From Bilabrum cf. latius (lineage: Eukaryota): DNA of 64,000 bases. The translations under genes and the position numbers were made by a program. Shown here in pieces: positions 1 through 64,000 of this stretch. Location: positions 62,001 through 126,000 of the forward strand of contig OZ237762.1 in assembly GCA_965178125.1 (NCBI GenBank). The letters are read 5' to 3'. A model generated the notes under the pieces. It had not been told where the DNA came from. It was given only the letters and a program-made list of their open reading frames with translations, and made no database searches. Numbering within the stretch: the first letter of the stretch is position 1; every line of letters starts with the position of its first letter.

Positions 1-58
1 ATCCGATCACATCCACCACGAACCTAAAAAGCATCTATTTGGAGGATATAGAGTAGAT

Positions 59-738
59 ATGCCGCCCAAGTTCGACCCCGCTCAGGCCCAGTACCTTGTT
101 ATGCGCGTGACTGGTGGCGAGGTGGCTGCCCCGTCCGCTCTTGCCCCCAAGCTTGGTCCCCTCGGTCTCGTGAGATGGTTGTATTGATTACTGGAGCTGT
201 TCCCATCCCTGGAGTACCAGGGGCAACGTTGCAGCTAATTCATACTTATCAAATTTGCTTTGCGTCCAAGATCCATGCGGATATAGGAACGTGTTACGTC
301 TACTTCAGCGAGACTTGATTTGTCGAACCGATCGATTCGTGTGCGCAGTCCCCCAAGAAGGTGGGTGATGACATCCAGAAGGGAACTATGGACTGGAAGG
401 GTCTGCGAGTGACCGTCAAGCTGACGATCGTGAACAGGTAGGCCTCCGTGGAAATCCTGCCGTCAGCATCCTCCCTGCTGATCAAGGCTCTTAACGAGCC
501 CGAGCGCGACCGGAAGAAGGGCCCCAAGGACATCAAGCACGATGGCAACCTTACCTTCGACCAGGTGCTGGACATTGCCCGAACCATGCGCCCCAGCTCT
601 ATGGCTAGGGAGTTCAAGGGAACCGTCAAGGAGATCCTCGGAACGTGCAACTCTATCGGCTGCACCGTGGATGGCAAGCAGCCCAGGGACCTGCAGAAGG
701 CCATCACCAAGAACGAGGTGGACGTGCCGGAGGCATGA
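59..738 (+). CDS. RPL12: 60S ribosomal protein L12 (uL11); intron 170-348; in-frame TAG 439-441 read as Gln
   Basis: MPPKFDP...[75 protein letters not shown]; the family has NRQA at the TAG; ends TGA. Confidence 0.97.
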
Positions 739-978
739 ATGGGTTAGCACGCGGATATAGGATACAGCGAGGCATCGTATCGGCTGGACACAATCAGTCC
801 TCCCCGGCGACTGCAGGTTCCATTATGTGAGCCACGGAGCCGGGGTATGTTTGTGGGTAGTCGAATAGAATAAATAGCGATTCTCGTTATAGTTTCAGTA
901 TTGGCGACTCTTGGATTGGAGTCGAGTGCAGCTAGCACCGAACGATCACCAGCTGCGGCACACGCTAGGTTCAGGTTC

Positions 979-3900
979 TCACTGCACTGTCGGGGTGGTT
1001 GGAGGCGTTGGGGTACCGTACTTCCAGCGGTTGGCGCTGCTGTGCAGAGCTGCCAACGCGTTCCTCACTCCGCTGGCGGCCTCCACATGCCCGTGACCCC
1101 CTTCAACTGCCGGGGTGACCTCACCGTTCCCATGCCCGTCCCAACGACCGTGCCTCCCACGCGCCTTCCTTGACCCCTGTTGCCCCACAGGCGCATGGGT
1201 AGACCCCTCCCTCCTTGCCTGCCGCTACCCTGCGCCCAGCCGCACCGTCCTCCCGCCCCTGTCGTATCCCGTGGGCGCCCCCCGCAGCAGGATGGCATCC
1301 AGCACGGGCACCCGCATGAGCACGTACGGTGCCTGGCCCAAGGCAAACCCGCACCTGAGCCAGAAGAGGAGTGCGGCCCCTCGCCACGAGAGAGGGGGTG
1401 CCCACCTGCCTGCAGGCACCTGCCCCCATCCCCAGTGCCCCTCGATGCACCACACCCTCACGCACAGGGCACACAGCACCAGCACGCTCACCGCAGCTGC
1501 GTGATAGCCCCTCAGTCTCCCCAGCTCGCCCCCCCGCACGTGCATCCAGGGAGGCAGCCCCCGCTCAGCAGGAGCAGCTGCAGCACCCCCATCCGGCGCG
1601 GCCTCCTTGTTCCCTGTGCGTGGAGCAGTCTCGCTGGAGCCGAACGGCCACGCGGCCCACGCTGAGCCCCCCGCCGACTGGACACCCCTGTCGGCTGTGC
1701 CACCATCAGCAGTCTCTTGGCAGTCGATGTCCTCACAGCTGCGTTCTCCACCTCTGGTTTCCTGCGCGCCCCCATTCCCCGCCCTGTCCCTGTCTCTATC
1801 GCACAGTGTGAGCAGCCCGCAGTCCCACAGCGGGGCCATGCGGGTCACTGCCAGCGAGCGCCTTCTCTGGGAGCAGCTCGGCAGCCGCAGTGCCCGCCAG
1901 ACGATGGCCCACCAACTGAGCACCACAGCCAACCACACATCGACCAGGGACACAGTCGAGGACCAGGAAGCCAGCCCTGCCTGCCGCGCTGTGGAGCTAT
2001 CTGCAGGTGCAATCGCATGGACCCGCTGCCACTCGCCTCCCTCCCCTGACGTGTCCTGCTCCGAACCAACCGAGGACGAGCTACTCAGCGCACGACTTCG
2101 GACCCTTCTGCTGCTGTTGACTCCCTCCCGCTCTTCCCCCCCTTCCCTCTCGGGGGAATGCGCCTCATCTACCCTTCTTGCAGCCCTGTGCTTGCCCCCC
2201 ACAGCCCTCGAGGTCAGCGGCAGCAGGGCAAAGCAGAGCCCCACCAGCAGCAGCTGCAGCAGCAGCAGATACACGTCCAGCGTGGACACGCGGGGCCCCC
2301 ACCGCGCACAAGGGTGTGCCACTGGTGCACTTACGGGCAGGGGAAATTCGCTGGACACGATCTGGCTGGTGCTGCCACTGCTGCGATTGCCCACAGCAGC
2401 TGCTCCTGCATAGGAACCCCCGTGGACGGACCCGCCCCCGGGCTCCATGACCAGGGCACACAGGACCATGCGGGAGGCCCCTCCCACGAGTCCCCCCAGG
2501 CCAGTCCCCAGGAAGAGGCTCGCCATGAATCCCGCCAGAAACTGCGCCACCTGCCACTCGTCCCTCTTGTCAAGCAGCACCAGTTGCAGCAGCCACAGCA
2601 AGGGACCCAGCACAGGGGTGGCACCGGCTGCCTGCCAGCACCACCACTTCCAATCCCGCGCCCGCCGCCACACGCTGCCTACATGCGGCAGCAGCAGATG
2701 CAGGACCCTTGCCCTGACCTGATCGTACACCTCTAGCATCCTTGCACAGCAGCCCCTGCAGGTCCTCGGGGTGTGCCTACACCCCTCAGAGGCCCAGAGG
2801 TCTCGATACCGACCAGGGGGCCTCGCTGCCACTGGGCTCACCATGGCCTCTGGCTGGAGGGCGGGGCTTAGCATGAGCGAACGACGGGCAGTGTGACGAG
2901 CACTGATGCTTTGAGCAGTCGATGACGTGGAAGACGAAGACGGGGACCCGAAAGCGGTGCGCGGCATCGTGGACCCGGGGCGGCCACTAGTGTGATTGCG
3001 ATTGCGATTGCGGGTGCTGTTGTAGGTGTCGGTCCATGGAATGCCAGCGCCGGCGAGGGAGGGCGTTTGCGGGTGCATATCCATGTCCATGTCCGCCCGC
3101 TGAGGCTGGCGAGAGGCAATGCCATTGTTGTCCAGCTGGGCTGGGGAGGCGGGGCGCTGCACAGCGGGGGGCGCGCTCATGGACCCGTGGGGCTGTGGCT
3201 GGAGCTGTGGCTGCTGGGGCTTGGCCGGGTCTTCAGACGATGAGTCCGTGTCGATGCTCCTGACCGTGTCCCATACACCGCCCTTGAGCTCTGGCTTTGT
3301 GCCATCGATGGAGGCACCCCCGTCCACAAAGGGTGGATGGGTCGGCTCGAGCATGGCATCATCACCTGCACGTATCGATGGACTTGGCACGAGCAAGCTG
3401 GCTCTTGAGCCTCCAGGCTCGCTGTATCCCGCCCCTGCCTCTGTCCCTTCCACCATCAGTGTCCCCGGACCGCCGATGGGCCTGCTCTCGTCGCTCCCCT
3501 CGTGCTGCAGCTCCACACCGAGGTATCGCCGGATGGCTCCTTGCAGCGCGCTTGAGGCGGCCACCTGAACGCGTTCCTCGAGAATGGGTTCCAGCCGAAG
3601 TACAGCCCCCCTCACAAGCGATCGGAGCACTTCAGGCATGTCAGGGTCACCTGCAGCACTGGCAGCGGCGGCCTGCACAGCGGCAGCGATCCCGTCGCGA
3701 ACGCGCGCAGATAACTCCCCTTGAGCAGAGCGACCAACAGCTCTGATAGTACGATTGTATAGGCGGGCGTTCGCCCTTTTCACTATGTCATAGGCCCACC
3801 GAGCCTGCTACGAGAGGCTAGCGATGTACTGCCGCAGAGGGTTTGGTCGTCCTCGAATGGCATCCGCTAGCGCCGCAAGACCAATCATCGGGCCAGCTGC

Positions 3901-4236
3901 AGATGCTCTTATTGATAATAAATCCCGAATTGAGGCTTGCACTAGCTTCAATTCGTCGCCAACTGCACGAATTGCCCATCCTGATGCAGTCCCTAGCGGT
4001 TCCAGGCTTGCTCGAGCCGTTTTACCAATAGATGAGCCCGACAAATTCCGCCAGAATGAGTGAACACACCACCATAATCCCGCTAGGAGCCCAATCTGAG
4101 CAGCTATGGCAGTAGGACTCCGGTTCGAAGCAGCACTCCTCCGGACATGACGAAGGATAAGTCCCAGGGCGACTGCGATCGCCAAAGCTGAGACGGCGCG
4201 GTTTCCCGAGCCCTTTTCATTGTTCAAAGAGGTCAT
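979..4236 (-). CDS. Uncharacterised multi-pass membrane protein (start uncertain)
   Basis: Track ORFs 3808-4290, 1225-3783 and 979-1188 join in one frame through TAGs and end at TGA; hydrophobic segments; DKRDEWQVAQF and PTGYDRGG motifs. Confidence 0.6.
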
Positions 4237-4382
4237 TAGGACACCGGCGACTATCGGAGCACCCAGGATCGCATCCTTCGATAACAACACAGTGTTGCGA
4301 CCTTGAAGACTGTTGACCGTGACGACGAGGGAGACGCATCTCGGGAGTTATTCTTTGCCTCGCGGCAGCTTAATTGCAGAGA

Positions 4383-6695
4383 ATGGCCGAAGCTGAAGAA
4401 ACTACTAGGAAAGAGGAAACTTAGCCAGTTTTGGGGGAGACGAAGCCAGACGAGGCCGACGGGGCGGACGCAAGCGAGGCAGCGACCGATCCGAAACATG
4501 TTGATCTTCCTTCCGTGAAATGCTCTGGCTCCATCAGATTCGGCTCGCCCATCCTAGTTGCCTGGGCAGAAAAATAGCGAAATTATATGATGTTCAGTTG
4601 GCCGACTCGCTTGATGATCGTGACGACCCAGGCAGTGATGTACTTTACCGATGGACCCGTCCGAAGTTCTTTCGATCAGTGGGGTAAGGAAGAGACATCC
4701 TCGAAGATTGTGGAGGCAGCGCTGGCCGGTGCATCTCAGCCAGCTGAAGAAAATTTGGAGGCGACTGAACCGGCTGCCGACGGAAAAGCTACCGCCCCTG
4801 CTGCCTTCGATCACGATTCCTCCGAGGCCCATCAATCGGCCAGGATGCCCCTTGTCACCTTCGGGGCGCCCGCACTCGGGCCGCCCATGCCCGGCACAGC
4901 TGGATCGACATCGTCCAGCGACAGCGAGGCCACAGACCGGGACCGCGCCCTCGCCCGGGGCTGCATCGAGCTGCTGCTGTCTGCCCCCGACGAGGGCAAG
5001 ACCTTCCTCGAGCCAGGGAGCGAGCACGCCGCGCACAGGGAGGACGGGGCAGGGGCTCGCGCTGCACGCATCCTCGCGCAGGCCTCGCTGAGCGTGGAGG
5101 ACCTCCCTTCGATCCGCGGGTTCGTGGGGCTGGACAGGATCGTGAAGGTTCGCTCTCTAGCGCTGGATGGGGCTGAGAGCGTGGACGACCACTTGAAGGA
5201 GGTAGGCGAGAGGGAGGCCGCGGGGGCCGTGGCCCAGGCTGTCGAGGAACAGAGCGGGGAGCAGGCTGCCAGCGAGGGCGAGGAGCAGAAGGATGATGAG
5301 GGACAAGAGGGCCAGGGGGCATCCTCTGGCGCCGGCAGCGGGGGCATGGCTCGGCCCGCCAGCTTCTACGTGCAGGCGGATGACGAGGAGGGTGGGGCCG
5401 TGCTGCACGAAGCTGTGTCCCCTGCCAACGTGCGGGCAGGCGTGGATGCCAGCAGGAGGGATGCGAGGGACGTGTACCTGGACCTGAGGGGGGGCGAGAC
5501 GGTGGCGCTGCGGCTGTACACGGTGGAGGAGGCTGCCAGGTTTGCAGCCGTGGTGCGGGGGGCGGCAACTGCCTCCCGGTTGCATGCAGCAAGCGCCGCT
5601 GCAACTACGGCTGTAGCTGCTGGAACTGGAGCAGAGGCCGATACAGCGGCTGCTGAGCACGACCGTGCAGTGCAGGAGGCGCTTGCCGAGGGAGGTGAGG
5701 GCGAAGGGGGGGAGATGCCAGGCGACGGCGGTGCCCGGGGATTGATGCGCGTGCCGTCTCTGCGGGAGGGAGAAGACGGAGCAGAGGGAGAAGAGGCCGA
5801 GGGCGTGGATGATATCGGGACCTAGGTGGACGTGCAGGAGCAGGGGACTGGGGAGCAGCGTGAGGTTGAGGCACAGAAGAGTAGCGACAAGCAGGAACCA
5901 GCGGCAGAGCAGCAGGAGGGCAAGGAGGAGGAGGGCAAGGAGGGCAAGGAGGGCAAGGAGGAGGAGAGTGGCTCTGCTAGCGGGGGTCAGAAGGAACAAG
6001 AGGGCAGCGAGGGTCAGAAGGACGGTGAGCAGGGGCGGGCGCTGGCAGGTGGTGCATCGGCGTCGTCCGAGGATGCTGCCTCAAGTGCCTCCACGAGCGC
6101 GCCCAGGACCCGGGCCAAAGCCGAAAGCGGTCAAGCCAAGGCCACTGCCAACGGTGCCAGTGCGGAAGTTGATGGCAGCAGGGATGGACCGAGCACACCG
6201 ACTGGCACTGATGGGACCACAAGCCAGAAGGGAGCAGGTGCTGCCGCTGCTGCCGCTGGTTCGGGCGGTGCCCACGAAGGAAAGCATCAGGTGGAGGAGG
6301 GCGACCAGGAGGTCAAGGCCGAGGCTGAGGCTGAGGGTGAGGCTGCGCCGCTCAAAGAGCAGTCGCAGCACGCAGCTCCAGCAGAGATGGCAGCCCCCGA
6401 TGCAGATGCCTCCGGAGTCGACGAGAAGCAGGGCCAGAGCGCACCCGAGGCACAGGCCAGCGAGGCCAAGGAGGAGGAGAAGCCTAAGGAAGAGGAGAAG
6501 CCGGCGCCCAAGGAGGCAGCACCTAAGTCTGCTCCTGTTGCAGGCAGCGTGCGCAAGGTGGAGCAGCATGAGGAGGCCAGCGTGCGCAAGGTGGAGCAGC
6601 ATGAGGAGGCCAGCGTGCGCAAGGTGGAGCAGCATGAGGAGGCCAGCGCCCAAGCGCCTGCGGACGCAGGGGGCTGCTGCTGCGTGGTCAGTTGA
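4383..6695 (+). CDS. Probable PH-like-domain protein with acidic low-complexity tail and C-terminal GGCCCVVS (CaaX-like) motif
   Basis: One frame from ATG 4383 through TAGs at 4422, 4575 and 5823 to TGA; WAEK*RNYMMFSWPTRLMIVTTQAVMYF resembles PH strands 1-3. Confidence 0.65.
6546..6647 (+). repeat. Coding 33-bp tandem repeat x3 (SVRKVEQHEEA)
   Basis: Three consecutive copies of agcgtgcgcaaggtggagcagcatgaggaggcc. Confidence 0.9.
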
Positions 6696-6772
6696 TCAGA
6701 GCCTGGCCTTGTGGCGTGACTCGTGTGTCCCTGTCGGCTTGAAGTACAACACAACTGCAGATGAAGGCTTGG

Positions 6773-7774
6773 TCATCGGCCCTTTTTCACAATTGCCCCG
6801 TCGATGGCTCGCACAAGCGCATCGTAGGCGGCGAATGTCGCTGACACTTCCACAATGACCCTGCACAGCCGAGGCCCCACGCCCTTGTACAGGCCAAGCA
6901 AGCCGTCCTCCCGCACGGTCGTCGCCAAGCAGTGCGCCAAACCACGATATCTCCCAGCATGCAGCCCCTACATGTTAGTCTTGGCAGTGTCGAATGGCTG
7001 TGTTGCCACCACGCTCACTGCCCCGCTGATGGCGCCTGCACCAGCACTGACCGCCACTTCTCGTGCTCCTGCTGAAACTGCCCCGTCAGCCGATTGGGGA
7101 CTGCTGTGACTTGCCTACCTATCCATCATGGACTCTATGAACCCTCTCGCTTCCGCAAAGCACGCGAATCGAATCGCCTGGTTGAGCGCGATCTTTGTGA
7201 GGGTGGCACCCAGCCCTTGGTACAGGCCCGACAGCCCTTCCTCTCTCGCGATCGTGCGAATGCCATGCCATAAACCATTGTAATGCGGTGTACCTCGATT
7301 AAAGTCCTGAATTAGCTTAACTTGGATAGTGGTCATCGGCGTGACGATTAGTGAAGCTTCGAGCAGCCCGCAGACTACGCCACCAGCAGCGCGTTCCATG
7401 GGCAAAAGACCGGCTCCTGGCTGATGGCGTTTGGTCATATCTACTTTTCGTTCCGACTAGTGGCCAGCAAGGCTGAGTCGCCAATCAGCGAAGGCATTAA
7501 ACACCCCGAAGCGCAGAGCAACTCGTGGAAATGCAAACACGAGGTTACTTGAAATACCACGATAAAATCCTGGGAGCCCGCGTTTGTTCCATGTGCTCGA
7601 GGCAACGTCGAACAAACCCGAAAACTTTGGCTGGAGCTTTGACGCGCTCGCTGCTTGCGAACTTATTTGTAATTGAGTCTTCGTAAGCTCAAACGGGTAC
7701 GATAGGCAAATTTCGAAGCACCCCGCCAGCCCACCAGCAAGAATACCAACAGGATCGAATAATGATGACGCCAT
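6773..7774 (-). CDS. Mitochondrial carrier (SLC25), probably tricarboxylate/citrate carrier-like
   Basis: Three carrier signatures: PFELTKTQLQ, PMTTIQVKLIQ, PFDTAKTNM*GL; TAGs at 7457, 7115 and 6968; TGA stop. Confidence 0.9.
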
Positions 7775-7942
7775 AATAAGTAAGCGCCTTGCTCGCTTTC
7801 AATCATTGACGAACGGCGAAATTGATCCAACTTGAAGGAAGGTTCGCTCCTAGGGTTCTCTGCGAACGAAACTGCAACTGCAGCGCTCGTCGGAGCAAGG
7901 GCTCAATTGAAGCATTGCACGACTAGTTTGCGGATTAACGAA

Positions 7943-9643
7943 ATGCAAAGAGTACTCACACGAATTTCTAGCCGGCTCGAACTAGGATCGTCACGGTGTT
8001 TTCGAACACGTCACGCAGCGCTTCGCCTGTGCTCGCAAGCCGCATCGGTGAACGTCAAGGTCCGGAACAACGCTAGCACCTACGAGAGATTTTTGAATGA
8101 TGCACAGGGGAAATACAACTTGCTGGGACAGTTCCCACAGCTACAATAGGGCGGGCTAGTGTCAGTCTCATTTCCAGGTCGAGTTAGGGTGCTCCCCATG
8201 TGGGCAGAACACGCAGAGGTGTACGCAATGGGACCGCAAAGTAGCATGTCAAGTATAGAAGTTCACACTGGGCAAGATGCATTGGAAAAGATCGCTGATG
8301 ACGCTGCGCGTAGCGAGGAGCACCTGCCGGCAGGAGTGCTGCACGTTTCTGCAGCCGAGGGCGGCGAGGAGGACGAGATCGTCGTCTGCGTACCGCAGGC
8401 CAGTAATCTGCAGGTAATTGCCGGTGGTCACCCTGTGCAGATATCGGACAAGCTAGAAGGCACTGTTCACGTGCGCACCACGGAGGGCTCCATCACGGCC
8501 CACAAGCTGCGGGGCGAGCGCGTCCATCTCCTGTCCCAGTCGGGGGATGTGTCCGTGTCAGGGGTGGTCGAGGGTGAGCTGGTGCTCTTTGGGAAACGAA
8601 TCAATGTGCAGAAGGTGCTGGCATCCACGGCTGACATGCAGGCCGACCTTGAGCTGACGGTGGGGGCCATCTACGCACAGGAAGCAACAGTGCGGGTGTT
8701 GCCTGAGCTCGGCGCTTCTGGCGACACGGGCGAGTTAGTAGGCTCTTAGGATGCCTGTTCTGCTACTGTCTGCTCGTTAGGGACCGTGCAGGGTGCTCTC
8801 GTCATGCAGGTGCACCCGGGGCCAGGGAACAAGGGCGCTGTCAGTGTGGGTGGCCTCACTGGGTCGATGGAGGCTTGGCTGGGCGAAGGCGTTAGCATGG
8901 ACCTGCATCTGGACGAGGGAGAGAGGGCGGCCGGGGCGGGGGCGGTCTCTGTTGACGCCGGGGGGGATGTGCGGGTGAGCCTAGGCAGGCCGGCGCGGGC
9001 ACATGTGCGGCTCACTGCCGGGGGCGCGCAGGGCACAGCCTCGCTGCATGGCCCCTCGGGTTCGCTGGAAGGGTTCACAGTGCAGGGCGATGGTGCGCGC
9101 GATGAGCAGGGATCTAGCCCTAGTAATCATTTGTCAGCTCCTGCAGTGCGTCCGCTGGAGGGGTCTCGGTACGTGAAGGGGCTAGGGCAGGATGGGGCAG
9201 GTGCTGCTGGGAGGTCGGTGCTGGGCGGGGAGGAGGAGGGCGAGGGTTGCTTGTCGGGTACGGAAGTTGAGGGCTTGCTGGAGGTAGGAAGTACTGGGGG
9301 CGGTGTGGGCGGGTGGGGGAAGAGCGAGGGGGTGTCTGGGGGCGAGGGGCGCGGCGTGCAGCTGGAGGGAGGGCAGGGGCAGGGGCAGGGGCAGGGGCAC
9401 AGCGGCAAGATCAGCGATGCAGGGCGGCTGGCTGCGAGCTGGAGAGGCCGGGCTGGCAATGGGTTGGTCGAAGACAACGATGCAGAGGTGGGGCTTTCGG
9501 CACCGGGTGAAAACGGGGTCGGCTGCGGCAAGATCGAGCTGGCCAGCCGACAGGGCTCCGTGCAGGTCGAGGTCGTGGGGTGGTCCGAGATGGTCAGGCG
9601 GAAGGCGCGGGCGCGGGTGGCTGCCAAGCTGGCGAGGAAGTGA
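7943..9643 (+). CDS. DUF4097/FAM185A-like beta-strand repeat protein with a likely mitochondrial presequence
   Basis: Arg/Ser-rich N-terminus; VHVRTTEGSI and LLSQSGDVSV repeats; TAGs at 8147 and 8747 in frame; TGA stop. Confidence 0.6.
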
Positions 9644-9915
9644 ATGCGTGGAAGCGGGACCGGGAATGTGAATAGTAGTGCATGCAAGCGTTTCGACGGC
9701 AACGGCCGTGCCAGCGCGTGCGGTGCAGTGGGCGTCGGGCCGCGCAGTGGTTCCGCAGAGCAGTGATAAAGTACTTCACAGCGGTCCTACTGGCGTATTC
9801 AATCTGCCATTGGGCTGACTGCAACGCAAATACTTTAAATTTGATCGCATTCAGCTGAGCTTGAGAGACAAGCCTGGAACATTCAAAATTGGCAAGAAGT
9901 TAGCTCGTATTTGCG

Positions 9916-12900
9916 ATGTCGGCGAAGGAACCAGAGCCGAGAGGTGAAGGACCGCCTGTTGGGACGCCAACCAAGGAGCAAATTCTTAGGATTGTGAATG
10001 AATTGTCTTCGGACATTGATGCAAATCGTATACGCGCGACAGAGCTGCTCAGTATGGCCAAAAAGACAAGATTAGCGGACTTAGTTGTTGGCCTGATGGC
10101 TGTGAGTTTGCGGGATGTTTCCAAAACAGAATCGTCTTCGGATTGCGACCACCAAATACGTTCTTGCTTATTTGCTGCTCTACACTGTCTCGCAGATCTT
10201 GCAAAACGAGAGCAACCCAGCGGCACGGCACATGGCTGCTGTAGTCCTTAAGGGAGTGCTGCTAGGCATGCGCGGCGAGTCTGCCGGGCTCTTCTTGCTG
10301 CATCAACCAGTGCGAGCGGCAATGAGAAATGGAGTACTTCGTCTTCTTGAAACTGAGCGCATTGCGAGCGTGCGCAACGGCCTCACAATTCTGGCTGGGC
10401 ATCTGGGAGTCGCGCTGGTGACGGACGGCTGGTGGCCGGAGCTCATGCCATGGATTCGGAAAGCTCTGGGCAACAAGAAAGTCCCCGAAATCCGAGTTAG
10501 CGCCCTCCAGATGCTTAGCGAGATGGCCAACACGGTGGCCCACGGCATGCAGGCCGACCACGCCGGCATCGCTGCCGCCCTGCGAGCGAGCATGCAGGAC
10601 GACGCCGCACCGGCCATGGTGCGCGTGGCGGCCGTGCAGTGCGTGGCCTACATTCTCACGGAGTTCGAGCGCTCTGCCTCTGTGGCCGACCCCTTCATGC
10701 CGCTGGGGGCAGGCAGCCTCCGCGTGCTGCAGTCGCTCTACCAGGCACACGACCACGAGGCCTGCCGCAAGTGCCTGCAGGCACTCACCGACGTGGCCAC
10801 ATACCAGCCAGGCGCATTCAGGGCCGCGGACAAGACCATGCTCACGGGCATGCTCTAGATCGCTCCCGTGAATACAGCGCCAGTGCAGCTGCGGTCCGCC
10901 GCCATCGAGCTGGTGCTGGCATACGCCGAGAACGCCTCCTCTGCGGCCAGGAGGATGCCGGAGAACGCGTATGCTAGGCGGACCATCCCCGTACTTTTTG
11001 GAATGCTGCTCGAGGTGGGAGATGACACCGCGGAGGCATGGCTCGGCCGAGAGACCTCGTAGGAATCAGACCCGCACGCGGTGTGCCACGTGGCGGAGCA
11101 GGCCATCGGCAGGCTGGGCTCGTACTTGGGGGCTAAGCGGGTGCTGAACACGGTCCTGTCCATGGCCAATGTGTTCTCTCAGACAGCCGAGCGCAAGAAG
11201 CAGTGGTAGTTTGCCCACGGGGCCGCGCTTGCCCTGGAGGCCTGCGCCAGCTTCTTGCCGGACGACATGCCCGACGAGCAGTACCAGAACGTGGCCGGCA
11301 TGCTGGTCAAGTTGGTGGAGCACCCGCACCCCAGGGTGCAGCAGGTGGCCGGCGAGGCCTTTTACCACCTCGTGGGACAGCACCCACTGACGTTTGCACA
11401 CGCTGCCAGCGCACAGATTTCCCGCGCCATCGGGCGGCTGGTCGCCTCTGATCACCAGCGGGTGCAGAGCCAGGCCTTCGAGCTGCTGGGCGAGTATGCG
11501 GGGCACGGGGTCACGCAGCACGTCAGCAGCATCGCCAAACCGGCTGCTCGCCGGGCCATCGAGCTGCTGGGGGGCACAGGGGGCAGGACCGTGCGGGAGG
11601 CGGCGCTGTCTTGCCTGTCTTTGATCGTGGACAACTGCCCCGAGGAGCTCAGCGAAGAGTACGCCCGGCTCATGCCGATCTTCATCGCCATCGTGGAGAA
11701 CCCGGAGAGAGCGCTCGCGGGGAGGAGCAGAGCGGCGGCGGCGGCGCTGCAAGGAGCGGACTTGAGGGTGGCCCGGGGCCACGCAATCGCGGCTGCGTGC
11801 GGCATGATCCGCAGCGCGGCTCGCTCTGGAGGCCCCATCGGGAACCGTGCCATCGTTTCGGATGGGCCGCGGCTTGTGCGGCTGCTGCTCCCCGTCCTGC
11901 GGGCCAGCGTGCCCCCGGCTGTGGTGCGAGACGCGCAGGAGGCCGCCTCTCGTATCATCGCGGCCAACACGGGTGCCTCGCCGCAGAAGGGGCCCAGGGC
12001 CTCCACGGGGCCCAACACATCGGACGAATTCGCGACGGCGGGCCTCGGTGGCAAGCCTCTGGGTGGGGACGATCCCTGTCGGTAGGATGTAGCCGCTGGG
12101 CTGCAGCAGCTAGCGGGCGTGCTAGGGCCCCGGTTCGTGCCTTTCTTGGATGACGTGATGCCGCTGCTGCTAGGCATGGCACACGCCGGCGTGGACCGCA
12201 AGGAGCTCTCGCAGGAAGAGCGCCTCGCTCAGCACGAGCGGGAGTTTGACCCGGACTACATGGCGGACGGGTACGAGACGTACGAGGGGCTGCACGAGGA
12301 GGAGGCGGTCGCCTACCGGGTGAAGGAGTCCTCTGTCGATGACAAGAACGTGGCGGTGCAGGTGCTGCATCACTTTGCAGAGAAATTCGGCCCATCCACG
12401 CTGCTGGGGAAGTGGGCCATGCCCATGGCTGCGGTGCTGCTGCCCATCATCGCCACCAAGGAGACTCCCTACCACCACTTGAGAGTGCTCGCTGCAGAGG
12501 CAGCCGACAGCGTGCTGGCCGCGCAGGTGTGCTCTGCGGCTGCTTCCTTGTCCGGGGATGCCCTCCAGCTGGCCTGTCGCCAGTCGCTGCTCATGGCTCT
12601 GGGCCCTCTGCTGGACGTGGTATCGAGGAACACCAAGTCGGAAAGCGGGCTGCAGCTGCAGTACGAGGCAGTGAGGCAGATCCGGGGGTGCTTGCTGGCG
12701 GCGTGCGAGGTGCGGCCCCACCGCGTGTCCTGCGAGGGGTTTCTTGAGTCCACCGAGAGGGGCACGGTCAACGGGCCGCAGCTGCCGGCGGGGGCAGGGG
12801 CCTCTGCACCTGCCTCTCCTGGGCCTGGCCCGGCCTCCTCCCCCTCTGGATCTGCATCCAGCTCCACTGCATCCGGACCCGACGCAGCCGCGCTGTCCGA

Positions 12901-14251
12901 GGTGCTGCGAGGAGTGCCCCCGTGGGCGATGATCCCGGGTAGGCCCGTGCAGGGGGGCCAGCTGCTGCAGGACGACACCGAAGGCAACCTGAGGTGGAGG
13001 AGACGATACCGCCCACTGCTGTCGGAGGAGCACTTGGAGCGGGTGCTCATGGTGCTGATGCAGGTGCTGAGGGGGTCCATGCAGCGCGTGGCGACCACCG
13101 TGGCGGAGGTGCGGTCGAATGCGTCCGACTTTGACGAGGACGAGATCGAAGAGGTGATCGCGCAAGTGAGGGAGCTGCAGTCGGTGCAGCAGGAGGTATG
13201 CAGGGCGGTGGGCGGGGTCAGCCTCTCCCACGGCGCGGCGGCCCTGGGTCCTTTGCGAAGGACCGTGTTCAAGGCCATCGAGGAGCACCTCGCGGGGGCC
13301 CACTCGCCGCCCTACAACGTCTTCCTGGCGGCAAGCATGGCGGAGGACGTGGTGGCAGGGTGCGGGCCGGCGGTGGCCCCGGGCCTGTCCAAGATCATGT
13401 CCATCTTTGGGAAGGGGTTCTCCAAGGGATCCATCCCGGCTCTCAAGCGGGCCTCTGTGTACGCCCTGGGGTCCTCTTGCGTGTACCTGGGCCAGCGCAT
13501 GGGCCCCCACCTGAAGCAGGTCATGGGCGCGCTGCACCCCCTCGTGCAAGGCGCCCTCGCCAGGGACAAGGCGCTCGCTGAGAAGAGGGCACCCTTCCCC
13601 GAGCCACCGGCCCCATCGGTGGGCATGCCCGCCCTCGAGGAACAGGCCTTCCGACCTGACCCCTTCGACGTGCAGGAGCAGCACCTCGTCCTGGACAACG
13701 CATGCAGCGCGCTGGGCAAGGTGCTGCACTTCACCATCTGCGGCGGAGGCCCTCGACCTCTGGATGCGGCCGTGAAGGTGCTGGGCGCGGAGGGAGGGCG
13801 CTCCCCTGCGGCGCTGGCCCGCAGCTTCGTGCAATCGCTGCCTCTGAACTACGACCAGGTCGAGTGCAGGTCGGCGGTGCAGCTGCTCGCGTGGCGCGTG
13901 GAGCTGGGTTGTTCTCTGGTGCTAGGCAAGGGGGGCTCCATGGTGCCTAAACTACTGGGCATCTTCGCTTATGCCAGCCACAAGGCAACGGTGCGCACTG
14001 CCTTCGTGCGGGCGGCAGTGGGTCGCGCGGTGAGGACCCTCCGCAGCAAGGCCCCCGCCGGCCTCATCGAGGAGGGGCTCAAACCGCTGCCTGCCAAGCT
14101 CAAGGACGCGCTGGAGGCTGCAGTGCAGTACTCACAATCCCCCGCTGCTTGCGCGGGCGTGCCGTCGGGCGCCCCCGTGTCCCCTGCCAAGGGCGGGGCT
14201 GCCATCGGCGGGGCTGCCGGGTCACCAGTGCCCCCGGGGTCGCCCTGGTGA
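9916..14251 (+). CDS. Importin-beta family HEAT-repeat karyopherin (importin-4/5-like); intron 10102-10195
   Basis: RHMAAVVLK, WWPELMPWI, EHPHPRVQ, LDNACSALGK, SLPLNYDQVE motifs; four in-frame TAGs; TGA stop. Confidence 0.85.
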
Positions 14252-14401
14252 TGTAGCCTTCGGTCACCGGGCGTCCCTTGTGAACACATTGTGCTCCTCT
14301 TGAACCGGGTGGTGCGGGTAGATGGGAAATTATACAATGCCGATTCTCTCCATTCATTCAATCAGAATCGAGACTATTCAGGCTAGATCATGCATCGCAG
14401 C

Positions 14402-15615
14402 TCAAGACGTCGTGGCGTAGTGCTCCTCGTCCGTGGTCTGGTAGGCGATCCCGTCCAAGATGAGCTCCTCGAGGACCTTGCGCACCTGCGCCTCGGGGAC
14501 ACCCTGAGGGGCCAGGTTGGCCACGATGTCTCCCACGAATGCGCCCGTCTCCTCGTCCTTCGAGGTGGCCTTGATCGCCTCCTCCACCTTGCCCTGCAGC
14601 TGGGCCGTGTCCATGCCACCAGCCGGGGCCCCAGCGCTGCCCCCGAACTGCGGGGCCGCCCCCCCGGCGCTTGGCCCGAACCCAGACATGCCACCCGCCG
14701 CCGGGCCGGAGCTAGCGGCAAACCCGCTCCCACCCCCCATCGATGGCGCTGCGCCCACACCATAGGCTGCCGGCCCGCCCGGCACGCCCGGGGCAGCCCC
14801 TGCGCCTGGTGCCCCCGCAGCTCCCCCCGCTTGGTCTGGGTTGGGCAGCGGCCCCTTGGTCCTGACCAGGTGCGTGTAGATGGCGTCCATGAAGTGAGCA
14901 GTCACCTCGTCAAAGTCCTCGATCAGTCGCACGTTATCTGCATTGATGTCAACGCGGCCCCCGTGCACCCGAACCTCCGCTTGCACCATCACCCACGCGC
15001 CCGGGCTGCGAACGCAATGTATTTGGAAAAGGAGCGCAGACTGACATGTAATATGACCATAATTGAGATAATACCCGAAAGCTACGAGGCCACAACATCA
15101 TTCAAATTAGGTTCTTACACTACCTTTGCTTCCAAAAAACCCTTGGTCTCGGTCTCTGCCGCAACTGCTCCAGAATCATGCCATTTCCTGACTGACATTC
15201 GACCGGTGTGATCTTCCATCTTGATAGCGTGAAACGAGGATTCTGCCCGGCTCTCGATGACCCTACCAACTACTCGAACCTGCGACAATGTGGGCAAACA
15301 CTATGTTGTGCCGTCAGCGTGGGAGTACTCTGAAGCAGATGCCCGCGCGAGCTGCTCCCTGGCACTTACCCGATTAACATCTTTACCGTCGATTTGGATA
15401 GAATCATCTCCCGTTTTTGTCTTGATTGCGGTGGCCAATTGCTTCATGGTGACAGATACCAACGTTTTCTGCTGCAAGGAGCCGCGTCCACCAGGGCCAC
15501 CCGCGCCGCTAGGTGGAGTAGCCCCGCTTCCACTCCCCATCCCTCCCATCCCCCCCGCATCAAAGCCTCCGCCACCAAATCCACCACCCATAGATGCCAT
15601 ACCAGCGAAATCCAT
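14402..15615 (-). CDS. RPA2: Replication protein A 32-kDa subunit; two introns (about 15281-15369 and 15006-15117)
   Basis: GGGF N-terminus, TLVSVTMKQL, VRVVGRV, EDHTGRMSVRKW OB fold, C-terminal winged helix GIAYQTTDEEHY. Confidence 0.9.
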
Positions 15616-15851
15616 GACAGTTGAACCGAAATTGTGCAGGATGAACCAATTTGCACTTTTTTTGAATGGTCGAACCTTCATGAACTTCTATCGATAACGT
15701 GTGGTTATGATACCCGGAATCAGTGCAATTTTTGTCTTGCAATTCTGCAGCTTCCGTACGCTAACCTACGTAGATCACTTCCAACATTTAATTATTATTT
15801 AACATTGATTGTAGCATTTTCTGCGTATCGGAAGGATATTGACGGTGGGGC

Positions 15852-18396
<2,545 letters not shown>

Positions 18397-18582
18397 GGGC
18401 ATGGACGAGAGTGCACTGTGACGAGTGGCTATTTCGCGTTGGCATATGCAACAGCCCGAGCACAACGATGCGGATGGACGCAAGCGCGCCGACTTTCATG
18501 ACAACGACTGCAGTACGAGTCAACACAGGTGGCAGGATTGGTGGATCTATCCGTGGCCGATGGCACTGCGCGTGTTCCAGCT

Positions 18583-21500
18583 TCATTCGAGCACCCGGCA
18601 GAAGCTCACCTGTGCCCCGGTTGGCAGGCCCAGTCCGCGGAAAGCCTCGAATGGCCGCCCCAGCTGACCCAGTGGCAGGGGCTCTGGAGCTTCGGCTGCA
18701 CCGGCCTTCGTACCGTCGTCTGTGGCCCCCCTTCGCCCCGGGGCAGACACCCGAGCCACCTAGAAGGCCCCCAGGACCTCCTCCCGGCTGGCGTGCGTGG
18801 CGCAGCAGACGTCGTCCACGCCCGTGCCCCACCGGTCAGACCCCGGCACCTCCGCTGGATCTGTCCCTTCCAAGGGGATGGGCAGCAGCGGGTCCGACCT
18901 CTGAGCGGCCGCCAGGGCAGCAGCGGCGTCCTCTGCCTCGGCCGTGCTGCCGGCCCCTCCCGCGGCAGAGGCCAGGGCGGCGCTCTGCCTGGCCAGCGCG
19001 GAGCCAGGGAACACTAGGGAGGCCACAGCGCGGAGCTGCTCGGGTATCTCTGCTGGAGGAGAGGTTGGAGCAGAGGCAGAGGCAGAGGCAGAGGATTGCT
19101 GCTGCGGCTCTGGCTCGCTGGCCACGGGGATCGGGGAGACCACCACGGGCCGGAGCGTCTCCCTCCGCCACCTGAGGAGGCCGTGCACGCCCGCGAAGAT
19201 CACTAGGCCGCGGAGGGTGCAGCTCAGGCCCCGCAGCTCGGCAGCGCACCTGCACTGCACGGCAGCGAGGGACTGCCCTGCACCGAAAGCAGCCAGCACG
19301 CGCACTGCATCCGCAATCGCCTACGCCCTAGCCTGGCGAGGGCCCCTGCTGATGTGGGCTGACACGGCGGAGAGAGCCGCTGCGGCCTGTCTGGACGCAG
19401 CGGAGGAGCCACTCGTGGTCGTATGATCTGCTGCATGGTCCGCCTATGACACTGGTGCTGCTGCTGGTGCTGCTGCATCCTGCTCGTGCTTGCCCCTTTG
19501 AGCCTCCTCCGCTGCATGCGCCATGGGAGGCATGGCTGCCGCGATAGCTGCATCCAGGCCGGGGCACAAGATGGAGGAGGCCGCCTTGCGGAGTCCCCTG
19601 TGCCGCACCAGCAGTGGCAGCCTGTCGGTGGCAGCGAACACCTGCTGCGAATGGCAGACGGGCAGCAGCACCGCAACCCGGGCGTCCACCAGCTGCTGCA
19701 CGGCAGCCAGGCACAGGGGCAGAGCCACATCGGCGGCCTCTGCGATGGCCCGGCAGTGCGCCATCCCGTCGATGCAGGGCAGCACCCGCCGCACGCACAG
19801 GTCCCACTCGGGGCCCACCAGTGCCTCGGCGTCGCGCACCCGCACCGGGACCAGCGCCGGACCAGCCACTAGTATGGGCAGCCGGCCGGGCAGGTCGGCA
19901 GCATGGGTCTGCCCAGCGGCCTGGTCGACGGCAGGGCTGAATTCCGGGAGTCGCAGCTGGCAGTTCGGCAGTGCGGGGCTTCGGAGCCGCAGCACCAGCG
20001 GGGCCACAGGTGCCCCGGAGTGTGATGGTGCCATCATCGGATCTACGGACGGGACCTGGGCGTCAGCGCCTGCCAGCGGTGCACCCGCTGCACTCCCGAT
20101 CGCCTTGTCTTGAGCTTGCAAGACATCATCTATACCTGATGACTGCTTCGTACGCGCAGAGAAAGAGTCCCCCGACTCCCTCTCCCCCACCACTGCCACT
20201 CGCGCCCCTGCACCCACGGCGGTCACGCCAGCTTGCCTGCCGCACTCCGCTGCCACATCGGGACCCCGCCTCCCTGCCTCCTCTCCCTCCCCCTCGCCCT
20301 CGCCCTCAGGCTCCTCTGCCCATCGCGACTGCACCACCTGCAGACCACTAGCTGACGCTTCCTTCCCAGCCCCTCTTTCAGCATCATCACCAGCACAGGC
20401 AGCAGGTGCCATCGCGGCTGATGCTCCTGCTGAGCCCTAGACACCGCTTGGAGCACCCGTCTCCGCTGCTGCTCCCGCCCCCACTCCCACTGCGCCCATC
20501 GCCACCACCGGCTCCCCCGCATCGGCCAAGCCCCACCCGTCCCAACGCACCGGCACGCAGCACTGCCCCGTCTCTCTAAGCCCGTCCACGCAATCCGCCA
20601 TGGCCTCCGCAAGGGCTCGCAGCCGCTCGGGCCGCGAGATGGCCTCGTGCTGCGCCTCCAGGGCACGCACTCTCACAGCCAGCTCTCGAACCGCCTCGCC
20701 GTGAGAGAACAGCACAGAGTGCGCCAGGTTCAACGACGGCTCAGCTGCGGGCTAGGGGTCCAGAGTGGCGGCGCCCTGGGCTTCGGGTGCCCCGCTAGGC
20801 ATAGCGTGCGGTGGAGCATACTCGCTAGCAGCTGCTGCGTCGATGTCGGAGTGCGAGTCACTGCCGGAATCGCTGCCAGAGTCGCTGCCGCTGTGTAGCG
20901 CGGAGCTGCCGCCGATGCTACTGCTGCTGCTCACGCGCGAATCTACACGTGGTCCGGTTGCTGCGGCTGGGCCCAGTCTATCTGCAGGGGCGTGTCCTGT
21001 CAATTGGATTGGAGCAGCGCCTTGAATGCGGTTTAGCTTCCCTGCATGCCCGCCATGTCGGTCCCTAGGACCTGGTGTGCTCTGGCCAGAGCTGGACCCA
21101 CCATTTGCACTAGCACCCGCAGCCTGACTTCGACCATCATCCGTTGGTGTCAATACCGACCCACTGTCGCTGGGTCCATTCGGTGCATCTGTCAGATCTC
21201 GACCCTTCCCTTCCACTTCGACATCCAATTCCGTGGTCCATCGACTCGGTTTCCTGTGCACGTGCGGGCTTGCAGCAGACAGAGGCACTGGGTGCCGGAG
21301 GGCAGAAGCAGACGCCGCGTGGGCGTGGCCGGGACCAGGGGCCACTGCGCGTGCTGCCACAGCGGCATGCCCGCTAGCTCTCCTTCGGCCCCCGTCGGAA
21401 ACATCGGCCATCGCGAGTGTGTCCGCCTCGGGCACCGCTAGACGGGCCGAGCCTGCTGAGAGGGCCCGCGGGCTGTCGGTCAGTGCAGGGGCTAGCCCGG

Positions 21501-22071
21501 CTCCTGGCTGGGCGAGAGTGGCTCCATTTATGCGTGCAGCATCATTTTGGTTTGTCTGCTTTGCCTATCTTTGCCTCTTCACCGCTGGCAGAACTACTCG
21601 AGCCTTTGGTGCATCTGGCATCCACCGCCTGCGCGGGGCAGATCTCCTGTGCTACCACGCGCTTAGAGTTGCAGACCGTCTTACAATAAATCCAACTGCA
21701 AATGTTAGAGCGTTTCTGTGGTACTGCTTGCCAGCTACTTGTGTATTCACGGCAATAACCCTGTCTTCGTGCACATTTGGTGTTGATCGCCCAGACCTTA
21801 CGATCTGTGGCACTGGGAGTGATACCAATCTCTACGTAAGCTCTGACTTCGACAAAAGCAGGTCTGAAATCTCCGCAAAGGAATCCTGCGTCAAACATCT
21901 GCGCCGTTCGGCCTGGTCATAGGTGCAAAAGAGAAGATTAAAGGGATTCTGGCGCAGTTTACACACTACAATACTAGTATCTCACGCATCGGGGTATGTA
22001 AATGCCAGGGTTGGGCCGTACTCGTTGTCAAAGACCGCCAAGAATACGCCCAAAAGTTCGAAATCGGACAT
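18583..22071 (-). CDS. NPRL2: GATOR1 subunit NPRL2-like protein with long low-complexity inserts; probable short intron near 21.9-22.0 kb
   Basis: VFLAVFDNEYGP, QYHRNALTFAVGF, WDLCVRRVLPCIDGMAHCRAIAEAADV; many in-frame TAGs; TGA stop. Confidence 0.75.
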
Positions 22072-22209
22072 TATTGTGGTTGCAGATGGGGGGGCGAGCA
22101 GTTGGGTCAAGTGTGATGAGTGCCAACGCCTGGAATTTTGTCCGCTTCATTGTGGATGATCAGGAGCTTTGTTCAATATTCTTCGCTCAATTCTAATTAT
22201 AATATCGTG

Positions 22210-23309
22210 ATGGATAGGCGAGGCATGGTGATCTCCGCCATTGCGGCCTTGGTTCTCGTTTGGCTCCCGTCCGCAAGGGCCGGGGCTTGCGCACATCTCA
22301 ATGAGTGCAGCGGCCATGGATCCTGCGATGAGGCATCAAGGACATGCTAGTGCTTTGACGGTTGGGGCTCAGAGACAGATAAGGCAGTGTATAAGGCAGC
22401 CGATTGTTCGCAGCGTGAGCCTTGCCAGGCCTCTGTTTCTAGTAGAGCGACCTCGCTACTGTTTGCGGCCTCACAGAGTGTTTGCTGCCTGTTTCTTGTA
22501 ATTATTATCGTTGCAGGGGTGTGTCCGGTCGGCAAAGCTTGGATTGACATTCCGACAGGGCCGACGACAGCGCATGCACTGGCCGAGTGCTCGAATATGG
22601 GTTTGTGCAACCGGGCCTCTGGCTAGTGCCGGTGCTTTGCAGGATTCGAAGGCGATGCTTGCTAGAGATGTGAGAAGAGACGCCCCTCAGCGATATCGCA
22701 AGACCAAACTGCCAAAAGAGTTCGACATCGCCTGTCCCAATATCGCCTTGTCCCACCGCAGCCGCGTGCCCCAACAGCTGCAGCGGGCATGGAAGGTGCG
22801 TGTCCCTACAGCAGATGGCGAGCGAGCCGAACGCCAAGCCGGTGCACGAGCGGCCCGTTTCGTACGGCGGGTTCCCCTCGTCCACGACCTGGGACGAGGA
22901 CAAGATTTACGGGTGCGTGTGCGACTCGTCATGGGACGTGGGCATGGGCGACGGGGAAACGCAGGAGCCCCAGTGGTTCGGACCGGACTGTTCCCTGAGG
23001 CACTGCCCCTCGGGAGATGACCCGCTCACCACGGTGGACGAGACTGACTGCAATTACTACGCGGACAACGGACAGACGTGGAGGGGGGGCACCCTCGCCG
23101 GGGGCGACCCCAACTTGGCCTCGCCCACCACGGGCATCGACACCTCGTTGGTGGCGGGGCAGGACTATGGGGCCTCGGGGAACTTGTGCCACGTGGACTG
23201 CTCCAACAGGGGCCTGTGCGACCACCAGAGCGGAACCTGCAGGTGCTTCCGGGGGCACTACGGACAGGCCTGCCAGCTGACGGATGCGCTGGCCCGGGGG
23301 GAGGCATGA
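22210..23309 (+). CDS. Secreted EGF-like cysteine-rich protein of the stramenopile tubular mastigoneme (Sig/Ocm-like) type; two introns
   Basis: Signal peptide; CSGHGSC, ECSNMGLCNRASG*CRC, GCVCDSSW, GPDCSLRHCPSGDDP, DCSNRGLCD; three TAGs inside EGF modules. Confidence 0.8.
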
Positions 23310-23541
23310 GTGCATCTAGAAGAAGGGGGGCGGGCGATCTTGTGCCATCCGGGTCTATGCGAGGACTGTGGCGTGCTTGAACCAGAAATTTGAGATCTTC
23401 GTGTGCAGGGTGATGTGCACGACGACCATCGCGCGATTTCAACTCGATGCAATCACCCCCCCCCCGCGGGTATTCTACCGCGCCCTCGTTTGCGCTGCCC
23501 AGGCCGTGCAAGCGTTGGGCCCAAGCATCCGATAAGTGGCC

Positions 23542-24516
23542 TCACATGCGCGCGCCCACTCCCCCATCGATCTGCAGGTTAGCCCCCGTGATGAACCGGG
23601 ACTCGTCCGCTGCCAGGTACAGGGCCAGCGCGGCAATCTCGTTCGGCTTGCCCATGCGCCCGCACGGCTGGTAGTCGCTCAGCCGCTTGAAGACCGCCGC
23701 CTCCTCCCCCGGGTAGTGCTTGGAGATGAAGCCCTCCACGAAGGGGGTGTGCACGCGGGCGGGGGAGATGCAGTTGCACCGGATGCCCTGCTTGACGAAG
23801 TCGGTCGCCACGGACAGGGTGGCGGTGAGCACTGCTCCCTTTGAGATGGAGTATGCGAACCTGTCCTTGAGCCCCAGGTGGCTCGCGATGGATCCCATGT
23901 TGATGATGGACCCGCCGTAGTGCTTCCCAGGACCCTTGGGCGCGCCACCTGCCGAGCCTTCCTTCTCTCCCTCTCCCTCTCCCTCTCCCTTGCTAGTGCT
24001 CGCCTCGCTCTGGGCCAGCATGTTGCGCACCGCCGCCCGCAGGCAGTTGGCGACGCCCTTGACGTTGACGGCCAGCACGCGGTCGAGGTCGGCATCGGTC
24101 GTGGTCAGGCAGGTCCCGATCGAAGCAATGCCGGCGTTATTCACCAGCACGTCGATGCTCCCGTGCACCTCCCTGATCCTGTCGAACACGGCATCCACGT
24201 CGTCGCTCTTGGTCACGTCGGCCGTATGGAACTCGGCCGCAGGAGGCGCCTTCCCGCCGCCCGTGTCCTCCTTGTTGCACAGCTCGACCGTCTCCTTCCC
24301 ACCCTGCTCGTTCACATCTAACACCATGACTCGTGCACCTTTTCGCGCAAACAACGTCGCGATGGCTCGTCCGATGCCGCTGCCGGCCCCCGTCACAATT
24401 GCGACGCGGCCTTCGAGCGTGAAGCTTCCCCAGCTGGGCGACGCAATGGCTGCCTCTACGGCAAGAGAAGAAGGATCTGTTGATACAAATGGAGAAGATC
24501 CCGATGCACCCGCCAT
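23542..24516 (-). CDS. Short-chain dehydrogenase/reductase, 2-keto-3-deoxy-L-fuconate dehydrogenase-like
   Basis: TGAGSGIG, NNAGI, YSISKGAV, SPARVHTPFV, QPCGRMGKPNEIA; intronless. Confidence 0.85.
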   Translation of the reverse strand: MAGASGSSPFVSTDPSSLAVEAAIASPSWGSFTLEGRVAIVTGAGSGIGRAIATLFARKGARVMVLDVNEQGGKETVELCNKEDTGGGKAPPAAEFHTADVTKSDDVDAVFDRIREVHGSIDVLVNNAGIASIGTCLTTTDADLDRVLAVNVKGVANCLRAAVRNMLAQSEASTSKGEGEGEGEKEGSAGGAPKGPGKHYGGSIINMGSIASHLGLKDRFAYSISKGAVLTATLSVATDFVKQGIRCNCISPARVHTPFVEGFISKHYPGEEAAVFKRLSDYQPCGRMGKPNEIAALALYLAADESRFITGANLQIDGGVGARM

Positions 24517-24808
24517 TTCAGCTGCGAGTTTAACAAAAATGGGGAAAGATACGATCGAGGACACATCGAGAATACATTGCTCGTCTGCTAGACTGCAACA
24601 GAATGGATCCAATCGCTGGAAGGCAAAGCAAGAGCTATTGCATGTGATCATTTTTCTAGTGGAGGTAACCGTGCGCAAACCCTTATTCTCACAGTATATG
24701 CTGCGCCGTATGACACATGGTACGAAGCGTCGCGCGTGCGGAACCATCATGGTATTTGGCGCCGCGCACCAAGATCTCACAAATCATTGTCTTCTGCTGA
24801 GGGTTCTG

Positions 24809-26062
24809 ATGGCCGGAGCATCTGATGCCGGAAAATCAAGCGGTGTTCCTATTTGTGTAAGCTTGCTTGTCCGGCCGAAGCCGTATACCCGGCATATATG
24901 GAGCAGTTATCTTCCATTGAGCACTAGCATCTGCGTTGACGCGCTACATTTGGATTGTTTCGCAGGATCCGCATTTCCACCTCTGGGATACCAAGGAATT
25001 CAGACCGGTGAATAATTTGGGCGACTTGGGCGAAGCAATGCCGTTGTACGGCACTGCTGATTATATAAAGGACTTCGAAAAGGAACCGCTGGTGAGTTGC
25101 CAATGCAACTGGCCGAGTCATCGATGCAGCCATCGCGCATGGAGCGCGTCCAATCACAGGATGCAAGCATATATTGCAGTTGTTACAATCCGTCTCTTTG
25201 GAGCCATTTTCTGCAGGCTTCTTGTGTCCACGTTGAGGCGACTGTCAGCAGGTTTGCAGGACCCGCCGACAAGCCGACCCCTCTGGATTCCGTGGCAGAG
25301 ACGAAATTCGTCGTTGGCTAGAAAATCCCAATCCCTCATTCGATAGTCCCGTTCATGTACCTCCCCGACCCTGACTTGGAGGGCCAGATCAAGGCCCACC
25401 TGGCAGTGTCCGACAGGGTCACCGGCATTCGCATGATCTGCAACCACAGCGACACAGATCCCGCGCTCACGTACCCTCACGTCGAGAGAAACTGGGTGAC
25501 AACGGAGGGAAACTCCGATTTTCTTCGCGGGCTGGCGCTGCTCCCGCGGCACGGCCTAACGTACGACTGCCACATCACCCCAGAGCAGATGGTGGGTGCC
25601 GCGGCCGCTGCCAAAGCCTGCCCCGAGGCCAAGATCGTGATCAACCATTACGCGTGCCCCCGGTTCAATCGAGGAGACTCGGACGCTGAGAAGGCCAAGA
25701 ACAACGAGGCCATGTGGCGCACCTGGCGGGAGGGCCTCAAGGCGCTCGCGGGGCAGCCCAACGTGTCCATGAAGCTGAGCAACCCAGCGGTGCCATGCGA
25801 CGACTTCCACACCAGCGAGCCTTCTGGTGAGATCCTCCGCACGCTGACGGAGGAAGCCATAGGCGCGTTCGGCCCGGAGCGGTCAATGTTTGCGGCTAAC
25901 TGGCCGGTGGACAGACACCAGGCCGGGGTGGACATCCCGACCATGTACGCCTGCTTCCGCGAGTGGACCAAGGGGCACGAGGAGGAGGCCATCCGGCGAC
26001 TCTTCCACGACACTGCTGCGTCCTTCTACCGGATCAAGGGCGCCGACATCAAGTATTCCTGA
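24809..26062 (+). CDS. Amidohydrolase_2 family, sugar lactonase (L-fucono/L-rhamnono-lactonase)-like; two introns
   Basis: DPHFHLWD, VHVEA, INHYACP, MKLS, FGPERSMFAANWPVD; TAG at 25319. Confidence 0.85.
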
Positions 26063-26193
26063 GACACAGCTCGGTGATAGGTGCATGTGCACGCATGCAG
26101 CTGCAAACGCATAGCTTTTATTCGATCTTTGTTGCCATTTGGGGCTTCGATTCACAACACACACTCGTGCCAACACACCGCCGCCGCAACCTC

Positions 26194-27084
26194 TCAGTCG
26201 CTGCTCTGGCCGGCATCGTCCTGAGTACCACTGTCACCCTATGGCACATCCCCGGGGCCTTCTCCTTCACCACTCTCCTCAGGTGCATCCCCGCGACGCT
26301 TGCTGTCGTCCCCGCTCGTCACACCATCTTCCGCACTAGAACCCCTTCCTGCAGATCCGCCCTCCCCCTCTGCCCCTGGCTTCGACTCTTGCTCCCCGCC
26401 CGCGGCCCCACCCCCAGCCTACTGCGGCCCCGGCGCCAGTCCTAGGTGCTCCCGCAATTCCCCCAGTCGGCTGGGAGCAGAAGCCGCATCGGCTGCCTCC
26501 TGCATCGCCTGGGAGGCATCCGTGGCTGAGAAATGGGCTCGCGCACGCGCCTCTGGTGTCCAGGGCTCCACCTCCCTGGCTCCCTCAAGATCAAACGCAC
26601 TGCCAGACGCCCCTCCTTCCTATTTCGCAGCAGAGCCGCTGCCGAACAAGCCTCCAAACACGCTCCCAATGCCGAGCCGTGAGGCCTCCGGATAGCGCTC
26701 CTTGTAGATCCCTTCGAGCTCGCCGTAGCGTTTCTCATTTTCATCAATGGCTTCATGCACTCGATCCATGGATGCTTCCATGGTTTCGATCACCGCAAAA
26801 AGACGCAGCAACTCTTTGGATCCTTCGGCCAGCTGCGGGAGCGCCTTGGACACCACCTGCTGCCTCGTTTCTTTCAGGGCTTTCAGCTACTTGGCTGATG
26901 CCTCCAGCTATTTCATGGTTGATTCTGTGAGCCTCTCTACTTCCACGGAGGTTGCTTGCCCGCACTGGGCCACATCTGAAGCCAGCTCCTGGAGAGCGGG
27001 CTCTAGCAATGATCGAATCCTTGTTGTTCGCTCCTCGACCGAAACCTACTTAGGTTTACTTTCTGTGGCTGCGGAGGCTGCCAT
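26194..27084 (-). CDS. Hypothetical coiled-coil protein (296 aa)
   Basis: Single ATG-to-TGA frame containing six TAGs; heptad-rich N-terminal half. Confidence 0.6.
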
Positions 27085-27233
27085 GAAACCACGCTCGACG
27101 TAAGTTGCCTTGGAAAGCAGCCGCCATCAAAATTCTATAATGAACGTTCGTTGGAAGCTCAAAAGAAAGGTGCTAGATTGCAATGTTGTACCACTAGGTT
27201 CAAGTTTTGCGGGTATACGAAGGGACCGATAGC

Positions 27234-28469
27234 ATGGAATCAAGTAAAGCGGCAGAGGCTACGAAAGCTCTTCTCCGCCGAGACAAAGACAGGGAGTCGT
27301 CCGCGTCTGACCAAGAACGCGGTGGTGTGAAGCCTGTTAAGATTCATCTGCTTGACGAAATGCCCGATAAGAGCGGGAGTCAGTCATCGGAAGCCCGTAA
27401 TTCAAGCAGTATGGACGTTTTGCAGCCTTCCCTTGAGGCCCTTCAGCGAGCAGGCGATTCGATGGCTGACGGAGCCGAGCCCGTGGAGCCCTTCGTCGGC
27501 AAATCGAGCACGAGTCGTATTGAAGTTGGCGGACAGGAAGCCAGAACTGTGGCAAAGCTGCTTCGACGCGTGTTTAAGGCTCAGGAAAGACGAGTCCGTG
27601 CGTTCACATTCCTTGCTGAGGCAATGCGAGAGGTAGTTGAAGCCGCACAGAGGGCAGATAGCGCGCTGTCCGACGTAGATTCGGCCTCGGAAGCTCCAGG
27701 AGCCGTTAAGAGAGAAGCTTTAGTAAAGGCTGGCGCGGAGGCGCAGACGGCCCTAGCGCACGCTTGCTCCAAGTACCAGGCCTCCTCGCAGCGCGTGCTC
27801 CTCGACTTCAATGAGGTCACCACGGCGGTGAGGGGGGCACAGGCTGCGCTTAGACAGGTTGCAAAGGAAGGAGAAGGAGAGGGTGTGGATGGGGGTGGAA
27901 CTGGGGGTGGTGCTGCCCCGATGGAAGACGGCGATGCGGCGGGGGCAGGCCCGGCTGCCAGCGGTGGCGAGGGTAAGAGCAAGGGGACTGAGGAGGAGGG
28001 TGGTGGCGATTCCTCATTTGCGCGGGCGACTGCTTCCTCCCTGGCAGCAGGGATCGATGAGCTGCAGGAGAGAGAAAAGGAGCACCTTCGGGTGACGGCA
28101 CAGTTGCATGCGCTCAAGCAGCAGCAGGCCATGGGAGCGGTGGGGGCCAACGGCGCGGGTGCTGGCAGCAGCCTGGGCCCGGGGCTTGGGGGCAGGGTGC
28201 GGGCCCTCGAAGCAGAGCGGTCGAGCGTGCGGGCTCGAGTGGAGGAGGCGCTGGACGAGCTCCGGTCTGAAGGAGCCGAGGTGCTAATGGCCTTCGAGGG
28301 GGATGAGGACGAGGGTGAGGGCGAGGATGAGGGTGAGGATGAGGATGGGGGTATGGGGGGGAGCTCACTTGGGGCTGCGGTGAGTGGGACACAGGGGGGT
28401 AAGGGAGCGCGGGCAGCAGGTGGTGCTGCGAGTGGGGCAGGGGACGGGTCCGAGCCAATGCAATCTTGA
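27234..28469 (+). CDS. REX1-B (DNA repair) family-like helical protein
   Basis: FKAQERRVRAF, DFNEVTTAVR, IDELQEREKEHLRVTAQL patterns; TGA stop. Confidence 0.65.
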   Translation: MESSKAAEATKALLRRDKDRESSASDQERGGVKPVKIHLLDEMPDKSGSQSSEARNSSSMDVLQPSLEALQRAGDSMADGAEPVEPFVGKSSTSRIEVGGQEARTVAKLLRRVFKAQERRVRAFTFLAEAMREVVEAAQRADSALSDVDSASEAPGAVKREALVKAGAEAQTALAHACSKYQASSQRVLLDFNEVTTAVRGAQAALRQVAKEGEGEGVDGGGTGGGAAPMEDGDAAGAGPAASGGEGKSKGTEEEGGGDSSFARATASSLAAGIDELQEREKEHLRVTAQLHALKQQQAMGAVGANGAGAGSSLGPGLGGRVRALEAERSSVRARVEEALDELRSEGAEVLMAFEGDEDEGEGEDEGEDEDGGMGGSSLGAAVSGTQGGKGARAAGGAASGAGDGSEPMQS

Positions 28470-28564
28470 TGTCAATGAGTCACCATGCACGCAATAGCAC
28501 GAGAGAATTGATTCGCGGGGGGCCGGATGTACACCAAAGAGAAAAGGCAATGCACATACTCTGT

Positions 28565-29294
28565 TCATGTAGGGGCACCTGCACCTCCCAGCGCCATCCC
28601 TCCCTCTGCTCCATTGTCCCATTTCGACTCGCTCCCGGTGCCAGTCGCCGAGGCGAAGGCACCCTCCTCCTTGGCTGGCTCCAGCTCGGCCACGAAGGTG
28701 GCCCCCGCCAGTGCCGCCGGACATGTGGGGTCCTCCACTTCCGCAGTGTTCTGCTACTTCAGCACAAGCTCAGGAACGGCGCAAAGAGAGGCCTTGAACA
28801 GCTTGAATTGCCTGTAGTAGGCTCGAATCATGTGTGCCGCCACTTCAGGTACCAACCGTCGAGACAGAATCTACTCGGAAGCTGGCGGCCTATCAACGCT
28901 GTGTGAAACTAGCTTCTTTTCGAAGCTCGCAAATGATTCGTTCTGACTTTTCCCGTAGTCCTAGGCGTCTTCTAGGACCGTTGAATAAAGCAAGCCAAGT
29001 GCAACGGACGTTTGTGCAAGATTCATGCCCTACTCGCGGCAGAAGGCAAGGGTATAGAACAATATCTCGCCGACTACATCAGATCCATGCGGCATTGGCC
29101 ACTTGCATAGACTCAATAGCTGCCTGCGACAATAATGCGGTCTCAAGCGGCTAGAAAAATAGGCTTAGGAAACCGCAACTGAGATGCACTGCACGAATCA
29201 AAGCTTACTCTTCAACATCGTCGCGATTTGTGATAGATCGTAACTTTATTAATCCATCTCTATCAAAATAAGTCCACTTTAGGCTATCAACCAT
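28565..29294 (-). CDS. CFAP119: Flagellar central-pair C1a protein CFAP119/CCDC189-like; one intron near 29.12-29.21 kb; absent from the ORF track
   Basis: AFCRE*GMNLAQTS, FEKKLVSHSVDRPPASE*IL, YYRQFKLF; four TAGs; TGA stop. Confidence 0.75.
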
Positions 29295-29494
29295 GCTTTT
29301 AGTCTGCTTTGCTCCACACAACATTATGGCTCCGGACTAGTCACAAATACACGTTACAAAAAGCAAGATCCCAGATTTAGTTGGGATTTTTGCAATTCTG
29401 TGCTGTCTGCAGAAAAAGCTCTAGCAATATTTTGCGAATTTAAGTTATAAGTTGCACAATATCGGCCGCAGGAGGAGAATCCAAACCGGAGCCC

Positions 29495-32400
29495 ATGGAG
29501 GTATTTGTGGAGCGCGCATTGAAGAGGCTCGTCGCCGAGGGCAGGGGCGGCAACGCAGACCTTGAAAGTGCGTGCAATGGCGCCTTGCGTGAGTTGGAAT
29601 TATGCATTAGCATAGTTGTTTGTGTGCTTTGCAGTCCACGCTGGCATTTACAAAATGCGCTGAACGCTCCATCTAGCACGCTACCCACCAGTTCGTCGGC
29701 TGCGCGAGTTTGCCCCTGTTGCAGAAATTCCCATTAGTTTCATGACACTCCATATGTAATTTCTTGCAGAAACGCTCCAAAAACGGAAGGCAAGCGGAGC
29801 TACGGCCTCGGTGAGCGAAAAGGCGGACGATGCGGATCACTACTTCAGGCCGCTGCAGATTGCCTGCGAGACACGCTCAGCACGTATGAAGGCGATTGCA
29901 CTTGATGCTATTGAAAAATTGGTTGCTTGGGGTAACTTGACCGGTAACCTAACCGTGATTCAGAACGGCAGGATGCGGTACTTGATCGACATCGTCATCG
30001 AGACGGTGTGCTCGTGCAGGGACGAGAAGGCCGACTAGGTGCAGCTGCAGGTGGTCAAGTGCCTGCTCACTGCCGTGTCATCTACTAAGTGCCAGGTGCG
30101 CGAGTACTCCTTGCTGCTGGCGGTGCGCAGCGTGTACCACATCTACCTAGTGACGGGCAACCAGGTGAACCGCACCACTGCCAAGGCTAGCCTCACCCAG
30201 ATGCTGGACTTGGTGTTCAGGAGGATGACCCGCCTGGACGAGGGGGTGGCTAAGGGTGAGGCTATCCCTGAGAGGCTGCTGGTGGAGGTGGAGGAAGCAC
30301 CTGAGTAGCCCACCGCTGGGGAGAGGACCTTGCCAGCCGATGGGGGTGCAGGGGGGGAGCTGCGCCCCGTGTCCTTTGGAAGTAACGTGTACCCTGAGCT
30401 CGTGGCCATGCTGGGCTTCAAGCCAGCAGGAGGCGCTGCAGTGCCGCCCGAGGCCCCCGTGGCGCCCCCCAGGGGGGGGCCCGGGTCAGCTGCTAGCGGG
30501 GCGGGTGCTCCCAACGGGGGTGGGGGCGGGCCCCCCCCTGCCGCGGCTGGAGGGGCATCTCAAGCAGGAGAGAAGGCAGGCGAAAGCAAGGGGGAGAAAG
30601 AGGCAGGCGCAGGTGCACCCGACTCCGCCAAGGGCACTGGCACTCCGTCCAAGCCACGGTTCGGCGCCAGGCCGGAACAGGACGTGGAGGCCGAGCAGTT
30701 CGCATTCGCCAGCGTGTACCACCGCGACGCATTCTTTTTGTTCCGGGCCCTCTGCGTGCTGTCGGCCAAGGGGGAGGACGCAGAGGATCGGATCACGTCC
30801 GGGCTGCTGCGCACGCGCGACGACACGACGGCGGTGCAGAGCAAGGTGCTTGCGCTGGACCTGCTGCACACCACGCTGCAGAAGGCGGGGGCTTTCATGA
30901 GCAGGCACTCGGCCTTCGTGGCAGCTGCCAGGGCATACCTGGCCCCCGCGCTGCTGAAGAACTTCGTGAGTCCGCACCCCAGCGTGGTGTCCCTGTCGCT
31001 CCGCATCTTCGTGCTGCTGGTGCAGGGCTTCAGGGAGTACCTCAGCGAGGAGATCGAGATCTTCGTGACCACGGTCTTCCTCGAGCAGCTGCAGAGCAAG
31101 ACGGCCTCCCTTCGGCAGAAGGCAGAGGTCGTGGACTCATTCAGGGCTCTAGCGGCCGACAGCACGACCATCTTGGAGATCTTCTTGAACTATGACGCGG
31201 CCCCCGAGGAGGCCAGGAGGGAGCGTCTCTTTGACAGGATCACATCGGCGCTCACGTCCATCGCGCAGGGCAGGGCCACAGGGGACCTCAAGGCGGCGGC
31301 AGGCACGGAGAGCGAGTTGGAGGCGGTGCGGAGGTCGGCGCTGGCCACGCTCACGGCCATCATGCACTCCATGCGCAAGGCAGCAGAGGCCGTCAGCCGC
31401 CCGCAGCTGCTCAAGAGGCAGGTCTCGGGCGGGGCCGGGCTGGAGGGTGCCGCCGCTGGCGTGGGGGTGCAGGGCGCATCCCCGGCTCCCGCGCTGGGGC
31501 CTCCATCCGGAGCCATGGCTGCCCTCAGGGACGGACCCGCCCAGGACGCCCCCTCTTCGCCCGCCACTGGCAGAGACAGGGACTCTGTGGCGGGGTCGGC
31601 GACCAGCGGAACCCCCCTCGGTGCTGGGGGTGCGGATTCGGAGGCAGACGCGGGCCGTGGAGACGCCGGATCAGCTGCTGGCTCCGGTCCCGGGAGTGCG
31701 GCGGCGGGGGGCGCGCAGGGCAAGAGCGTCGCTGAGGCGTATAAGGAGGCCTCCAAGCGCAGGGAGCAGATTCGGCGCGCGGCCCTTCGGTTCAAGATGA
31801 AGCCCAAGGACGGTGTCAAGTACCTCCGCGAGATCGGGCGGGTGGACGACACACCCGAGGTGCTGGCCAAGTGCTTCTTGGACTTGCAGGACGTGCTCGA
31901 CAAGACGGCCATCGGCGACTACATGGGCGAGGACAAGGAGTTCAACATCGCCGTCATGCACGCCTATGTCGACCAGCTGGACTTCACGGGGATGAGCTTC
32001 GACGAGGCGATCCGGTACTTTTTGAAGGGGTTCAGGCTTCCCGGTGAGGCCCAGAAGATCGACCGCATGATGGAGAAATTCGCCGAGGTGTTCTGCACGC
32101 TGAACCCGGGGGTGTTCTCGAAGAACGACACCGCCTTTGTGCTGGGGTACTCGGTGATCATGCTCAACACGGACGCGCACAACCCCAACATTCCCCCGGA
32201 GAAGAAGATGACCCTAAAGGGTTTCCTCAGGAACAACAGCGGCATCGCGGACGGGCAGGACCTTCCCGAGCAGTTCCTGACGGACATTTACAACAACATC
32301 CGGGCCAACGCCATCAGCCTCAAGGAGGACGACGACCTCAGGGAGAACGAGCAGATCAAGACGGCCAGCCTCTCTACGGCCGACAGGCACGCCCTCCGCA

Positions 32401-35400
32401 GGTCGGAGCGCTCCAAGCTGGTCAAGGCGGGCGAGGAGCGCATCAAGGACCTCGAGAGGAAGAGGAGGAAGCGATCCACCATCATGGCGGCCTCGCCCAT
32501 CAAAGGGGGGCAGGCCAGCGGCGGGGCAGGCGCGGGTGCGGGCGCGTCCGCCGGGGAGGGCGGAGCTGCCCTGGCCTTGGCCACCCTCGCCGAGGTGGAC
32601 GAGGACTACGTGAGGCTGTCGGACCGGAGGGCGGAGGACGTGCTGGAGCCCATGATGGAGGTGGCGTGGGGCCCCATGATGGCCTCGTTCAGCGTGAACC
32701 TGGAGGGCTCCAACGACGCGAGGGTGGTGCAGCTGTGCATCAACGGGTTCAAGCACGCTGTGAGTCTGGCGGGCGTGCTGGGCATGTCGATGGAGAGATC
32801 CGCGCTGCTCGGGGCTCTCGTACGATACACCATGCTCGACTCGCCCACTCGGGCCTTCGGGAACAAGAACGTGCTGTGCTGCCAGGCCGTGGTGGCGCTG
32901 GCCCAGAAGCAGGGCGAGTGGCTCGGTGACGCGTGGGGCGTGGTGCACCGCTGCATCTCGCAGATCGCGAGGCTGCAGGCCCTCGCCTCGGGGGCGCGCG
33001 GGGACTCTGAGATCTTCGGGGCTGCGGCAGTGGCTGCGGCGCGCAACCGGAGCAGGGGCGGGGCTGTGCCCTCGCGCGGGGGCCGCCGGTCCCTGGGCGG
33101 CGTCGGCTCTGGCACCCCAGCCCAGCAGGAGGCTCGCCAGATCGAGAGGCGCAATGCTCAAGCGCTTGCGTCTGCCATCCCAGAGTCCTCGCTGCAGCGC
33201 GTGTACACGAACAGCTGCACGCTCTCCCAGGAGGCCATCGTGGACTTCATCACCCACCTGACGCACGTGTCGCTCGCGGAGCTCCACATCGCGGCACCCA
33301 CAGCGGCGGATCGCGCGGCGGAGGCGACGGCGGCGCAGCGGGGCGGTGCTTCCGGGCCTGGGGCTCAGAGCGGTGCGGGGGGCAGTCCTGCGGGCAAGCA
33401 CCAGGGCGGAGGTGACGGGGAGGGGGCGCGCGTGTACAGCCTGCAGAAGGTGGTGGAGACTGCTGACTATAACCTGCAGGTCAGGGGCAGGCTGACTTGG
33501 TCCAGGCTGTGGGGTTTGCTGAGCAGGGTGTTCACGGCGGTGGGCTGCAGCACGCAGTACCAGCTGGCGCAGTTCGCCATCGACGCCCTAAAGCAGCTGT
33601 CGCTCAAGTTCCTGGACAAGCCCGAGCTGGGCTCCTTCTCCTTCCAGAGGATCTTCCTGTCCCCGTTCGCCGCCATCATGGGGGCGCACCCGCGGGCCAA
33701 GCAGGGCATCAGGGAGCTCATCCTGTACGTGTTCCAGTTCCTGCTGCAGAAGAAGCCCGGCAAGTTCAGGTCCGGCTGGCAGACCGTGTTTGCGGTGCAC
33801 GGCATTGCGGCGCGGGACCCCACGCGGGAGATCATTTCGCTGGCTTTCAACACTGTGCACCAGATCGTGCAGAACCAGTTCCCGCAGGTCGTGAGGAACG
33901 CTGCGTTCGCCGACTTGGTCAACTGCCTGGTTGCATTCGCGTCCAACCCTCAGGCCGACAGCGCGGTGGGAGTCCGCTCTGTGGACCACCTCGCCGAGCT
34001 GGGGGCGCACCTGGCTCGCGGCAGGGTCCCGCTGAGGGATGGGAACGACGAGCACGTGAGGGCTGTGCTGGCGGCGGACAGCGGGTCGGATGGTGTGCCG
34101 CGCAGCACCGGGGGTCAGCCGGCGGACAGGGGTGCGGGTGCGGGTGCGGGTGCACCGGCAGAGAGCAAGGAGAGCAAGGAGGGCGAGGAGGAGGGCAAGG
34201 AGACGGAGGGGGCCGAGGCAGCCCGGCAGGCCTCTTCTTCCTTCGTGGTGCAGCCTGACTCGGGTGTGTTCTACGACATGGACGGCGAGGAGCACTCGGA
34301 CATCAGGAGGGCTTCGGCGGGGCCCATGGGGGAGCCCGACGAGGCCCCCGCTGCGGGGAAGGCTACGGGGCAGGGGCAGAGGGCGGGATTCGAAGACGCG
34401 TCTCCTCGAGGCATCGCGGACAGGCACCTGACGGGCGAGCGCGGCGGCGGCGGCCTGCTGCGACGATTCGATGACCGGCAGGAGCACACGGGTGCGTGGT
34501 GGCCCGTCCTCACCGGGCTCATGCGGCTGGTGGGTGACCCCCGGGAGGACGTGAGGCAGCACTCCCTGGACGTGCTCTTCGCATTGCTGCGGCGCTTCGG
34601 CGGTGGGTTCTCCGAGGGCCTCTGGCACCTGGTGTACACGGGTGTGCTGCTGCCCATTTTCGATGACGCGAGGCACACGGGGGGACACCAGGCCGCGGCC
34701 GACAGGGAACAGAAGGCGGAGGAGGCGGCGGCTGCGGGGAGACACGAGCTGATGCGGTCGAGGGCAGGCTCCTAGGGCGGGGCGGGGGCCCGGCTGGGAG
34801 CCACAGACGCGAGGTGGCTGCAGTCCAGCTGCTTGCCCGCCCTCAGCGCGCTTGTCCGGCTGCAGGCCCGGTTCTTCCCCCGGCTGCGTGCCATGATGCC
34901 CGAGCTGCTGCAGCTGCTGGAGGACTGCATCGCGCAGGAGGTGGAGGGGCTGGCCCGCATCGGTGTGTCGTGCCTGCACCAGCTGCTGGTGGAGGCCGGG
35001 TGGCAGTTCGACGCCGAGTGCTGGGAGATGGTGCTTGCGCTGCTGGGGCGGCTCTTCGTGGCCACCACCCCGAGGGACCTGATGGACTGCGAGACTCATC
35101 TCCTGGGCCCCAGCCCGGGTGATTTCTCCGAGGACGAGGAGGCGGGGGGGGAGGGAGGGCACCCCGTGGTAGTCACCGTGTTCGGGCTCGGCAAGCTGCT
35201 GGCAAGTCGCGAGGACGGCGTGTAGGTGGTGCAGCTGCCCTTTGGCACGCTGTACACCCACGGGGCGGTGAGGGAGGTGGCGGAAGGGGGCGCGGGGGCA
35301 CCCGTCCCTCCCTCCACCCCTGACAAGCCCATGCTGCCCAACGGCGCGCAGCCACCCGCCACCCGTGGTGGTCCAGGGCCAGGCAGGGCCACAGCGCCCG

Positions 35401-36311
35401 TGCCCCGGGCCATGGACCCTCCCCCCGCGCTCCCTTTCAACCCCTCCCGCGTGCTGACCCAGTGCGTGGTGCAGCTGGAGCTGGTCAGCGCCGTGGGTAT
35501 CCTGGCCAACTCGCATGTGGGGGCTCTCACCCTGGGCCAGCTCAAGCAGCTGCTGGGGCTGCTGGAGGAGTGCGCGGATTTCGCACGGCGCTTCAACTCG
35601 AACCGCCCTCTTCGGGAGGCCTTGCTGGAGGCTGGTTTCATGAAGAAAGCCAAGTTCAAGAGGGTGCCCTCCTTGCTGAGGCAGGAGAAGCAGAGCACAG
35701 AGGTGCTGCTGCAGCTGCTGCTTGGCATGCACACCCAGCTGCACGCACAAGGGGGTCTGGAGGGGGAGGGCGGGAAGCGGCACAAACTGGTCCTGCAGCG
35801 GCTGAGGGAGGTGGCGGGCGAGGTGGTGGGGCGGTTCGTGCGTTTGGATGCCTCAGTGGAGGCCATGCGGGTGCAGGCGCAGGCAGAGGCATCGAGCGCC
35901 TCTCAGGCAGCGGCGCGGCGGGCTGCGCAGGGGGGCAGGCGGGTGCAAGACCCAGCCAGGGCGGCGAGGAGCGCGGCTCGATAGGCCGTGTCCGTGGACC
36001 AGTCGGACAGGGAGGTGCTCCGTGAATGCTCGGCTTTTGGCCCGCTCGTGGTTCGGCTGCTGGAGGGGTGCTCCGGCATGTCTGCCGCCGAGTTCCGAGG
36101 CAGCCTGTGGTGGCTTTACCCGCTTCTGGTGCAGCTGATCCCCACGGGGAACCCGGCCGTGCGCAGGGCGCTGCGGGGTATCTTCGAGAACAAGCTGCCT
36201 GCCGTGCTGCCGCTAGATGCCCCTGCCGGCGTGCTGGAGGGCGAGGGCAGCGAGGCCGAGGAGGACGGGGGTGCGGACGCAGCGGGGGCGGCGGCCGGTA
36301 CGTCTGTTTGA
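29495..36311 (+). CDS. Large Sec7-domain ARF guanine-nucleotide exchange factor (BIG1/BIG2/Sec7 class); intron about 29589-29769
   Basis: DCB domain (QLQVVKCLLT, NRTTAKASLTQM), FLNYD, FRLPGEAQKIDRMMEKFA, YSVIMLNTDAHN, HDS regions; five in-frame TAGs. Confidence 0.95.
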
Positions 36312-36453
36312 CTTTCGTTTGTGTGCAGTGCGGGAAAAGGTGTTATTTTTTCTTGTGATGCAGCAGTGCTGCATGCAGCTTTGGGCGCAGACTCGCTCGT
36401 CACAGCGTGATACGTCACCAAGCAGAGCCCGGGCAATGCATTTCTGTCGCCCC

Positions 36454-39400
36454 ATGGCGGGTAGCGCTACTCCAAGTTCGGATTGGGAAGTCGGCGAATA
36501 TGTACTGGAGCGGGTTCTAGGCTCTGGAAGCTTTGCGAAGGTATACAGAGCCAGGCACAAGGAAACGGGGGAGACGTACGCTTGCAAGGTGATCCAGCTG
36601 CAATCCATCGATGCGAAAACCAGGAAAACAATTGAATCTGAGGTTACGGTACTCAAAGAAATAAGGCATCCAAACATTGGTGGGTTGTGCAGGCATCATT
36701 GTTAGTCCGCCTCCGCCTGAGCAGCGCAACCACCACTCCATTGCAGCATGTTTCTTGTGGCCTTATCGCAGTTAGGCTAGTGGACGTGATGCAGTCTAAA
36801 TCGCACATATTTCTCATGCTTGAGTTTGCGGCCGGTGGAGATCTATCTGACGCTCTTGTGCAGCACAATAAGGCCCTGAACGAGAAAGAGGTTCGGTACT
36901 TACTATGTCAGATCGCGGCCGGCCTAAAGGTACTGCACGGAGCTAGTATCGTGCACCGTGACCTGAAGCCATAGAATATCCTAGTGGAGGATGCCAAGGC
37001 ATTTCCCCGCAGCCGCGTGATGCTGGGTGACTTCGGGTTCGCGAGGCGGCTAGAGGTTGCTGAACTCGCCTAGACGCTGTGCGGCTCGCCACTGTACATG
37101 GCCCCAGAGCTGCTCAGGATGGAGTCGTACGATGCACGATGCGACCTGTGGAGCGTCGGGGTGATCCTCTACCAGCTGCTCTCGTCCCAGCTTCCCTACG
37201 GCGGCGCCAACCACCTCGATCTACTGCGGAACATCGACGCCGCAGGGCCCCGCAAGCTGCCCGAAGACGTGGCAGCGCGTACCTCGGCCCCGATGCGGCG
37301 GCTGCTCGGCGGCCTGCTGCAGCCAGACCCCCTCGTCAGGGCCAGCTTCCACGAGTTCTTCAGGTCGCCAGCAGTGCGGGCTCCCGAGGGGTTTGACGTG
37401 AGCAAACTGAAAGGGGCGGGGACAGAGGGGGAGGCCGAAAGTGGGGGTGCTTATGGGGAGCAGGCGAAGGGCGGGGGCAAGGCAGGGGCAGGACCGGCGA
37501 CACCTATGCAGAGAGGCATGTCTGGTGCAGGCCAGCTTGAAGGAGCTGGAGGTTCATCATCGTCTGCTCCTGGTGCGGGGGGGGCAGCTGGCGATGTGGA
37601 AGGAGAAGGGGAGGGGCTGCTGCCTGATGACTCGCTGGAGAGACTCCTGGGGGACATGAAGGGCATGGTACGTGGGGGCCGGGTGCTGGTGCGAGGGCTG
37701 CAGGAGGACCCAAGTGCAGGTGGCACCAGGAACACAGCCAGCCTGGAGGGTGCAGCGCACGGTCGCTCCCCGCCCGGCCCAGCCGAGACATCGCCCACAT
37801 CGCAGGTGCAGGTGCACAGTCGACTGACACTGGATCCGGCCGCGCATCTCTCCCGACTGCCCCCTCGCGTGGCAGTGCGCGAGCTGTGGGAGGGCTGTCT
37901 GGAGCAGCAGGCGCAGGCGCGCTGCACGGGGACTGGAGGCCGGATGGGGGCAGGTGACCGTGCAGCAAACTCGCTGTCGCTGCACGCCGCTGCGATGCAG
38001 GGGTCGGCGCACAGCAGCGGCATATGGGAGCCCCAGCTCTCGAGTGTGACGAGTGCGGTGGCAGGTGCAGGTGGTTCGGGTGACGGCGCGACGCGGCAGA
38101 GGCTAGCTGCGGATCGCAAGGCGCGGTGCGTCGAGATGTTCCGCTTCCTGGGTCATGGCGCGGCGCCGCGTCCATCCGCCACCCGTGCTGTGCTCGAAGC
38201 CCGCCTGCGGGCTGCGGGGCTGCAACTCGGGCCGGTCGCGATGAAGGAGACAGAGACGGAGGCAGAGGCAGGGGCAGGGGCAGGGGCAGGGGCAGGGGCA
38301 GCATCGGGGAGTCGGGGCGAAGATGCCTCCGACGGTGCATTGCGCGGTAGTGGCAGCGGCAGCACGTCTCATTAGGAAGAAGACTCGCCGGCCGGGCCCC
38401 GGTCTCCGAACGTTGTTCCCCTCCGGCGCGGAGGCACCGCGGCTGGGATCGCTGGGTCTGCCTCGGCTGTCACGGATGGGTCCCACACTGGGGTGGGCGG
38501 GGGCAGGCAGGGCTCGAAAGTCGTTCCCGAGGCGGGGACTGGGGCAGGCACGGTCGAAGCGGGGGCGCGCGCCGCTCTGCTGCAGGACGCCGCCGGTCTC
38601 TCTATCCAGACAGACCACCCCCTCGCAGACACAGCAGCCCAGCACGCCAGCCTGTCTGACTCCCAGAGACCCCCGCTGCCTCCTGCAGTCGCAGTTGCCC
38701 TACCAGCGCCCTCTGCAGGCTGGCACCCACCCCCCTCGTCTTCCTCCTCATAGCGTGGCTCCCCCGCCACCGCAACCGACGGAGCCTCGGACTCGTCCAG
38801 TCCCTCTGGGGCGGGGGCGGGGCAGGGGCACGGAGGTGCCTTCGAGGTGGTGGGAGGGTCCTCCCCCAGGGCACAGACACCTTCGCGGGCAGGAACAGGG
38901 AACAGTGGCCGGGTGCTGACTCCTCCCCGAGTCAGGACAGGATCGGGCGCCAGCTCAAGGCGGGGCTCGGGGTCCCCTCTGGTGGAGGGCCCAGGGGAGG
39001 GGTCAGCTACACCGGGGGAGAGCGGCAGCGGGGGCAGCGACAGTCCGCAGTGGGGCCTCCGCGCCGATGGAAACACGGATGCAAGCCGGATGCAACCTGA
39101 GGAGGCGGTGGCACTGCCACTCGGACACAGGAACAAGGAAGATACCAGCAGTGCCCCCGGTGGAGATTCAGGAGGCAGTGCTGACCCTGGCCCGCGTGAC
39201 GGCAGACCGCTGGCTCTCGTCCCCGATGGCACCACGGGGCTGCCAGCGCACATAGTCATGGTCCCGCGGGGCCGGACGTCGATCGACTCTAGAATGGTGG
39301 CCGCACAGCAGGAAGCACACGCCTGTCGGGCAGTGGCCCAGTTCGGTATCTCGGTGGCAGGGGAAGCAGCGGGAGCGCCCGTGCCGCTGCCCTGGCTGCG

Positions 39401-40361
39401 AACTGGTGGCAAGGCCAAGGGGGTCGATGCAGGCGATAGAATAGGAGCTGCAGGCGATGGGATAGGAGCTGCAGTGGATGGATAGCACGGCTGGTGGGTG
39501 ACGCAGGAGGCTCTCCCGGCCGCTGGATCGCAGGAGCCGCTGGTCAGCGCGGAGCTGCTGCTGGGCGCCCTTGAGGAGCAGGCGACATCTGCTGAGGTTG
39601 GGAGGAGGAGGAAGGAGGAAGAGACGGAGAACGAGGGAGGGGGTAGTTCGGGGGCGGGACCCGCTGCTGCCAGTGCTATTCCTGGGGCCCTGCACGCTTC
39701 ACTCATGTAGCGCGTGGCAGATCGCATGGAAGCAGCGGCCGCTCGTCGACAGGCCGCGGCAGTGTCCTTGCTGCTGGCCGCATCTGCCATGTGCGAGGGT
39801 CTTGCCCTGAGAGCGGCAGGGGCGGGGCCGCAGCTGGCCGGTCTGGAGCGCTGGGCCCTGGGGCTGGGCCGGCGGTGCGAGGCCGAGGCGCGCCCCTGCA
39901 TCCGGGCGCTGGCCCGACTGGAGCCGGGGGACAGGCCGCCGCTGCCGCCGCCTGCTGACATGTGCATGCAGGCTGCCGCGAGGGTGGTGCAGCGGGCGGC
40001 GGCGCTGCAGTGCGTTGCACCCGGATGTGCGGCGGTCGTGGCTCACGCAAGCCTCGGTCGCGACTTGGCCCGGGCTGCGTGGAGCGGAGCAGTGAACGGA
40101 CATGTTGGCGTGGATGAGCACAATCACCAGCAGGGACAGGGACAGGGAGGAGGAGAGCACGCGGGGCGAGCGAGGAGGGATGCGCTGCAGAACCCGCTTG
40201 CGAGACGAGCAGCAGCTCTGGAGCTTGTGGCGCACCAAGCCATCGTGCTGGCTGGAACTGAAGCGGCTGGTGCGAAGAGTGCAATTGCAGGCAAGGAGAG
40301 GAATGGGGTGCGAATAGAGGGCAAGCAGGATGAAGAGGAGAGCAAGGGCAAGGAGGCGTGA
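36454..40361 (+). CDS. ATG1/ULK-family Ser/Thr kinase; intron about 36680-36770
   Basis: LGSGSFAKVY, HRDLKP*NIL (family HRDLKPQNIL), DFGFARRL, A*TLCGSPLYMAPE; six TAGs; TGA stop. Confidence 0.85.
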
Positions 40362-40488
40362 TGATTCGGATTATCCGCGCAATAGCCTAGGTCTACGTGG
40401 CTGATTCGGAATCAGAACACATGCATCACCTTGATAATTACCCTTTTTACGCGTTCAGTCCTGCCTGCAATCCATACTATTAATGCGT

Positions 40489-41571
40489 TCACGTGTCATC
40501 ACCTGCACTGGCACGATTCGCCCCACCTACTGCACCCCCTGCCTCACCACCTACTGCACCCCCTGCCTCACCACCTACTGCACCCCCTGCCTCACCACCT
40601 ACTGCACCCCCTGCCTCACCACCTACTGCACCCCCTGCCTCACCACCTACTGCACCCCCTGCCTCACCCCCTGCCTCACCCCCCGCCTCACCCCCCGCCC
40701 CCTCCGTGTCCCCAAACACCCTCTGCCACACCGCAGCCTCCCTCGCCGAGCATCCATCCTCCCCGTACTACCCCAGGTGCATGTAGGCCCTTGATTCCCT
40801 CACCAAACGGATGTCTCTCACGGTGACAGCCACCGGTTCCCACCCAGCTGCTGCCCTCTCCAGACACCCGCGGGCCGTCTCCGCCAACCCACCCGAAGCC
40901 CCCGCAGGCTCCTTCCCACTGGTACTAGCCCCGCCCGACCCGTGGTCAGCTGCACCACTGGCAGCAGCCAGAGGGGCCGCCGGCCTCCAGATGGTCGCGT
41001 GCACGAAGCCATCGCTCGGCATCTTGAACCCGCCCCTCGCGCCGTCCTACACGCCCAGCTCCCGAAGGGTCGCGTAGCTCTCCAGTCGGCGAACACATGC
41101 GCGGATGCGGTCGATGGAACCACTGGGATCTTTGAGTCGCAGGAAAGCAGCACCGGGGCTGGACTGGATGGACTCGTACACCAGCTCGAACGGAGCCTCT
41201 GGGAAACCGCGGGACGCGGTGCACTCCTTGTCGAGCGCTGCTGCAATCTCTGCCTCCACTCTTGACCTGATTTTCTCGTCAGTATACGCAGATGATCCAG
41301 ACGTGAATACAATGGGGCTTGCAACTGTCACGTGCAGGAACTGTGGCTCGTACCACAGTCCACGACCGGGGCCCGAGACCGGCTCGAGCGCCTCCCTGGC
41401 CGAATCGTACTGCTTCACGAATGCAATCTATTCGTCACCGGTAAGGGTTCGATTTGGACTGCATAAGACCTGCAAATTCAGACCAAATGTTTCTGGGGAC
41501 TTTGCAGGGCCCTCAATCAAAGAGTCGGCGTATGGATCGCATTTGAATGACCTTAGGGAGGCTGAGGCCAT
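40489..41571 (-). CDS. 2H-phosphoesterase superfamily-like protein (start uncertain)
   Basis: Two HxT motifs (FLHVTVAS, FVHATIWR) joined through TAGs; TGA stop. Confidence 0.55.
40522..40700. repeat. 24-bp minisatellite, about 6-7 copies (encodes GAVGGEAG on the minus strand)
   Basis: Tandem ccacctactgcaccccctgcctca. Confidence 0.9.
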
Positions 41572-41771
41572 TGCGTTCTGGTCACCAAGGGCAGTACTAC
41601 GCTAGCTGGGAATAATATACCAGACTCTGGGAGTATGAGTAGGTGCCCGTGACAATACACTGGCAAGCCTGTGCTCGTATGTTGCGATCTAGTGCCAGCA
41701 GTGCCGTGCAGCAAGTGCAACTGCGGGTCCTCCTTTCCGAGACTCTCGGAGTCCAGTCATCACAGCGTTAA

Positions 41772-43517
41772 ATGTTGATTCAAGCCGTATTATTTGCCTC
41801 TATATGCACGCGCTATGTATTGGCCGACGGGTGGCGCTTCAACAAGCCACACCTTATCCTGGAAGGTAGCGGTCTGACGCAAATAGACGATGCGCTCTTG
41901 TTGAGGCAGCATTCGCCGGAGAAGGACAAGACGTGGGCGGCAGTTGTGCCAGAATATCCTTGGGAAGCCGGTATCCTATTCTACACGTCCCTATTGGAGC
42001 TGCCACGTGACTTTAAATCCGGTGCAGGCAGCGACATTCGGTACCACTTGTATTACCCATGTGTTGACGAGCCCTTGCTGCCTGGTGACGTGTACTCGTG
42101 CATTGCTGTTTCGCCTGACGGTGAAACGTTCACCAAGCCGATGCTTGACCTGTTTCCCTACAGCTATCCGAATGGAACCACGGTCCCAACCAACAGGTTC
42201 TTCCAGACGAATCGAAACCACGGCCCGACGTACCCGCACGCTGTGCAGGGGTCTGTGATCATCACCAGACGGTCCGGCGATGCTTCAAACTCATCGGCAC
42301 CCCTGGCCGTGATGGTGTACGAGGAGCAGGCAAAGGACAGGCACCTGCTCGCCGCGGTGTCAACGGATGGAATCCACTTCCGGAATTCGACGGGCCCCGG
42401 GGCCCCCTACATCCAGGGCCTGCCTTCGTATTTCGCAGACACAGACGCGGCTGTCCTTGAGCTGGGCCCCGACGTGCGGCCGCTGAACAGCAGCAGGGAC
42501 GGGGCGGGCGGGGGCTGCTTCGTGGCGTACGGCCGGCTGGACGTGTTCCCAGGAGGCACGTGCCCGGTGGCGCCGGAGCGGACCTTCAGACGGGCCCAGG
42601 CCGCCTATGCGGTGGCACCCAACGGGAGCTGCAGCAGCACCGTGGCATTGGGCCCGTACCACAACGCGAGGCAGACACTTGATATCCAGCGGGGGAAGGA
42701 CCCGGCCGAGTGCCTGGATGTGTACAACACGGCCCCGCAGCTGGTGCCCGGGGCAGTGCTGGCCATGCCGTCCATGTACAGGCACATTGCAGGGGGCAAC
42801 AACGGGGTGATGGACGCCCGCTTGCTGGTGTCGAGAGACGGTGTGTCCTTCACCCCCATTTCCAGGAGGCCCTTCCTGCTGCGCGGGATCGGATACAGGG
42901 ACCAGGCATCCGGGTGGTACAACGCGACCGGCTCAGAGAGGGACGCGGGCTTCGTGTTCGTCACAGTGGGGGGACTCATGGACGACCTCTCGGTGGCCCC
43001 CGCCGCCCCCTCGTACCCCGGGGCCCAGCCTCTCTCGCCGTACATGTGGCTGCTCTACTGGGGCTCGCAGACCACGCATGCTTCCGGCGGTATCCACCTC
43101 GCAGGGACATTCCCGGGAGCCTTCACGGGGATCCTGCGGGCTCGGATCAGGAGGGAGGGCTTCGTGTCTCTGGGGAACAGCAGGGAGGGGGCGGTGGGCG
43201 CGGCGAGGTCCATCCTACTGGAACTGCCTGCTCCCGGGGAGGCGTGCCCGGAGCAAGGGGCCCAGGAGTTCGGACTGAGGCTCAACGTCGAGGCCCCGAA
43301 CAGCGGGAACGTGACGGTCGCGCTCCTGGACGGGCAGGGCAAGGAGTACCCTGGCTTTGGGCACGGAGACGCGGTCCCTGTGCAGGGGAACTACCTGAGG
43401 GCAGAGGTGGGGTGGGCGCACGGGGGCAACTTCACCGCGCTGCATGGTAGTGCAATGCAGATGGACATCCGAGTGGCTGATGCGGACGTGTACTCGTGGG
43501 AGCTCGTGTGCCAGTGA
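41772..43517 (+). CDS. Secreted beta-propeller glycoside-hydrolase-like protein
   Basis: Signal peptide; Asp-box-like SPDGETF, STDGIHF, SRDGVSF; RREGFVSL; intronless, 581 aa. Confidence 0.65.
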   Translation: MLIQAVLFASICTRYVLADGWRFNKPHLILEGSGLTQIDDALLLRQHSPEKDKTWAAVVPEYPWEAGILFYTSLLELPRDFKSGAGSDIRYHLYYPCVDEPLLPGDVYSCIAVSPDGETFTKPMLDLFPYSYPNGTTVPTNRFFQTNRNHGPTYPHAVQGSVIITRRSGDASNSSAPLAVMVYEEQAKDRHLLAAVSTDGIHFRNSTGPGAPYIQGLPSYFADTDAAVLELGPDVRPLNSSRDGAGGGCFVAYGRLDVFPGGTCPVAPERTFRRAQAAYAVAPNGSCSSTVALGPYHNARQTLDIQRGKDPAECLDVYNTAPQLVPGAVLAMPSMYRHIAGGNNGVMDARLLVSRDGVSFTPISRRPFLLRGIGYRDQASGWYNATGSERDAGFVFVTVGGLMDDLSVAPAAPSYPGAQPLSPYMWLLYWGSQTTHASGGIHLAGTFPGAFTGILRARIRREGFVSLGNSREGAVGAARSILLELPAPGEACPEQGAQEFGLRLNVEAPNSGNVTVALLDGQGKEYPGFGHGDAVPVQGNYLRAEVGWAHGGNFTALHGSAMQMDIRVADADVYSWELVCQ

Positions 43518-43659
43518 GCGGTGTGCCAGTGAGGTGTGTGAGTCGATTCACGGGATGGATCTCGCTAAACTGCTCGCTTTCGATTGATGGATTTCGCTGA
43601 TCTGCTCGCTTTCGATTTCACTTAATTTATCTGATAGTAGCAGCTTTCGATCAAATCAA

Positions 43660-45075
43660 TTATGTTGCCTCGCCCCTGTCGCTTCGTGGCACGCCCGCCG
43701 GCCCATCCTTGAGCCCTTCCCAGATATGTTCCTACTCGCACATACCGGGTATACCTTCATCCTTGTCCACACCCCTACCCTCCTCCAGCAGCCCCACCTC
43801 GCTGCCTCCTCGCTCCAGCGCCCCGTACGCAACCTCGGGTCTTGTCCATTCCCTCTCTTCATCACATCCCCCGCTTTGCCTCCACGCCCCCGCGCCCTCT
43901 TCGCTGCAGCACCACAGATCGCACCACACCACCTCGCGCTGCAATCTCGCCGACCTGCACCCTTGCATGTGTCTGCACCCGCACATCATCGACAGCTCTG
44001 CATACAGCCCTACTACCATCCCAAGCAGCACTACAGACTGCACCGCCCCGGCCATCCATAGCATGACCCGCGCCTGCACCATGCGCCCCGTCATGTGCCC
44101 GAGTGGCCGGTGAGGGAGGGGCAGCACCTCGCGACCCAGGAACAGTGGCACGCTCGCGACTGAGGCGCCCATAATGGGCCCGCTGGACTTGGACGACAAG
44201 GCTATAATCATAACAAACAGGCCGGTGAAGAACATGGCAGCGCCTGCCGGCATGCTGCAGAAGAGGCCGACGGAGGGATCGCACCCCCGGGCGCGAGCGG
44301 TTCGAAGCTGCGAGCATCGCAAGCAGGCGAGCGCTAGCGAGCTCAGGATTGCGGCAATGAGACAGGGGATCCAAGTGTTGACAATGTATCTTCGAACGCT
44401 CGGTTCGGGTCCGAAGTTAGGGAACACTGCAACGTCTGCATCGTCCAGTCCGCCCGTGGTGTAGATGGTTGCCGTGCCGAGCTAAACGGTAGTGGCAAGA
44501 CCAAACATCAAATGGCACCCAAGCCGCATGAAATACCTTATGAATAAGAGCAAGGCAGGAAGTAATTGATCATCATTATCCTCTTTCTTTCTGTTCTCCT
44601 AGATAGGCTGATTGCCGCCGATCATCGCGCCGTCAGGCTGGGACTCAATGATCACCTGCTGAGCCGATACGAACATGAGCAAGTACGAGGCCGCAGCAAT
44701 GATCTGTGCGATAATGCCTCTGCTTAGCTTCTTTGCGCCAGCATTGTCGATACAAAGGTGCTCTGGAATCTCGCTGCTATTCGTAGATACAGTCTGGTTG
44801 CCCTAGGACGCGCAAACTACTAGAGTCTACGTGCTTGATACCGACTTGAGGTCCGCGTCGCACTCTCCGTAGCAATTGAAATTCTTGTTGGGATTGGGCT
44901 GCAGGGCGCTTTGCGTTGCCCAAATCAGGGCAGCTGCAAGTGCGACATAGAAAGTGGATCCAACCAGGCAGGCACCCCGCGCTCTTGCCTTGCTCAGGGA
45001 AACATAATAGGCCCCGAACGGTTCAAACAAAAGTCCGAGAGACACATCTCGGGTAAGGCTGCCGCAACTAGTCAT
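43660..45075 (-). CDS. Hypothetical multi-pass membrane protein; the only host gene here that appears to end in TAA
   Basis: One frame through five TAGs with several hydrophobic helices. Confidence 0.55.
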
Positions 45076-45235
45076 TTGTTTGTGCTCGGCATGCACACCG
45101 GGCCGGCTCCCAGTCTGGTGCGGTGGCGAAGGCTCGTGGAAACGTCGCGGAAAGGCACGATGCAGAAACAAGAAAGAAGGGAATCCTCGCACGCACATGT
45201 ATGTATCGCCCTTGCATTCAAGCACACCCCGGACC

Positions 45236-46783
45236 TCAATTTCCCTCCTCTCCGAATTCCTTGGTCCAATCGTCGAACTGCTTGAGCTCGTCCGCCCCCA
45301 CCGTGGCCTTTGCCCTCTTCATGACCTGCACAAAGTCCGCCGCCGTGACCTTGGGCACCCCCAGGTCATCTCCCTCCAAATCAGCGATGGTCTTGGCCTC
45401 CGCGCCGGGGGCACGAGGGTCGCACGGCTCGTACTTGCCAGTCTCATGGTCTCTTCTAAAGTGCGTGGCTCCACGGATGCGCCTCACTGGCTCGTACAGG
45501 GCCTCGTTGACCACGTGCGAGATGTCCGACCCGCTCATCCCCTCGGACATGACACCCATCGAGTCGAAATCGGAGTCTCCCAGCGTGTGCAGGGTCTTCC
45601 CGATGTGGATCTTGAACATGACCCGCCTGGCATCCGCGTCAGGCAGCGGTATGTAGATCCTCTTCTGGAACCTCCGCCGCATGGCCGCATCGATAGACCA
45701 GGGTGTGTTGGTGGCCCCCAGCACCAGCACGCCCTGGTTGTCCTTGCCCACCCCCTGCATCTGCACCAGGAACTCGTTCAGCACCCTCCTCGAGGAGTCG
45801 CTCTGGTCCCCGCTCCTGCTCCCGCACAGGGAGTCGCACTCGTCGATGAAGATGATGCTGGGCTTCTTGGCGCGGGCAAGGGCAAAGAGGGCACGCACGA
45901 GCTTCTCGCTCTCGCCCTGCCACTTGGACACCAAGTCACTCGAGGACACGGCCAGGAAATGAGAGTCCGCTTCGGTTGCAACCGCCTTGGCGAGGTAGGA
46001 CTTGCCGGTGCCGGGCGGGCCGTACATGAGGATGCCCTGCCAGGGCTTGCGCTTGCCCTGAAACAGCTGGGGGAACTTGACCGGCATAATCACAGCTTCC
46101 TATAAAGCAGCCTTAGCGGCGGCCAGGCCAGCAACGTCCGTCCATTTCACATTGGGCTTCTCGGACACGACCGCACCTGCCAGCCCGCCCATCAGCCTCT
46201 TCTGCTCCGCATCCATGCCCTCCTCTGCAGCGGGGTCGCCCTTCGTGGCCGACGCGGAGCCTCCCGCCGCGGCAGCACCGCCATCGTGCCCATCCTTGAT
46301 AATCTTTTTTAGCTATTCTGCTCGCACCATGTACTCTTCAGCTTTGGCTCCTATGCTCTTCTTCTGCACCTCGCTCTTGGAATCTGCGAAGGCAACACTT
46401 GGGTAGCAGGGCACGCAGTGCTTGTATGGATATACAAAAACCATGCTTGAACGCAAGGATAGCATCATACCATGAATTGCAATGGCTAGCTGCAACGTGC
46501 ACTTCAACAGGCAAAACAGACTCTGTCCTAGAGAAACGCATGATGCCCATGTCTCGATTCGGCAACAATAACACGCTAAATTTTGGCAGCATGATTAGCT
46601 TTGCAATGGCTAATGCAATTGCAAACTGAGAGGAATCGTCTCACAAGTTATCACATGAAGAAATCGCTCCAACGCCTTTTCGTACAAGTCCAGAGCTTTG
46701 GTATAGTCTTTCGCCCTATCAGCATCGATTGCCTCCTTTACCTTAGCAAGTGCATCGTTGAATACCGCGTTCGTGTCCGCCAT
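45236..46783 (-). CDS. VPS4: ESCRT AAA-ATPase Vps4; intron about 46384-46644
   Basis: MIT domain, [61 protein letters not shown]. Confidence 0.96.
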
Positions 46784-48578
46784 GGCCGATGTATGGATCC
46801 CCCGGAATGCGGCTACGGCGCGTTTCTCGGCAATGTCGCGAGTTCGGAAAACTGCACGTTACCGGGACAAGCCAGCAGCCCAGGGCACGTCACCGACAAA
46901 GCGCCACATCGCAGGCGGTTATTCGTTTTCTCGAAGGTGCCGCAGGAGGGCACAACCAGAGCCATGTGACGGCACTGGCTGAGCGAGTGCAGGTGGAGAG
47001 GCTCCTCTGGGATGCCTCATCTCCGCTTGCGCACGACAGACTCGCTCCAGTCGATGCAGTCACCAGAGAGTACGCAGGAGTGGCGCGAGCCACAATCCGC
47101 GCCGCCAGGTCCCAAGGAGCCGGGTCTTGGCTGCATGCGCCGCTCTCTGTCCTGAGCCGAGTCCAGCCTGAAGATGCCCGGGGCATGTTCTGCCAGCGTC
47201 TCGCCATCCCACAGCCGTGCAGCTGTCCCCCACAACCTCTTGGGGCAACGCACGGTGCATGTGGGGAGGCGTGGCGCGTCACGCAGATCTGCCCGGGGTG
47301 CCGGAAGCAGGGCAAGGTAGTCGAACTGATCTAGTCAGTTCGCCACGGTGCCACGTGCAAGGACAAGCGTGTCTGCGGAGGCCTTCCAGGCCGCAGGCAC
47401 TTCCGGGTGCTCAACGTGCTCGAGCAGGTGGTCCGCGAGGCCACGGGCAGACGCCCTATCCGGGAGCCAGAGGGCCAAGTGGCCCGGCTGCCGGGTCGGC
47501 GCGGTCCGCTCGTGCCACGAGGCGACCTATTCTTTGAGCACGAGGGGACGGCTTATCTCATCGATGTCACGGTGGTTGATTCCACTGCGGCAACTTACCG
47601 GTGGGACCGCTCGTCGTGGAGGATTGGCAGCGACTGGCAAGAGGGGTCTGCTCTGCGGGCCGCGCATGCCACGAAGCTGGCCAGCTACGGCAGGCCCGTC
47701 GACCTCGGAGCGCTCGGCGTCCGGATCGGAGGAGAAGACAAGTGGTGTCCTGGGACCGTGAGGACGCAGAAAGGGGCGGTACGCAGTGGCGTGCGGGTCG
47801 TACCCTTTGTGGTGGACGTGTTGGGGGGGATCGGGGAGAAGTCGGTCGAGTTCCTGTAGGTGCTCGATAAGCTGCGGAAGAAGAGGCAGGGTCCCGATTT
47901 GTTATAATACGATGGCATAATTAATCTCTGTCCAACCTGCCGGTTGGTATTTGCTGAGAAAGACGGCGATGGGGACGGGGTGAGCTGGCCCGCACCAGCC
48001 TCACCCAAGGGCTGCCCGCCTCGGCAGCCCCACACCACCACGTCCCGGTCGTCGTCAGGGAACGTGAGCTCCCTGCCGGCAGGTTTGATATCAATCACAC
48101 ATAAAACATGTCAAGCAGGGACCAGTTGGCCGGATCAGCAGGTAGCATCCTGCACCGCAGCCAGTCTGTCCTGCCGTAGACCCTCCATGAGCTCACGGGT
48201 GGGCGGGCTTTCAACAGAACTCCAGTGCCCAGATCTTTATATCTGTGGCGCTGCGTGTTGCGTCTCAGCCTCCACTCGAGCACTTGCCTCAAGGGAAGTG
48301 CCTCGGGAGCACAAACCAGGACCCGAACGACTCGGAATCAGTCGGGCCTGATCCCAAGTCTTACCGGGTCCCGATTTGTTATAATACGATGGCATAATTA
48401 ATCTCTGTCCAACCTGCCGGTTGGTATTTGCTGAGAAAGACGGCGATGGGGACGGGGTGAGCTGGCCCGCACCAGCCTCACCCAAGGGCTGCCCGCCTCG
48501 GCAGCCCCACACCACATTGATGCTACTCGGACGGGAGGGGCGCCCGTCCGTTGTCCTCTCGCCATTCTGACTCATTCC

Positions 48579-49500
48579 TTAGAGCTCCGCTACTGCCTTC
48601 TTGAACGCCACAGCCAGCTTGGGCAAGTGGTCCTTGCTCATGCAGTACACGGCATTCTCCAACGACTTCCAGTCGGCGTGCTTGTACATAACACCCACGG
48701 CGGCAACTGTTGCCTGTTCGCCTAGAGTGCGTGCTGAAGGACTCCGTGATCTCGCTCGTGCCCGTGCAGTACGCCTCCATCATCCTCCTGATGGCTGTCG
48801 TCCAGCTTGCTTACCAACGCTTTGTTGTCTTGGCGTCCGAATTCACGAACCGATAGGTCTTGGAGTCAGCAGGGTCGTCGCCGCAGCCGGCTAGTCTACT
48901 GCAATGTCCCCCAGATCGTGGTTCGCTGATGCACCTCGTCCAGTCGCTTCAGTGCGGTCTGGCCCATTGGGATGAGCACTGCCTACAGCGTGTCCCTTAC
49001 AGCTGTTGTCTTCCAGAGAGAGAACATGGCCATATATGTGCACTTGCCCTTGTACATCATACTCGCGTCATCCATGGTCCGGGACCGCAGCTCGTTGCCG
49101 CGACACGTGCCGCCGATGCCCACTAGTGGAGCCTCGAGGGCAAGGATCTCTTCGGGTTTGCCCGCCTTGGGCCCGCCGTCTGTGACCATTGCGGTGCTCC
49201 ATCTAGATGATGGGAGCACGCTTCTTCCGGTTGCCCACGTCGTGCAGCCTCTTGTCCCTGCCTACCATCACCGTGTTGGTCGTTCCGGATGTGTCGGGGG
49301 ATGGAGATGCAGCCCGTCACGTCGATATATCTCGACACGTGGAGAAGGTTGACCTGAGCGTGGAGCCCTGGAGATTGCCGCGCTCCATGCGCAGCACCAT
49401 ATGGGCAGGGATCCGGTCAAGATTCTTGATCGCCTCCGCAATCGTGGTGCCGTTGGGGCCGAAGTCTATCAACAGTCTACCTACTGGACGACGCGAAGCC
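48579..49500 (-). pseudogene. Frameshifted tyrosine recombinase
   Basis: GTCRGNELRSRTMDD (box I), SLWKT, FSTHS-RRTG (box II), KHADWKS...Y spread over different frames; ends TAA. Confidence 0.7.
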
Positions 49501-49734
49501 ACTCGCGCCGGCTCGCCAGGCTGACATCAACCGCACTGCAGCGTATGGCAGGCGCACCCAAGCGCCATCGAGACCAAGCAAGCCCAACTCTGTGGCAGCC
49601 GACGCGAAGCAGCCCACCCCGGCTCGCCTGGCTGACTTTGACAGCAAGGCGGCCACTGGCAGGCGCGCACATGCGCCATCAAGCCCCAGCAAGAGCAAGT
49701 ATACCCATAATGCACTCTGATCCCTCCAGCCTCA

Positions 49735-50905
49735 GAGTCTGCACCACGATGTGCTCTGCTCTCACCAGCCTCATAGTCTGCACCACGATGTGCTCGGCTC
49801 TCACCAGCCGCAGAGTCTGCACCACGATGTGCTCTGCTCTCACCAGCCGCCGGGCCTGCACCACGATGTGCTCTGCTCACAGCAGCCGCAGAGTCTGCAC
49901 CACGATGTGCTCTGCTCACACCAGCCGCTGAGTCTGCACCACGATGTGCTCTGCTCTCACCAGCCGCCGGGCCTGCACCACGATGTGCTCTGCTCACCTT
50001 AGCCGCAGAGTCTCCTCGTCGTCATCACCATCAGATACCTCTGCCCGTTTCCCACCGGCGAGCCCTCGTTGAATAGAGCCTACGGCGTCAACCCTAGTCG
50101 CCTCGGCAGAGCTGCCCTATAAGAGGGCAAGACGCACATCCGGAGCGGGAGGAGAGGCAGCTGGCATCTACAGCGAGGCGCGCTGCTCACAGCAGCCGCC
50201 GAGCCTGCACTACGAAATGCTCTGCTCACACCAGCCGCTGAGTCTGCACCACGATGTGCTCTGCTCACACCAGCCGCTGAGTCCGCACCACGATGTGCTC
50301 TGCTCACAGCAGCCGCAGAGTCTGCACCACGATGTGCTCTGCTCTCACCAGCCTCATAGTCTGCACCACGATGTGCTCTGCTCACACCAGCCGCTGAGTC
50401 TGCACTACGATGTGCTCTGCTCACAGCAGCCGCAGAGTCTGCACCACGATGTGCTCTGCTCTCACCAGCCTCATAGTCTGCACCACGATGTGCTCTGCTC
50501 TCACCAGCCGCCGGGCCTGCACCACGATATGCTCTGCTCACCTTAGCCGCAGAGTCTCCTCGTCGTCATCCCCATCAGATACCTCTGCCTGCTTCCCACC
50601 GGCGAGCCCTCGTTGAATAGAGCCTACGGCGTCAACCCTAGTCGCCTCGGCAGAGCTGCCCTAAAGAGGGCAAGACGCACATCCGGAGCGGGAGGAGAGG
50701 CAGCTGGCATCTACAGCGAGGCGCGCTGCTCACAGCAGCCGCCGAGCCTGCACTACGATGTGCTCGGCTCTCACCAGCCGCAGAGTCTGCACCCCGATGT
50801 GCGCTTCTCTCACTAGCCGCCGGGCCTGCACCACGATGTGCTCGGCTCTCACTAGCCGCTGAGTCTGCACCACGATGTGCTCGGCACTCACCAGCCGCAG
50901 AGTCT
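49735..50905. repeat. Three blocks of 39-bp minisatellite separated by a duplicated spacer of about 200 bp
   Basis: Unit gtctgcaccacgatgtgctctgctc(t/a)caccagccgcaga with variants. Confidence 0.92.
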
Positions 50906-53620
50906 GCTGCCCCCTCGTCGTCATCCCCATCAGATACCTCTGCCTGTTTCCCACCGGGGAGCCCTCGTCGAATAGAGCCTACGGCGTCAACCCCCGAGGC
51001 CTCGGCAGATCTGCCCTATAAGAGGGCAGACGCACACCCGGGGCTGAAGGAGAGGCAGCCAATAGGTCTCCCGAGAGTTGATCGGTTGTACGCAAAGCAG
51101 AGCTGGGCGGGGCTCGTAAGTGCCGCACAGCCACCCCAGCGTGGGACCCGCTCGACGGTAGGAGTGTGGGTCCAAGCCCATCTTTCCCCCTACTGTCGGC
51201 TATATCCCTTCTAGGAACGGAGCTGGAAGACGATGACGAAGAAGCATTACCTGAGGCCCCGCCCCGGCCAAGTACTTGTGTCGCGGCGATGCGGCTGGCC
51301 CCACGTCTGGCAGCCAGCGTCGCCTTGGCACGTTCAGCAGCGGAATCTGGCTCACGGGTGTAGGTCACGCTCTCCTGCTTGATCCAGCTACAACCTCAGC
51401 GCTCAACGGTATAACACTGCTGCTACGGAGGCCTCGAGCGCGGCGGCCACCAGCCCCGTCGTGAGTGTGGCCTCCTCTATCACTCCGGTTTGCGCGTCCT
51501 CCAGCTTTACTGCGTGTGCCCGACACGTCAGGCCCGCCGGGCGCCCGCACTCCGTGGGTACCCTAGACAGTCTATGGCAGGCGCACACTGGCGTTCTGAA
51601 GACCAATCAAGCCCAAGTCGATCTACTAGATGACGCAAAGCGACCCGCCAAGGGCTCGCCAGGCTGACATCCACAGCACGGCGGTCCGCAGCAGGCGCAC
51701 GCTGGTGCCATCAAGACCACGTCCTCCCAAGTAAACCCAAGATGGCGCTGCACTCACCAGCCGCAGAGTCTACACCACGATGTGCTCGGCTCTCACCAGC
51801 CGCAGAGTCTGCTGCCCCCTCGTCGTCATCCCCATCAGATACCTCTGCCTGTTTCCCACCGGCGAGCCCTCGTTGAATAGAGCCTACGGCGTCAACCCCC
51901 GAGGCCCCGGCAGATCTGCCCTATAAGAGGGCAGACGCACATCCGGGGCTGAAGGAGAGGCAGCCAATAGGTCTCCCGAGAGTTGATCGGTTGTACGCAA
52001 AGCAGAGCTGGGCGGGGCTCGTAAGGGCCGCACAGCCACCCCAGCGTGGGACCCGCTCGACGGTAGGAGTGTGGGTCCAAGCCCATCTTTCCCCCTACTG
52101 TCGGCTATATCCCTTCTAGGAACGGAGCTGGAAGACGATGACGAAGAAGCACTACCTGAGGCCCCGCCCCGGCCAAGTACTTGTGTCGCGGCGATACGGC
52201 TGGCCCCACCTCCGGCAGCCAGCGTCGCCTTGGCACGTTCAGCAGCGGAATCTGGCTCACGGGTGTAGGTCATGCTCTCCTGCTTGATCCAGCTACAACC
52301 TCAGCGCCCGAGGGTACCCCACTGCTGCCGCTACCGGAGTAGTGGCGCCGGCGACGTCGGAGCACTCTCCCCGCCCACGTCGGCGTCCCTCCTGAACCGG
52401 GCGCTGCTGCCGCCGCTTTCGTTTTTGCGCTATGGAGGATTTCCCCGCTGCGGAAAGCTCGAGGACGGCGGCCACTACATCATTTGCGAGTATGGCCTCC
52501 TCCATCACCACGGTCTGCACGTCCTGCAGCTTGACTGCGCCTTGAGCCCGACACGTCAGGCCCGCCGAGCACCTGCACTCCGTGGGTGCCCTTCCCACCG
52601 GCTCGCCAAGCTGCCCTCCACAGCAAGACAGTCTATGGCAGGCGCACACTGGCGTTCTGAAGACCAATCAAGCCCAAGTCGATCTACTAGATGACGCAAA
52701 GCGACCCGCCAAGGGCTCGCCAGGCTGACATCCACAGCACGGCGGTCCGCAGCAGGCGCACGCTGGTGCCATCAAGACCACGCCATCCCAAGTAAACCCA
52801 AGATGGCGCTGCACTCACCAGCCGCAGAGTCTACACCACGATGTGCTCGGCTCTCACCAGCCGCAGAGTCTGCTGCCCCCTCGTCGTCATCCCCATCAGA
52901 TACCTCTGCCTGTTTCCCACCGGCGAGCCCTCGTTGAATAGAGCCTACGGCGTCAACCCCCGAGGCCCCGGCAGATCTGCCCTATAAGAGGGCAGACGCA
53001 CATCCGGGGCTGAAGGAGAGGCAGCCAATAGGTCTCCCGAGAGTTGATCGGTTGTACGCAAAGCAGAGCTGGGCGGGGCCCGTAAGTGCCGCACAGCCAC
53101 CCCAGCGTGGGACCCGCTCGACGGTAGGAGTGTGAGTCCAGGCCCATCTTTCCCCCTACTGTCGGCTATATCCCTTCTAGGAACGGAGCTGGAAGACGAT
53201 GACGAAGAAGCACTACCTGAGGCCCCGCCCCGGCCAAGTACTTGTGTCGCGGCGATGCGGCTGGCCCCACGTCTGGCAGCCAGCGTCGCCTTGGCACGTT
53301 CAGCAGCGGAATCTGGCGCACGGGTGTAGGTCACGCTCTCCTGCTTGATCCAGCTACAACCTCAGCGCCCGAGGGTACCCCACTGCTGCCGCTACCGGAG
53401 TAGTGGCGCGGCGACGTCGGAGCACTCTCCTTGCGCCACTTCCTGCACCGGGCGCCGCTGCCTCCGCCTTCTCCTGCGCGATTGAGAAGTTCCACGATGC
53501 GGAGAGCTCGAGGCTGGCAGCCACCAGATACTTCACGAGCTGGGCCTCCTCCAGCACTACGGTTTGATGTCCTCCAGCTCTACGGCGTCCGTGCTCGACA
53601 CGTCAGGCCCGCCGGGCGCC
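50860..53620. repeat. Three imperfect copies of a 0.9-1.06 kb unit inside the YR element
   Basis: Near-identical 129-codon frames at 50979, 51884 and 52945. Confidence 0.9.
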
Positions 53621-55109
53621 TACTCCGTGGGTGCCGTTCGCCTCGGCCACCCGGTGGCTGCCGCCGTATCCACTGCCCCAGTTATTGCCGCGTTCTGCAG
53701 GCTGATGAGGTGCCGCATCGCCGTCATCTGGAGGAGGTCGCACGCTAGCTGCGCACCTGTTGGCGTGCCGTCGAGCATGGTCCACCGGAACACCCGCACC
53801 ATCAGTGGCGACTCGTCGCCTTCGGCGGACCGCCCTAGCTTAGGGAAAGAGTCGACCATGGCTGCTACCGCCTGTGGCCGTGGTTTCGAGCTCATTTCTG
53901 TGAAGAGAACTAGAGTGGGAGCCATGCTGACGAGAAAATGATCTCGCCGGCGTTGCTGTGCCTGGTCCGCGGTCTCGCATGACTTATACGCGCATTCCGG
54001 TTCCGCTAGTGCTTCCTTGCATCCACAAAAGGTAAGCTTGGCTGCGGCTGCGGCTCCCAGGCCGTCACGGATGCGGCACGAGCCGGGTCAAAATTTTGCG
54101 GTTAACTTCAGATACCCCGGGAACTCGCTACCGGCCGCACTTTGTACGCCCTCCAATAGTTCGTTAATAGTTCAAACCAACATTCGCACTAAGAGTGATA
54201 CGCTAAGCAGGCGAGTACGCATGGCGTTGAGTTGCAGCGTGAGTGTTGGCATTTCGGACCCGTCGGTGGCCAACAGTCGGTAAATTCCAGAGAATTCGTG
54301 GGCACCACCTTTCAACAGAACTCCAGTGCCCAGATCTTTATATCTGTGGCGCTGCGTGTTGCGTCTCAGCCTCCACTCGAGCACTTGCCTCAAGGGAAGT
54401 GCCTCGGGAGCACAAACCAGGACCCGAACGACTCGGAATCAGTCGGGCCTGATCCCAAGTCTTACCGGAGGACAAAGGGCGGCGGGTTCCGACTCGTCCG
54501 GCCAACGCGCGCCTCTCGTGGTCTTCCGTGGCAAAGGCTCGCCTCTCCGTTGCCGCCTAGCACCAGCACGTGCGCGGGGAACAGCGTGTGTACCACACTA
54601 TGTACTCACGGGTCATGCAGGACCACTCAAGGATCCTCGATTTTGTCTCGAAGGGATCGAGGAGGGCTGCAGCGAAGGCCAAACGGGCGCTCGCAAGGGC
54701 GATCCGAGAGGACTTTGCCAGCCTGGCTGTAGGGGCAGCCGAAAACAACAACCTCGCCGTGGCGATCGCCAACGTCAAGGCAGGGTTGGCTCAGAACGGG
54801 CAGCAGGACGGGGTGCCGGCAGCGGGCGCCGGAGGGAACGTGAATGCTGACGCTCCCCATGGGGAAATGGGTCCCCAGGGTGGAGCTTAGGTGGTTTAGG
54901 CCATTGCAGCTGAAGCGTGAAGTCTGGTAGGTCCCGGGCCCTCGTTCCAGATGTTTCTTCGTGATAGCGTGCGCTTTTGAGTTGAGTCCACAAAATATCA
55001 GATCCCCCCCAGCAGCCCAGGCAGCAGCCGGCGCCAGGGGTGGCATGCGCACGTCACCGACAAAGCTTGCAGGCAACAGTTAAGTTAGAACAACCATAAT
55101 CAATCGTAG

Positions 55110-56160
55110 TCAACCGCGCGGCAGCCCAGAATGCGGATGCCGAGCTTCAAGCTCTTTCACCCGATCCAAAGCAGCCCGGCGAGACTCGGCCAGCGACCCG
55201 ATCCAATCCTGCTCCTCGTCTCCGAGCAGTGCCCCATGGTCCTGCAGCACTTTCACGCATATCCTGTGTCCACCCACTATTGCCGCCTGCAGCGGTGACA
55301 CCAGCTGGTCCCCGTCGACCAGCCCCTTCCTCTGCAGCCCGCCCGCCAGCTTGCCCAGCCTCAGTCGCTTGCCCAGCTCCAGTGGCCTGCCGTTCGCTGC
55401 CGCATTGAACACCATGGTAGCATCTCTCTGCGCGATAGCTGCCTGCCTCCAAGCCACCAGATGGTGCGCCCTTCTGCTAAATCGCTCGATCAAGCGGATC
55501 GTGCTCGCGAGCCTGCCAATCGGAACTGCTAGATCCCTAGAGCCCGCCCTATTCCTCCGCATCCTCATCCTGGATGGTAAGTGCCCACGATTGTTTGCAA
55601 CATCTGACCGAGCACCAGCATGCAGCAGCAGCTTGGCGCACTCTTGCCTTCCATGCATGGCAGCCGCATGCAAGGCAGTGTCGCCCATCCTGTCCCTGTG
55701 GTTGACATTGGCCCCTGCCTCAATCAGTGAACGAGCACAATCCATGTATCCCCTCCGGCAAGCGAATGTCAGTGGTGTTCTTCCATCAGCCATCCTGACG
55801 TCTACAGCTGCATCGGCCTGCACCAACAAACGAACACACCGGACATGACCGCCATTGCATGCAGCGTGCAAGGGTGCCACGTCATCATCCCGCCTTACAT
55901 TAGGGTCTGCTTTAGCTTTGATCAACAAAGAGGCACATTCTACATGCCCGTGCCAACATGCATCAAGAAGCGGCGACTTTCCGATAGGCGTACTGGTGTC
56001 TACAGCTGCACCGGCCTCCAATGCAAACGCACGCAGTTGGCGTGGCCCTGCTCGCTTGCGGTCTGCAGTGGCGTGTATCCATTCCTCTCGACAGCATCCA
56101 TCGCATCTGGGTCGGTACCTGTCTCCGTCAGGATATGGGCACAATCAGCATGTCCATATC
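55110..56160 (-). CDS. Ankyrin-repeat protein; probable frameshift near 56025, so possibly a pseudogene
   Basis: GKSPLLDACWHGH, APLHAACNGGH, GRTPLTFAC, GDTALHAAA; a further repeat (GYTPLQTASEQGHANCVRL) lies upstream in another frame. Confidence 0.75.
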
Positions 56161-56380
56161 GACACAAGTGTTGAGGATCATATTAAGCCCCCCCGGGGTC
56201 TGGTCTCGAGCCGGGGGGGCTATGGCAACCTTGCTCCGTCTTTATCTCTGCCTTCATCTCTGTGCCGAACAAATAGGCATCCACTCTACAACATAGCAGC
56301 TCCTAGGCCATGCACTCATAAACTGCCTACGCACGCCTCTGCTCCGTCACGTCGGTCCTCCGACAGCATCCAGGCCGATA

Positions 56381-58793
56381 GTGGCCCGCTGGCCAGCTGC
56401 AAAGCCCCGCATCCTCGTCCACCCGGTGGAGTCGAATGCCGTGCAGCAGCCCCAGCCCGTCAGTGGCCCGCTGGCCAGCTGCAAAGCCCCGCATCCTCGT
56501 GCACCCGGTGGAGTCGAATGCCGTGCAGCAGCCCCAGCCCGTCATTGGCCTGCTGGCCAGCTGCAAAGCCCCGCATCCTCGTGCACCCGGTGGAGTCGAA
56601 TGCCGTGCAGCTGCCCCAGCCCATCAGTGGCCCGCTGGCCAGCTGCAAAGCCCCGCATCCTCGTGCACCCGGTGGAGTCGAATGCCGTGCTGCTGCCCCA
56701 GCCCGTCAGTGGCCCGCTGGCCAGCTGCAAAGCCCCGCATCCTCGTCCACCCGGTGGAGTCGAATGCCGTGCAGCAGCCCCAGCCCATCAGTGGCCCGCT
56801 GGCCAGCTGCAAAGCCCCGCATCCTCGTGCACCCGGTGGAGTCGAATGCCGTGCTGCTGCCCCAGCCCATCAGTGGCCCGCTGGCCAGCTGCAAAGCCCC
56901 GCATCCTCGTGCACCCGGTGGAGTCGAATGCCGTGCAGCTGCCCCAGCCCGTCAGTGGCCCGCTGGCCAGCTGCAAAGCCCCGCATCCTCGTGCACCCGG
57001 TGGAGTCGAATGCCGTGCAGCAGCCCCAGCCCGTCAGTGGCCCGCTGGCCAGCTGCAAAGCCCCGCATCCTCGTGCACCCGGTGGAGTCGAATGCCGTGC
57101 TGCTGCCCCAGCCCGTCAGTGGCCCGCTGGCCAGCTGCAAAGCCCCGCATCCGCGTCCACCCGGTAGAGTCGAATGCCGTGCAGCTGCCCCAGCCCATCA
57201 GTGGCCCGCTGGCCAGCTGCAAAGCCCCGCATCCTCGTCCACCCGGTGGAGTCGAATGCCGTGCTGCTGCCCCAGCCCATCAGTGGCCCGCTGGCCAGCT
57301 GCAAAGCCCCGCATCCTCGTCCACCCGGTGGAGTCGAATGCCGTGCTGCTGCCCCAGCCCGTCAGTGGCCCGCTGGCCAGCTGCAAAGCCCCGCATCCTC
57401 GTGCACCCGGTGGAGTCGAATGCCGTGCAGCTGCCCCAGCCCATCAGTGGCCCGCTGGCCAGCTGCAAAGCCCCGCATCCTCGTGCACCCGGTGGAGTCG
57501 AATGCCGTGCAGCTGCCCCAGCCCGTCAGTGGCCCGCTGGCCAGCTGCAAAGCCCCGCATCCTCGTGCACCCGGTGGAGTCGAATGCCGTGCAGCAGCCC
57601 CAGCCCGTCAGTGGCCCGCTGGCCAGCTGCAAAGCCCCGCATCCTCGTCCACCCGGTGGAGTCGAATGCCGTGCTGCTGCCCCAGCCCGTCAGTGGCCCG
57701 CTGGCCAGCTGCAAAGCCCCGCATCCTCGTGCACCCGGTGGAGTCGAATGCCGTGCAGCTGCCCCAGCCCATCAGTGGCCCGCTGGCCAGCTGCAAAGCC
57801 CCGCATCCTCGTCCACCCGGTGGAGTCGAATGCCGTGCAGCAGCCCCAGCCCATCAGTGGCCCGCTGGCCAGCTGCAAAGCCCCGCATCCTCGTGCACCC
57901 GGTGGAGTCGAATGCCGTGCAGCTGCCCCAGCCCATCAGTGGCCCGCTGGCCAGCTGCAAAGCCCCGCATCCTCGTGCACCCGGTGGAGTCGAATGCCGT
58001 GCAGCTGCCCCAGCCCGTCAGTGGCCCGCTGGCCAGCTGCAAAGCCCCGCATCCTCGTGCACCCGGTGGAGTCGAATGCCGTGCAGCAGCCCCAGCCCGT
58101 CAGTGGCCCGCTGGCCAGCTGCAAAGCCCCGCATCCTCGTGCACCCGGTGGAGCCGAATGCCGTGCAGCTGCCCCAGCCCGTCAGTGGCCCGCTGGCCAG
58201 CTGCAAAGCCCCGCATCCTCGTCCACCCGGTGGAGTCGAATGCCGTGCAGCTGCCCCAGCCCATCAGTGGCCCGCTGGCCAGCTGCAAAGCCCCGCATCC
58301 TCGTGCACCCGGTGGAGTCGAATGCCGTGCAGCAGCCCCAGCCCATCAGTGGCCCGCTGGCCAGCTGCAAAGCCCCGCATCCTCGTGCACCCGGTGGAGT
58401 CGAATGCTGTGCAGCAGCCCCAGCCCGTCAGTGGCCCGCTGGCCAGCTGCAAAGCCCCGCATCCTCGTCCACCCGGTGGAGTCGAATGCCGTGCTGCTGC
58501 CCCAGCCCGTCAGTGGCCCGCTGGCCAGCTGCAAAGCCCCGCATCCTCGTCCACCCGGTGGAGTCGAATGCCGTGCAGCTGCCCCAGCCCATCAGTGGCC
58601 CGCTGGCCAGCTGCAAAGCCCCGCATCCTCGTGCACCCGGTGGAGTCGAATGCCGTGCAGCAGCCCCAGCCCATCAGTGGCCCGCTGGCCAGCTGCAAAG
58701 CCCCGCATCCTCGTGCACCCGGTGGAGTCGAATGCCGTGCAGCAGCCCCAGCCCATCAGTGGCCCGCTGGCCAGCTGCAAAGCCCCGCATCCT
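56381..58793. repeat. 82-bp GC-rich tandem satellite, about 29.4 copies
   Basis: Exact 82-nt periodicity (track ORFs recur every 82 nt); variation mostly at four positions. Confidence 0.98.
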
Positions 58794-59048
58794 TGTTCTA
58801 TATAGTAGAAATAGAGTTATCATAACTCCACATTTTGGCGGATAACATAAGAGGTCAATATTAACCACTTCACAACATCTTAAGCCGTAGTCCTTCATAA
58901 TGTCCTTCACTTGAACATAATAATTTAATAGCTATTTATTCATATATCTACCTAATTTAATACCTTCGCGCCGTTAATGTCTATCTGTTAGACCTTTACT
59001 TTACTTAATCTGTTGAGTGAATCCCTAGCCTAAGTCTTAGGATATGCC

Positions 59049-60235
59049 CGCCCGAAATTGCGGAAATATATAGTCATTTAAGAATATATGTTCGCAATTC
59101 TGGGCGCGTAGGTGTATTGAGTTTTATATTATGATTTGGTTTTAAGTATCAATTGACATTTACCACTTTAGAAAATAACTAAATAAATACTTAAAGAGAT
59201 TGACAGAAGTATTAAAGTCTTTTTAATACTTCCAATGAAAAATTTAAATTAATAAATAAAACTAAACTAATATATCAACTTAATTTATCTCTTTTTTTAT
59301 TACTTGTCAATCTATACTTAAATAATTGAATATTTAAATATAACTAGAAGGAGATATTAATCACTTTATAAAGTCTTTTATATGTCATCTCTTCAAAACT
59401 TCAAATATAAGGGTATCCCCTTAAAAATACATCCTTTAATCTATCGCCCGAAATTGCGGTAATATTATAGCTATTCAAGATATATTTCCGCAATTCTGGG
59501 CGCGTAGGTGTATTGATTTTTATTTTTCATAATTCTTTAAATATGTTAAAGTCCTTTGTTTGAGTATATGATATAAAGGAATACAAAGCGGGATAACTTA
59601 AAAATGATAAATGTTTTGACGATGACTTTAAAATGACTCAATGAACTGGTTTATGTCAAGTGTATTACTTTGAAATGATTAATCACTAGATTAAATGGAA
59701 AATATAGGATAATTAAATATGGTATAGTATAATACTAGCGCCCGAAATTGCGGTAATATATTAGGATATTAAGATATATTGTCGCAATTCTGGGCGCGTA
59801 GGTGTATTGAGTTTTATATTTTGTTAATTTTGACATAGTTATCTTATAGAGGTGTAATTTTGTAATAAAGATATTTCTAGTATGTGCTATATTAAATGTC
59901 CAGAAATGACGGCCCGAAATTGCGGAAATATATTAGGATATTAAGAGATATTGTCGCAATTCTGGGCGCGTAGGTGTCTTCAATAATTAATAATCAACTA
60001 CTTCTTTATTTTGATTAATTTTTTTGACTTACCGTTCATTTTATTGACCACTTAACGGGATATCACAAAAAGACTTAACCACTTGACGAGATATTTTAAA
60101 ATAACTAATAATAAATATGACCGCCCCAAATTGTATCTCCAGATATGACCGCCCCAAATTGTATCTCCAGATATGACCGCCCCAAATTGCGGAAATATAT
60201 AAGTATCAAGAAAATTATGTTTGCAATTCTGGGCG
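59049..60235. repeat. Five dispersed imperfect palindromes: CGCCCGAAATTGCG-N30-CGCAATTCTGGGCG
   Basis: Copies start at 59049, 59445, 59739, 59911 and 60178; two 28-bp half-site tandem copies at 60115-60170. Confidence 0.95.
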
Positions 60236-60339
60236 CTCACCCGTATTCAATTTTACATATTCACTAACTCATACCACTTATTTTAAGTCATTTTCTAGTT
60301 TTAAAAACTTAAAGATTTATCTAGTATATTACTATAGTA

Positions 60340-60549
60340 ATGCCAGATATTAAAGATGTATTAAAATAGGTTCAAGACATTATGGAAGATTATCAAAGAC
60401 TCAAGGAATAGGAGACCAAAAAGAAGGAAGCTATTAAAAAAGCTAAATAGAAATATTACCAAAAGAATCAAGAGAAATGGAAGGGGTACTATTAGAAGAG
60501 AAAACAGGTTAAGGATGAACCAGATACAGAAGGATTAAATAAGACTTAA
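60340..60549 (+). CDS. Small basic viral-type protein (69 aa, four TAGs); absent from the ORF track
   Basis: MPDIKDVLK*VQD...KYYQKNQEKWKGYY*KRK...; TAA stop. Confidence 0.7.
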
Positions 60550-60581
60550 AAATATATTTTATTATTATAGTATTATTAATA

Positions 60582-60794
60582 ATGGATTTAATAGATACCA
60601 AATCAAATAATCAAGTTATCAATAAACCAATACATCAATTACAAGACTTACCAATAGAGTTTCAAGAGACTATAAGTTATTTACTAATCGGGAAATCCCC
60701 AGCAGAAATTGAAAAATTTAAAAATACTCTAGTTGTGCGCGAAAATCCATCTCAATCCTTTAAGCCAAAATAGTGCGTCTAGAAAATGACTTAA
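60582..60794 (+). CDS. Small hypothetical viral protein (70 aa)
   Basis: ATG after the shared upstream motif; two TAGs and then TAA. Confidence 0.5.
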
Positions 60795-60824
60795 AAAATT
60801 ATCTTTAGTATAGTATATACTAGA

Positions 60825-63623
60825 ATGACGACCGAACACATATCTAACCCTGTTTATTTCTCAATAGCTCACAACTCTAAACAACCACTTATTAAGTCTT
60901 GGTAGAATTTGGAATCTACTAAACTTATCACCAGAAAGTCAAATCTTAATGTTGGATTACTAACTGGAAGACGTGCAGGTTTCTTTGTCCTTGACTTAGA
61001 TTGTGAAAAAGAGAAAAATAAAACTGAATTTCAAAATGGTAAGTTTATTGCGGAATATGGTAGTGTTGATAAGTTTATTCAAGAGATGAATACTTACACT
61101 GTCAAGTCTCCCAATGGATATCATTTGTATTTTAAGTATGAAGAAGAGTTTAGTAAGAGGTCAGTAAATAGAAAAGAACATATAGATGTGATCACAAATG
61201 ATAGCTTTATCATGTGTCCTCCTAGCTCTATCAACGGTAAGAAATACGAACTAATACAAAAGACATCCGTGAAAAGAATACCAACTGACGTCAAGATGTT
61301 CATACTACAAAATATCTATTCACCACAACTTACAGCTGAAGACTACCGTTATATGATTAAACCCGAAGAATACAAACAATACTTATATCAATTAGGTAAA
61401 GAGTATTATTCTAATTCATATAACTGGCATCTAGTTTGTAGAGCTACAAGTTATATCGCTAAATACTTAAATCCAGTAGATGGTAATAAGGTATATGATA
61501 TATTTGATGAATGGAGCAAACAAGACGTAGAAAGCTATTAGTCGACTAAGAACAAGATAATTTTTACTCGATTATTACAAAATTCCACTTTTCAATGTGT
61601 TGAATGGTTCTTTAACTAGTTAGATAGTGAAAAGAAACGACTTAGCCTATATTATCGATACAAGATATTCAAGAATAAAGTAGTCAAGAAAGTCAATTAG
61701 AAGATTGACCGTAGATATTTGACTGCTGACGACAAAGGTCGTTATATTAAATTCTTTAAGAAAGGTATCAACTATGCCGTTAAGTCGGGGGCTGGTTCTG
61801 GAAAGACAACTGCTGCTAATGATTTATTTAATAGAGTAGATGACAGCTTTTTATCAGTTGTTAGTCGTATTTTATTAGGTAAGCAATAGATGCGTAGTCT
61901 TCCAAAATCAACTAAATTCTATCAAGACCATAAATACAAATAGGGTGATAGTATTGTTATTACTCCTGAAAGTATTGTTAGTCTTAGCAATTATAACTTT
62001 AAGGATTATATTGTCTTTTTAGATGAGTTTAATAGTATCTTAGAACACTGTTTAAGTTCTACGACTTTATATGGTAGGCGACCAATGAGTTTCATTACTC
62101 TTATTCGTGCTCTTACCACTTGTAAGTAGTTCATAGTAGCAGATGCTGACTTATCTCAAGATGCTCTATATTTCTTAGAATTATTAAAATTAGATTATCA
62201 ATATATTAGGAATGACAGAAACAGGTTCAAGGGCACCAAAACTGTATTTGTTAATGACGAACAGACTTTTAGAGATGAGTTAATGAAACACAAGAAATTT
62301 ATGCTTGCTAGTGATAGTAAGACAAAAGCTGATATAATCAATGAGTTAATTAGTCTTAAAATTATAGATAACGAGAAAGATAAGAAATTAAATAAAATCT
62401 TAATACTTACAGCAGAAAGCGAAGACAAAGACTATGATATGGATATGTTTGATATCATTATCTTCTCACCTAAAGTCATTTACGGGATAGATAGCACTAT
62501 GACTAGACCAGTCTTTGGTTATTTCAAAGGTCATACTATCACACCTCCCCAAATGGTTCAATAGCTTAACAGATGTAGAAACCCATCACATATCACTATA
62601 TTTTTTGATTACTAGAAAGGACGATCTAGCACATATGAAAGTCTTTCACAAGTTAAATCTTTTATGGCTACCTCTTTAAAAGACTACGAAGAATTAGTTA
62701 AATTTGTCAGTGATACATATCCCGACTTCAACGAGGTAGAAGTAGAAGACAAAGTAGAAGAAGAAATGAGCAAAGTTAAAATCATATTCAAAAAACTATA
62801 TCGTAATTATCTTTACAAGGTAGATTGTTATAAGACAAACCCTAAATTACATATGATCAAGTAGTTAATTGATACCGGTTATGACGTGTCTTATGATTTA
62901 TCTGTTAAGATCACCAGATGTAAGGATAAAGAAATCAAAGATACCATTAAAGAAAAACAACTTGAAAATTTTGATATTAATTGTCTTAATGTCAAGAAGA
63001 TTAATAAATATTTAGACTTAGATGAAGGTGATATTGACAAATACAAAGAGTACTTTATTAATAAAGGTAAGTTATCTAATTTATTTAATTTCAATAAATT
63101 CTTTAGACAAGATGATAAGCACTTACTTGTGAAAGCAATTAATAAAGGCGAGTTTGATATTATCAATGCTAAGTCTAGTTCTAGAAAATTAGTCTTACTT
63201 AATAAGATGATTGATACTTTAGGTCTTAAAAGAACTAATCTTGATTATAATATCAAAAAGAAAGTATTAGATCAAGACTTAACAGATGAATATAGGACAG
63301 TGTATGACTGCCAAAGAAGAAGTAAAGTTGACTTATCCACTGATAAAGGTCTTTATTACGAAATACTTAAAGTATATAAATCAATGTTTGGGAAAGACAT
63401 ATTTATGACTTGTAAGAAAAAGAAAATTAACTATGATGTAGAATTTAATTAGGATATTATTGATGAGATGGAATATATCTGGTCTAACAAGAAAAAGACT
63501 CGTGAAGTAGATATATTTGTTGATGATGAAGAGGTTCAATTACCCGATGAAGAGATAGAGGTTGACTTAGACCCCGCTTTATTTGTTGATGAGGATAATG
63601 ATCCACTAGAACAACAAAATTAA
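60825..63623 (+). CDS. Prim-Pol primase fused to a PriCT-like region and an origin-binding-protein-like SF2 helicase (932 aa, 11 TAGs)
   Basis: NVGLLTG, VLDLD, KSPNGYHLYF, FDEWSK; KSGAGSGKTT, SVVSR, VFLDEFNS, ADADL, SPKVIYGID, MVQ*LNRCR; no TAA or TGA until the final TAA. Confidence 0.9.
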
Positions 63624-63685
63624 ATTATGACTTATTAATAAAAAACTTAATAAGACTTAATAATACATACCTTATATAAAATGAC

Positions 63686-64000
63686 TTAGTGGTCTCTTTT
63701 TGTCTTTTTAATTTTTTCTTCTCTCTTCTTCCTTTCACATTCACTTCTTTCAACACGATACATCAGCTCCTAGACGTGTTTCACTTGCTCTTCATATTCT
63801 AACTGTTCCAATGTACTTTCGAGTTTCTTGATAATATTGTCGAATTTAAAACTAAAGACATTCTAACGATAACCATCACCTTTGTCTTTTGGTTTCATCC
63901 ATACATATTTATCAAAGTGATTCTCAATACTTTTACCTATACTACTGACTACATCATCGACACCTACACCTTTAACAAGACATTCATCTATAAAATTTTG
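63686..64000 (-). CDS. 3' part of a hypothetical viral protein (runs off the window)
   Basis: 104 open codons with two TAGs ending in TAA, convergent with the helicase. Confidence 0.6.

Follow-up and report, generated by a model that had tools for sequence, protein, structure and literature searches.

We conclude, with a probability of roughly 0.8, that the 64-kb stretch of DNA analyzed here (64,000 nucleotides; hereafter the window) comes from the nuclear genome of a heterotrophic, bicosoecid-like stramenopile related to Cafeteria, in which UAG encodes glutamine, genes usually terminate at UGA, and UAA does not serve as a sense codon. An initial annotation had proposed an uncoupled code variant of this kind, and the observation behind it was confirmed in 11 homology-supported segments, which contain 30 in-frame TAG codons and neither TAA nor TGA in frame. 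The conversion of the stop codon TAG into a glutamine codon, with genes ending in TGA, is a rare kind of genetic-code change. In the literature searched, we found no stramenopile case of a nuclear code in which UAG alone encodes glutamine, and no report of any nuclear code change in stramenopiles.

In-frame TAG codons and terminators of the host genes

Twenty ORF-level gene candidates were identified between positions 59 and 46783 (18 ORFs, together with RPL12 and an amidohydrolase), and in-frame TAG was present in 18 of them, the exceptions being a short-chain dehydrogenase (SDR) and unk41772. The three TAGs of RPA2 are probably non-coding, two lying upstream and the third within what is likely an in-frame intron, and the two of REX1B, at ORF residues 11 and 18, may precede the start, so the number of TAG-bearing genes is 16 to 18 of 20. 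This matches the figure of about 17 of about 21 in the initial annotation, whose coordinates for RPL12, the carrier, ULK, and VPS4 were also all correct. Nearly all genes had been described as ending in TGA, and this is the case for 16 of the 18 ORFs. The other two end in TAA, which is intronic in RPA2 and only a candidate terminator in the ORF at 43660-45318; among the genes of the window, none of the homology-verified host genes ends in TAA. The principal host genes are as follows.

59 to 738, forward strand: RPL12 (uL11), exon 1 from 59, an intron, and exon 2 from about 343 to 738; TGA stop at 736-738
6773 to 7774, reverse strand: mitochondrial carrier (Pfam Mito_carr, E 5e-56); three in-frame TAGs; TGA stop
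10226 to 14251, forward strand: importin-5-like protein (Pfam TPR_IPO5 and importin repeats); four in-frame TAGs; TGA stop
16435 to 18396, forward strand: last exon of an SnRK1/AMPK-like kinase (Pfam Pkinase, AdenylateSensor, and KA1); one in-frame TAG; TGA stop
18583 to 21840, reverse strand: NPR2-like protein (Pfam NPR2, E 5e-11); TGA stop
23542 to 24420, reverse strand: SDR (Pfam adh_short_C2, E 1e-55); no TAG; TGA stop
29760 to 36311, forward strand: BIG/Sec7 ARF-GEF, an open frame of 2,183 amino acids; five in-frame TAGs; TGA stop
36771 to 40361, forward strand: ULK/ATG1-like kinase (Pfam Pkinase); six in-frame TAGs; TGA stop
45236 to 46783, reverse strand: VPS4, exon 1 (MIT domain) reaching to about 46783 and the main exon from 45236 to about 46390; TGA stop

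The 11 homology-supported segments comprise 8,391 in-frame codons, and the 30 TAGs are distributed over nine of them. As a chance control, codons were counted in the remaining five frames of this DNA and scaled to 8,391 codons, giving an expectation of 40 TAG, 16 TAA, and 98 TGA. Compared with these values, TAG is hardly avoided in frame, whereas TAA and TGA are excluded. TGA is the terminal codon of all 11 segments, at or near the C-termini of the homologues, and it never occurs within them, which supports the earlier assignment of UGA as a stop.

In an alternative reading, UAG depends on context, being read as glutamine internally and terminating some genes as in Condylostoma or Blastocrithidia. 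The sample of 20 genes reveals only those in which TAG is read through, and a gene ending at TAG and followed by a short tail could be missed where homologues are lacking. However, no supported segment ends at TAG (0/11), although this is a weak test on a small sample. VPS4, RPL12, and the primase-helicase of the AT-rich element described below terminate with TGA or TAA where the homologous C-terminus lies, the final TAGs of BIG and ULK precede the stop by more than 100 codons, and the last TAG of BIG is inside the span matched by its C-terminal Pfam domain. We consider a dual role of UAG improbable.

The AT-rich element and the status of UAA

The host DNA has a GC content of 62%, with GC3 of 80-98% in the best host genes, and CAA occurs at only 12% of the frequency of CAG. 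Because of this high GC3 and the rarity of CAA relative to CAG, few host TAA codons are expected in any case: about 3.6 if TAA were used like CAA, against none observed (P about 0.03). An independent test of the code is provided by a region of different composition toward the end of the window.

56380 to 58793, no strand assigned: tandem array of 82 bp in 29.4 copies (Tandem Repeats Finder, 97% matches), abutting the AT-rich element
58794 to 64000, no strand assigned: AT-rich mobile-element or virus-like insert, about 30% GC in the GC profile, running past the window end
60825 to 63623, forward strand: Prim-Pol and helicase replication gene, 932 amino acids; 11 in-frame TAGs; TAA stop

The replication gene matches Pfam Prim-Pol (E 9e-14), and its helicase part resembles the plasmid replication family CyRepA1 of NCBIfam (E 2e-33), although the match falls short of the cut-off of that family; 946 homologues were found at E<=1e-3. 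The part of the element within the window, about 5.2 kb, carries this gene and small ORFs, and no capsid, ATPase, protease, integrase, or terminal inverted repeat was seen in it. No relative of the element was found in a viral contig collection.

The replication gene uses 11 TAG, 1 CAG, and 25 CAA codons, with no internal TAA. Over four ORFs of the element (1,179 codons), the counts are 19 TAG, 3 CAG, 36 CAA, and no internal TAA, and all four end in TAA; three of these ORFs are small and predicted only, the homology backing being for the replication gene. The AT-rich element thus obeys the same code as the host genes of the same contig, with CAG almost wholly replaced by TAG and its genes ended by TAA. 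With 36 CAA codons, a TAA end, and no internal TAA, TAA is not a sense codon in the element.

These data bear on the reading in which UAA and UAG both encode glutamine (UAR = Gln, NCBI table 6 type) and TAA is merely too rare to be seen in GC-rich host DNA. The host composition leaves some room for it, as the P value above indicates. In the 30%-GC element, however, internal TAA is missing beside 36 CAA and 19 TAG codons, and the TAA of the replication gene lies two residues beyond the last residue of P0256, a relative that is 86% identical. Metagenome VPS4 loci with both TAA and TAG in frame do exist, but they are AT-rich and just 52-59% identical to the window VPS4. A table 6 type code was rejected for the window, as neither the host nor the AT-rich genes contain an in-frame TAA, and we give the UAR = Gln reading only a slight chance. 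The initial annotation had suggested that UAA apparently stays a stop, and its absence from 8,391 host and 1,179 AT-rich codons, together with its position at the end of the replication gene, speaks for this.

A similarly small probability is assigned to TAG being a real stop codon that is edited from U to C in the mRNA, giving CAG, or is read through inefficiently by the ribosome without a dedicated tRNA. Editing would give the same exchange of TAG and CAG between relatives that is described below for VPS4. However, it would need to act at about 30 sites in nine of 11 supported host segments and at 19 more in the AT-rich element, and we know of no nuclear U-to-C editing system of such a kind in stramenopiles. 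In the host, TAG is about 75% as dense in frame as out of frame and so behaves like any ordinary codon. Inefficient readthrough would be costly and is hard to square with an element gene that has 11 TAGs against one CAG.

The residue encoded by TAG

At least 10 host TAGs lie within ungapped homologous blocks (one in RPL12, two in VPS4, two in ULK, one in the carrier, three in IPO5, and one in BIG). The single in-frame TAG of RPL12, at 439-441 in the motif NRxA, is opposite Gln in all five printed alignments with PDB entries (phmmer E 7e-51). Similarly, the ULK TAG at 36972-36974 is in HRDLKPxNIL and faces Gln in five of five ULK1 alignments; the second ULK TAG faces Ala in all five. In the mitochondrial carrier, the TAG at 6968-6970 falls in the third carrier signature (KTNMxG), and the third carrier TAG is opposite T, Q, and N in PDB alignments. 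In the PDB IPO5 alignment, the residues facing the TAGs of the importin-5-like protein are K, E, K, and S. Five Pfam domains, beginning with DCB and finishing with BIG2_C, cover the BIG frame, which has 343 homologues at E<=1e-20; its TAG at residue 93 immediately adjoins the conserved VQLQV block, where the column contains G, A, and T, and the remaining four sites are mostly opposite gaps. Up to eight in-frame TAGs in the NPR2-like gene are chiefly in low-complexity stretches, and in weak alignments of a poorly conserved membrane protein adjoining VPS4, five TAGs fall opposite L, P, S, L, and R. The majority of host TAGs are at variable positions that do not point to Gln. A rough column log-odds calculation over 17 usable sites gave Gln +5.3, with Lys as the runner-up at -5.1 and Leu and Ser far below Gln.

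VPS4 was compared with a close relative. The window gene matches VPS4 in the PDB (E 3e-129) and has TAGs at 46313-46315 and 46100-46102, in the motifs RAExLKK and ALxEAVI. Its orthologue on a metagenome contig, L001, is identical at 353 of 384 residues (92%) and also terminates with TGA. Both TAG sites of the window gene are CAG in L001, and where L001 has its five TAGs, the window has CAG at four and Glu at one, in exon 1. Overall, six of the seven TAG sites in the pair face CAG and one faces Glu. At the sequence level, this comparison indicates that TAG as a sense codon is common to at least one related metagenome organism, that of L001.

In the replication gene of the element, three TAG sites are in Gln-dominated columns, with Gln in 133, 81, and 146 of 150 homologues. 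P0256 has Gln at eight of the 11 TAG sites and D, E, and K at the other three. A 99%-identical VPS4 fragment from the same data source, P0121, starts at the first Met after a TAG, indicating that the gene caller of that source treats TAG as a stop; the Gln residues of P0256 should therefore be encoded by CAA or CAG. The earlier assignment of TAG to glutamine is supported by the reciprocal exchange in VPS4, the conserved Gln positions of RPL12 and ULK, and the AT-rich element.

We regard it as very unlikely that TAG specifies a residue other than Gln, among which Lys or Glu would be the next best choices. The second VPS4 site is in a Lys column (K in 110 and Q in nine of 120), three IPO5 sites are opposite K, E, and K, and one L001 TAG is opposite Glu. 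These are opposed by the RPL12 and ULK sites, by the element columns with Gln in nearly all homologues, by six TAG/CAG pairs in orthologues that are 92% identical, and by the log-odds difference between Gln and Lys.

The least probable explanation is an artefact, whether through pseudogenes, sequencing errors, a contaminant, or a chimeric contig: the junction of GC-rich and AT-rich DNA at about 58.8 kb, beside the tandem array, could be an assembly mis-join of the element, but the element shares the host code, in-frame stop codons are limited to one of the three kinds, in frames that run uninterrupted across as many as 2,183 codons, the independent contig L001 has the same pattern, and 14 listed sequencing runs from nine studies contain the first 10 kb at least in part. 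Six of these 14 runs contain at least half of the sampled words from the first 10 kb, and the top one may be the source sample.

Placement, decoding, and comparison with known systems

The best named homologues of BIG are from Cafeteria, Nannochloropsis, oomycetes, and diatoms. In the BIG tree, Cafeteria burkhardae and a metagenome sequence together form the sister group of the window (SH-aLRT 99), and this grouping is inside an 11-row clade (SH-aLRT 100). Beyond that clade, the neighbours with names comprise a labyrinthulomycete, oomycetes, Nannochloropsis, and diatoms. The initial annotation had proposed a probable stramenopile, which this one gene tree supports and sharpens to a neighbour of Cafeteria, with compositional bias flagged for the query and the Cafeteria rows.

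In such an organism, UAG would be decoded by a tRNA-Gln with the anticodon CUA, which would be unable to pair with UAA, and eRF1 would have lost or weakened its recognition of UAG. The 64-kb window contains no tRNA genes and no Rfam matches, including 18S, and eRF1 is not among its genes. For the fornicate Iotanema spirale, a tRNA-Gln(CUA) with an eRF1 change is the proposed mechanism, and its eRF1 carries a T32G change (Panek et al. 2017, PMC5304391).

The AT-rich insert has features in common with the endogenous mavirus-like elements (EMALEs) described from Cafeteria burkhardae (Hackl et al. 2021, PMC8547959): it is low in GC, sits in a genome of high GC content that belongs to a Cafeteria relative, and carries a primase/helicase gene close to one end. 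Nothing on the genetic code was found in the passages of that paper. It differs in that the insert, seen over about 5 kb, has a helicase part resembling a plasmid replication family, below the cut-off.

The code of the window fits the UAG-only = Gln kind (table 15 type): UAG is in frame and corresponds to Gln, UAA is not a sense codon, and UGA is the stop. On paper, recoded phages have the same table, with TAG as Gln and TAA and TGA as stops. Phage recoding, however, is a property of the phage, whose bacterial host keeps the standard code, and it is often linked with late genes, whereas the window represents a cellular nuclear code that the resident mobile element follows. The name "genetic code 15" (TAG = Gln) is used for recoded gut phages in PMC9523058.

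According to the sections of McGowan et al. 2024 (PMC11687900) available to us, both UAA and UAG encode Gln in Ulvophyceae, Hexamita, Streblomastix, Amoeboaphelidium, and many ciliates. These UAR = Gln codes share the change of UAG from stop to Gln and differ in extending it to UAA; in the window, TAA is absent in frame even from 30%-GC genes, which it ends. The same sections list UAG as Leu in the rhizarian exLh and as Ser in Scotinosphaera, where UAG is uncoupled from UAA as in the window but assigned to another amino acid. Uncoupled UAG reassignment had initially been described as known from few lineages, with which these sections agree, adding Protocruzia tuzeti and two phyllopharyngean ciliate lineages to Iotanema as UAG-only = Gln cases; these have the same codon table, which arose independently, and code changes are frequent in ciliates (PMC11687900). 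The window host differs from the ciliate cases in being a 62%-GC stramenopile. Ciliate genomes are typically AT-rich.

Iotanema spirale, in whose nuclear code UAA is kept as a stop (PMC5304391), shares with the window the reassignment of UAG alone, to glutamine, and UAA may terminate genes in the window as well. However, Iotanema belongs to Metamonada and the window host to stramenopiles, and UAA is described as the dominant stop in Iotanema, whereas TGA ends all 11 supported host genes of the window.

In-frame TAG codons in the host genes

The window has a GC content of 56–70% over its first 58.8 kb and about 30% over its final 5.2 kb. When TAG was read as a residue, the GC-rich part resolved into densely packed eukaryotic genes with few and short introns. 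The following products, all encoded in this part, had family support:

RPL12
mitochondrial carrier
importin-5-like protein
RPA2
SnRK1/AMPK-like kinase
NPR2
EGF-domain protein
short-chain dehydrogenase
amidohydrolase
REX1B-domain protein
BIG, a Sec7 ARF-GEF of 2,183 residues
ULK/ATG1-like kinase
VPS4

Several other ORFs in the GC-rich part could be placed in no family, and ten ORFs at 46.8–55.8 kb had no match in Pfam. A word-based homology search with importin-5 returned 0 homologues at E ≤ 1e-10, which we attribute to low-complexity words. The stretch at 49489–53361 is rich in repeats and has no recognizable genes; it holds 39-bp tandem arrays at 49715–50557 and 50728–50907, a 111-bp repeat, and two minus-strand ORFs of about 0.9 kb each (51365–52300 and 52480–53361) with near-identical translations and no Pfam family. 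A tRNA scan of the 64 kb was negative, and nothing in the window matched Rfam. Among the sequencing runs listed, 14 contain at least part of the window's first 10 kb, and none of these is recorded as RNA.

The initial annotation had counted TAG in about 17 of about 21 genes, and its quoted coordinates were all correct. Between 59 and 46783 we delimited 20 gene candidates, 18 with TAG in the open frame and two with none; the TAGs of RPA2 and REX1B probably lie outside the coding sequence, and the earlier count is borne out at 16 to 18 of 20. The introns of RPA2 (14400–15600, minus strand) are short; one preserves the reading frame and includes a TAG, and another opens with GTAAG, the source of the TAA that closes the ORF. 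Counts of TAG in raw ORFs therefore slightly overstate those in coding sequence.

To guard against circularity, codon counts were limited to 11 coding segments in which homology establishes the frame. Of their 8,391 in-frame codons, 30 are TAG, 0 are TAA, and 0 are TGA, compared with 40, 16, and 98, respectively, expected from the five other frames after scaling. The in-frame frequency of TAG thus comes close to its out-of-frame frequency, whereas TAA and TGA are excluded. At least ten of the TAGs are located inside ungapped blocks aligned to homologues, so they are neither introns nor gene ends. All 11 segments end in TGA and none contains it in frame, in agreement with the earlier proposal that UGA is a stop. 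ORF length was rejected as a test of the code because reading TGA as sense also yields many long ORFs in DNA of 62% GC.

The amino acid assigned to UAG

The amino acid was evaluated using VPS4 of L001, a 4.2-kb contig (positions 1–4215; 54% GC vs 62% for the window) from a metagenome scan. The two VPS4 proteins are identical at 353 of 384 aligned residues (92%). Both TAGs of the window's VPS4 are CAG in L001, and each of the four TAGs in the main exon of L001 is CAG in the window; L001 has one further TAG, its fifth, in the exon for the MIT domain, and this one is matched by Glu in the window. As about 4% of the aligned positions are Gln codons, the arithmetic chance that all six pairings would fall on Gln is of the order of 1e-8. 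We consider this reciprocal exchange the decisive evidence for TAG as glutamine. The L001 gene, with its five in-frame TAGs, terminates at TGA, and this stop together with the TAG/CAG pattern indicates that the code is common to a second, related organism.

VPS4 has the same downstream neighbor in L001 and the window, a membrane protein with five TAG sites that weak alignments pair with L, P, S, L, and R; the two proteins are too divergent for this comparison to carry more than little weight. The scan also provided six AT-rich metagenome contigs (L028, L042, L043, L044, L050, and L052; 38–48% GC) with VPS4 52–59% identical to that of the window and carrying TAA as well as TAG in frame. These probably come from organisms in which UAR encodes glutamine, such as ciliates, with no relation to the lineage of the window.

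Most host TAGs occupy variable positions, and family alignments alone are therefore weak. Among 120 VPS4 homologues, the two TAG columns hold Q 30, K 30, and E 20, and K 110 and Q 9, respectively. In BIG, the TAG at site 93 falls in a column of G, A, and T, and the remaining four TAGs lie in lineage-specific insertions that mostly face gaps, so the alignment is nearly uninformative on the residue. The importin-5 TAGs are opposite K, E, K, and S, the second ULK TAG is opposite Ala, and the TAG in the carrier signature is opposite T, Q, and N in the three printed alignments. Two sites were graded as diagnostic: the RPL12 TAG, opposite Gln in all five printed alignments, and the TAG in the HRDLKPxN motif of ULK, opposite Gln in all five ULK1 alignments. 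Rough column log-odds over 17 usable sites gave +5.3 for Gln and −5.1 for Lys, the next residue; for the six host-only sites, the values were +3.6 and −0.4.

The AT-rich element and the status of UAA

The AT-rich end of the window provided an independent test of the code. Its main features are:

from about 58,794 onward: AT-rich insert, 30% GC, adjoining the 82-bp × 29 tandem array and running off the window end
60825–63623: Prim-Pol + helicase gene, 932 residues, the largest gene of the element

The adjoining 82-bp array (56380–58793; 29.4 copies, 97% matches, 70% GC) ends exactly where the insert starts.

The Prim-Pol + helicase protein has 946 homologues at E ≤ 1e-3, and its gene contains 11 TAG, 1 CAG, and 25 CAA codons, no TGA, and no internal TAA, with TAA as its stop. 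Three small adjacent ORFs, which are putative genes, contain 8 further TAGs and all end in TAA. Among the best 150 of the 946 homologues, three of the 11 TAG sites fall in columns dominated by Gln (133, 81, and 146 of 150), the last belonging to a helicase motif, and the remaining eight columns are variable. The closest relative, a full-length protein call (P0256) identical at 800 of 930 residues, has Gln at eight of the 11 sites; the other three are D, E, and K. The glutamine assignment made in the initial annotation is supported by the VPS4 codon pairs, by the RPL12 and ULK sites, and by this element.

The assembly collection that contains P0256 also contains P0121, a 99%-identical VPS4 fragment that begins with the first Met downstream of a TAG, so the gene caller of the collection takes TAG as a stop. 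A full-length P0256 from such a caller should therefore encode its Gln as CAA or CAG; this relative appears to be free of TAG, and hosts of the element family may include both organisms that carry the code change and organisms that lack it. Along with P0002, P0121 is a public VPS4 call from the organism of the window or a very close one, and both are truncated fragments. The start of P0121 after an in-frame TAG means that standard-code annotation breaks the proteins of this organism, a practical consequence of standard gene callers cutting at TAG.

The insert appears to be one terminal part of a virophage-, PLV-, or plasmid-like element using the host's variant code. It resembles the endogenous virophages of Cafeteria (PMC8547959) in its low GC content and in a primase/helicase gene near one end, although the window holds only 5 kb of it. 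No relative of its replication protein was found among viral contigs, PDB gave no match for this protein, and the literature searched provided no eukaryotic virophage-type element with a UAG = Gln code. That TAG has replaced CAG almost completely (11 vs 1) is consistent with neutral C-to-T drift under AT pressure with TAG equivalent to CAG, and would imply long residence of the element in hosts with this code.

The element also bears on UAA. If host genes treated TAA like CAA, about 3.6 TAA codons would be predicted, and 0 were observed (P(0) about 0.03), so their absence from GC-rich genes is only mildly informative. The ORFs of the element use CAA over CAG 12 to 1 and contain 19 TAGs and no internal TAA in 1,179 codons; since the element is AT-rich, composition cannot excuse this absence. 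The TAA stop of its replication gene lies within two residues of the end of P0256. No homology-verified TAA terminator was found among the host genes; the TAA-ending host ORFs comprise the one with a TAA in the RPA2 intron and one candidate terminator. The initial annotation had UAA apparently staying a stop: that UAA is not sense is well supported, and its role in terminating host genes is presumed.

Host, mechanism, and comparison with known codes

The best named homologues of BIG are from Cafeteria burkhardae (45% identity), Nannochloropsis, oomycetes, and diatoms. In a maximum-likelihood tree of 35 BIG sequences, the window groups as sister to C. burkhardae and a metagenome sequence (SH-aLRT 99), and these are nested in an 11-row clade (SH-aLRT 100); this is a single-gene tree with compositional bias flagged for the query and the Cafeteria rows. 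The clade includes a eukprot 'GECG' transcript that may be from Halocafeteria; this accession prefix was not found in the Halocafeteria genome preprint. VPS4 was taxonomically uninformative. GC content is about 62% in the window, about 70% in Cafeteria, and 46.8% in Halocafeteria. In our reading, the host is a stramenopile from the neighborhood of the bicosoecids, neither Cafeteria nor Halocafeteria, and the probable stramenopile origin proposed earlier is upheld by the BIG homologues and tree.

At the level of sequence, UAG is shown to behave as a translated synonym of CAG, with UGA terminating and UAA not sense. Such a code would require a tRNA-Gln with anticodon CUA that reads UAG but not UAA and an eRF1 that has lost its affinity for UAG (cf. 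PMC5304391). Neither gene is within the 64-kb window. As the host is close to C. burkhardae, which is sequenced and uses the standard code, comparison of eRF1, tRNA-Gln, and glutaminyl-tRNA synthetase over a short evolutionary distance is feasible.

Nuclear code changes are rare, and UAA and UAG are nearly always reassigned together. Lineages that split the two codons test the idea that release-factor constraints couple them. A GC-rich stramenopile with UAG as glutamine would be an independent origin in a major group without any in the literature searched: no nuclear code change in stramenopiles or bicosoecids was found in the main texts of full-text literature, a body outside which most subscription journals fall. 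The co-resident element is a rare case in which a eukaryotic mobile element or virus can be seen to follow the variant code of its host.

On the most far-reaching reading, this would be the first nuclear code change in stramenopiles (UAG = Gln; UAA and UGA stops), which would have arisen within the bicosoecid radiation, be common to at least two species (those of the window and L001), and be old enough for a resident virus-like AT-rich element to have exchanged nearly all CAG for TAG. The host code would then filter viruses and mobile elements, with the TAG-free, 86%-identical relative of the element on the other side of the barrier. We give this combined reading slightly better than even odds (roughly 0.55).

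In summary, the observation is confirmed and its interpretation supported; the code belongs to a rare, already known kind, and the lineage is new to it. On paper, the code table is the same as 'genetic code 15' (PMC9523058). PMC11687900 lists reassignment of UAG alone to glutamine in Iotanema spirale, Protocruzia tuzeti, and two phyllopharyngean ciliate lineages, and of UAG alone to leucine in a rhizarian and to serine in Scotinosphaera.

Follow-up and report, generated by a model that had tools for sequence, protein, structure and literature searches.

The window analysed here, a stretch of 64,000 nt, comes from Bilabrum cf. latius (GCA_965178125.1 OZ237762.1:62001-126000). At positions 58794-58798, eukaryotic DNA with 63% GC switches to DNA with 30% GC; GC content is 0.62-0.70 at 57-59 kb and 0.28-0.31 at 59-64 kb. 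The AT-rich element adjoins a host satellite array (Table 1), and its start, placed at 58794 in a preliminary description of this DNA, proved correct to within 4 nt.

The 5.2 kb of the element that lie inside the window begin with a non-coding leader of about 1.45 kb containing five palindromic GC-rich boxes, followed by four genes. TAGTATW, a candidate promoter motif ahead of ORF A, recurs 14 nt upstream of ORF B (60568) and 19 and 14 nt upstream of the primase-helicase gene (60806, 60811). Homologue searches with ORFs A, B and D gave none, and the terminal region holds no ORF of at least 60 aa with a homologue. Neither tRNA nor Rfam families were found in the window, no integrase gene is present in it, and no capsid, ATPase or protease genes were seen in the visible part of the element.

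Table 1. Positions of the features at the locus, counted from the first letter of the window
Feature	Position	Strand	Remarks
82-bp host satellite array	56380-58793	none	29.4 copies, 97% matches (Tandem Repeats Finder); adjoins the element
Junction/filler, 4 nt	58794-58797	none	2/4 fit satellite consensus, 2/4 fit element palindrome; read by eye
Terminal palindrome arm	58798-58814	none	From run contigs X2, X6 and window sequence
Non-coding terminal region, putative terminal inverted repeat of ~1.43-1.49 kb	58798-60279	none	Inner boundary within 60235-60290
Box unit 1	59049-59106	none	Conserved arms, AT-rich spacer; DNA fold -14.4 kcal/mol, z -3.4
Box unit 2	59445-59502	none	Palindromic; fold z -4.3
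Box unit 3	59739-59796	none	Palindromic; fold z -5.2
Box unit 4	59911-59968	none	Palindromic; fold z -3.4
28-nt tandem repeat ahead of box unit 5	60115-60198		Tandem Repeats Finder
Box unit 5, most diverged of the five	60178-60235	none	Palindromic; fold z -2.5
TAGTATW motif, candidate promoter element	60322-60328	+	18 nt upstream of ORF A ATG
ORF A, 69 aa, lysine- and glutamine-rich	60340-60549	+	4 TAG, TAA stop
ORF B, 70 aa	60582-60794	+	2 TAG, TAA stop
PrimPol (AEP) and UL9-like SF2 helicase, 932 aa	60825-63623	+	11 TAG read as Gln, TAA stop
ORF D, C-terminal 104 codons	63686-64000	-	2 TAG, TAA stop; gene continues past window end

The 932-aa product matches PF09250 (E 8.9e-14). In profile searches against PDB, its prim-pol domain (profile 8-137) matched pRN1 ORF904 (1rni, E 3.6e-6), and the N-terminal core of its helicase (profile 305-443) matched UL9, the herpesvirus replication origin-binding protein (9hgj, 9hgi; E 2.6e-8). 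No helicase family scored above the Pfam threshold on the window protein; among 29 homologues, 7 carry a precomputed match to PF02399 or PF04851. Residues D57 and D59 (DxD), H100 and D121 of the Prim-Pol and G326/K327 (Walker A), D400/E401 and Q579/R583/R585 of the helicase core are invariant among 25 sequences, and all 29 invariant columns of alignment A1 are kept in the window protein. Homology shows the product to be an AEP PrimPol fused to a UL9-like SF2 helicase, encoded by an intact gene. Unlike UL9 and ORF904, the element joins both modules in one 932-aa protein of what would be a small virus.

Genetic code of the element and its host

The single 932-codon frame with 11 TAG and neither TAA nor TGA, noticed at first reading, was borne out by retranslation and by shuffling. 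TAG stands at residues 27, 239, 265, 292, 355, 373, 435, 580, 597, 680 and 876, and about 62 in-frame TAA or TGA would be expected where there are none. In 2000 mononucleotide shuffles, means of 42.7 TAA and 19.0 TGA were obtained and their sum never fell below 40; the remaining five frames of the same interval hold 19-139 such codons each. Across all four element ORFs, in-frame TAA and TGA are absent from ~1,175 codons, and TAG makes up about one third of the Gln-type codons. Two details pointed out previously were found again in sequence and translation, namely the TAG within helicase motif VI (MVQ-TAG-LNRCR, residue 580) and the YYQK of ORF A, spelled once with CAA and once with TAG. In the element, TAA is a stop, ending four of four ORFs as had been claimed, and TGA is unused.

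The meaning of TAG was read from relatives. Read with the standard code, 39 of 51 IMG/VR loci have an intact copy of the homologous gene, and these 39 were used for column counts. Glutamine, with a background of 3%, occupies column 355 in 36 and column 580 in 37 of them, always as CAA or CAG, and is the commonest residue in column 435 (13/39). In 22 database homologues the respective counts are 20, 20 and 10. Homologues are thus enriched in Gln at these sites, as the proposed assignment demands, and leucine is absent from columns 355 and 580. By these alignments, TAG is shown to encode glutamine in the element.

The same TAGs might be ordinary nonsense mutations in the decayed remains of an endogenous virus; protist assemblies are described as commonly containing EVE genes with many premature stops (PMC10120064, available text). 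Such decay is hardly conceivable here, where 11 TAG stand against no TAA or TGA in 932 codons at 30% GC, TAG falls in invariant Gln columns, all catalytic motifs are intact and three further ORFs repeat the TAG-only pattern. Three runs, which come from two studies, contain a variant of the element with 5-6 differences from the window, of which 5 are coding and 4 of these synonymous. The fossil reading was rejected.

Flanking host genes need TAG as a sense codon likewise. Only with 5 TAG read through does the BIG/Sec7 gene form one 2166-codon ORF with its five Pfam domains in order; importin-5 (4 TAG), a ULK-type kinase (6) and NPR2 (8) each depend on TAG read-through too. Together the four genes comprise 5899 codons with 23 TAG and no TAA, and all four end in TGA. 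In the host, TAG is a sense codon. It probably encodes Gln, judged from few informative sites: the TAG of kinase motif HRDLKP-TAG-N is aligned to Q of ULK1, and in two of the four importin TAG columns no residue is commoner than Q (11/49 and 13/49, over a background of 5%). One importin column is D/E in relatives, and at the fourth TAG a 74%-identical relative has a Q that may itself be a read-through TAG. TAA would be a host stop, given its absence from the 5899 host codons and the element's own stops. The suggestion that the element has adopted its host's code is upheld to this extent. NCBI table 15 contains the same assignment, TAG = Gln. As a separate observation and a weak lead, the host Sec7 protein resembles clusters labelled mostly Streptophyta.

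That standard-code gene calling misses such viruses was right only in part. A public protein set already includes the full, identical 932-aa product (P0002, encoded on another contig, of 48.6 kb). The entry for the host importin (P0031), by contrast, is a fragment that ends just ahead of its TAG. Since at least one public protein set breaks up host genes at TAG, the genome needs re-annotation with the right code.

Viral relatives

Homologues of the replication gene (24-33% identity, E down to 1e-110) are found at 51 IMG/VR loci, viral contigs of 4-28 kb with 20-48% GC, 49 of them at 36% or less. Like the element, these contigs are AT-rich and dense, with short intergenic regions; all 39 checked use the standard code, in contrast to TAG = Gln of the element. 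A protein of ~260 aa, present in 31 of the 51 loci (563 ORFs), matches by profile the STIV packaging ATPase B204 (E 3.3e-6). Another of ~580 aa, present in 20 loci, gave a model (pLDDT 81.7) for which Foldseek returned the SGIV major capsid protein (E 6e-16) and then PBCV-1 Vp54; by its predicted fold it is a PLV-type double-jelly-roll capsid protein. Sputnik-type MCP domains occur in L002, L003 and L016 (PF21915, E 1.3e-73; PF22031, E 1.8e-43), and a penton-like protein of the relatives gave a weak model (pLDDT 70, TM 0.17-0.19).

In the tree, the window protein forms a clade with P0005-P0009 and L053 (99% support), and L003, with its Sputnik-type MCP, L009 and L025 lie just outside. The replication gene is orthologous to those of capsid-bearing virophage/PLV members. 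Neither capsid profile matches the 663-aa ORF of L052 and L053, the nearest relatives with visible context (33% identity), which have few genes in common with the capsid-bearing loci; the tyrosine-recombinase match of L053 is weak (E 5.1e-5, with 23.6 bits where the cut-off is 27.1). We call the element virophage/PLV-like because its relatives, AT-rich viral contigs, carry the double-jelly-roll capsid protein and an A32-like packaging ATPase. The kinship runs through the replication gene and the relatives' gene content, and the element itself may have a double-jelly-roll capsid, whose genes would lie outside the window. The earlier notion of viral-type DNA agrees with this membership.

In some green-algal mitochondria TAG encodes Leu. 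The contrast of 30% and 63% GC, and the reassignment of TAG in some organellar codes, would also suit AT-rich DNA from another source, either a virus of a different recoded protist or mitochondrial or plasmid-like DNA with its own code. This origin is very improbable: TAG aligns with Gln and not with Leu, the relatives are capsid-bearing viral contigs, the flanking nuclear genes use a TAG-sense code too, and the first bin, with the satellite inside it, shows coverage in X1, X2 and X6 alongside the element. Integrated virophages and PLVs moreover usually have lower GC than their host (available text of preprint 10.64898/2026.07.28.741278). Organellar DNA as such was rejected, given Gln in place of Leu, viral relatives and a window in which neither tRNA nor Rfam matches were found.

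It is quite probable that the element is one end of a small linear dsDNA virophage or PLV using a TAG = Gln code which appears common to it and the GC-rich host. Such a virus would be translated by the host's cytoplasmic machinery and would have evolved for long under the host code, with TAG at roughly one in three of its Gln-type codons.

Terminal palindrome and the join to the host

Logan contigs of runs X2 and X6 reach 9 letters further left than 58798, and these letters form the reverse complement of positions 58806-58814. This loose end of assembled k-mer contigs implies a perfect palindrome of 26 nt with its centre between 58801 and 58802. Both runs also show a second, 10-letter alternative before 58829, which the palindrome does not explain. 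The fold-back is compatible both with a covalently closed hairpin and with a head-to-head replicative junction, and points to a free or replicative form. Linear dsDNA genomes with hairpin telomeres are known from poxviruses and chloroviruses. The Logan contigs break or branch at 60235, 60279 and 60290, and in each of X1, X2 and X6 depth over the leader contig exceeds that over the coding contig 1.4- to 2.3-fold, contig depth not being copy number. These public-run contigs, with one end seen, hint that the ~1.45 kb leader is a terminal inverted repeat.

UL9 binds origin boxes, and the primase-helicase may by analogy bind the palindromic boxes of the element. The visible end consists of a putative terminal repeat with five boxes, two tiny ORFs, the PrimPol-helicase gene and the tail of a convergent gene; the enzyme would recognise the boxes in the terminal repeats as origins and prime DNA synthesis, and the genome would end in hairpins or form palindromic head-to-head junctions as an intermediate of replication. 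For endogenous virophages and PLVs without pPolB, terminal palindromes inside TIRs and a hairpin-priming model are described in the available text of preprint 10.64898/2026.07.28.741278.

The assembly holds one host-element junction, located 4 nt past the palindrome axis, as if one end, opened 4 nt off its tip, had been joined to host satellite. The element had been called endogenous; the join in the assembly agrees with this, but the X2 and X6 ends fold back, and none of the Logan contigs listed bridges element and host. We regard genuine chromosomal integration as somewhat probable, and a chimeric molecule at the join as a serious possibility of nearly even weight.

The element might also exist only as a free linear genome, episomal or in virions, with the join at 58794-58797 an artefact of chimerism in a long read or of wrong joining at the tip of a contig. 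Under this alternative, which we hold to be possible and rather less than probable, the ends in X2 and X6 would continue as palindrome and not as satellite, as they do, and the identical protein on a separate contig and the variant in three runs would be natural; since that variant differs from the window, the window must derive from yet another data set. Against a free genome, a join exactly 4 nt past the axis fits hairpin-tip opening and end joining and is improbable from random shearing of a molecule of more than 20 kb. Satellite and element have no common sequence able to mislead an overlap assembler, and integration of virophages and PLVs beside repeats and in subtelomeres is described (10.64898/2026.07.28.741278, available text). 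The fullest form of the viral reading, a hairpin-ended virophage or PLV that replicates at high copy in TAG = Gln host cultures of two studies, integrates through an opened hairpin tip and is locked to the host lineage by TAG at one third of its Gln codons, is tentative and on the whole unlikely.

Implications and comparison with known systems

Viruses rely on host decoding, and a reassigned stop codon should therefore isolate the host from foreign viruses and trap its own. Metagenomic giant-virus bins annotate better under alternative codes. Published examples among eukaryotic DNA viruses are few, comprising in the available sources these bins and endogenous elements of Streblomastix (PMC10120064), and the word 'virophage' appears in none of the 15 matching papers listed out of 97. 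In the present element, recoding is restricted to TAG, heavily used and placed inside an intact replication gene. Contigs of the element reach high depth in the runs of two studies, and the virus-host pair may therefore suit experiment. If the reading as a living virus is true, a eukaryotic DNA virus and its host with a reassigned stop would be available together in culture, so that the code barrier could be tested directly, and any helper giant virus is predicted to be recoded too. A palindromic end, joined to host DNA 4 nt past the axis, offers a concrete and testable picture of how virophages and PLVs without pPolB might replicate and integrate, palindrome or hairpin replication having been proposed from sequence alone (10.64898/2026.07.28.741278, available text).

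Endogenous elements of Halocafeteria seosinensis (host 47% GC) are virophages and PLVs with terminal palindromes and TIRs of 0.5-0.8 kb, according to the available part of the same preprint, where the terms 'genetic code', 'stop codon' and 'TAG' do not appear. The present element would resemble them as a putative low-GC insertion with putative TIRs in a higher-GC protist genome, and their extremity palindromes, like the one described here, are tied to non-pPolB replication genes, with hairpin-primed replication proposed. The putative TIR described here would be about twice as long, and the fold-back is directly visible in run contigs. Virophage/PLV AEP primases fused to SF1 or SF3 helicases are reported in the accessible text of preprint 10.64898/2026.06.19.733378; the helicase half of the present fusion is UL9-like SF2.

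With respect to the code, a close nuclear counterpart is Iotanema spirale, where UAG = Gln and UAA is kept as a stop (PMC5304391, available text). As in table 15, TAG is sense in element and host and aligned with Gln, in the host at few sites, and TAA and TGA would be the stops; the present host differs in being a GC-rich, intron-poor eukaryote.

Tetrahymena reads TAA and TAG as Gln. The Tlr elements of Tetrahymena thermophila are polinton-related, with double-jelly-roll capsid genes (PMC4028283, available text), and are resident in a host with reassigned stops, as the present element may be. They differ from the present element in being germline-limited, in their ciliate host, in the reassignment of both codons and in their replication genes.

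Recoded endogenous viruses as such are already published: the polinton-like EVEs of Streblomastix strix read TAA and TAG as Gln, following the code of their host (Bellas et al. 2023, PMC10120064, available text), so the general idea is not new. They are of double-jelly-roll virus type, as the present element probably is, and like it they belong to a protist and follow the host's reassigned-stop code, a sign of long association. In Streblomastix both TAA and TAG are reassigned and the host is an oxymonad, whereas here TAG alone is reassigned, TAA still terminates, the host is a GC-rich organism outside the oxymonads, and contigs from two studies show signs of a free, palindrome-ended form at high depth.

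The TAG=Gln, TAA-stop scheme of the helicase-primase gene

GC content is 48-72% up to 58.8 kb and 28-31% from 59 kb to the window end, and the AT-rich DNA of the element starts at most 5 bases after the end of a satellite at 58793. Within the element, an intact helicase-primase gene of origin-binding type, from a virophage/PLV-family replicon, follows a TAG=Gln, TAA-stop scheme. Its 932-codon frame contains 11 TAG and, apart from the TAA at its end, neither TAA nor TGA. Shuffling the bases of this ORF gives on average 42.7 TAA and 19.0 TGA, with their sum never below 40 in 2000 trials, and the remaining five frames across it carry 19-139 TAA+TGA. The recoded frame reported in the preliminary description is confirmed by these counts, and its other observations are present in the sequence as well: a TAG within the helicase motif MVQ-TAG-LNRCR, a YYQK peptide whose Q is CAA in one instance and TAG in the other, and TAA at the end of all element ORFs (4 of 4). 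As sources of the TAGs, chance, pseudogene decay and organellar DNA with TAG=Leu were considered and rejected.

Features of the window and residues found in 39 standard-code relatives at the TAG columns of the PrimPol-helicase protein
Feature	Position	Strand	Description
82-bp satellite	56380-58793	.	29.4 copies, 97% matches, abuts host-element join
Palindromic boxes	five copies in 58798-60339	.	~58-nt imperfect palindrome, conserved GC-rich arms, AT-rich spacer, conserved tail
28-nt tandem repeat	60115-60198		
ORF A	60340-60549	+	69 aa, TAG as sense, 4 TAG, TAA end
ORF B	60582-60794	+	70 aa, TAG as sense, 2 TAG, TAA end
PrimPol-helicase ORF	60825-63623	+	932 aa, 11 TAG, TAA end
ORF D	63686-64000	-	last 104 codons of convergent gene, 2 TAG, TAA end
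BIG/Sec7 ArfGEF			at 29.8-36.3 kb, 2166 codons; DCB, HUS, Sec7, HDS, BIG2_C in order; TAG at codons 76, 166, 1655, 1805, 2058
Importin-5	host side		4 TAG
ULK-type kinase	host side		6 TAG
NPR2	host side		8 TAG
TAG column	27		Q 1/39
TAG column	239		commonest N/D
TAG column	265		Q 5/39
TAG column	292		commonest K/I
TAG column	355		Q 36/39 (32 CAA, 4 CAG)
TAG column	373		Q 2/39
TAG column	435		Q 13/39, commonest residue
TAG column	580		Q 37/39 (30 CAA, 7 CAG)
TAG column	597		K 38/39
TAG column	680		commonest I/L/M
TAG column	876		Q 4/39

The encoded protein contains a Prim-Pol domain (PF09250, E 8.9e-14, residues 13-153), and a word-index search found 29 relatives of it. One is an identical 932-aa protein on a single 48.6 kb contig (P0002), two show 87% and 84% identity (P0003 and P0004), and the others at most 37%. 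Because database proteins may themselves be called under a recoded table, the DNA of relatives was fetched: 51 IMG/VR loci, of which 39 hold intact ORFs of at least 600 aa under the standard code and 12 were left out, their gene being cut by the locus end or failing the motif filter. Background glutamine in these 39 is 3%. At the near-invariant columns 355 and 580, where glutamine prevails, none of the 39 has leucine, tyrosine or glutamate; TAG therefore encodes glutamine in the element, as had been proposed earlier. The 22 distant database homologues gave the same outcome at the TAG columns. Since TAG makes up 19 of the 58 Gln-type codons (CAA+CAG+TAG) of the four element ORFs, the element has probably evolved long under this code.

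The gene itself is intact and alive. All 29 invariant columns of a 25-sequence alignment are kept in the window protein, among them D57/D59, H100 and D121 on the primase side and G326/K327, D400/E401 and Q579/R583/R585 on the helicase side. Between the window and the variants in three public runs there are five coding differences, of which four are synonymous. Compared with solved structures, the alignment profile matches the herpesvirus replication origin-binding protein in the helicase N-core (E 2.6e-8) and the prim-pol domain of pRN1 ORF904 (E 3.6e-6). No Pfam family exceeded the cut-off in ORFs A, B and D, which gave no significant match to 563 ORFs of relatives either (best E 0.0094). Back-translated peptide patterns found no near-identical copies of the element in IMG/VR or JGI metagenomes. 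The window contains no tRNA genes or Rfam families, and therefore no suppressor tRNA is seen there.

Host genes and the host code

The host also uses TAG as a sense codon, as the preliminary description had claimed. Four conserved host genes (BIG/Sec7, importin-5, ULK-type kinase and NPR2) are open only when TAG is read through; their 5899 codons include 23 TAG and not a single TAA, and TGA terminates all four. The TAG of the kinase catalytic loop is aligned to Q of human ULK1. For the importin, a word-index search gave no match at E <= 1e-20 and a full HMMER search gave 537 relatives; 50 of the best 150 were aligned, namely 49 long distant proteins and one 74%-identical fragment. Background Q in this alignment is 5%. 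Glutamine is joint top at TAG columns 248 (11/49) and 365 (13/49) and is present at column 657 in the 74%-identical relative; at column 316 the relatives have D/E. Because of these ULK1 and importin alignments, host TAG is judged to be sense and most likely glutamine, on fewer sites than in the element. Indirectly, TAA appears to be a host stop.

In a public protein set the host importin is represented by a 196-aa fragment (P0031) that ends at residue 247, just before the first TAG at codon 248; the host is therefore annotated with a wrong code in at least one such set. Further public fragments (P0032, P0033, P0036, P0037, P0039) have 65-74% identity to the host importin, so related organisms have been sequenced. 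Storage of importin relatives as short pieces hints that they share both the TAG-sense code and the mis-annotation. Clusters similar to the Sec7 region carry mostly the label Streptophyta, a weak hint of a green-lineage host.

Host-side ORFs in window positions 1-56000 are long and largely intron-free (for example 29811-36311, 10115-14251, 36687-40361 and 18583-21966). The ORF of an SNF1/AMPK-type kinase at 16555-18396 starts in the middle of the domain (Pfam profile position 108), and the host therefore has at least some introns, or an upstream exon lies in another frame. As a result of its GC content, the 82-bp satellite stays open over more than 800 codons in three plus-strand frames.

Relatives and affiliation of the element

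The 51 related loci are viral contigs of 4-28 kb with GC content of 20-48%, 49 of them at or below 36%, and their 563 ORFs were clustered. A P-loop protein of ~260 aa, present in 31 loci, has a profile matching the STIV B204 packaging ATPase (E 3.3e-6). Another protein of ~580 aa, present in 20 loci, is a predicted double-jelly-roll capsid protein: its AlphaFold model (pLDDT 81.7, pTM 0.84) matches in Foldseek the major capsid protein (MCP) of Singapore grouper iridovirus (E 6e-16), followed by PBCV-1 Vp54, faustovirus, ASFV p72, mavirus and Sputnik, and in BFVD a giant-virus (NCLDV) MCP (E 8e-20). The model of a ~680-aa protein of 26 loci weakly resembles penton/minor capsid proteins (pLDDT 70, TM 0.17-0.19). 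Three loci (L002, L003, L016) have Sputnik-type capsid domains instead, those of L003 matching PF21915 (E 1.3e-73) and PF22031 (E 1.8e-43). As either PLV-type or Sputnik-type capsids occur among its loci, the replication gene is common to virophage-type and PLV-type genomes, which fits the module swapping described in two preprints (10.64898/2026.07.28.741278; 10.64898/2026.06.19.733378). Among ten ORFs of L001, Pfam matched a glycosyltransferase alone. The virophage-type locus L002 encodes at 6143-7042 (+) an N6/N4 DNA methyltransferase with an inserted helix-turn-helix (PF01555 E 3.6e-40, PF01381 E 1.9e-5).

In a FastTree phylogeny of 62 sequences, the window protein lies with P0003 and P0004 on a long branch, in a clade with 99% support (FastTree supports being local only) that includes P0005-P0009 and L053; L003, L009 and L025 come next outside it. 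Long-branch warnings concerned other rows. The viral contigs L052 and L053 are the closest relatives with visible DNA (33% identity, standard code). Their gene content includes a weak AAA ATPase match and a fibre-like protein with a YadA-stalk match, the latter being a 670-aa candidate trimeric fibre at L052:4864-6876 (+). A 315-aa protein at L053:1079-2026 (+) has a sub-threshold tyrosine-recombinase match. No capsid gene was recognised in these two loci, the 663-aa ORF of L052 scoring below 1% hhalign probability against two capsid profiles; ORF D had no significant similarity to the convergent ORF of L052 (E 20). No terminal repeats were found at the ends of 23 whole-contig loci, these contigs being fragments. 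The part of the element in the window shows no structural gene, and it is therefore called virophage/PLV-like for its replication gene and the architecture of its end.

The palindromic end, the junction and known systems

The region 58798-60339 contains no credible ORF. Its palindromic boxes have a mean column identity of 83% (aligned as ~96-nt windows containing the units), and their DNA folds have z of -2.5 to -5.2. The motif TAGTATW precedes each of the three start codons (ORF A, ORF B and the long ORF) by 14-19 nt; it occurs nine times in the element against our own estimate of about six expected for its composition, so only the motif positions are notable.

Between 89 and 93% of the sampled words of the element were found in six public runs from two studies, and none of the runs listed was an RNA run. 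Logan contigs (assembled k-mer contigs) of runs X1, X2, X6 and X7 were aligned over 58660-64000. X7, from the study of X1, gave chance matches of 21-26 nt alone and no cover on the satellite. Since the other three runs have five differences from the window in common, the window sequence comes from a data set other than these. Among the contigs listed for them, 265 pieces and 39 loose ends aside, none bridges 58793-58829. In X2 and X6, a contig matching from 58798 rightwards has nine letters before that point which reverse-complement 58806-58814. Read through, this end forms a perfect 26-nt palindrome with its centre between 58801 and 58802 and represents either a hairpin tip or a head-to-head junction. 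The same two runs have a second context at 58829, just after the 15-nt palindrome 58814-58828, where the ten preceding letters are unlike the window; these may belong to a flip/flop isomer of the end, to the opposite genome terminus or to a variant.

The k-mer depth of contigs over 58829-60267 is 1.4-2.3x that of the single contig covering ~60250-64000 (27-32 vs 18.6 in X1, 644-769 vs 458 in X2, 950-1148 vs 504 in X6), and contigs branch at 60235, 60279 and 60290. A putative terminal inverted repeat of ~1.45 kb would give this pattern of depth and branches, contig depth being distinct from copy number. In X1, a contig of low depth (3) joins 59123 to 59445 and skips 321 nt between the first and the second box unit; it represents a repeat-region length variant due to loss of a unit.

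At the junction, the sequence follows the satellite consensus as far as 58793 and the palindrome arm from 58798 on; each side agrees with two of the four intervening bases. The element therefore enters host DNA 4 nt past the palindrome axis. Off-centre nicking of hairpins followed by end joining is established for other hairpin ends, and the offset fits the footprint expected of a hairpin tip nicked off-centre, with the opened end joined to a break. Random shearing fits the offset poorly. The position of the join thus raises the odds of real integration, and we lean slightly towards an element truly residing in the host chromosome, a chimeric molecule derived from abundant free genome being only a little less probable.

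We propose that the helicase-primase would start replication in both terminal repeats by binding their repeated palindromic boxes, with TAGTATW as a candidate promoter element. The genome ends would be hairpins, resolved from or into head-to-head junctions, and the element may enter the chromosome when an opened hairpin is end-joined, or with the help of an integrase whose gene lies elsewhere. If the element needs a giant-virus helper, this helper has to use the code itself or at least tolerate it, an argument already made in the preliminary description. The element matters mainly in that it appears to be a living one that occurs in material open to culture.

Streblomastix strix is reported to have endogenous PLV-type elements that use the reassigned-stop code of their host (PMC10120064). 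Giant-virus bins are reported to annotate better under alternative codes (PMC13524828), and Iotanema to have a nuclear code with UAG=Gln and UAA=stop (PMC5304391). Terminal palindromes in non-pPolB virophages/PLVs are likewise described in a preprint (10.64898/2026.07.28.741278). Beyond these sources, no published case of virophage/PLV recoding was found among the listed matches of the literature searches. New here are the TAG-only recoding, the fusion to a UL9-like SF2 helicase and the direct contig evidence of a fold-back end.
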